Made by a program: the position numbers and the translations under genes. Below, in pieces: positions 1 through 42,102 of a stretch of DNA of 42,102 bases. Origin of the DNA: Rhizaria sp. SCN 62-66 (Eukaryota); NCBI GenBank assembly GCA_001724265.1, contig MEDY01000270.1:1-42102 (forward strand), in the 5' to 3' direction. The notes below the pieces were generated by a model. It worked only from the letters and a program-made list of their open reading frames with translations, was not told where the DNA came from and made no database searches. Each line of letters opens with the position of its first letter. Positions within the stretch are counted from its first letter, which is position 1.

Positions 1-1
1 C

Positions 2-154
2 TACTCCTTCCCCTCCGTCCAGAAGCTCCGCTCTGCCTTCGGCCTTGCGTCCCCCTTCGCTGACGAGGAGGAGGCTGCTGCCAAGTCTGGCTCCGGCTCG
101 GGCTCCGGCTCCGCCTCCGGCTCTGGCTCCGGCTCTGGCTCTTCCTCCGATTAA
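2..154 (+). CDS. 3' end of an unidentified protein-coding gene (partial)
   Basis: Open frame YSFPSVQKLRSAFGLASPFADEEEAAAKSGSGSGSGSASGSGSGSGSSSD ends in TAA (152-154). GC-rich codons like the other exons, followed by an AT-rich tail. Confidence 0.7.
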   Translation, partial: YSFPSVQKLRSAFGLASPFADEEEAAAKSGSGSGSGSASGSGSGSGSSSD

Positions 155-556
155 TTGTGCTCGTGGTTGCGAAAGCAACACCGAATACGCAGCTAAACGG
201 TCGTCGTCCTTATAACGGTTTACAATCAATACAAAAATCTTTCAAAACAAAACCAATCCAACTTCTTTATCTTTATCTACTTGTGATATATCTCTATATT
301 GCAATATTGGTAATACGGCGCAAGATATCTAATGTTTATCGTTGAGCTAGCCGACAATGATGCTGCGAGGCGACGGGCCACCAGGCACAGAGCTTGACAC
401 GCAAGTTGGGTTGGGGATGTTTTGATGTGGCTTATATCCGTGCCTATGTCATAAAACTGGCTGTTAACATATCATAATAGATATGTTGTTTTGCGTTGTT
501 CATGCTCATAAAACGATTTTTCTTATCTTGATGTTCTTGACGTGTAGCGCGGCTCT

Positions 557-3500
557 ATGTCGAAGCCTGCCGCTAAGCCGGCTGCTGCAGCCGCTCCTGT
601 CGTCAACACGCAGGAGCTCGGTGCCAAGGAGAAGGCTATTTACCAGACCATGATGGTAGGTCTTTTATTCTATCTCGCTGCACACTTGGTGGCGCTGCTC
701 ATCTGCTCTGGCGTGCTCCAGCTCCACTTGCAGGGTGGCAGGAGACACATCCTCAGATTGACTCTTCAACTTGCCTCATCTTTCCTTCTCTGCCGCACGT
801 TATAATCGCAGCGCCACATAATGCTAGCTTGCATCATGAATATCCACTTTATATCCTACGTATATTTCTGCTTCTCATGTCTTACATACTAATTCTTACT
901 CTGACGCACATCCCCGCAATCTCACCCACGTTTGACTCCGCGCGCTCACCCTTCTCCTCACAGACTCACTACGAGCACAAGGCATACAACAAGGCCGTCC
1001 GTGAGGCGGATAAGGTCCTCGCCCGCAACGAGAAGCACTGCGAGACGCTCGTAGTCAAGGGCGCGTCGCTGGTACTCGCGGCGCCCAAGGCGAACGTGGC
1101 GCAGAAGGCCGAGGGCTTCGCGCTCATGAAGAAGGGCCTCATGTTCAACCTCAAGTCGTCGACGGCGTGGCACGTGCAGGCGCTGGTGTACCGCGCCGAG
1201 CACCAGTACGCCGAGGCCGTCAAGTCCTACACTATGGCTCTGCGCTTCGACGAGACCAACTCGAACCTAGTCCGCGACCTAGCGCTGCTGCAGGCGCAGA
1301 CGCACGCCTTCGAAGGGCTGGTCGAGTCGCGCCGCAAGCTGCTCATCGCGAACCCGGCTGTGCGCGCCAACTGGTCCGGCTACGCCGTGGCGTCGCACCT
1401 TGCGGGCCGCCACGACGTCGCCGCGCAGACCGTCTCGGCGTTCCTCTCGACGATGCCTCCCGGCGCGGACGGCATGGCGAAGCTGAAGCACGAGGCTAAG
1501 TTCGAGAACTCGGAGATGCACCTGTTCCGCAACGAGCTGCTCGCCGCCAAGGGCGACGTCGCTGCCGCGTACGCTGACCTGGACGCCATCAAGCCCGTCG
1601 TCATCGACACGCTGTCCTGGCACGCGCTCCGCGGCAAGCACGCTCTCACTCTGGGCCACGCTGCCGAGGCCGAGGCGGCGTACCGTTGGCTGCTTGACAC
1701 GAACCCCGAGAACCGGGAGTACTACGACGGGCTCGTCGCCGCCAAGGGGCTCGCCTACACGCCCGCGGCCGCCGCGGCGGGGCTGCCCGAGACGCAGGTC
1801 GCCGCGCTCACGGAGCTTTTCACCGAGCTCAAGGCTAAGTTCCCTAAGTGCCTCACTGTGCAGCGCGTGCCGCTCGACTTCCTTCCCGCCGGCTCGCCCG
1901 CCTTCGCCGCCGCACTCGAGACCTACGTCGTCCCGCGTCTTCGCAACGCCATGCCCTCGCTGTTCCGCGACCTTTCCTCTCTGTACGCCGCCGACGCCGC
2001 GAAGCAGACCGCGATCGGCGCGCTGATGACCGGGTTCGCGGAGAGTCTCCCCTCCACGGGCCGCTTTTCATCCACCGTCGCGCTGCCCGCGGGCGCCTCG
2101 GAAGAGTCCCCCGTTGCCGTACTATGGGTGTTCATCTACCTCGCGTTGCACTGCGACTACGCGGGCGACTCGGCGGCGGCGCTGGTGTGGCTGGCCAAGG
2201 GCCAGGCGCACTCTCCGACGCTGCTGGACCTCAACGTGTTCAAGGCGGGCGTGCTTAAGCACGCGGGCGACGCCGCGGGCGCGTACGCGGCCTGCGACGC
2301 GGCGCGCGTGATGGACCTCGCGGACCGCTACGTCAACACCAAGACGACGCAGTACGCGCTCCAGGCCGGCTGCGACGAGGCCGGTGAGAACACGATGGCG
2401 CTCTTCCTGCGCGACGACATGTCTCTGTTCGGGCTCGTCGACCTCCAGGTGTCCTGGTTCGTGTCGCAGATGGCGCTGTGCTACCGCGGCAAGCCCGGGC
2501 AGTGGCGCGCGCTCGCGCTGCGCAAGTTTAAGGACGTCGAGAACATCTTTGACAGCTTCGTCGAGTCGCAGCTCGATTTCCACCACTATGTGTACCGCAA
2601 GTCGACGCTGCGGGCCTACGCGCAGCAGATGGTGTACCTGGCCAGTGTGCGCCAGCACAAGTTCTACGTCCGCGCCATGGGCGTCGCCGCCGAGCTTTGG
2701 CTCGAGCTCCACGACGAGAAGCTCAAGGCTTCTACTGCTGACGCCGCGGTTGCTGCGGAGCGCGCGGAGATCGAAACGACTGTGATGTCGCGTGCGCAGA
2801 ACGTCGAGCGGTCCAAGTTCATCGCCGAGAGCGAGGAGAAAGCCGCCAAGGCGCTGACCGACACGCCCTTCGAGGCCCCCGACCGCGAGGATACGCTGGG
2901 TTTCGCGCTGATGGACACGGCCGAGCCGCTCGCCGAGGCGGCCCGGCTTGTGACAGTGCTTACCACGGCGTCCGCGGGCAGCGTCACTGCCTCCGCAGGC
3001 GTCTCCCCGTCGGTGTGGCTGCTCGCCGCGCGCGTCCACATGCGCCGCGGCAAGCTGCTGCTCGCGCTGCGTGCACTGCGCCACGCGCGCGCGGGCGCGG
3101 CTGCGCTGGCGGGCGCGCTGGCGACGGGCGAGACGGCCAAGTCCAAGGCCATCGCGGGCGCGTACTGGCCCGCCGTGTTCGGGCTGGCACACGCGCACGC
3201 CGCGACCAAGGCCACCGCGCTGCCCGTGTTCCTCGCGGTCGAGGCCGATGCCGTGGCGGCCGAGCTGCTCGCCGCCGCCGCCGCGCGCGGGCCCGAGGCC
3301 GACGCCGTGTCCGCGGCAGTCTTCGCCGACGCCGTCGCCGCGGGCGCGGACTTCCCCGGCGCCGCCGCGGTCTCCGCGGACGCCGCGGCCGCGCTGGCGG
3401 CCCGCGTCGCCGCGGGCGCGACCCGCGCTGGCGCGAGCGTGCTGGAGCGCGCTGCCGCCGCCAGCGCCGCCGTGCGTCTGTACAGCGACGCGCAGTCGCC

Positions 3501-3834
3501 CTTCGCGTCGGCCGCGGACGCCACCAAGAGCCGGACTGCGGCCGCGGCGGCCGTGGCGGCGGCGGTGACGGCGGCGGCGGCCGAGGCGCCCTCGACGCTT
3601 AACGCCGCCGTGCGCTGCGCGGTGCGCGTGGCGCATGCCGCGCTTGCCGCTGCGGGCGCTGCGGCGGCGAGCGATGCCGAGACTGTGCGCGGGGTGGCGC
3701 GCGCGGCGTTCGCGTGCGACGAGGAGTTCATGACGGCCGCGGAGAAGGAGGAGCATGCCAAGGCGTATGCTGTGGTGCCTCCGGCCTACTCGAGCACCGA
3801 CGAGCCCAAGCCCAAGACCGAGGCCTCCGCATAA
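557..3834 (+). CDS. NAA15: N-alpha-acetyltransferase 15/16, NatA auxiliary subunit (TPR/NARP1)
   Basis: Exons 557-655 and 964-3834; intron GTAGGT...CAG. Motifs: HYEHKAYNKA, WHVQALVYRAEHQYAEAVKSY, RDLALLQAQ, ENSEMHLF, MDLADRYVNTK, QLDFHHYVYRKSTLRAY. Confidence 0.95.
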
Positions 3835-4342
3835 AGCAGGGAAAGCGAGCGGTTGGTCAAACGCACCAGTGGGCAAGCAAGCAGAGAACAATTAAGACTT
3901 GGGTGCCTTTGAGAGTGCAGTGACCGAGTGAGTGCGAAGGTGATGGAATAGTGTGAGTTAGTAGATCTACATATTGTATGATGATATCAGAAAAAAGAAA
4001 CGAATATACACGTACCACTTAAAAATCAACTGTCATTTGTCTCCATCAATCTTGTGATCGCGCTAAATCGTTGCAAATATGATTGTGACCACAAAATATA
4101 CTTGAGCGGCAGTGTTCGGCGGACTGCGTTCTGTCCGTTAAGCGAGTCCGACATTCTGAGAGATCTTGATCTCAATCAGGAGATCGTCAGTTGAATTGCA
4201 ACAGCGCCACCAGATACTAGTTTTATATTAGTTTTATTATCTGTTTTTCGTGTTTCTTGCCGGACAGCTTTAGTTCCGTACCGCACCTTTCTAGACACCC
4301 TGGATCAGCCCTCGTCTCTGAGCACCGTCACTCGTTTTTCAA

Positions 4343-5299
4343 ATGCAGTCACAGCCCGCCCAGCCTTCGGTGACGCTGCCCGCGCACATGCTCACTGCAG
4401 TTCCTGGTACGTTATATTACACAGTTGTTGCGCTGACTTACGACATCTTGCTTTCGCCTTCGTCATATAGATTCTTCATACTATGCTTACCTCCTCGCAT
4501 CCTGGCTCATTCTCTCGCTCTTCCTCTCTGGGCCACTCTTAACGATCCTTGCAGAGTATGTCGACGACGCCTGGCAGACACACGAGCGGCTTGGCGATGC
4601 CCCGCGTCTGCTTGGCCACATCGAGATCCAGCCCAACGGCGTACGTTCCCTACTGACGCTTCTTAATCATTTGTCTGGAGCTCGGCTATTGATGACCTTA
4701 ACATGCAAAACCCTGTTTCATACTTCATAATACGACACGATGCACTTATCACGGGCCATTGCTCTGTGCTTATTGTGTTTTTCTACTGTTTTTAGACCGC
4801 CACGCTGGTGCTCGCCGAGGCAGAGGCGGGCGCGCCTACTCACCTCCCGCTCAAGATGAAGCCCGCGGACCAGTTTCCCATCGCGATCTTCTCCGAAAAC
4901 GTACGAAACAAAAACAAAACCACTCGAATCACGCTCTTTTACTGTATTTCTTTTTGTCATATCACTCATGAATGAATTTACGCTGTTTCTGTTCCACTGT
5001 GTTCTATTTCTATTCTTTGTTGGTGCAGCTCGCTCAGCAGCAGATGGCGATGTCAGACTCAGCACCCGCCCCTGCGAGCGCAACCGTGGCGTACCAGTAC
5101 CGCTACGAGTCTCGCGTGGCGTCCACGGCGGACGCGTTGCCCGCGACGACGATGCAGTACGTTAAGTTTAAGCGAGACCGTGCGCAGCGCAAAGACGCCG
5201 AGGCGCGCGCGCGCGCGGTGCAGTCCGCCGAGTCCGCCGAAGAAGTGTACGTCAATCTGTCGCGATATCTGGTCATTATTTGCAATATCACGTTTTTTA

Positions 5300-5346
<47 letters not shown>

Positions 5347-5749
5347 GGTTATTTCCCATTATTATCAAGTGTTTCCCTGATGGAATTCTTCGAAACATCA
5401 TTATTGTGTTTTTCATGTCTTATCACGTTCGCTTGCTTTCTTTTGCTTTCTTTTGCAACTCTGCAGCCAGAGCCGGCTGCCGAACCAGTTCGTGCCGTCG
5501 AGCGAGCGCGAGCGGCGCGAGATGCAGCAGAGCGACCGCTTGGTGCGCGCTGACGAGGACAAGGTGCTGGGTATGCTGCGCACGCTGTTCGCCGTGCAGA
5601 GCCACTACACGCTGCGCGAGCTGCAGGAGAAGACGAGCCAGCCCAAGCAGCACCTGCAGTCGATCCTCGATAAGTTCTGCATGTACCACGAGAAGGGCGA
5701 GTACAAAAACATGTACTCGCTCAGGGACATCTCGACTGTCATGCTTTAA
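4343..5749 (+). CDS. GTF2F2: Transcription initiation factor IIF beta subunit (RAP30/Tfg2)
   Basis: Exons 4343-4406, 4555-4640, 4796-4900, 5029-5246 and 5467-5749 join in frame through four GTACG..AG introns. N-terminal VPEYVDDAW and IAIFSEN; C-terminal winged helix RADEDKVLGMLRTLF...HYTLRELQEKTSQPKQHLQSIL...GEYKNMYSL. Confidence 0.88.
5301..5349. repeat. (GTT)n microsatellite in TFIIF-beta intron 4
   Basis: Near-perfect GTT run with one GTC interruption, read directly. Confidence 0.95.
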
Positions 5750-6231
5750 GCAAGCTGCGAACAGTTGCAGAACAGAGTGGACTGCTGCTGCTGTAGTCGC
5801 ATTGCATGCTCTAAGCTTTACATTGACAACATTGCGGTGCGCGGGATAATGATCACGGCGGACAAACAAAGATATGATTAGAAACAACAAAACATATTAA
5901 TATTACATATACTATTTCACTTCCGGCGATCACAATTGCTTTGTAGTATTGCAACAATAACTAATACTAAGACATTTTAGAACGTTATACAAACAACACC
6001 ACTTCAACCCGACACAATGCTGTATTCAATATGACAGCCTTGTGCTATCCGCAGATGGTCATACATGAGGTTATTTACAATAAATTACGTATTATGAATC
6101 TAAATATACATGATAACCAGAGATCGCGCTTCGACAAGCGCTATATATGCTGGCTTCTAAAGTTGGCGATCCGCACTGATCACTTGCCACTTGTCACTTA
6201 TCGCTTGCGACTTCCAGGCTTCATCTAGCTT

Positions 6232-7888
6232 TCACTTGCGCAGCACTTTGCCCAGCACGCCCTTGGCGAGCTTCGCGGCCGCATACTGCAGCGACCTTCC
6301 CACCCCGGCGCTAACCACGCCCTTGACAAGCTGCGCCGCACTGCTGCGCCGCACCGCGCTCTCCGCCACCGCCCCGGCCGCGGCCGCCGCCCCCGCGCGC
6401 CGCCGCAGCAGCCGCGCCGCGTCGCCGCCGGCGCCCAGCCTGCCGGCCGTGTAGAGGTGCTCGACGTCGCGCGCCATGCCCGAAGTTAGGCCGCGCGCGT
6501 ACTCGACACCGTCAGTTCCGTACACGCGCTCCTTGTGTTGCGTACGTGCCGCCTCGTTATCAGCCTTGCTGTTGTTCGTCATGGCGTCGCGCGCGGCCTG
6601 TGCGTAGCGCGGCGGCAGTGCGTGGATAAGAGCGTCCCCAGCCGCCGCAGTGACCGGCTGGACTAACACAAACTCACCGGTCGCCTCAACATCAGCGCTA
6701 AGGCCACCGATAACGCCTTGGCCGTTGACGATGACCTCGCACAGCCGGTCCCTCGCGGCCTCAATATTACTATAATTCGCGGAACCCGTGGCGCCCGCAG
6801 TAGCGGTACTCGTGGCGGCTGTAGTAGAACTCATGCCCGCGAGTGCGTCTGCGACCTGTAGCACGACGACCCCGGCCTCGGCGAGCAGAGGGCCGTACAA
6901 CCTGCGGAACAGCGCGCGCGAGCCCCGCGCGATGGCGAGCACTTTCCCGGGCGCCTCGGCGGCCAGGGCGGTGCGGACGTCGCCCGTGTAGCTGATGGCC
7001 GTCAGCGCGGCCCACAGCTGCTCCTCGGCGAACACGGGCGGCAGCGAGAGCAGGGCGAGTGCCAGCGCTTGACGCAGGTTGCCGCGGAGGGCACCCGGGA
7101 GACCCGCCAGCGCTGCGGGGGCCGGCGGCAACCCGTCTGCGGTGGGAACAGACCGGGGGGTGGCGCCGGTAGGGGTGAAGGCGTCGGTGAGGCCCGGGGT
7201 GAGCACCGTCACGGGCTTATGCAGGCGGCCCGCGAGGTACAGGCTATATAAATTAGAAACAAACAAAGAACAATAAAAGAACAGAAAATACAATTTAGTG
7301 ATTAGAAACCAAATGAATAAAATAATTCATACGATTAGCACGTTATACTTCGGTTTCATTCAAAATAAAGCTTTGTTCTAAGGAGATAAACACGATTTAG
7401 TGATCAGTAGCTGACACGCACCTGTCCCAAGTCGTGAGGTCTGTCTGGAGCGCGCGCGTGGACACAACGCCGTACTTGATCATGGGCAGTGCGTCGCCGT
7501 ACAAGGCGTCGCCAGGCGGCAGCTGCACCAACGGGTTGAAGTACACGCCCGCGCCGAGGCTCTGCACAGCCGATACTGCGCGCGCCCCGCAGAGCCTACC
7601 GAGTAACGAGTAATGCCGAGGGAAGCGCTCCAGCGTCGCGGCGTGCCACGCAACTGGGTCGCGCACGGCAAAAACAAAGTCCATCATCTTCCCCGCAGTC
7701 GCTGCGGAAGAGCTGCCGCTGCTGGCAGCGCTGGAGGTGGATTTGGAAGCGGTGGACACGAGCGGGGAGCCGTCGGAGCGGAGCTGGGGCTTGACCGCGC
7801 TGCCGTAGGAGAAGGCGAAGTCCACGGGCGGGAAATGCGACAGAACAGCGCTGCCGATAGCCTTTGTCGATGGAAAACCAACGGACAT
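6232..7888 (-). CDS. TAM41: Mitochondrial phosphatidate cytidylyltransferase (CDP-DAG synthase)
   Basis: Exons 7888-7422 and 7243-6232. Motifs FAFSYGS, MMDFVFAV, GAGVYFNP, IKYGVVS and ISYTGDVR. Splicing restores DLTTWDS-LYLAGRLHKPV. Confidence 0.95.
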
Positions 7889-8214
7889 GTCTGATCAAAG
7901 AGGCTAAATCAAAGAACAGTCACTAATGCAAGAGCAGGTATGCGTCGGAGAGACGAACGAAGCGTGCGAAAACTGTGTCAAGAAGAGGCGATTCGTGGAG
8001 GATATGTACATGGTAAGATGAGTCGTGTGAAAAGTAATTTTTTAAATACGGATATTTGTATAGTATTGACGCTTGGTCACGCCTACTGTGCACTATTTAA
8101 CGGACATCCACGTCCGCACACTCAGATCAAAAACAATCTTCACTTCCTCGCCCTCGAGCCACCACAACGATGACTTGTTGCTTGCTGCTACTAGCTTGTC
8201 GATTGATCGCCGCT

Positions 8215-9298
8215 TTACTTGGTGGCGTGGCCGTGGACGGTCTTGGCGAGCGCGAGAACGCCGGACATAAGGCCAGCGTACGCGCACGTCTTCTCCGAGA
8301 ACTGTGAGCCAAGCACCTTCTCGGTGAGACGCCACCCGTTGGCCGAGTACGTCAGGTTGCCGAGGCGGGACGCGATGCCGGCGAAGCCCCAGAGAAGTTG
8401 GGTCTTGAGCTTGAGGAGCTCGATCTTGGCCGCCTTGGCGTCGTCAGAGCCCGGGGCAGCGGCGCGGACCTTCTTGACCAGGTCGGCCTGCTTCGCGAGC
8501 AGCGTGCGGAGGTCGATGGCTTCGCCGATGAGCGCCAGCAGCTGCGCGAACCAGAACGCGGTCATCGCGTAGCGGGACGCCTGTTGCAGCATAATATGGA
8601 CGCAAATAGAGTTACACAAAGGAAATCAAATGAGATAAAACTTATGAGACACTTATATAGCTGTGTTTAACATATCATATACAAAATTCACCGCGAACGC
8701 GTGTCATTTGGACGCGCTAGAATCCGTTTTGTGTTTTAGAGCTTAAATGTGTCGTACCTGGTCGTCCTCCTTGAAGTAGGTGGTGAGCTTGGCGCGCTGG
8801 AGGAAGATGATGTTGTCGAAGAACCAGAAGGCGATGTTGCAGGTGTTGGAGAGCCCCTTGAGGATCTCACGCGGGTTCGCCCAGTTAATGGAGCGGTTGG
8901 CCTGGATAAAGTCGAGCGACTGACCGAGACCGCCGAGCTTGCGGCCGCTGTTGATGGTCGCGGCGGCGTTGGAGAAGCGGCCGACCCACTCGTTCTTAGG
9001 GTCGCTCTCGGCGAGGTTCAGCGAAAGAACCTTGCACGCGTATTGCAGAGACTGTGCGGATGACACAAGCGAGAAAGACACAGTGGACGAGTGTCGGAGT
9101 CAAGAATGGAGGGTGAGAGGGCTGTCGGTGAAACAGGGCCGAGAGATACAAGGAGGCAGACAGCGGGGTAAACAAGCTATAAAAGAAATGACGAACCTTG
9201 TTGAAGTTGCCACGGCCGTTGCTGTCCTTGAGGGTTGCAAGGACAGTGCGGAACGTCTGGTCGGCGCAGAGAATGGCGGACACGATGGGACTCGGCAT
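8215..9298 (-). CDS. PEX11: Peroxisomal membrane protein PEX11 family
   Basis: Exons 9298-9197, 9051-8758 and 8580-8215, all phase 0. GRGNFNK-SLQY, GRKLGGLG, FWFFDNIIFL and C-terminal AGLMSGVL follow the Pex11 layout; about 253 aa. Confidence 0.8.
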
Positions 9299-11006
9299 CA
9301 GGACCTGAGCAGGGGGCGATGGGCAAGGTCAAGCAAGGGTGGAGCGCGATGAGAATTGACGGTATCAGGGTCATAATTAAAAAAGTAAAGGGTTATCAAA
9401 CATGTAAATTTGCATTATCATACCAGCTCCAAAATTTGACGTTCGTGTGGTGCACAAATCAAACTTTCAGCGGGGCCTCAACTGTCGCATCGCGCCCCAC
9501 ACCGGCTGTCCAGCAGTTGGTCGGTCACCAGTGACGTGGCTACACCTGCGATCTTTCGTCACGATTTCGAGGGGTATATGTGCGCTGATGCAAATAAAAC
9601 AGATGTATTGACTTAAAAAAGTAGGTGTTCTAAAACTGAGGCAGATATTATGAAACGGGGGATACATGTACTCTCAAAGCTAGCGGTAACTACATAGTAG
9701 TGTTAATAATGAGTGGAGGTTGTGGAGTTGTGATTGTGTGAGTGACTATGTGGGGAGGGGGTGATGGCAGGGGTAATAATAGTAGCGGTTTGCGTTTGTA
9801 CGAGCAGAGAACCATTCAAAGTGCTATTGTGTGAGGTTAGTTATGACTTGTGGCTGTGACGCCGTCGCTGCTTCCTGCAACCTATGAGTCAAGTCATGAG
9901 TCTCTTGATGGGAGCGACTATCAGACAACAAGATGCAGTCAGGACAGGGCGATGTAAACAAGCTTGAGAGAGTAGGAGTTTGAGAGTGGTTTGTGAAGAG
10001 AGGGGGATCAAGCGAAGCAACAAACTGTGTGTGTGACTGAAGCAGAGTGATTGCTGAACAGTTGCGATGAAACTATGCTGCGTATGTGATTGGAAGCAAT
10101 CGCAGTGACCACAATGCCACTGCAATGTTGCATGTTAATACACAACTTGTAGCTCCACTATGACCACCGGCAAACGTGTACTTCTAGGGCGCTAAATTCG
10201 ACTGCGAACACGACAATGACTGTGGTAAGTATCATAGTCACATGCGCGTACACATGGATGTCGCGTGGGGTCAATGGGGGTGCTGCTTGCGTAAATTAAC
10301 AGCTAGGTAACAGAGAAAGCAGCACACCCCTGACCCACACATCGCCTATTCGTGCAGCGGCAACGCGAGCCACTTTAAATTGCGCATCACTTTAACTGCA
10401 GCATGGGACGAGACAGCAAAAAGACAACTTGTTCAACGACAGACCGTGCAAACTCGACATGCGTGCGTGCGTGTGTTCATGTGAAAGAAGCGAGAGTCAA
10501 GAGTAAAATAGATAAAGAGAAGCGAGAGAGAGGACGTACAACGTCGCTTGTACTGGTGTGATGTGTTGTTGTGTTGTTGAAATTGTTGTGATGATAGTAT
10601 ATCGTGCGTTGATTCTAGCACTAATCATGTGACAAACAAAATAAAAGAGGACTTACAGATCAAGTAACACAGGAGCAAAAACAAAACAAAAGAGGAGTGA
10701 TGCTACAATCATTATAAAGTAAGACTAGATAAATGCGCGGAGCAACACTCTTTCATTTTTAAAGCAAAAACAAAGACAAAAAGTAATAAAAACAAAAAAG
10801 GCAACCACAAAACAACACATTACTCTCACGTTTAAACTCTCGTAATCTCATATTTTTTTTCTCATTTGCTTCTTTTACACAAGGCACACTTGCGTGTAGC
10901 GCAGTTTGATGACAAGCAGAACAGATCGTGATCGATCGATTAATCGACACGTGCATGCAGTGCGCAACGCGGCCTGAATTATGTAGGCGGCTTAACATCA
11001 ACGCGT

Positions 11007-13685
11007 TCACGCCTTCTGATAGAGCCCGCTGCCGCCCGCGACGGGCGCACGGTCCCTGTACGAGCCCGTGCCAGTGACGCTGAGCCCACCATCGTTGTTG
11101 TTGTTGTTGTTGTTGTTGCTGTTGTTGTTGCTGTTGTTGTTGTTGCCGCGGAGTGTGTTGTAGCCTTGCTGGCGCTGGCCATAGCCGTGCTGCGGCTGCT
11201 GCTGCGGGCTGCCAACGAGCCCGGCTAGCGACGGCAGCGACCCGCCACCGCCACCGCGACCAGTGCCACTCAGCGAACTGCTGCTGTTGTTGTTGCTGCT
11301 GTTGCTGTTGTTGGAGAGCGAGGTCTGCCGCAGCCGCATCGCAAGCGCGGTCAAAGACAGCGCGCCGCTAGCGCCCGCGCCACCTTGCTGCGACTGCGCC
11401 TGGCTGCCGTGACCGGCGCCGGCCTGCTTGCCCTGGCCGTACGGGGACTGATACCGCGCGCTCACATTGCCGCCGCCGCCGCCAGTATGATGCTGTTGCT
11501 GTTGCTGTTGTTGCTGAGCGCGCGCCAGGCCCATGAGCGCGGAGACAGAGGTCGAGGCTGCGAGACCCCCACTGCTCGCGCCGGCACCGCCCGCGCCAGT
11601 GACACCGGCGGCATTGTTGCCGCCGCCGTGACCGGTAGCGATGCGCGGCACGGCGACGGCGCCCGAGGACGTGGCCGTGGCAATGGGCAGGCCCTGGAGC
11701 GACGGCAGTGCGCCCGCGCCCGTGCCATTGACGCCCGCGAGTCCAGGAATGCTGATGCCACCGACGGAGTGCTTGCGGAGCGCGGCGGCGGCGCCCGCTG
11801 CGTTTAGCCCCGGTCCAGCACCGATGGGGCCCGTGAGACCGACGAACGAGCCGCCGTTGGCTTGCGCGTACGCCAAAGCCAGCAGAGACGACGTCGAGGA
11901 CGAGGACGCGGAGGACGAGGACCCGTACAGCCCACCGCCGCCGCCACTGGCGCCGTTGCCGTTCGCGGCGTTGTTGGGGTGGCTGCCGAGCGAGGACGAC
12001 GACGGGGACGGGGACAGCCCCAGCCCCAGGTAATGCGGCGGCGCGACGGCCGCCGTGGGGCTCGCTCCGCCCGCGGCACCGCCGGTGCCACCAAGACTCA
12101 TGTTGCTGCTGTTGTTGCCGCCGTTCGCGCCGTTTGTGGCGAGGTTGTGTGAGGCGCGGAGCGAGTCCCGGCGGCCGCGCGCGGCGGCGGCGGCGGCAGT
12201 GGCGGCGGCCACCGCGGCCGCAGTCGCCGCCGCGCCCGCTGAGTCTGACATCCCACCGCTCGCGTTGGTAGTAGCGCCATTGTTGCTGTTGTTAGCAAGG
12301 GGGTCAACGGATTTGCGACGGGGACGGGACAGACTGGCGCCGGCAGGCACGCGCGGTCCCCCCTCGTTTCCACCGCCGTCTTCGTTGTTGTTGCTGTCGT
12401 TAATTGTGGTGCCCGTGGCCGTGGCGGCGGCGGCGGCCAGGACGGCCTTGCGGGCAGCCACGGCCGCCGCGGCCTTGGACTCGCGCGTCTGCCTCCTGCC
12501 GCCAGCAGCAGCGCCAGCAGCAGCAGCGGCGGCGTTGCTGACAGCGTTGGCATTCACATTCGCGTTGGTGCTGCTGCTGTTCGCACTGGCGCTCAACGCG
12601 GCTGCGGCTGCGGCAGCTGCGGCAGAGGGCGCGACGTTCTTGCTCGGCGACGCAGCTGCATTGCCAGCGCCGCTCGCGCCGGTCGTGACAGATGCAGCAC
12701 CATTGCCAGGCGCGTTGGCGGCGGTGGCGCCGGCGCCGGCGCCAGTGCCACCGCCGGTTTGCGCCGTGGCGGCGACGGCGGCGCCGACGCCCTTGGCCCG
12801 CGTCTCGGCCTCGCGCAAGTCCTTGAAGTAGGCGTGCTTGAGCGCCTGCTTGGCCGTGATACGTTTCTCGGGATCGTACGCCAGCAGCTTCTCGAGCAGG
12901 TCGAGGCAGTCCGGCGTGGCGTGCGGCAGCAAGGGCGCGATGCCGGTGCCCTTGCGCGGGGCCAGGTTGAGCGACTTGAGGTGCGGCGAGTGGCGCTTGA
13001 GGGACTCGAGCAGATGCGGCGGCGGAGTGCCCATAACGGCGTGAATCTTCTCGATCTGATCAGGCTCATTAGTGCCGGGAAACAGTGGGGATAGAGCCAT
13101 GACTTCGAAAAAGACGCAGCCGACACCCCAGATGTCCATTTTGTGGTCGTACATGCCCGATGTGAGCAGGCACTCGGGGGCGCGGTACCAGCGCGTCGAG
13201 ATGTACTCCGTGTACGGTTGTTTGGTGTAGATGCCGCGGCACGAGCCGAAGTCGGCGACTTTGAGCTCGTCGCCGAGTAGGAGCACGTTCTCGGGCTTGA
13301 TGTCGCGGTGGAAGATGCCGTGCTTGTGCATGTGCGCGATGGCCTTGAGGAGTTGGTACATGAGCAGCTTCACCTTCGCAGGGCGCAGATACTGCTTGCG
13401 GCCGCGGATCAGCTCGTAGATGTTGCACTCCATGAGCTCGAACACAAGCGCGAGGCGGCCCGTCTGCTTGTCGAACAAAACCTCCTGCAAGTCGATGATG
13501 TTCGGGTGCGGGTTCAGCCGGCGCAGGGCCTGGACTTCGCGCAGCGCGTTGACTTGCTCCGTTGACTTAAAGTGCGATTTCATGCATTTGACGGCTGAGA
13601 ACTGGCCCGTCACCACCGACTGCGCTTTGAGGACCTCGGAGAAGGTGCCCTCGCCCTTCTTCGCCACCAGGCGGTACTGGTTCAT
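11007..13685 (-). CDS. MOK: MAPK/MAK/MRK overlapping kinase (MOK/LF4-like) with a long low-complexity tail
   Basis: Single coding exon. KKGEGTFSEVLK, HRDIKPEN, DFGSC and YTEYISTRWYRAPECLLT are typical of MOK. About 600 aa of Ala/Gly/Ser/Asn/Gln-rich tail. Confidence 0.92.
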   Translation of the reverse strand: MNQYRLVAKKGEGTFSEVLKAQSVVTGQFSAVKCMKSHFKSTEQVNALREVQALRRLNPHPNIIDLQEVLFDKQTGRLALVFELMECNIYELIRGRKQYLRPAKVKLLMYQLLKAIAHMHKHGIFHRDIKPENVLLLGDELKVADFGSCRGIYTKQPYTEYISTRWYRAPECLLTSGMYDHKMDIWGVGCVFFEVMALSPLFPGTNEPDQIEKIHAVMGTPPPHLLESLKRHSPHLKSLNLAPRKGTGIAPLLPHATPDCLDLLEKLLAYDPEKRITAKQALKHAYFKDLREAETRAKGVGAAVAATAQTGGGTGAGAGATAANAPGNGAASVTTGASGAGNAAASPSKNVAPSAAAAAAAAALSASANSSSTNANVNANAVSNAAAAAAGAAAGGRRQTRESKAAAAVAARKAVLAAAAATATGTTINDSNNNEDGGGNEGGPRVPAGASLSRPRRKSVDPLANNSNNGATTNASGGMSDSAGAAATAAAVAAATAAAAAARGRRDSLRASHNLATNGANGGNNSSNMSLGGTGGAAGGASPTAAVAPPHYLGLGLSPSPSSSSLGSHPNNAANGNGASGGGGGLYGSSSSASSSSTSSLLALAYAQANGGSFVGLTGPIGAGPGLNAAGAAAALRKHSVGGISIPGLAGVNGTGAGALPSLQGLPIATATSSGAVAVPRIATGHGGGNNAAGVTGAGGAGASSGGLAASTSVSALMGLARAQQQQQQQQHHTGGGGGNVSARYQSPYGQGKQAGAGHGSQAQSQQGGAGASGALSLTALAMRLRQTSLSNNSNSSNNNSSSSLSGTGRGGGGGSLPSLAGLVGSPQQQPQHGYGQRQQGYNTLRGNNNNSNNNSNNNNNNNNDGGLSVTGTGSYRDRAPVAGGSGLYQKA
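11094..11144. repeat. Coding (AAC)n triplet repeat giving poly-Asn in the MOK tail
   Basis: (GTT)n on the + strand; translates as NNNNSNNNSNNNNNNNN. Confidence 0.9.
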
Positions 13686-14648
13686 CGTGTGCGCGCCAGT
13701 GCGGGGCCGATGGGCAGAGCGGGGGAGTGCGGAAGGCTCCGGAGAGCGGGCGCGTGGGGCGTTGAAGGACCTGGAAGCGCTTAGTTAGTCCTGACGCGGA
13801 CGCGGGCTGCGAGAGGGCCGGAGAAAGGGGAGAGCGCGGGCGCGGGCGCGGCGGATTGGCCTGGGCGCCGCAGCGCGCGGAGGGGGAGCGGGGGAAAAGC
13901 GCCGGACGGGCGGTGGGAGTCGCTGGGAGAGACCTGAACACGCAGAGGCGCTTACTCAAGCTGCCTGACGGTCTGGGAGGGTTTGCAGCAGAGAAGCTCT
14001 GACGCTGCTGGGAACGCAGAGAAGACGAGGGTGAAAACAAGACAAAAGTATGAGCGAAAAACCACACCGGGTCGCACAAATACACTGTGGATATGGTACA
14101 CGGTGATACAGGACAAAGCTAGAGCGAAGGGATTGTGGTGGAACCACGAAACTCATCCTGGGGTCGTCCTCCTCGCGATGAGTCGACTTTATACCAAACA
14201 TAGACCACATGGTACAATGCTGAATAAAAAGACAACGAATCACGGAGAGATATAGCTCATACTACAATTTGACAGCAGACCACGAAGATATGACGGCGAA
14301 TTTGGCTAAATCAGACGAGCAGTTACTCCCGCCTCCGAAAATGCTTCTTTTCCTTGCTTTCGGCCCTTTTTCACGAACCAGACCAGGCCCAGACGGCGTG
14401 GTTTGGCGCAGCTATTTGCACCACGCATATCTCGTTATTACATCGTCAGTTCACTATCTAGCACGCTTATTGCAACTGTTGGTGGGCGTTTCTATTAGTT
14501 TTATCTATGCTGTCTAAACAGACAAGACTCATGTCTTGTTTCTCAGCACGCCCTTGCATTCCCGTCGTCCTTCTGTGTTCGCCAAGCTCACATGTTGCCC
14601 CTGTTTTCAACTCTGCCACCACCCCCTTGTTCCACCAGCGTTTCTCCG

Positions 14649-15242
14649 ATGTCGGACGACACGACGACCAAGTTCGAGTACAGCGTGGGCAAGAACGAGT
14701 TCGACCGCAACAACCCGATGTACCAGATGGAGAACGCGTGCCCCGAGGAGCGCGCCCAGTACCAACACTGCGTCGATAACTTCTACGCCCTCAACATCAA
14801 CGTCCGCCTCACCTCGCCCGGTACGCACAACCTCTATCCAACTCACCGCTGTCGATATGGAGATTATACATGGCTTGCTATCGTCGCTTCTGTCACGCTT
14901 TGGATTGCTAACGCTTCATGTCGTCGCAACGCTTTGCTTCGACCTTCATTCATTGTTTCGCTTCACCCACTCATACAAACTCTGTCCTGTCTCTCTCTTG
15001 CTCTGTTTTCTTACATTCTGCTGTTATATTTTTGTTTCCCGCCCGCAGGCCGCTACCAACGCTCGTGCAAAGAGGAGTACGGCACGTTCAAGTCGTGCCT
15101 GTTGATCCACATGGAGCATTGGGCCAAGTCACGCCAGAACCAGTACTCCGGGCTCTATGACGCCGAGAAGAAGCCGCAGAAGACGGCCGCGGAGCTCCGC
15201 GAGGACGTCCTTAAGTCCCATTCCGGCCCCTCCTCCCTCTAA
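14649..15242 (+). CDS. Small twin-CX9C mitochondrial intermembrane-space protein, Mdm35/TRIAP1-like
   Basis: Exons 14649-14820 and 15049-15242; intron GTACGC...CAG. Two CX9C motifs: CPEERAQYQHC and CKEEYGTFKSC. Aromatic pattern resembles Mdm35; subfamily not certain. Confidence 0.65.
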   Translation: MSDDTTTKFEYSVGKNEFDRNNPMYQMENACPEERAQYQHCVDNFYALNINVRLTSPGTHNLYPTHRCRYGDYTWLAIVASVTLWIANASCRRNALLRPSFIVSLHPLIQTLSCLSLALFSYILLLYFCFPPAGRYQRSCKEEYGTFKSCLLIHMEHWAKSRQNQYSGLYDAEKKPQKTAAELREDVLKSHSGPSSL

Positions 15243-15842
15243 GTGCGCCGTCGGCGGCGTACTTACATCTGGCAAGGAGCCAACGATGGTTATGGTGCAG
15301 TGAAGCTGTCGCCTTTGCTGTTGCATTGCAGTTAAGGTCTCACTTGGTCCCCTGGCGTGGCAAGAGGTGGGAATTGGCCCCTATGGGCCCCCAATTTCCG
15401 TGTGACGCCATCTAAACACAATTGTGACTCGCAATCGCACGAGGAAAACAGTTAATTGTAGTTAATTATAGTAACCACAGCACGAAATCACATTCAAGCC
15501 CTACACAGTAAACCCAAAAGTACAAACAAAAGCTGCTGAGGCGAGAAAACAGTGACCGATCACAGTTATAGCGAGCGATTTAACAACGCGAAGAGGGACT
15601 AAAGATACTCACGAGCTGTATTGTTCATTGTTCGTTGTTCGTTGCCAACGCTAGTTTGGTCTTGGCCCGGCTGAGTGTTTCAGTTGGGCTAAGTATCAGT
15701 ACGCAAAGCAACGGTTGGTTCTTTCCTTCTTTCTTTTAAAACAAAACAAAACAACAAAACATGCATTTTCTTTCTTTACCTATAATAATATTACTCTTAA
15801 TAATACACAACATAGTATGAATTCACACACTCGCCGCAGACT

Positions 15843-17097
15843 TCAAACACCATCCGTCATCGCCGCCACCGCAGCAGGAGCAGCAGCCTCACCACCACCA
15901 GCAGCGACGACAACATCAGCGTCGGTCACCGCAGCGGGCGCCGTAGTGCCGGCGGCGACAGTGCCAGCGCCAGAGGGCGTCACAGCAGTTGGGGCGATGA
16001 CCTTCCTGACCTTTTTCATCGCAGTGAGCGTCGTCACCCCCCCCGGCGCAGGCGCAACAACAACAGGCGCGGTCGCAGGCGCATTCGCGGGCGCAGGCGC
16101 GGTGGCCGAGGTCGCGGCGGCAGCAGCAGCAGCAGCGGCGGCGGCGGCGGCAGCGGCGGCAGCAGCCTTCTTGCCTGCCGCCGCGCCGGCCCCTCCGCCG
16201 CGCCCGCCCTTGCGCTGCGCAGGTGCGCCGACGAGCGGGTTGAACAGCAGTGCCGCGCTCCTTGCCGCCGCCGCTGCCGCCGTCGTCGCCCGCCCGCCCG
16301 CGCCACCGCCCGCGCCCGCCGCAGCGCCGGCGCTTGCGGGGGCGTGGGCGGTGAGGAGGATCCCTCCGAACGCCGCGAGCGGCCACTGGGGCGCGTCCGG
16401 GTTGACCGCGAGCGCGTGTGTGGTCTGCAGCGCGGCGAGCTCGGCGGCGCCGCGGCACTGCCACCAGCCCGGCACGGGACCGAAGACGCGCGGGACAGCG
16501 CTGGCGCCGGCGGCCGCGGCGCTGCCTGCGTCGGCGTCGTCGGCCGAAGGCAGCAGAAACGTGTTGTCGTTGAGGAACTGCCCACCCGTGGCGGCGTCGG
16601 CGTCGTCGTCGTCGTCCTCTTCGTCGTCGTCGCTGTCGCCGTCACTGCCGCTCACGCCGCCGTCTTCTTCCCACTCGCCGTCCGACTCGACGGTGTAGTC
16701 CAGCAGCCCGCACGCCGAGAGAGGGCGGCGGGAGAGCGCGCGCGACACGAAAGCCGTCAGACGCAGCATCGGTGGGATTGAAAGCACCGCGCTGCGCGGC
16801 GCTGCTGCTGTTGCTGTTGTTGTTGGTGCCGCTCCCGAAGTTAAGCCGCCGCGAGTGCGCGACTGGCGCTCAATCGCGCGACGCGGCTTAGCTTCGAGCA
16901 GCGGCTTGGCTTCGCGGCGCGCGTCGACGGCGAGCAGCGCGCGCGCGGCGGCCTTGATGACGCTCTCTGCAACGGGGCTCGCGCCGGGGTTGCCGAGCGC
17001 GGGGAACCGGCCGTACCAGGGGGGACGGTTCGCGTGCACCGAAGGGAACTGGACGAGTTTGCGCACGAGAGGAGCGACGACAGACGAGGCGCTATTA

Positions 17098-17132
<35 letters not shown>

Positions 17133-20100
17133 TTGCTTCTGAGAAGAACCGCCGATGGTGACGCCGCCATCGCTCTTGTTTTCACTGCTGCTGCTGTTGT
17201 TGTTGTTGTTGTCATCATCATCGTCGTCACCGATCACGGTCACCGAGTCGCCATGGCCGTTGACTGGAAGACCCTGCTTCTGCGTCTGCTTCTGCGCCTC
17301 AGACTGTGCGTTCTTGGGTAGCTGGAGCGTTTTGTGGTGATAAGCAAGCGTGCCGAGTGTGTCGTCCGTCCACGTGACGCCGCCGACGGTCACCGGACCC
17401 AGCGCGCTGGCCGCAGCCGCGCACGCCGCCACCAGTCCCTCCAGGCCCTCCTCCGCACCCTCACCGCTCTCCCCACAAGCACTCGCGCTGCTGCTCGAAT
17501 TCGCGCTCGAACTGGTGGTGTTGAGTGTCTGGCCGTTGGCGCCGAGCGTGGTGACAACCTGTCGCGGCTGCCCGCCCGCCTTGCCTCCTTCGCCGGCCTT
17601 CTTCGAGTCAAACACCAGCGCCACGAACGACCGCCGCGCGGCGCCGTCGCCGCCGTCGCCGGCCGCGCCGGCCGCGGGCGCCGCGCGCGCCTCTGCGGCG
17701 GCGGCCGACGCGGCGGCGACGTAGATGCCCGCGCGGCGGCGGCGGCGGACGAGCGCGCGCGCCTGGGCCGCGCCCTTGCCGCGCGTGTAGGCGGCGACGA
17801 AGGCGCGGGCGGCGTCAGCGTCAACAGCGTCGACGACGACGACGGCGGGGGGCTCGGTGCGCACGCGGTCAGAGCTGCTGGAGCTGCTGCTTGAGCTATC
17901 GCTGTCTGTCATCGCGCTGGCTGCAGTCGCAGGCGCAGCGCCAGAAGAAGAGGGACGCCAGTCGGGTGGCAGCTGCGGTCGGGGCATGTAGCCAGCAGCG
18001 TTGGCGGCGGCGGCGGCGGTGGCAGCGGCGGTGGCGGCCGCGTTGCTGACGGGGTGGCCGGGGAGCGGCGCCATCGTACAGTGCGCAGGGATGTAGTACG
18101 CGCGGAATCGGCCAGCGCTGGCGGCGCCGGCGCCGGTGAGCCTGCGCCCTGCGCTGCCGCTGCTGCCGCTGCCGCCGACACTGGAGCCGGTGAGTCTGCT
18201 GGGCGTGCCCGGTGCGTTCGCACAGTGAGCAGTGGCGTTGTTGTTGGCGTTTGTGGTGAGCCCGAAGGCGGCGATCACGCTGCCCATGCTGCCCGCATTA
18301 GACCCCGAGACAGACCCCGAGCCAGAACCTGAGCCGGAGGCGGTGGCCGATGTGGCAGGAAAGAGGCCGCCCAGCACGACGGCAGCGCCTGTGCCCCCGA
18401 CGACGGCAACGACACCAGAGTCGCGGCTGGGGGAGCTCGCGCTCGCGGTACTGGCGTCTGTCGCGGCGTTCGCGGCGGCGGCAGGGGCGGCGGCGGACTG
18501 GGAAATGAAGCGAGCCATGAAGGAGTTGGAGATAGCGGCTTTCTTTTTCTTCTCAGCGTCTTCGGCGGCCTTCTTGTCCTCAGCCGCCTTGGCCTCGGCC
18601 GCGGCGCGCTTCTCTGCCTCCTTGGTCTCCCTCTCGCGCTTGCGCTCCTTTTCCTTTTCTTCCTTCTCCTTCTCCCTGCGCAAGTTTAGCACAATCACAA
18701 CAACAAAACAAAAGTATAGATGAGTGAACAACAATATGTTAGATTTCTAATACATACATCATTACCAGCAAAAAATTACAACCCGATATAGTTAGACTCA
18801 TTAATTTAGTGTGGAGCAATAAAATCTTTCTTACGTTACGTACTTTGCTTCCGCGGCAGCCTTGCGCTCGCCCTCCTTCTCCTCCTTGTCCTTGGCCTTG
18901 GCGGCGGCCTCCTTGGCCTTGGCCTCCTCCTTAGCGGCCTTCTGCCGCGCCTCGCCTTGCTCCCGCACGGCCTTACCGATTTTCTCCTCGAGAGCAGCTA
19001 GCTTGATCAGCTCATCGTTGCTGCCTGCGCCCGCGGTTGAGCCTGAGTACTTGCACGCGGCATCGACCAGCGCCCTGCGCGCGCGCACGAGCGTCTCGAA
19101 CCCCTTCCTGGCGCGGCGCACGGCCTGCACAGCGGCCTTAAGCGTGGCGGGGAAGAGCTCGACGGCGCTCGGGGCCGCCTCCCACACCCACCACAGCTCG
19201 GGGGTCGTGTCCACGGACTTGACCGCCGTGCGCGGGGGCTGGAGCCCGCAGGGGCGCCGCTCGGCCACGGTCTGGATGCCGGCTTCGAGTGACGCCAGCA
19301 CAGCGGCAGCGCTCGCAGCGTCCGCGTCGCTCATAATACTTGCACTCGCACCGCTCGCACTGTTGTTGGCGGCGTTGTTGTCTGCGAGGGTGGAAGGGTG
19401 GTTGGGCAGGAGCAGGGAGCGGACGTAGAGCGCAAGCGGGCGCAGCGGCAGCGCGGAGCACTGCACGAGTCGCACCAACAGCTGGTGGTGGCGTGGCGGA
19501 AACGGCAGCGTGGGGTCCAAAGCAGGCTCAAACTCACTAGCACCGCTCGCACTCGCACTGAAATTAGCGTCGCTGTCACCAGCGCTGCCACTAGCATGCG
19601 TTGCCGCTGCGTTCGCGGCGCTGGACGGCAGGGCGAGTGTGCCAGCGACGTGGTTGTGGTAGGCCTCGAGCAGCGTCATCGTCTCGGGGTGGGTCAGAAA
19701 CGACGCCGTCTGCGCCATCAAACCCACGGGGCGCGGCACAGGGGCCGCCGGCTCCTCGCCCGCCGCAAGAGCAGCAGCAGCCCCGGTTACGGGGCCCGCG
19801 CTGGCGCTCACAGTGGCGGGGTTCGTCGATGAGGAGGAGAAATCGGTGAGGTAGCAGCGCGGGCCGTGGTAGAGTGCGGTGTCGAGCTCAGACTGGCACA
19901 GCGCAACCTTGGCGGCCCACTCGGCCGGCAGCGCGGGACTGGGGCCCGTCGCGGGGACCGGGGACGGCGCTGCCGCAGCAGAGCTGGAGGCTGCAGTGGA
20001 GGCGCGGGCGCCGCGAGGCTTCTTCGGGGTCGCGGCGGGCAGGCCGCCGTCCGCGGCACCGTCAAGGCTGGGGACGGCGGGGGACGGGCCCGTTGCGGAA

Positions 20101-20381
20101 ACGGGGGCGCGTTTGCGGGTAGCGCGTTCGGGGGTGATGGTGGGAACACCGGGGGGCGCGGGGGAGGCGGTGGCAGAGGAGTCGCCAGCGGCGGCGGTGG
20201 CGGGCCCCGGTGAAGGGAGGATCTGGACGTCCTAATCCTCCGACTTTTCGTCAGTCATGACGCTGCCAACCACGCTGGAGGAGACATTAGGGGTACTCAC
20301 GTCGCCAGGGGGAGGGCTGACATGGGTTGAAGTCGGGGAGGCACTCAGCTCCGCAGGCGGATCCGAGACGGGATCAGACAT
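15843..20381 (-). CDS. CHAF1A: Chromatin assembly factor 1 large subunit (p150/Cac1/FAS1)
   Basis: K/E/R-rich coiled coil spans intron 18843-18676, followed by a PIP-like SFMARFI, then KLVQF..NRPPWYG and DYTVESDGEWEE plus an acidic tract. The frame runs upstream to ATG 20381 but has a TAG at 20234-20232 (see findings), so the 5' model is uncertain. Confidence 0.85.
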
Positions 20382-20553
20382 GCCCCTCGTCTTTGATGCG
20401 AGGTTACACAGAAAAATAGCAAGGTAAGGCAGCGTGCTTAGTAGAAATTATTCAATGAGGTATTATTAAATATAACATACAACTTGTGCTATGAATATTT
20501 AGTCTTATACACTGAAGTACCACGGAGATATCTTGCGAAAATCCAAGCCCCAC

Positions 20554-20567
20554 TTTTGGCGCGGAAA
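20554..20567. promoter_or_regulatory. E2F-type site upstream of CHAF1A
   Basis: TTTTGGCGCGGAAA contains TTTGGCGC (E2F consensus TTTSSCGC), about 175 bp upstream of the putative ATG. Confidence 0.5.
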
Positions 20568-20850
20568 CCCGTTGCCGCTTTGCCGCTGCCGCCCGTCGCA
20601 GCGCCTGCCGTCGCTTTTGCTCTCTCAAAGCTCAGTCAAGAGCTGCATAGCCCACAGCTCACATCACAACCACTTGCATACAGATGAACTAACCAATAAT
20701 TTGTATTAGAAACACATTAATGTCAAATTTCACGATTGAATGAACAAACTATATAGACATAGACATACATATCACAACTGAAGTGCGCTCGTGACAGGCT
20801 GGCTTCAGCTGCAGCGCGCTATCATTACAATTCGTAACTGATCGCATAAA

Positions 20851-21621
20851 TTAAAACGCGAACATCGGCGGGTTGATCTCGCCGTTCACCACAAACGCCA
20901 ACTGCTGCAGCGCCTTCTCGCTCTTACTCTCCACAGTCGCAGTCGACGTCGCTGTCGCAGTGGCCTGACCGCTGCTCTCGGTCACCCCAGCCTCAGCCTC
21001 AGCCTCAGCCTCCGCAGCCGCTGCGGCGACAACGGCCTTGGCGCACGCAGCAACACGCGAAAGCAGCGACACGCCCACGGGCCCCGGCGCCTCAGCCGCC
21101 AGCCCGGCGCCGGGCACCGCGCTGCCCACGGTCACCCAGTCCCTCGGCAGCGCGGCGGCCAGCGCGGCGCAGTGCGCGACTGCGACCGTGCGCACATAAC
21201 CCGCGTCCGTGGCCCAGGCCGCGGCCTCGGCGCGGAGCACGCCCTCGGTCGCGTCGGCCGCCAGCCACACCAACGGCGTGCTCGCGTGCGTCGACACTGC
21301 GACGGAACTACTTTGACTGGCGCTGGCGCTTTGTTGACTCGGGTTCTGGCTGGCGTTATGACTTGCGTTTTTGCGAGCCACGCGAAGTGCGCGGAGGTGC
21401 GCAGTCGCGGCGCTGAGAAACGGCAGCACGACTTGGCGCAGCAGCGTCATCGCGAGCAACTGCGCCGTCCTATGGGCGTGGCCACTGTACACCGCAGCAG
21501 CTGCAGCTGTGGCGGCGCTTGGACCGACTGTGAGGACGGCTTCGGCGGCGCGGGCGGCAGTGAACCGCAGCTCAGCCGCAACCGCCACAGCCGCAGTTTC
21601 AGTCGCACTCGTAGTCGCAGA

Positions 21622-21654
<33 letters not shown>

Positions 21655-24600
21655 CGAAGTGGTGACCGTGGGCTGGAGAGGTGCAGAGGCGTCGAGGAGC
21701 GCGAGCGAGTGGCGCCAGTCCACAATGACCGTGAGCAGACACAGAGCACGGGCGCAGCGGGCGCGCGCCACGGCCCAGTGCGCCGCCGTCCAGGGGGTAG
21801 TTACACCGGGTAAGGGGGTACTTAGACCGAGACCCATGCAGTCGGGGGGCCGCGCGGGCAGAGGGGGCCAGACGACGGGGGTGATTTCACTCTCGTCCTC
21901 GTCCTCGTCGTCGTTGGTGTTGCCATTGCGTTCGTCATCGTCACTGCTGCCGTTGTTGTTGATACTGCTGCGCACTGAGCCGTTCTTATCGTCGTCCTCA
22001 GCGTCAGCAATGGAGCCGGCTGAAGCGACAACCGCGGCCACGGCCTCAGCCTCCCCTTCAACGCCCGCTGAAACAGCGCCAGTATTTGCACTCGCGGCGG
22101 AGCTACTTACGTTGCCAGCAGAAGGACTACTGCCGAGGTTGTAAGTGGGCCGCGGCAAGAGCAGCATCCGGCGCGCCCGCACGAACTCCAAGGGCGCGGC
22201 CTGACTTAAGTACCCCAGTGCGGGGGCCGCACCGGCGACGGCCGCGACTGAGGCGCGCAGACGCAGCGCGGCAGCGGCGAGGACCAGAGCACACGCGCGG
22301 TCTCCCGCCGAAGTCGCGGAGAGCACGGGCTTTGCACGCACAGCCGTCGCACTGGCACTTGTCCTGCCACCAGCGCCAGTGTGACTTGTGCTGTTGCTGT
22401 TGCTGCTGATGCTCGGATTGTTGTTGGCGTTGTTGCTGCTGTTGTTGATGAAGTGGAAGTGGAGCGAATCAGGGTCTGCGCTAAGACAGTGCAGCAGCAA
22501 ATCGTCCACAGCAGCTTTTGCATTGTCGCTATAATCACCACCGCCGCCATTGTCAGACTCGTTGCTCCCGTCGCCGTCGTCCTTCATCGTCTTCTGCGAG
22601 TAATTACGCTTATACTGTTGTGTGGCAAGGCTGATGAACGCGTTCTTCATTCCCCGACGTTCTTTTTTCGACCCCATCGGCTCCCACTCCCCGCCGGCCA
22701 GCGCGAGCGCGAGCCTGGGCGCTGCGACTGCCGCGGCCAGCATAGGCACCAGGTCCGCGTCCTCGTCCCCTGCCGCGGCGCCGTCGCAGTGCGCAAAGGC
22801 TGGCGAGTACCACGGCAGCGCGGAAAGGTGCGGTGCCCGGAGCGGCCGCCAGCGCGCGCAGTCGACGCGGGCCAAGGGTGCGCAGAGAGCGGCGGCGGCG
22901 GCAGGCGCGCGCGCGGCGCGGTACGATGCCGGGGCCGCGGCGCGCCAGGCGGCGAGGTGCGACAACAGCGGGGAGAGGTGCACGAGGTCTGGGGCTGCAC
23001 CAGCGAAGACCGAGTCGAGCGCGGTGAGGCATGACGACAGCGCAGCGTCACCGGGATTCATAGTCAAACTCACCGCACTCTGCCCACTAGAGCTCGCGCT
23101 CGAGCTAGAGCTAGAGCTAGAGGAAGGATTGTGTTTGAGGTGGAGACGCGAGTCGTCGGGGAGGACGCCGAGGCACTCGATGGCAAGGCCGCAAGTTAGG
23201 CCGCGCAGAGGAGAAGTCAGGTTGGAAGTCAGGCCGCTCCTCATGTTGGTGGTGTTGTTCACATCACCGGCGTTAGCGCTGACGCGAGCGATGGAGTCTT
23301 CGGCCAGCGTGACTGCGAAGAATGCAGAGCCCGCTGTGAGCGCCTGCGACATGGAGCACTGCGCAGCAACACTTCCGCTATCAATCACGCTCGCACTCGC
23401 ATTAGCATTAGCATTTGCACCACTGTTGTTCTGGTTTGACGCTGGCGCGGGTGTAAGGGGCGGGAATGTAAGTACGTCAGCGACCACGGTCACGCCACCG
23501 ACATTACCGCTGCCAAACCAACCCAGTCGCCTGTCATACACTGTCACAGTAGAGCCGGAGCTAGAAACACCGGAGCTAGAGCTAGAACTGTTGGAGTTGT
23601 TGTTCAGCATGTTGCGTAGCAGTGAGCGTGTGCTACGGCGGGCGCGGCGCGTCGCGGGCAGCTCGTCATGCCAGCGCACCCGGAAGCCCCTTACAGCCTC
23701 TACGGACGACGGAGCACTTACATTTCCAGCGGCCATCCCCTTAGATCCAGTGCCCGAGGCAGCAGCAGCGAGGGCGACGTCAGTGGCGGCCGCGGCAGCC
23801 GCGTCAGCGCCGACACCGCCGCCGTTGCCACAGACGCCCAGCACAGCCTCAATGTTGTTACCATTCACCGCGGCGCTATTGGTAAGGCTATTGCTGTTGG
23901 CGTTGGTTGCGGAGTCCCCGCCGCGCGCCGCCGTGGCGACGGCGGCTGCGAAGCCCTCGCCCTCGACCGCGGCCGCCGCGTCGCTGTAATGCGCGGCCGC
24001 GGCCCGCCACTGCGCACGGCCCCTGCGCCGCCGCAGCCGCGCCGCCGCGCGCTCCGCCGCCGCCGCGACGCCCCCGCGCGCCGCCAGCAGCGCTGCGAGA
24101 CGCGTGACATGCTCCTGGCACTGCGCGCGCGCCTCACACGCCACGGCGGCGGACTCGGCAGCCAGAGTCAGTTTCTCCAGTGACCTGTGTAGGAACGCGG
24201 CGTCGGAAGCGGCGGCGGCGGACGCGGAGGCCGAGGACGAGACCGCGGCAGCGGCATGGGAGCGCGCTGAAGTTAAGCCGCTGATGAGCTCGGCCAGGGA
24301 CTGGGAAGCCGCGGCGGCGGCGTTGGCATAGCGACCCATGCCGACAGCAGCGTCGCCCGCATTCGCGCCTGCGCCTGCGCCGCCGCTGCTGACGTTGGTG
24401 TTGGCGGCAGATGCGGCCTTGGCGGTGGCGGGCGCGGAGAACGGGTCGTTAGCACGGCGGCTAAACATACCGACGCGCTTTTTAGTCTGGCCGCCTGCTG
24501 CTGCTGCTGGTGACGACAAGGCAGCGCTGGGATTCGCATCGACGCTGTTGCTGCTGACCGCGTGAATGTCACTGGTGGCGGCACCAGATCGTGCCAGCAG

Positions 24601-26374
24601 AGTCTTGTGCCATTCACGCTGCACATTGTCATCGTCATCATCATCATCGTTATGATCATCCCGACCGTTGCGCTGGAAGCCACGGGAGCTACCTTCAGCG
24701 CCTTCGCCAGTCCCCGACTTGCCGTGGCCCGCAGTGTCGCCGTAGAGATACTCGTGGCGGCTTAGCTTCTCCTTGCTGGCGGCACGCGCGGCGGCCGCGG
24801 CTTCGTCCTCGGCCTCGGCACGCTTGAGAGCGGCTGCGATGCGGCGCTGCCGGTGCGTGTCAAGGGCACTTACACAGCCGCCGAGGGTACTTAGACTCAT
24901 CTGCGACGAAGCGCTGCTTGCGCCGGTGCTAGAGGCCTTGCTGCTGGCGCCGGCGCCGGCGCCGCCGCCACCGGGGACCGGAGCAGGGGTGTAGTCGTCT
25001 CGGTCGCTGTCACTGTCATTCAGCCCTCCGCCGCGACCGCCGCCGCGGCCGCGACCGCGATCGTTGTTAGCGTCGTAGTCATCGCCGCCGTCGTTGAGCT
25101 CGATGGGGCGGTTGCGACTGCCACCGGCGCTCTCAGCGTGGCTCTTGCTCGTCGTAGAATACTTCGCGCTGTGACCGTCAGCGGCGTCAGAGTCCGAGTC
25201 GGAAAGATAAGTCACGTCGAACTTGTCCTTCTTGACGCCCCACTCAGCCTCAACAACGCCATCCTCCATCTCACCACCGCTGGAGCTCGCAGCGCCATAG
25301 CCAACGCAAGCGCCGTAGCCAGTGCGAGAGCTAGAGTTAGAGCCAGGGCGGCGGCCTGCGGGGGCGGCGGAGGCGAAAGTGATTCCCTTTTCAGCAGCAC
25401 TGCGGTAGAGCGCGCCTGAGCCGAACTTGTTATCACCGGAGCCCTCGTCAAACACGCTGTGATTCGCCCCAAACGCAGAGCCAGAGCCGCGGATAGAGCC
25501 AGAGTCTGCGCCTGCACTTGCGGTGAGAGGGGCAGTGCCCGCGGCTGCAACTGCTGCGGCGCGGCGGCGGCGGGCCTCGGCGGCTAGCGCGGCGACTGTG
25601 GCGTCATCGGGGGCCTCGGAGGCGTCCCAGCGCTCGGCCGCGTCGAAGGGGGTACTTAGACTGCCTGATGGGTCGGTGTCGTCACCGAGAGCGAGCGCAA
25701 TGCGACGACGGCGATCGGCGTCGTCGTCGCTTGTATCATTAGTCAGGTCGACAGCGCTCTTCTTGTCGATGTTGTCGTTGTAATTGATGTTGTTGTTAGC
25801 GTCAGGATTGTCAAAGGGATTATCGGACAGTTGGCCACGGTCGTGCAGGGTACTCAGTTCCTCCACCGAATACACACGCAATGCAGACGACGAAGTCGCG
25901 GCAGTTGTACTACCATTCTCCGCCGAGGCACCTAGACCCGAAGTAGTACTTAGATTCGCGGCGCGCAGCGCAGCCAGCTCCTTCGGCCCATAACGCCCGC
26001 CGACGACAGCGCCGCTCACACCGCCGCTACTCGCGGCGTCTGCGTCGTCGTCGCCCGCGTTAATGCCATCGTTACCGTCGCTGTTGTTGCCGGAGAGCGT
26101 GCTGTCAGTGTTCGCGGTGGCGGAGGCAGTGGCACGGGCGTTGGCGCGGGCGCGGGCGAGGATGCGCCGGCGCTGCAGCGTCTCTAAGTGCTTGCTCTCG
26201 GCGGACCCGTCCCCCTTAGACGAGTGGCCGTGAGCACCACGTGGGCCTGTGGTGCCGGCGGGGCCGAAGCTGTTAAACTCATCGTCGTCGTGATAGTCGG
26301 CTGAGAAGTCGGCGAATGCACTGGCGTCACCGGCACCAGACTTACCTTTGAATTTCGCAGTCTTAAATCCACCA

Positions 26375-26407
<33 letters not shown>

Positions 26408-26826
26408 TTGTTGTTGTTGTTGTGCACACTGTCGTTGTAAGAGGCGGAGTTGAGCGCGGTTGCGTCGTCATCGTAATCCGCGGCAAACTTACTATTCGTA
26501 GTCGTCGTCGTCGTCGCAGTAGCAGTCTTGGAGTCTGAACTAAAGCTCGATCTAGAGCTAGAGTTGGCACTGTTCGCAGTTGCAGACACAGACGCAACAG
26601 AGAGCTGCGAGAGCTCTGCGGCCACCGATGTAGGCGCGGTCGCACCAGTTGCGGCACTGGAGGTCGACGAGGACGCGCCAGTCGCACTTGCAGTCGGTTC
26701 AGTGGAATCGGCAGAGGAATCAGTTGTGGTTGCGGCAGCCTTCTTCGCGCCCTTCTTCTTGAACGACACGGGGGCGGCCGCGGCCGATGCTGACCCGGCA
26801 AGGGGGTCGAGCAGGTCGTAGTCCAT
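20851..26826 (-). CDS. GCFC-domain protein (PAXBP1/GCFC2/ILP1-like spliceosome disassembly factor), greatly expanded
   Basis: 1991-aa single ORF. VFAGAAPDLVHLSPLLSHLAAWRAAAPASY...RWRPL...LPWY...DEDADLVPML...WEPM matches the GCFC domain. N-terminal YGPKELAALR and PDDATVAAL..ARRRR resemble conserved family motifs. Confidence 0.8.
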
Positions 26827-27355
26827 CGGTGAGGATGTTTTGTGTTGCGAACCTATTACGGGATGGTGCTGTGCAGCGCGCTTTGTAGTGGATCAAACCA
26901 GAGGGCAACGGCTGTGTTCTACGGTGAGAGGAAAAGAGGAATAGACAAACAAGGAGTGAGCAAATGAAAAGATTAAAAGCAAATTACATATAAAACATAC
27001 GTTTAATTATCATATGACTATTCCATGTGCTCGTGACGGATCTAGCATGTAGCAATTCGTAATCCCTTCAGGCTGATTCGACGGCTCCCCAACGCCAAAC
27101 TTCTTGCTCTCGTTCGCATTCATCTCCGCACCACGGACAAATACACAGATATATCTATGATACAAAACAGATAGCGACTCATTTCAGAATATAGTACATT
27201 TCATGGGTTGGCATATACTTAAAATATGAGTTCTATTGTATACGAGTGATTTGTCCCCGACAAAAAGAGACACTTGGCCTTAGATAAAACAACTAGATGA
27301 TATGATATACTCTCTACCTTTACATACGCAGGTGTTGATCGCAACTCGAAGCTGT

Positions 27356-29179
27356 TCACTCGCTGTCGTTCTCGCCATCCTTCATACTAGCAGCAGCATC
27401 AGCAGCAGCAGCCACCTCCTTCTTGCCCTCCTGCTGCTTGTTCTCCTTGGACTTGTTGTTGTGCTTGTTGTCGTTGCGGTTGTTGCCGTCATGCGTGCGC
27501 TTCCTGTCGTTGTTCTGGCGCTCACGCGGATTGTTCGCCTTGTTATTGTTCCCCGCAGCGGCAGTCGCAGCGCCAGCGCCAGTGGCAGCGCCAGCGGCCT
27601 CGTTGGCCTTGGGCTTCATCGCCTGGACCTCGATGTGGCGGTTGTTGCACACGAGGAAGGCCCACTTGCGCGCCTCACGGATACGCTTCTCGCGCTCAAA
27701 CCGCGCCACGCGCTCAGACTTCGCGGCTTCATCACTATCGGCGTCGTTGGCTGCCTTGAGCTCCGCCAGCGCAGCCGCGTCCGCCGCAGCGGTCTCGGCG
27801 TCCATGTCGTCGTCGTCGTCGCTGCCCGCGCCGTCCTCGGCGGTCTTCTTAGCGGCGGCGGCATCCTTCTTGGTGCCGTCTGCGCCTGCAGCGGTGGCCG
27901 CAGCAAACTCGGCCATCTTGCCGTCGACGCGCGCGCGGCCGGTCTGCCAGCGGGTCAGCACAGCGCGCGCGGTGCCAGGCTTGGCGAACGTCACGAACAT
28001 GAAGCCCTTGAACGCGTTGTCGGCCTTGGGCACCAGACGCAGCTGCGTGATACCGGCCTCGGCGAGGAGCGCCTTTGCTGACTCAGCGCGCGCGAGACGG
28101 CGCGTGTACAGAGCAGCGCGGTCGAGGCCGGTGCTCGCGGCCGTCTCGGCGGCCACGTCGGCCGCGATGAGGTTCGCGATCAGCTCGGGGCCCGTCGAAC
28201 GGTGCGTCGCCGCCTTGGACTTCGACTTAGCAGCCTAAACAGATCACAACAGAAGATGAAGATGAGTTAGATGCGGGGGTACATTTCACATCGTTGTAAT
28301 AAATCGCATTGTCATGCATATACCATCATAGTTTCTTATAAAAAGTTAGTTAGAGCAAGATATTGCGAAAAATGATGTGGAATGACATACCTGGGCGGCA
28401 GCGGCGGCGGCGGTGGCGGCCTGCTTGGCGGCGATGAGCTCGGGGAAAAGCTTCGAGGGCGCAAGCTTGGCCTCGACCATGTTGGCGACGATCCAGCGCG
28501 CGAGCGTGTAGTAATCATTCTCAAACGCGAAGTTCATCATGTAGAGCGTGCTGCCCGCGCTCTCGCAGCTCGTGTCCTTGACGAGTGCAGAACCCACGGC
28601 ACCCATGAGGACGGAGTGCGGGTTCACCGCCTTGCCAGACGCGCGGCGCATCACGGCGTTGACCGCGCTGGCGGGCGCGTTACGGCCCACGGTGCGCGCG
28701 AGGGCGGTGGCGGCCGAGGCAGTGCGGGCGTCCTGCGAAGTCGAGGCCATCTGACCGACGAGCTTGGTCAGAGCAGCGATCTGGGCCTTGAGGGCGTCAA
28801 CGCTCGCGTTTGAGCTGCTGGAGTCCTTGCCCTTGCTGTCCTTGTGGTCGGAGCGGGGGCGCTTGACCTGGGGAGCAGCGGCGTCGGACTCGGCTGCAGC
28901 AGTCTCGGTGGCGGCGGCGGCCGGGGCGGCCGGGGCGGCCGGGGCGGCAGCGGCAGCGGCAGCAGTGGAGTCGAACGTAGAATCGTCAACGACGGTGATG
29001 GGCTTCTTGTTCTTCTTGTCAGCAGGCACAAGAGGCTTGGAAACGTCAACGTCGACGGTCGCGGTGGCCGCGGAGTCGGCGGAGTCGGCGTCGGCAGAGT
29101 CCTTGGGGCCGCGGTTGCGGTTGCGGATACGCTTGCGGGCGGCACCGGTAGCGGCGTCATTTACGGGAGAATCAGACAT
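27356..29179 (-). CDS. RRM-domain RNA-binding protein with basic/charged tails (possibly nucleolar)
   Basis: Exons 29179-28391 and 28234-27356; intron GTATGT...TAG. RNP2-like TLYMMNF, RNP1 KGFMFVTF, and beta4-like NRHIEV. Confidence 0.7.
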
Positions 29180-29639
29180 CGAGATAAGTAGTTACCTAGC
29201 GATGCGGAATGTATCACTCCAGCGGGCTAATGCAAAAGAATGACGCGATTTGCGAGCCGCCTCCTGAGCGCTTCGCTCCGCCCGTCCGCAACTTTTTTTC
29301 GGAACGAGCTAGTCCGAGACTAGAAGGATTACTTCGCGCTGAGAGCTGCTCAACGTCACCGAGCGAGCAGTTCGTCACAGGACGAGGCCTGAACGACGAG
29401 TTCAGTATGCGGGCTACATTTCGAATTGGCTGTCGTCAAGCGCGGGTTTAATTGCACATACCGATATAAGCATTCTCGAAAAACTTTAATGTTTTACAAG
29501 CTGCTTATCACTGATTGTCTTACCAGAATTTCATGCTCCGAACAACTCACCCCTCCCCCTCGCTCTCTGCCGCTCTGCCCTACCGCGTCCACCTGCTATC
29601 TTATTTCTCGTTCACCGCTGCGACTGCGCGCAGAACGAA

Positions 29640-30135
29640 ATGTCCACCAAGGCCTCTAAGTGGTCCGCGTCGAAGAAGGAGCTGTCGCTGAAGCCCGTCG
29701 GCACGGACGTGGTGCAGCCCATCCCGCAGTACACCATGGCCCCTAAGGCCACGCCTCACAAGAAGAACTTCTTCGCTCAACGTACGCATTCATACCACAG
29801 TCAATTATTATATCGGTGCGATATAATATCAAATATTACGTCGGCCTTATAGACACGCAGTTTCACTTTAATTGAACGTTGTTTGACTTCGATATCCCTG
29901 TTTCTGTCCATACTCACGCTCACTCAAACGGTTTTCCATCCTTACTATTTCCCCCTGCTCTGCACTGCTCCGACTGCCTTTTGCGCGCGCAGTTTGGTAC
30001 CGCTGGACGCTAATGACGACGTTTGCGCTGCTGGATTCGTGGGAGATCTTCGTTGCTCATCTGTTCATGGCTGTGACCTTCGCCACCGCCGTCTACTACA
30101 GCTACCAGGGCCTCAACTCCATGGGTGCGCTCTAA
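29640..30135 (+). CDS. Serine palmitoyltransferase small subunit (ssSPT)
   Basis: Exons 29640-29781 and 29993-30135; the second exon's coding frame is absent from the ORF track. Spliced product ...FFAQLWYRWTLMTTFALLDSWEIFVAHLFMAVTFATAVYYSY fits the ssSPT L(E/D)xWE plus transmembrane pattern. Confidence 0.8.
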
Positions 30136-30817
30136 AGCACCAGTCAAGCCTGCTAAACGCAACGCAAACGCACGAATGCCATTGAGACACTTTAATCACG
30201 CGTGATATATGCAGCTTAATGTGAGTTTATTTCACGCAACGCTTATTTAAGCTTGATAAACCGCTTTTATGCATGCTGAATGAGCGCCTGCTGAGCTCGC
30301 TTGTGCGTTGCCGGCAAGTCTCCAGTCTCTTTTCTGTTCGGTCATGGTTTGCGCTACTGCCATATCCGGTCCTTAATTTGCACCATGTGTTGTGTGGAGC
30401 TGTTTTAGACGAACCAACTCCCCCTTTTGTGACATAGTTTTATACCCTTCTCAGGCTCGGTGCGCCTTAAGCGGCCGAGCGCATACAAAGAAATCCGCAT
30501 TAATATAACTTCAAACACATATAAAACAAAGAATTATATAATTTTCCACTTGATCTTGCATATACTTGAGTAATACACTAGTTGGGCATGATATAAACCG
30601 CTTTAGAAGTTGAGTTAGATCTGAAAGTTGTTTGTGGTGAAATGATGCTTCGTTGCGGTTTGGACGAGAACGAGAAGAAGCGAAAAGAGGTGTGCGCAAA
30701 TATAGACTTTCACATGATTGCCGACGTCAAAACAAGCTGTATCCAGCTTAATCGTTATTTTTATGTGCGCTCACACTCAAATTTGTTTTATTTATTTCTC
30801 CAACAGTCGCGCAGAGT

Positions 30818-31673
30818 ATGGTGCAGACGAGCAAAGACAAGGTGTCCCGCGTGCAGCAAGGCATCAAGTCTGAGCGCCCGCGCGTCGACCCCTTCGGCGG
30901 CCGCCGCAAGTGCGCACCGGTGCAGAAGTACGTCGCACCCGAGGAGCGCCGCAAGACTGCCGCGATTAACAACAACATCGCGAAGATCATGGCGAACCGT
31001 GTTATTCACGAAGGTGGCGTGTTGAAGCTTCTGAAGGACAAGAAACAGGGCGCAAACGTCGAGGAGTTCCACAAGTCTGGTCCCCACATCACCGGCGTTC
31101 AGACCAAGCTCCGCGCCGGCCAGAACGCTCGCCGTCGGTACGTTACTTGCCCGCATTCTCATATACTTCGTTTTATTTCTGTTTCACACGTATTCTCTCT
31201 GCTTGCTCTCGCGTCATTCAAGTCTCGCTCACTCTTTCCGATTTCCTTCGCTTTCTCTCATATACAGTGCCAAGGCCGAGGCGCATCAGGCGCTGGTGCA
31301 GAAGGAGGTCAACGACGAGATTGCCGAGCTCGAGGCCAAGCGCCGCGCGAATCCCTACGCCGACGCCCCCGTCAAGCGCAAGCCCCGTTTGCCGGTGCCC
31401 TCCTTCAACCCGCTCGCGGACGACGACGTAGCGGGCGACTTTTTCGGGACCGACGACGAAGCCGAGACCGACGAGAGCAAGAAGGCTGTCGACGAGGAGG
31501 CGGACAATGCCCAGGCCGAGGCTGCTGCGAAGGCGGCGGCGGCGGTATCTAAGGGCAAGGGAAGTAAGGGCGCTGCGGCGGGAACGGTGGGGATGAGTAT
31601 GCCTGCGCGCAAGAGCGGATTCCGCGGTGTGACTGACGCTAAGACGGCCGCGTTGCTTGAGGCCGATTTCTGA
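30818..31673 (+). CDS. UPF0390/DUF2462 (C19orf53-like) protein with C-terminal extension
   Basis: Exons 30818-31137 and 31268-31673. MVQ start, GGRRKCAP and TAAINNNIAKIMANR...GVLKLLK resemble the UPF0390 core. Confidence 0.6.
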
Positions 31674-32371
31674 GCGAGCTACAGAGATATACCGTGCAAG
31701 TAATGCCCAGGCGACTCGACTGTCAGTCTTGTCGTTTTACTTTGATGTCGTTTTACGACCTGTTCAGACTCGAGACAGCAGCAGCTGCACAGAGAGGCTA
31801 TGAGTAGCCAGCGCGGAGTGTTGTTACTCTAACATCACGTATACAGTAATATAGGGCCACCCATGAAAGCAATGAGACTCCAAATACACCCACATAACAC
31901 ATTTCACGTTTCAAACACAACTTGACTGAAGTTCTTGGGTTGGATAAAAACTGCGTAGTTGGTTTGTATTATAAATATATCATACAAATCTGAATAATAA
32001 TATGTTGTTTGTACTTGTTTTTGTTTCTTTGTTGTTCAAAATAGATAACACTGACCATGTCTCACGACTCATGACACTTGAACTTTTGGTTTCCAGTGTC
32101 TACGCAAGCAAGACGAAGGCCGTTTTGCCCCTTATTCATAGCATCCCGTTGTTCAGACGCCACTTACAAAGAGCTGTCTCTCAAACCCCTTCCAAAGTCG
32201 CCACTCGCTGATCTTTTGCTCTTGCACTCACATTTTGCATCTCAAACAAGTCAACGTTACAAAAGCGCAGCAATGTACAAGTGTGCATTAGCAACGATCG
32301 CGAGCGACACAGCGATTAAAGCCCTGCTGATGCAGATATTGCCTGTGTAGTAGTGATATTTCGCATTGACT

Positions 32372-33270
32372 TTACCGCTTGACGAAGGCGAAGCGCTTGC
32401 GGGCCTTGGCGAAACCGGTCTTCTTGCGTTCCACGGAACGCGGGTCACGACGAAGCATGTGCGCGGGCTTCAGCAGCGGGCGCATCGCGGGGTCCAGGTT
32501 CTGCAGCGCATTGGCAAGCGCGTGGCGGGCAGCACCAGACTGACCGACCTTGCCACCACCGTTGACGGTGATGAACGTGTCGACCTAAGGCGAGGAGAAA
32601 CCACAGAGGTGCATGCAGAGAAGAGAGCGTTAGTATTCGTATGTGAGGTTTGAAGCACTAGATGACTACATATGATACTGAAACATATACAGTAGATACA
32701 TAACATAGATGCGTTATGCGCATATAATTCATAGACTATCGCAGTACTGTGATTCATTAGGGATGTAATAGAACGTACCTGGGACGAGATGCCGCAGAGG
32801 AGCAGGGGCTCGAAGGCGTGCATGCGCTCCTCCATCGACGCGAAGTACTCCGAGTAAGGAATGCCGTTGATCACGTGCGCGCCGGTGCCGGGCTTGATGT
32901 GCGCAAAGGCGCGCGCGCTCTTGCGAGAGCCGGGGGCCTGCGCGACGCCGAACTCGTCGACGAGACGGAGACGGGCGCGGGCGGGCACAGTCTGCGTGCG
33001 GAACGACGTGGGCTTGTAGAGGTACTCGGAAAGCTCGGCGTACCAGTCCGCGGACTTGATGTCGGCCTGCGAGAGCAGGGAAGGAGGTGCGATGTGGGCG
33101 GACTTGTTGCGCAGCATCGAGTACTGGTCGTTAGGGTTCTCGTACCTGGTGAGTTCCTCGACGGTGGGCACGTAGTGGGGGTCGAACGTCGCCGCGCGCG
33201 CGGGGACGACCACGGCGCCGCGCAGCAGCTGCGACGCCACGGGACGGGCCTTGATCAAGCCACGGAGCAT
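32372..33270 (-). CDS. MRPS9: Mitochondrial ribosomal protein uS9m
   Basis: Exons 33270-32779 and 32584-32372. Presequence-like MLRGLIKAR; S9 motifs GSRKSARA, GGGKVGQSGAARHALA and RDPRSVERKKTGFAKARKRFAFVKR. The intron contains TACTAAC. Confidence 0.93.
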
Positions 33271-33733
33271 GGGGTCTGCAGGGAGCAAATGGAAAATGAA
33301 CAGGGAAGCAAGGGAGGGCGAAGGGCGGTGAGGCTTGGGTGGGACAGACCAGCGAAAGCGTGAGGGTGCAACGGGCACGCCACAAAAGGAGTTGCGCAAC
33401 GCATTTCACAATTGCAATAATATGTGCAGATAGAGATGGCTAACAAATTCTTCAGAGCTGTTTTTAAATGCTATTCTACCCACGGACATGGGAGCATGAA
33501 GCGCTTCAAATGTCGCGCTGTGGGAGCGTTGAGAAGTCTTTTCCGAAGACTTTTTGCGAACTCGCCGGCTGCGACAACAGAGCGAAGAAGGGTGAAAATA
33601 GGTCTTCTTTGAAGATCTCTAGTGCACTCTATTGTTCGTCAATATCTCTGCTGTTGGAGAATCTTTTAGATTGCTGACTTGACTCACTATTATTTTGTTT
33701 TCACCCCATTATTTGCGCTATAGCGTTCGGTGT

Positions 33734-34608
33734 ATGACAACATACCTCGAACTGTACCTCGATCTCCTCAAGGGTACGTCTTCGACATCTTTTTCTGTCT
33801 CAGAGCCTCTGATCTTCCTAGCACACTCCACTATCTTACTGACGCTCTTGTCATGTTTTATATTTGTAGGATTGCCTAACGATTTCATGCGCAACATGGC
33901 TCTCGTGGGTGTTCTCGACCAAAAGGTCGATGAGCTGAAGCCTCAGATCGAGGCTACTTCGGAGCCTATTACGGCCAGTGCGTCAACAAGCGCACGCCGT
34001 CTTGGTGTACGTTCAAACTCATTTTGTTTAGGATGTATCTACCATTTTAGCGCACATATTTGCATTTGAAAACGCTGAGGTGTTGCTGAGATCTCTGCCT
34101 CCCTAGTACCCGTATCCCCCAGCTTTCTTTCACTTACTTCCCATCCTTTTATCTTCGCTCTCACTTCACCATCACTCTTCACACTTTTTAGACCGACGAG
34201 TTAAGCGAGCTGACACGATTACTAAAGCTACGGCGCGACCGCGAGCGACTGGCGGGCGATATGTCGCTCGAAAAAATCGGTACCATCGACCAAGCTACGC
34301 TTTTGATTCAATCTTTCGTGGATAAACTCGACGAAGACCTTAAGAGTTTCGAACAAGACCTCGACCCGCACGTGCTGGCCAGCATCATGGAGGAAGAGGC
34401 CGCCGAGGCGCAGCGTACGGGCGAGTTTGGCGCGCTGCCGGCCTCGGCAGCGGCCTCCGCAGCATCTGCCAGTGCAGCGCACTACCTCTCTGGCGGATCC
34501 GGCGGCAACCGCAGTGGCGGCGGCGGCGGCGGCGGCTATGGCGGCGGTCACGGCGGCATGGCGTCGCACCAAGTGCTGCAGCAACAGGCACAGATGCAGC
34601 AGATGCTT

Positions 34609-34671
<63 letters not shown>

Positions 34672-34790
34672 TATGGCGGCAACGGCGGCCGCTACACTGG
34701 CGGCGGCGGCGGCGGCGGCAGCGGCGGGGCTAGTCTCAGTCGTCAGGGCACGGCGGTGACCGCTTCGAGCACCGCCAGCGGCCGCAGCGG

Positions 34791-34821
<31 letters not shown>

Positions 34822-35235
34822 GGCTCTAGTGGTGGCCGCGGCCGCGAAATGAACGACGGTGATTACAGCGGCGGCAGCAACTACGCGTACCAGCAGCAGC
34901 AACAGCAGCAACAGCAACAGCAACAACAGCAGCAGATGTACCGCCAGCAGCAGCAGGCCGCCGCGGCGCAGGCGCAGGCGCAGGCGCAGGCCGCCGCCGC
35001 CGCCGCCGCCGCTGCCCACGCCGGCGCCAACGGATCGGGCGGCGGCGGTGCTGCTGAGGTGTATTGCTTCTGCGGGAACGACTCTTCCGTGGCTGATGAT
35101 ATGATGATCGGCTGTGACAACGATGAATGCCGCATCCAGTGGTTTCACCTGGCGTGTGTGGGGCTCAAGAAGGCGCCGGTGGGCGCGTGGTACTGCCGCG
35201 AATGCACCAACCAGGGAACCTACGACCGCGCGTGA
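33734..35235 (+). CDS. ING-family (inhibitor of growth) PHD finger protein
   Basis: Exons 33734-33773, 33870-34006 and 34192-35235. N-terminal YLELYLD..LPNDFMRNMALV..LD and EKI..LDEDL; C-terminal PHD YCFC..MIGCDNDECRIQWFHLACVGL..GAWYCREC; poly-Q/G/A linker. Confidence 0.93.
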
Positions 35236-35671
35236 TGTGAAAGCATGTGCGACGACGACGTATTCATTACCCTGGCTGCTCGCTGTGTCGACGTCATCCG
35301 GCGTTATAGTCTGCCAACTCCGGCGTCACAATATCGGCAGCAGGCCTGTTTATTTCTTTCTTTTATCTAGTTTCACTTTGTTCACGTGCCCATTTTCAGG
35401 GCAAGGCAAAGCCAATGGTCGTTTAGCTTGACCATCGCAATGGACATGTTTCGCTTTACGGTATGCATTACTGATCCTGTTGTTCTCAGTACATCATACT
35501 CGAACATCTTCACTGTGTCACGATCAATGAGACCGAACCTTCTCTGGTCACATTTCAATGATGATAGTCTAAGGAATTGACATTAGAATCAATGTGTTTA
35601 TTCTTCAAAAATAACGACTTTCTATACATCTGTGTACATTAATATTCATTCTACTGACCTTCAGCCAGGAG

Positions 35672-35732
35672 TAGAAATCCCGGGTTTCAAGACACCTTTT
35701 TACAACACAAAAACTGAAACCCGGGATTTCTA
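35672..35732. repeat. Perfect 18-bp inverted repeat with 25-bp spacer (MITE-like remnant)
   Basis: TAGAAATCCCGGGTTTCA (35672-35689) and TGAAACCCGGGATTTCTA (35715-35732) are exact reverse complements. Confidence 0.9.
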
Positions 35733-35848
35733 TGACTGACTTTACAATTTGGACTCTATCTATAGTGAACAAGATTGCGTGTCGAACTTGGACTCAGTCC
35801 AATTGCGTTCTTTGTCTCCTGCTTGCTCGACTCACACAGAGAGTGTGC

Positions 35849-38396
35849 TCACATCTCCACCTCGGCCTCTGCGCGGTGGCAACTCGCAGTTACACAGAGG
35901 AAGCGCGCCTTATGCGGCGCACAGTACGTATGCAAAAACGTCAACAAGTGGTCTACAGGTGCCTTTTCGCCCTCGATCAGGACGTCGACGCGGTACGTCG
36001 GCACGGCGATGCCGTTGACCGTGAGCGCGGACGATACGTTCTCCTCGTCGACGATGACCGTCTCCTCAACATCGCCCATCGGCGACTTCATGTACTTGAA
36101 GCGCATGACGCCGAGGCGCTGGAGCACGTGACGCGCGACACGGTCACAGCGCAGACGCAGACGCGGAGTGGTGACGAGACCGACGTCAGAGTACCGGAGG
36201 TCGACGGGGTCGGGCAGGTTCGCGGAGTTGAAGATCGCGCTCAGGTGGTTCGGCAAAGAGCCGTTCAGCGTCAGCTAAGAAGCAAGGAATAACGAGAGAC
36301 GAAAAAAGAGAGAGCGAGCGTTCAATAACAGAGGCGAAGAGCATGTTAGTGAGCATGTTAGTGAGCATGTTAGTGAGCATGTTAGTGAGTCTACGTGAGA
36401 TAGGCAGTCAAAAAAGTCATTGAGAAGATAAAAACTGCAAATTATCACAACAGATCAGATCATTCAACATTGATTGAGTGGAGTTAGATCATAATTGCGC
36501 AAATTATAGCGTACGTTAAGGAATCCTGCGTAGCAGACGTATTCGCGGGTGACGACGGGCTTCGCGAAGTACGGCTCGGTGATCTTGCAGCGCGCCTCGT
36601 AAATGATGCGCTTGGTCGACACACGGTGGCCTAGCACGCCGCCGCCGAGCGCCTTGAGCGGCAGTGGCTCGGGAACGTAGACGATCGAGTCGTACTCGTC
36701 GCTGCCGGCGTAGTTGAGACGGATGATGGGTAAACGGCCGTCCTTGACCTTGTCGCTGTTAATGCGCGTGTAGAAGCTGTTGTGCGGCTGGATCTTCTTG
36801 AAGAGCACTTCGGCGCCGTAGCGGGAGTAGATCTCACACGTCGCGTCGAAAATCTCGCAGATGGCTTGGAGATCCAGGTGGTCCGCGAGGGCGGCGTAGT
36901 CCGAGTCGCGCATCGCCATGGACTTGACGCGGAGATAGTACTCAAAGTCGATGTCAACAAACTGCTCAAAGTAGTCCTTGTGCTGGATGATGTACTCGTG
37001 GGCGATCTTGCGCACGAACTGCCAGTTATCGGTCGACCCGAAGAGTTGGTGAGAAAGCGCCGAGTACAATGACACGCCGCCACCTTTGGACATGCGGACG
37101 ATGCGACACTTGTTGCGCGTGAAGAGCATGTACTCCCACTCGAGCTGCCGGTGCTCCGCAAGCAAAGACGCGCCGTCGCGCCAGTTGAGCACGTGTCGCT
37201 CGCAAAAGGCGACTTGGTCCTCATCGCGCGGGAAAAAGCCGTTCTCGAATATGCGGACGGGGATGGGGGACGCGGAAGACTCGAGACGGCCGCTCATGGT
37301 CAGGATTCCGGGCTTGAAGTTGTCCGCGCTCTGCTGCGCGTCGAGGTTCGAGTCGGTGTTCAGGTTCAACCGCAGCCAGAAGCCGTTCTTGAACGAGTTC
37401 GCGGCGTAGCCCGAGAGGATGATGCGGCCGAGGTCGAAGAGCGTAGAGCCAACTAGCGGCAGCATTTCACGGAACTCCAAGAAGAACGGGTCCGTCAGCG
37501 GGATGCGGCGCAGGCGGCTTGAGTTCTTGCGCACGTAGATGGGCGGGATGTCGGCCTTGACGCACTTGAGTTTGACGTCGAGCAGGTCTTGCTCCTTCTT
37601 GCGCTTCTCCTCCTGCAGGATTTGCACGCGCTGCCCGTGCGTGGCCTTGCGCATGATGCGCGAGCGCAGCGCAGCCTGCTGTGCCGTCAGCTCGGCCGGC
37701 TTGTACTCGGCCATGACTTCGATATACTTGTCCCAGTCCATGGGCCGGAAGATGTAATAGAACGCCTCGGCGCCGACAACGATGCCACGCACCCAGCGAC
37801 CGGACGACGGATCATAGCACTCGGCCTCGGAAGACGGGGTGAAGATCTGCACCGGGTACCCCACGGTCTGGATGCGTTGGATGTGCGGGTTGAAAGGCTC
37901 CGGCGCGGGCGCAATGTTTAACACCTATTCATAAATCGAGGCACAAAGAATAGAAACATAGGAAGGCTTGGTGCGTGAGATATACATTCGTGAAAATGAT
38001 TGCAAAATAGTTGTTTCAATGCGTCCGTTAAGTATTATCCAGATTTGGGTTGATCTTTGCCTCTAATGGATCTAAGTTAATGTGTTTCATGTCGTTGTTG
38101 AAACGTACGAAGTCTGTGGTTGCGAACTGCTGCTCGGACAGGAAATAGCGTGCCCAGCGAATGGACATACGCGGGGACATGCCCTTCTCTTCCAGCAGCT
38201 CGAGCAGCCACGCGCGCTGCACGGTGCCCGAGATGGGGTGCTGCGCATTGACGAGCATGCGGCGGCCGCGGTTGCCGGGCTGTGAGCGCCAACGGTTGTA
38301 GTAGGCCTTGAACGAGGGAACGTCCATGACGTCGTCGAGCCGCAGCGGGCCCGACTGCTGCTCGCCGTAGGACGACTTGGAGGAGCTGCTGCCCAT
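35849..38396 (-). CDS. OTU-like domain protein lacking catalytic residues, predicted N-myristoylated (about 707 aa)
   Basis: Exons 38396-38109, 37924-36515 and 36274-35849, all phase 0 with GTACG donors. Starts MGSSSSK. OTU scaffold: SLYSALSHQLFG..VRK..YI..YFEQFV..FEYY..DHLDLQAI..IRLNY..YDSI. Confidence 0.8.
36339..36389. repeat. 12-bp tandem repeat (GAGCATGTTAGT)x4 in intron 2 of the OTU-like gene
   Basis: Four exact copies at 36339-36386 plus a partial copy. Confidence 0.95.
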
Positions 38397-39306
38397 GGTC
38401 GACGCCGCTCAACTGCGCTGGTCAGCTACGATAGGAAGGCGAAGAAGGCTGTTGGTGGCTTACCACAACAAGAACAGACTCAGCGAGGAGTGCTGGCTGG
38501 TTCTGAGAAGCGTTACACAGTGCAGCGCAGTAACAGCGCCTTGTTAAAACGAGGAGAACGCGCTGGCTCGAGCTGGAGCGGTGCGCTGGCTCTGAGCGCA
38601 GGTGTTTGCAGAGGCCGCCGAGAGAGGCGAGTGAAGGTGTGAAAGGAGCGTGCGCGGGGACGTGTAGAGTCGCGCAAGAGTCACTCAGGGGAATGAGTGC
38701 GTGAGGAGCTAAACAAGTTCAAGGACAGATACGGCGTTATGCGTATGAGCGAGCGTAGACACGCGTAGTTGCGGGACGGAGGCGGATAGTTGGGGGGCGG
38801 GTGTAGTCGGACGATACCTTGTGGGGCCGAGGGGATACAAAAGGAAAGCTCAGATGGGCAGGGCAGACGACAGTTCAAATAAAAAAGTAAACACAAATAC
38901 AAATCTCAACAAGGCGTCTAATAAGCTGGGATAGAAATGACTTGACGCTCAAATATATGCGTGTGACACTGTTCTTTGGCCTCGTCAAATCCCCTTTGTT
39001 TGTCGTTCTTCTCACTCCCGTTCCAAATCGGTCGGTTCGCAAAAAAGCTCGGACTGGCTGTCGCTTTCGTGATGACTAAGGCTAGGATATTGATTTCGCA
39101 CCACGATCCTTCTTTTTCCGACTGTTGTTTTGGCCCAAGACCCATTTGCACAAAGTTGAATTGGTGGATAATTCCCAAATCTATTTCAGTTCATCCGCTT
39201 TACTGCCACATCTATCTTGATTGCTATAGCCCGCTCACCTATGCTCCTTGCCTTTCTCGGTTCTGTCTACCTGATATCTCGTGCACTTAGACCCGCTTCC
39301 CGCCAG

Positions 39307-41699
39307 ATGCGCTTTACCACCCAGCTCCTGGTCGTTGCGGCGCTTTTGTTCGTCGTTGCCAGCGGGATCGTGAATGCTGCTGTGATCCGCACGGCCGCGC
39401 TCGCACCCGTCTCGTCCGAGGCCATCCTCTCCAGCAACGTCCTGCAGTCCGCCGCCTCGGCCGCCACCGTGGACTCTTTCGCCTCGGCTCCCGAGCCGCT
39501 ACTCGCCGCCGTCGCGGGCCTTGTCGCGCTCAACGCTCCCGTCCCGGCCTCTGAGTCTCTGTGCACCGCTGCCGCCGCCGCCGCCAAGGCCCCTGTGTCG
39601 GTCCAGTCGCTTGCCGCCGCGGCCGCTGTTTCCGCCGCGCTCGGGTGCAAGACCCCCGCCGTGTCTGCCGCAGGCCCCTCCGCCGCCGCAGACAAGCTCA
39701 TTGCCGCCGCGCTTGTCAGCGACAACTTTGTCGACGTGTACGCCGCGCTGTCTACCCTGCTCTCTGCCAAGCTCCCTGGCGCCAAGATCGCTGCCTACAC
39801 TGGTGCCGCCGACGCGTTCTCGCTCATCGCCGACCTTGTCATGCCTGACGGCACCACGCGCGCGTCCGCCACGTCCATCGCGTCTTCGGTCGCATCCACT
39901 GGCCTTGCCGCGCAGGTTGTCTTCCCGCTCGTCCAGGCCATGGCGTCCGCCGCGCCCGCCTCTGCCGCCGCCGCCAAGACCGCGCTGGCCAAGGCGCTTC
40001 CCGCTGCCGCGTCGCTGGCCGCGTCCCAGAGCGCCGCCATGCCCGACACCGCGGCCGTGCTCTCGGGCCTCCTCGCCGCGGGCGTGACCGCTGATGCCGC
40101 GGCACTGGCGCAGCTCGCCGCGTCAGTTTCCTCCGCCCAGCACGCTCGCGGTGCGCTCGCGCTCGGTTCCGTGGCCTCCGCGGCCGCCGCACTCGCCGCT
40201 GCGGGCCCCGCCGCGTCGGCCGCTGTTGTCGTGTTCGTTTCCCGCTCGCTCGCGCCCGACGCCGCCGCGCTCACGGTCACCGTAACCGACATCTTGGGCA
40301 AGAAAGTCGCCGCCGACAAAGTGACTGTGAGCCTCAATAGCGACGCCGCCGCCGACCTCACCCCCACGCCCGTGGCCGTGGGCGCCAACGGCGCCGCCGC
40401 GATCCCCGCTCTGGCCTCGGCCCCCGCCGGCGCCCTGCGCGCGACTGTGAAGATGACCGTGGGCGGTCACGACGTCACTGTCACGCGCCGCCTTGTCAAG
40501 ACCGCGGCCGTGACGGCCGCGAGCGCGAGCGTGTACCTGTCCGACAAGAAGGCTGAGGCGGGTTCTGTCGTCGGCGACAAGGCCACCGCCGCCAAGTGGG
40601 GGCAGGGCTTCGCGGCCCCGCTCAAGGCTAACGCCGGCGCCGCCAAGTACCTCCGCGCTGACGTCAGCATCGACGTCAGCGCGCTCGCGCCGTCGGTCGC
40701 AGCCCCCGTCGCCGCGCTGCGCCTTGTGCCCAAGGCGCACCCCGCGCGCGCCGCCGTGTTCCCGCTGCCGCGCAAGCAGGGCAAGTACGCCGCAGCTTAC
40801 GCCCTCGCGCTCCCCACCGTCCAGGTACGCTTTTATCAACAAATGAAGTCATTTTCGTATATTCTTTTCCTAAACGATCAAAACTTTTGTTTCATCAAAA
40901 TCGCTTTTGTTTCTCTTTCTAACAATATGATTTCATTGGTTTATTGTTTGTTGTCTTGCCTTTTTTGTAGTCTCTCCTGTCTGGCGACGGCGAGTACACT
41001 GCGTTCATCGACGTCACTTGCGCTGCCTTCCCCGCCGCCACGCCTACATCCTGGTTCCTCGGCAAGGTTACCTTTACGGGGCTGTCCTCTTACATTGCCC
41101 CCGTCGGCGGCTCCGCCGCCGCGGCCGACTCGGCTCTGCCTGGCAACCTGAGCCACACGTTCGCGCCCCCGCCCACCTCGGCGCCCGCGCTCGTGTCTCT
41201 GGTGTTCGCCCTGGCGGCCGCCGGACTCGCAGCCGCGCTCGCGCTCGTCGTCTCCGCCATCATCACCGGCAACACCAAGGGCGCCGCTGGTAATGGCCCG
41301 CTCGCGTTGTTGCCCACGGTCACCCCGGCGGCGGCGCCGTCCGTGACCGTGTTCGTCGCCGCGCTCGCCGGCGCGATCGGGCTCAACGTGACGTACTGGG
41401 TGCGGCTTAACATCTTCCAGGCGCTGGTGCTTAATGCGGCGGCCGCGGTGCCGCTGCTGTTCTTTGGCCACCGCGCGCTGTCGACCACGTTCGCGGCCAA
41501 CACGCTCGATATCCTGCCTGTCTCCGTTGCCGCCGCCGCCGCCACCGGTGCCTCTGTTGCCGAGGAGGCCTCTGCGCCGCCTGCCTCGGCCGCGGCCGCG
41601 GCTGCGGGTGCTGCAAGCGTGAACGCGAGCAGCGAGGGCCAGAAGAAGGGCGATGGTGTCGTGGAGCGCAAGAAGGACGGCAACAAGAACAAGAAGTAA
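39307..41699 (+). CDS. RPN2: Oligosaccharyltransferase subunit ribophorin II (Swp1/OST-delta)-like, highly divergent
   Basis: Exons 39307-40824 and 40971-41699. Signal peptide; GEYTAFIDV..SWFLG..LSHTFAPP..LVSLVF; three C-terminal hydrophobic segments; YWVRLNIFQAL; FFGHRALS; lysine-rich end NKNKK. Confidence 0.8.
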
Positions 41700-42102
41700 A
41701 TCCGGCACACAAGGCTTTCAGTCGGGTGTGATGAGTATTATTAGAGTCAATTCGTATCAATAGCTTAGCATTATTATCTGCATACATTATTTTGTTGAGA
41801 CATGCTTCATTTTTAAGCATACAGCCGAAGCTGAAGACACATTTAACACAAAAGATAATTCGTATCAGCTTTTGCATCGTTTGCTCGAACATCATTAAAA
41901 CGTATGTTCTCATAGACCTTACGTAAGTGTGTATATGTCCCTCTTGTTGTGACTGGGGTCTCCTCTTTGAAACGTTCAATGATGTTGTCTATCTGTTAAC
42001 GTCGGTGCTCCTGCCTTCACTGTCTTTCGTCGAATTACTTGCCCTTTGAGGATTGCATGCCTCTTTGATTGTCTTGCTGTTCGTCCATTATTAGCGCAAC
42101 AG

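Follow-up and report, generated by a model that had tools for sequence, protein, structure and literature searches.

Acceptor-like signals just before start codons in a wastewater eukaryote: a tentative case for spliced-leader trans-splicing

Genes and acceptor-like sites in the window

The window, that is, the whole stretch of DNA analysed, was a single contig of 42,102 nt, on which 15 genes were modelled, containing 19 internal introns in all. The modelled genes were NAA15, TAM41, PEX11, CX9C, CHAF1A, ssSPT, UPF0390, MRPS9, ING, RPN2, a kinase (MOK), GCFC, gene X, a TFIIF-like gene and OTU. Strands alternated along the gene order, the spacers between genes on the same strand were 326–1,708 nt long, and there was no sign of operons. 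No tRNA genes were found in the window by ARAGORN.

NAA15 was only 31–36% identical to named sequences. Scans of metagenome and genome contigs with NAA15, first as a single protein and then as an alignment, gave one distant locus at 34% identity, and relatives at 57–61% were not returned. The best named match of the MOK kinase was a chrysophyte strain (taxid 483371), with many lineages scoring alike at 65–68%.

The 19 internal introns ranged from 96 to 308 nt. Their donors were GTACG in 15 cases and had G at position +5 in all; one of the four non-GTACG donors was GTTCGT, in PEX11. A donor matrix made from these introns gave a median leave-one-out score of 8.8, and the weakest internal donor scored 5.2. 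Every internal intron ended in YAG and none in AAG. A 32-position acceptor matrix from the same 19 introns was dropped as too noisy (leave-one-out scores of -0.6 to 17.4). In its place, acceptor-like sites were defined by YAG together with the pyrimidine fraction of the preceding 25 nt.

An earlier note on this DNA had reported acceptor-like AGs just before most start codons. All ten sites it named were recovered at the same coordinates and distances from the ATG. They are given below, followed by a contrast case in the GCFC-like gene.

520..547 (+), NAA15, acceptor-like site: tract 520–544, TAG 545–547, 9 nt before ATG 557; CTNAY at -43 and -26
7891..7931 (-), TAM41, acceptor-like sites: CAG 7893–7891, 2 nt before ATG 7888, and TAG 7906–7904, 15 nt before it; tracts to 7931
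9305..9332 (-), PEX11, acceptor-like site: CAG 9307–9305, 6 nt before ATG 9298
14611..14638 (+), CX9C, acceptor-like site: 80% pyrimidine tract, CAG 14636–14638, 10 nt before ATG 14649
20391..20418 (-), CHAF1A, atypical site: AAG 20393–20391, 9 nt before ATG 20381
29606..29633 (+), ssSPT, acceptor: CAG 29631–29633, 6 nt before ATG 29640; RNA contig match from 29632
30779..30814 (+), UPF0390, acceptor-like sites: CAG 30804–30806 (11 nt) and CAG 30812–30814 (3 nt) before ATG 30818; CTCAC at -37
33276..33303 (-), MRPS9, acceptor: CAG 33278–33276, 5 nt before ATG 33270; RNA contigs match up to 33278 or 33277
33696..33723 (+), ING, acceptor-like site: TAG 33721–33723, 10 nt before ATG 33734; CTGAC at -50, CTCAC at -41
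39263..39306 (+), RPN2 (ribophorin II-like), acceptor-like sites: TAG 39288–39290 (16 nt) and CAG 39304–39306 (0 nt) before ATG 39307
26919..27000 (-), GCFC-like gene, contrast case: GTATGT donor at 27000 (score 9.0) and TAG acceptor with its end at 26919, some 92 nt from ATG 26826

The AAG of CHAF1A is regarded as atypical, YAG being the end of every one of the 19 internal introns. The stop codon of PEX11 lay just 326 nt upstream of TAM41 on the same strand.

A YAG at most 16 nt from the ATG, with at least 64% pyrimidine in the preceding 25 nt, was present in 9 of the 15 genes. Only 6% of random intergenic windows of 17 positions, taken from both strands, contained such a site, and the excess before the ATG gave a binomial P of 3.5e-8. 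The excess persisted at a threshold of 68% pyrimidine (8 of 15 genes, P 1e-8) and at 72% (5 of 15, P 8e-6). The six genes lacking such a site were the kinase, which had no AG in the 40 nt before its ATG, OTU, where YAG occurred at 21 and 29 nt, and GCFC, gene X, the TFIIF-like gene and CHAF1A.

The earlier note had seen branch-like CTCAC and CTGAC motifs before several of these AGs. CTNAY occurred 10–70 nt upstream in nine of the ten 5' tracts, a frequency close to that of the internal introns (18 of 19), as against 27% of random intergenic positions. Compared with composition-matched shuffles of the tracts, the occurrence in the 5' tracts gave a P of 0.021. The final G was preferred as well. 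After a pyrimidine tract near the ATG, YAG accounted for 11 gene-hits and YAA, YAC or YAT for 8, versus 80 and 363 at other intergenic sites (Fisher P 2e-4).

These counts bear on whether the tracts reflect nothing more than chance or the overall base composition of 5' regions, the AGs being without function. The sample was small (15 genes on one contig), and the thresholds were picked after the data had been seen. On the other hand, the excess was significant at all three thresholds (P 1e-8 to 8e-6), G was specifically preferred after YA, and the RNA contigs described below stopped no more than one letter away from two of the sites. We consider chance or bias a most improbable explanation.

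Donors upstream of the sites

The dominant internal donor, GTACG, did not occur in the 6,579 nt of sense strand upstream of the genes, as the earlier note had observed by eye; seven copies were present in the remaining 13,877 intergenic strand-nt. With a score of 5.2 as the minimum, 31 donor-like sites were counted in 20,456 strand-nt of intergenic sequence, which corresponds to about 0.6 expected per 400-nt spacer, and their density upstream of the genes was that of the background. Twelve sites in all intergenic sequence scored at least 6.5. Five of these were upstream on the sense strand, which makes up about half of the strand space, so that there was no excess. GTTCG was found 10 times in the 6,579 nt upstream on the sense strand versus 14 times in the other 13,877, an enrichment that was not significant (P 0.22).

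In the matrix scan, the region upstream of NAA15 contained no donor candidate scoring at least 3.0, and none upstream of CX9C, ssSPT or MRPS9 reached 5.2, the weakest internal score. Candidates at intron-like distances were found at six other genes: GTATGA at 9423 for PEX11 (a 119-nt intron, score 6.8), GTTCGT at 33634 for ING (90 nt, 6.8), a donor for TAM41 (68 nt, 5.9), GTATGT for CHAF1A (90 nt, 5.1), and donors at 115 nt for UPF0390 (4.2) and at 272 nt for RPN2 (5.3). The 8-mer of the internal GTTCGT donor of PEX11 recurred upstream of ssSPT and ING. Upstream of MRPS9, the sequence GAG|GTATGT lay at a distance of 470 nt.

The earlier note had cautioned that weaker donors exist, and both of its examples hold, the GTTCGT at 33634 as a weak candidate and the minus-strand GTATGT at 27000 as a site as strong as the internal donors. 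Its proposal to score the spacer GTs with a donor matrix gave a divided answer. The upstream donor-like sites were at background density; weak candidates were present at PEX11, ING, TAM41 and CHAF1A, and a strong one at GCFC. No 5' splice site lay upstream of the ten acceptor-like sites, weak candidate donors aside, and only GCFC had a strong one.

The GCFC-like gene probably has an ordinary 5'UTR intron, judging from its splice signals. Its acceptor lay about 92 nt from the ATG and had a strong donor, which sets the donor-less sites at 0–16 nt apart as a separate class.

It was considered whether the other genes are built in the same way, each having a short non-coding first exon of its own, followed by an intron whose donor is weak or unusual (GTTCG, GTATG or GTGCG) and whose end lies just before the ATG. 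GCFC is a convincing case of this arrangement, the six candidates above lie at intron-like distances, and 4 of the 19 internal introns themselves use donors other than GTACG, one of them GTTCGT. Against this, donor-like sites were no denser upstream than elsewhere, the GTTCG enrichment was not significant, and four genes offered no donor of internal strength. Several of the candidate introns (62–90 nt) would also be shorter than every internal intron. Taking these points together with the RNA contigs, we regard locally spliced 5'UTR introns as an unlikely general explanation.

RNA contigs at the 5' ends

The RNA data consisted of assembled contigs of runs X1 and X2, rather than reads, and parts of the window without RNA cover were not used as evidence. 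Both runs represent a single sample, and possibly one data set filed twice, so the RNA support amounts to two genes in one sample. The spliced contigs of these runs contained three GT..AG joints, with 81–255 letters on the shorter side.

For ssSPT, the X2 contig matched 29632–29781 with its letters 275–424 of 432 and had a GT..AG joint from 29781 to 29993. Beyond 29632, eight letters did not fit the genome. For MRPS9, where the joint ran from 32582 to 32777, the X1 contig matched the genome up to 33278 and continued with 16 unmatched letters; the X2 contig matched up to 33277 and continued with 4. The colinear match therefore stopped at the predicted AG in both of the genes (ssSPT and MRPS9) whose listed contigs reached the 5' end. 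Non-genomic letters beyond the AG are what trans-splicing predicts.

At MRPS9 the X1 and X2 contigs stopped one letter apart (33278 and 33277), and the letter before the AG may differ between them.

Among the 15 joints listed out of 35, none linked a local exon to these AGs, which would speak to that extent against local 5'UTR introns. The ssSPT contig matched through the AG, yet neither candidate donor of this gene follows an AG, and its 460-nt spacer contains no AG|GT site. At MRPS9, on the other hand, an exon ending at GAG|GTATGT would have the final AG that the X2 contig calls for, and no local exon can be assigned to overhangs as short as 4 to 16 letters.

The contig ends were also compared with the positions expected of transcription starts. 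Plant core promoters have pyrimidine patches upstream of the transcription starts and follow a pyrimidine/purine rule at -1/+1. A similar core-promoter architecture here would consist of a pyrimidine patch and an initiator-like YA(+1)G, with transcription beginning at the A, 5'UTRs of 2 to 18 nt, and the extra letters being adapter or assembly artefacts. The X2 contigs of both genes began to match at the A of CAG (29632 and 33277), as a YA start would give without coincidence, and such a start requires no donor. Unmatched contig ends also occurred away from splice sites: within an OTU exon, 19 unmatched letters followed 37539, where there is no splice site. This overhang indicated that short overhangs can be assembly or adapter artefacts.

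Several observations fit transcription starts less well. The tracts combined three features of intron 3' ends, namely CTNAY, pyrimidine content and the G after YA. The X1 contig of MRPS9 carried 16 more letters and matched one letter further (33278). The 5'UTRs of RPN2 and TAM41 would be only 2 to 4 nt, which we would expect to be unusual for otherwise conventional genes. The sequences upstream of the genes yielded neither a common promoter word nor a TATA-like element at constant spacing, and 7-mers and 8-mers were shared among the upstream regions no more than at shuffle level. We judge transcription starts at these sites to be rather unlikely. If the sites were starts, they would represent a kind of promoter that looks like the 3' end of an intron, which would be relevant to annotation.

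Proposed spliced-leader trans-splicing and known systems

The explanation that we favour, tentatively, is that the AGs are used for spliced-leader trans-splicing, with a leader shared among the genes. The pre-mRNA would begin at some point within the AT-rich spacer. As at internal introns, CTNAY, the pyrimidine tract and the YAG would be recognised together by the spliceosome, so that about two thirds of the genes would have a working 3' splice site at the 5' end. The 5' splice site missing upstream would make the leading segment an outron, for which a separate SL RNA would supply the donor in trans. A short common leader would thereby be joined to the pre-mRNA, and the mature mRNA would consist of the leader, 0 to 16 nt and the AUG.

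The genomic match of the ssSPT and MRPS9 contigs includes the AG, so the last two letters of the upstream partner would be AG. We infer that this partner is one shared leader. It would end in AG if the two matched genomic letters are the leader's own, and the longest overhang would then give 16 letters plus AG or CAG.

An Rfam scan found no SL RNA or snRNA gene in the 42-kb window, a length that says little on this point. Its matches to isrG, on CAG repeats, and to mir-1954, weakly, on a hairpin, were set aside as chance matches of low complexity. None of the 12 intergenic donors in the window scoring at least 6.5 was followed by an Sm-like site. A search of the protein collection for an MRPS9 protein of transcript origin with a translated 5'UTR or leader gave nothing beyond the genomic gene call of the window itself, and relatives of the MOK kinase from transcript contigs had N-termini beginning at Met, with no leader visible.

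Overall, the trans-splicing reading of the earlier note was partly supported. Acceptors without donors were found far beyond chance, and the contigs of two genes were colinear to the AG and then carried non-genomic letters. The shared leader in that reading is an extrapolation from these signals, and the trans-splicing of most mRNAs that it proposed translates into 9 or 10 of the 15 genes on one contig.

The picture that may hold, with the same reserve, is of a free-living wastewater eukaryote without a close named relative in which a leader of about 20 nt ending in AG is trans-spliced onto about two thirds of the mRNAs. Its acceptors would lie 0–16 nt before the ATG, in monocistronic genes on both strands with ordinary GTACG-type cis introns, and it would possibly represent a further independent origin of SL trans-splicing, in a lineage represented by environmental sequence alone.

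If true, this would be one more case from which to judge how frequently SL trans-splicing arises and whether operons are needed for it, and the protist concerned is uncultured, has strong cis-splice signals and shows no operon-like arrangement of genes. Programs that predict genes and call start codons would have to allow for an acceptor immediately before the ATG. Once the leader sequence is known, the mRNAs of the organism could be picked out of wastewater metatranscriptomes. No paper connecting SL trans-splicing with wastewater protists was among those listed in a literature search.

In nematodes, SL trans-splicing takes place at an outron, the acceptor lying a few nucleotides before the AUG without an upstream 5' splice site. 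The sites described here resemble this in their donor-less acceptors near the AUG, in the share of genes (about two thirds) and in the conventional cis introns of the same genes. Unlike the nematode case, the present one shows no sign of operons and comes from a unicellular organism, and its leader is a predicted one.

Ordinary 5'UTR introns share with these sites the branch-like motif, the pyrimidine tract and the YAG before the ATG. They differ in that nine of the ten sites here had no donor of internal-intron strength, with weak candidates up to 6.8 present, and in that the acceptors were crowded within 16 nt of the ATG.

SL trans-splicing has a scattered distribution among eukaryotes, and how it arose and what it does are still unsettled questions (PMC5619915, PMC9399869). 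Leader sequences are not conserved between phyla (PMC6053224), and for this reason none can be used as a probe here. The same source describes a 33-base leader in Paulinella micropora, whose leader genes and transcription starts were determined experimentally, long-range cis-splicing being excluded by PCR (PMC6053224). Paulinella micropora is likewise a free-living protist with cis introns, and its calmodulin gene has an AG acceptor at the site of leader addition, the leader being absent from the locus (PMC6053224). In contrast to that experimentally determined leader, the one proposed here is predicted from signals and contig ends.

[quoted passage not shown] Nothing places the contig near the cryptomonads, NAA15 being 31–36% identical to named sequences. 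The resemblance to them is that of a unicellular organism with cis introns in which a part of the genes (here 9 or 10 of 15) would be trans-spliced without operons (PMC5619915).

Gene models and internal introns

The exons of this eukaryotic contig were GC-rich (~60-70% GC), its introns and spacers AT-rich. Fifteen complete genes were modelled by coordinates, and the spliced frame was verified to be open in each. Pfam supported NAA15 as a NatA auxiliary subunit (E 2e-113), and also TAM41 and the protein kinase, CAF1A-like, PHD/ING-like and OTU-domain proteins. The kinase was judged to be MOK-type from its closest homologues. PEX11, CX9C, ssSPT, UPF0390, MRPS9, RPN2, GCFC and TFIIF-like are putative names, taken from the earlier note or from the translations as read; PF00380 was present on the MRPS9 gene call. 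NAA15 showed 31-36% identity at best to named proteins, against 57-61% to unnamed environmental proteins. The MOK kinase domain showed 70-77% to unnamed environmental sequences and 65-68% to many named lineages. The public runs holding window sequence were labelled wastewater and activated sludge.

The 19 internal introns were 96-308 nt long. Fifteen started with GTACG, and the remaining four with GTAGG, GTGCG, GTTCG and GTATG. All had G at +5 and ended in YAG; the exon before the donor ended in AG in 7/19. Three introns were confirmed by spliced contigs of runs X1 and X2 (joints 29781 to 29993, 31136 to 31267 and 32582 to 32777). These two runs came from one sample, possibly as one data set filed twice, and are not independent. 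A contig of X3 (polyA RNA) at 37885-38265 was colinear across the OTU intron 37925-38108; the intron may have been retained, the library may have contained DNA, or the intron may have been called wrongly. A donor matrix spanning -3 to +8 was built from the internal introns (leave-one-out scores 5.2 to 13.1, median 8.8).

Other features of the window were as follows.

11007-13685 and 34440-35040: kinase tail and ING-like gene; long low-complexity Gln, Asn, Ala and Gly runs (CAG, CAA, GCN repeats)
20232-20234, minus: in-frame TAG in the CHAF1A-like gene, at codon 50 counted from ATG 20381
9308-11006: 1.7-kb spacer, PEX11 start to kinase stop, without a gene model; partly purine-rich on the plus strand; two minus-strand GTACG sites at ~10245 and 10539 (score 8.1)
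35660-35744: hairpin formed by an almost perfect inverted repeat, 3' of the ING-like gene; weak, chance-level match to an Rfam microRNA precursor model (E 0.98)
36340-36395: 12-nt unit in ~4 head-to-tail copies, within the second OTU intron

The low-complexity tracts drew many unrelated contigs (false joints) and spurious isrG Rfam matches. The CHAF1A-like frame was open and coding-looking on both sides of the TAG, which excision of 78 in-frame nt (GTGAGT...CAG) would remove; the TAG may reflect a short intron rich in GC, a misassembly or another start. The 1.7-kb spacer possibly holds an unannotated exon or a non-coding RNA.

Acceptor-like sites and upstream donors

The earlier note proposed spliced-leader (SL) trans-splicing from pyrimidine tracts ending in AG just before ten start codons, and all of these were found where it had placed them. 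An acceptor-like site was defined as YAG with at least 64% pyrimidine across the preceding 25 nt. Internal introns ranged from 56% to 84%, and 17/19 reached at least 64%. Nine of the 15 genes had such a site no more than 16 nt before the ATG, against 6% of 17-position windows drawn at random from intergenic sequence of both strands (binomial P 3.5e-8). Stricter pyrimidine thresholds left 8/15 and 5/15 genes (P still <=8e-6). Chance was excluded for practical purposes. The kinase, GCFC, gene X, TFIIF-like and OTU genes were without an acceptor-like site within 16 nt of the ATG, and the CHAF1A site was AAG, an ending used by no internal intron.

The branch-like motif CTNAY was present 10-70 nt upstream in 9/10 tracts; the internal introns had it in 18/19 cases, and intergenic positions drawn at random in 27%. 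Shuffles of the same tracts gave a mean of 5.4/10 (P 0.021). G after YA, behind a pyrimidine tract near the ATG, was far commoner than elsewhere (Fisher P 2e-4). In three independent respects, therefore, the sites look like the 3' ends of introns in this genome. The PEX11 stop and the TAM41 start, both on one strand, are separated by 326 nt (7889-8214), a gap that must accommodate the 3'UTR of PEX11 as well as the acceptor tract and any promoter of TAM41.

The reported lack of upstream GTACG also held: none occurred in 6,579 nt of sense strand (up to 450 nt before the 15 start codons), and seven in the 13,877 strand-nt of remaining intergenic sequence. An upstream enrichment of GTTCG, suspected by eye, was rejected (10 in 6,579 nt vs 14 in 13,877 nt, P 0.22). 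The matrix found 31 intergenic GT sites scoring at least 5.2 on both strands (~0.6 per 400 nt), and the upstream spacers carried about that background number. Twelve scored at least 6.5; five of these lay in upstream-sense sequence, which makes up about half of the strand space. The two donors that had been flagged as weaker, before GCFC and ING, were recovered.

Candidate upstream donors and introns
27000, minus: GCFC donor GTATGT, score 9.0; the only upstream donor on the contig matching internal strength
26919-27000, minus: GCFC candidate 5'UTR intron, 82 nt; acceptor ~92 nt before the ATG
PEX11: candidate donor GTATGA, intron 119 nt, score 6.8
ING: candidate donor GTTCGT, intron 90 nt, score 6.8
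TAM41: candidate donor GTTCGT, intron 68 nt, score 5.9
CHAF1A: candidate donor GTATGT, intron 90 nt, score 5.1

From its sequence, the GCFC stretch is probably an ordinary 5'UTR intron, because its acceptor lies at a distance from the ATG. In the matrix scan of upstream spacers, NAA15 had no candidate donor above 3.0, and CX9C, ssSPT and MRPS9 had none reaching 5.2. Cis-spliced 5'UTR introns with weak donors, such as the weaker ones tabulated, are an unlikely explanation: normal-strength donors were absent although the genome's donors are otherwise very uniform, and the acceptors crowd 0-16 nt from the ATG, unlike that of GCFC. If splicing is involved, both points favour a donor in trans. The genes may also differ among themselves, with PEX11 and ING, for instance, using cis introns and the others trans-splicing.

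RNA contigs at the AGs

Assembled contigs of X1-X4 were aligned to 19700-39699. X4 was taken to be DNA-like because it was colinear through introns and spacers. Its source is a closely related strain with nearly identical spacers; it carried a 9-letter insertion at 39195, in the spacer upstream of RPN2, and a few single-letter differences elsewhere.

For ssSPT, X2 record 7 (432 letters) covered 29993-30247 and 29632-29781, with 8 unmatched 5' letters and 19 unmatched 3' letters past 30247, the latter possibly a poly(A) tail. For MRPS9, X1 record 4 (908 letters) covered 32196-32582 and 32777-33278, followed by 16 unmatched letters, and the match of X2 record 9 ended at 33277, followed by 4. For both genes, the point where the match stopped was no more than one letter from the predicted AG (29632-29633; 33277-33276, minus), and the match included the AG. 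A 19-letter unmatched end also occurred inside an OTU exon (record 10). Among the contigs listed, no RNA contig extended to the 5' end of any of the remaining seven genes of this region, and none ran colinearly through a tract; only X4 did. X1/X2 contigs ended at 30247, 31770 and 32196, downstream of ssSPT, UPF0390 and MRPS9, two with 3-19 unmatched letters. The ends probably mark poly(A) sites and would imply 3'UTRs of ~100-190 nt.

Inclusion of the AG fits both an upstream partner ending in AG, like the 7/19 exons above, and transcription starting at the A. AG/GT was searched for in the ssSPT and MRPS9 spacers and found in neither; GAG/GTATGT lay 470 nt upstream of MRPS9, antisense to ING exon 1. 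The lack of AG/GT upstream of ssSPT and the shortness of the overhangs again favour a donor in trans. A rival is that transcription starts at an initiator-like YAG following a pyrimidine patch, which would explain the AG match without coincidence, but the overhangs must then be dismissed as artefacts and some genes would require 5'UTRs of 2 to 4 nt; we consider it rather doubtful. The three features shared with intron 3' ends and the non-genomic letters past the AG speak for some form of splicing. SL trans-splicing, with a putative leader, is tentatively the single most likely reading, though unproven.

Comparison with known SL systems

The acceptors and the lack of donors described in the earlier note were borne out, and its SL interpretation was partly supported. 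The architecture works like that of nematode-type outrons. The sites show the acceptors and the outron pattern expected of SL trans-splicing and are candidate members of that class. Two protist SL cases resemble them: Paulinella (PMC6053224) and the cryptomonads (PMC5619915), where trans-splicing affects only part of the genes and there is no evident operon structure. According to PMC6053224, different phyla do not share conserved leader sequences, and therefore no known leader is usable as a probe. If true, this would be a further case of a known kind of system, in a lineage represented by environmental sequence alone.
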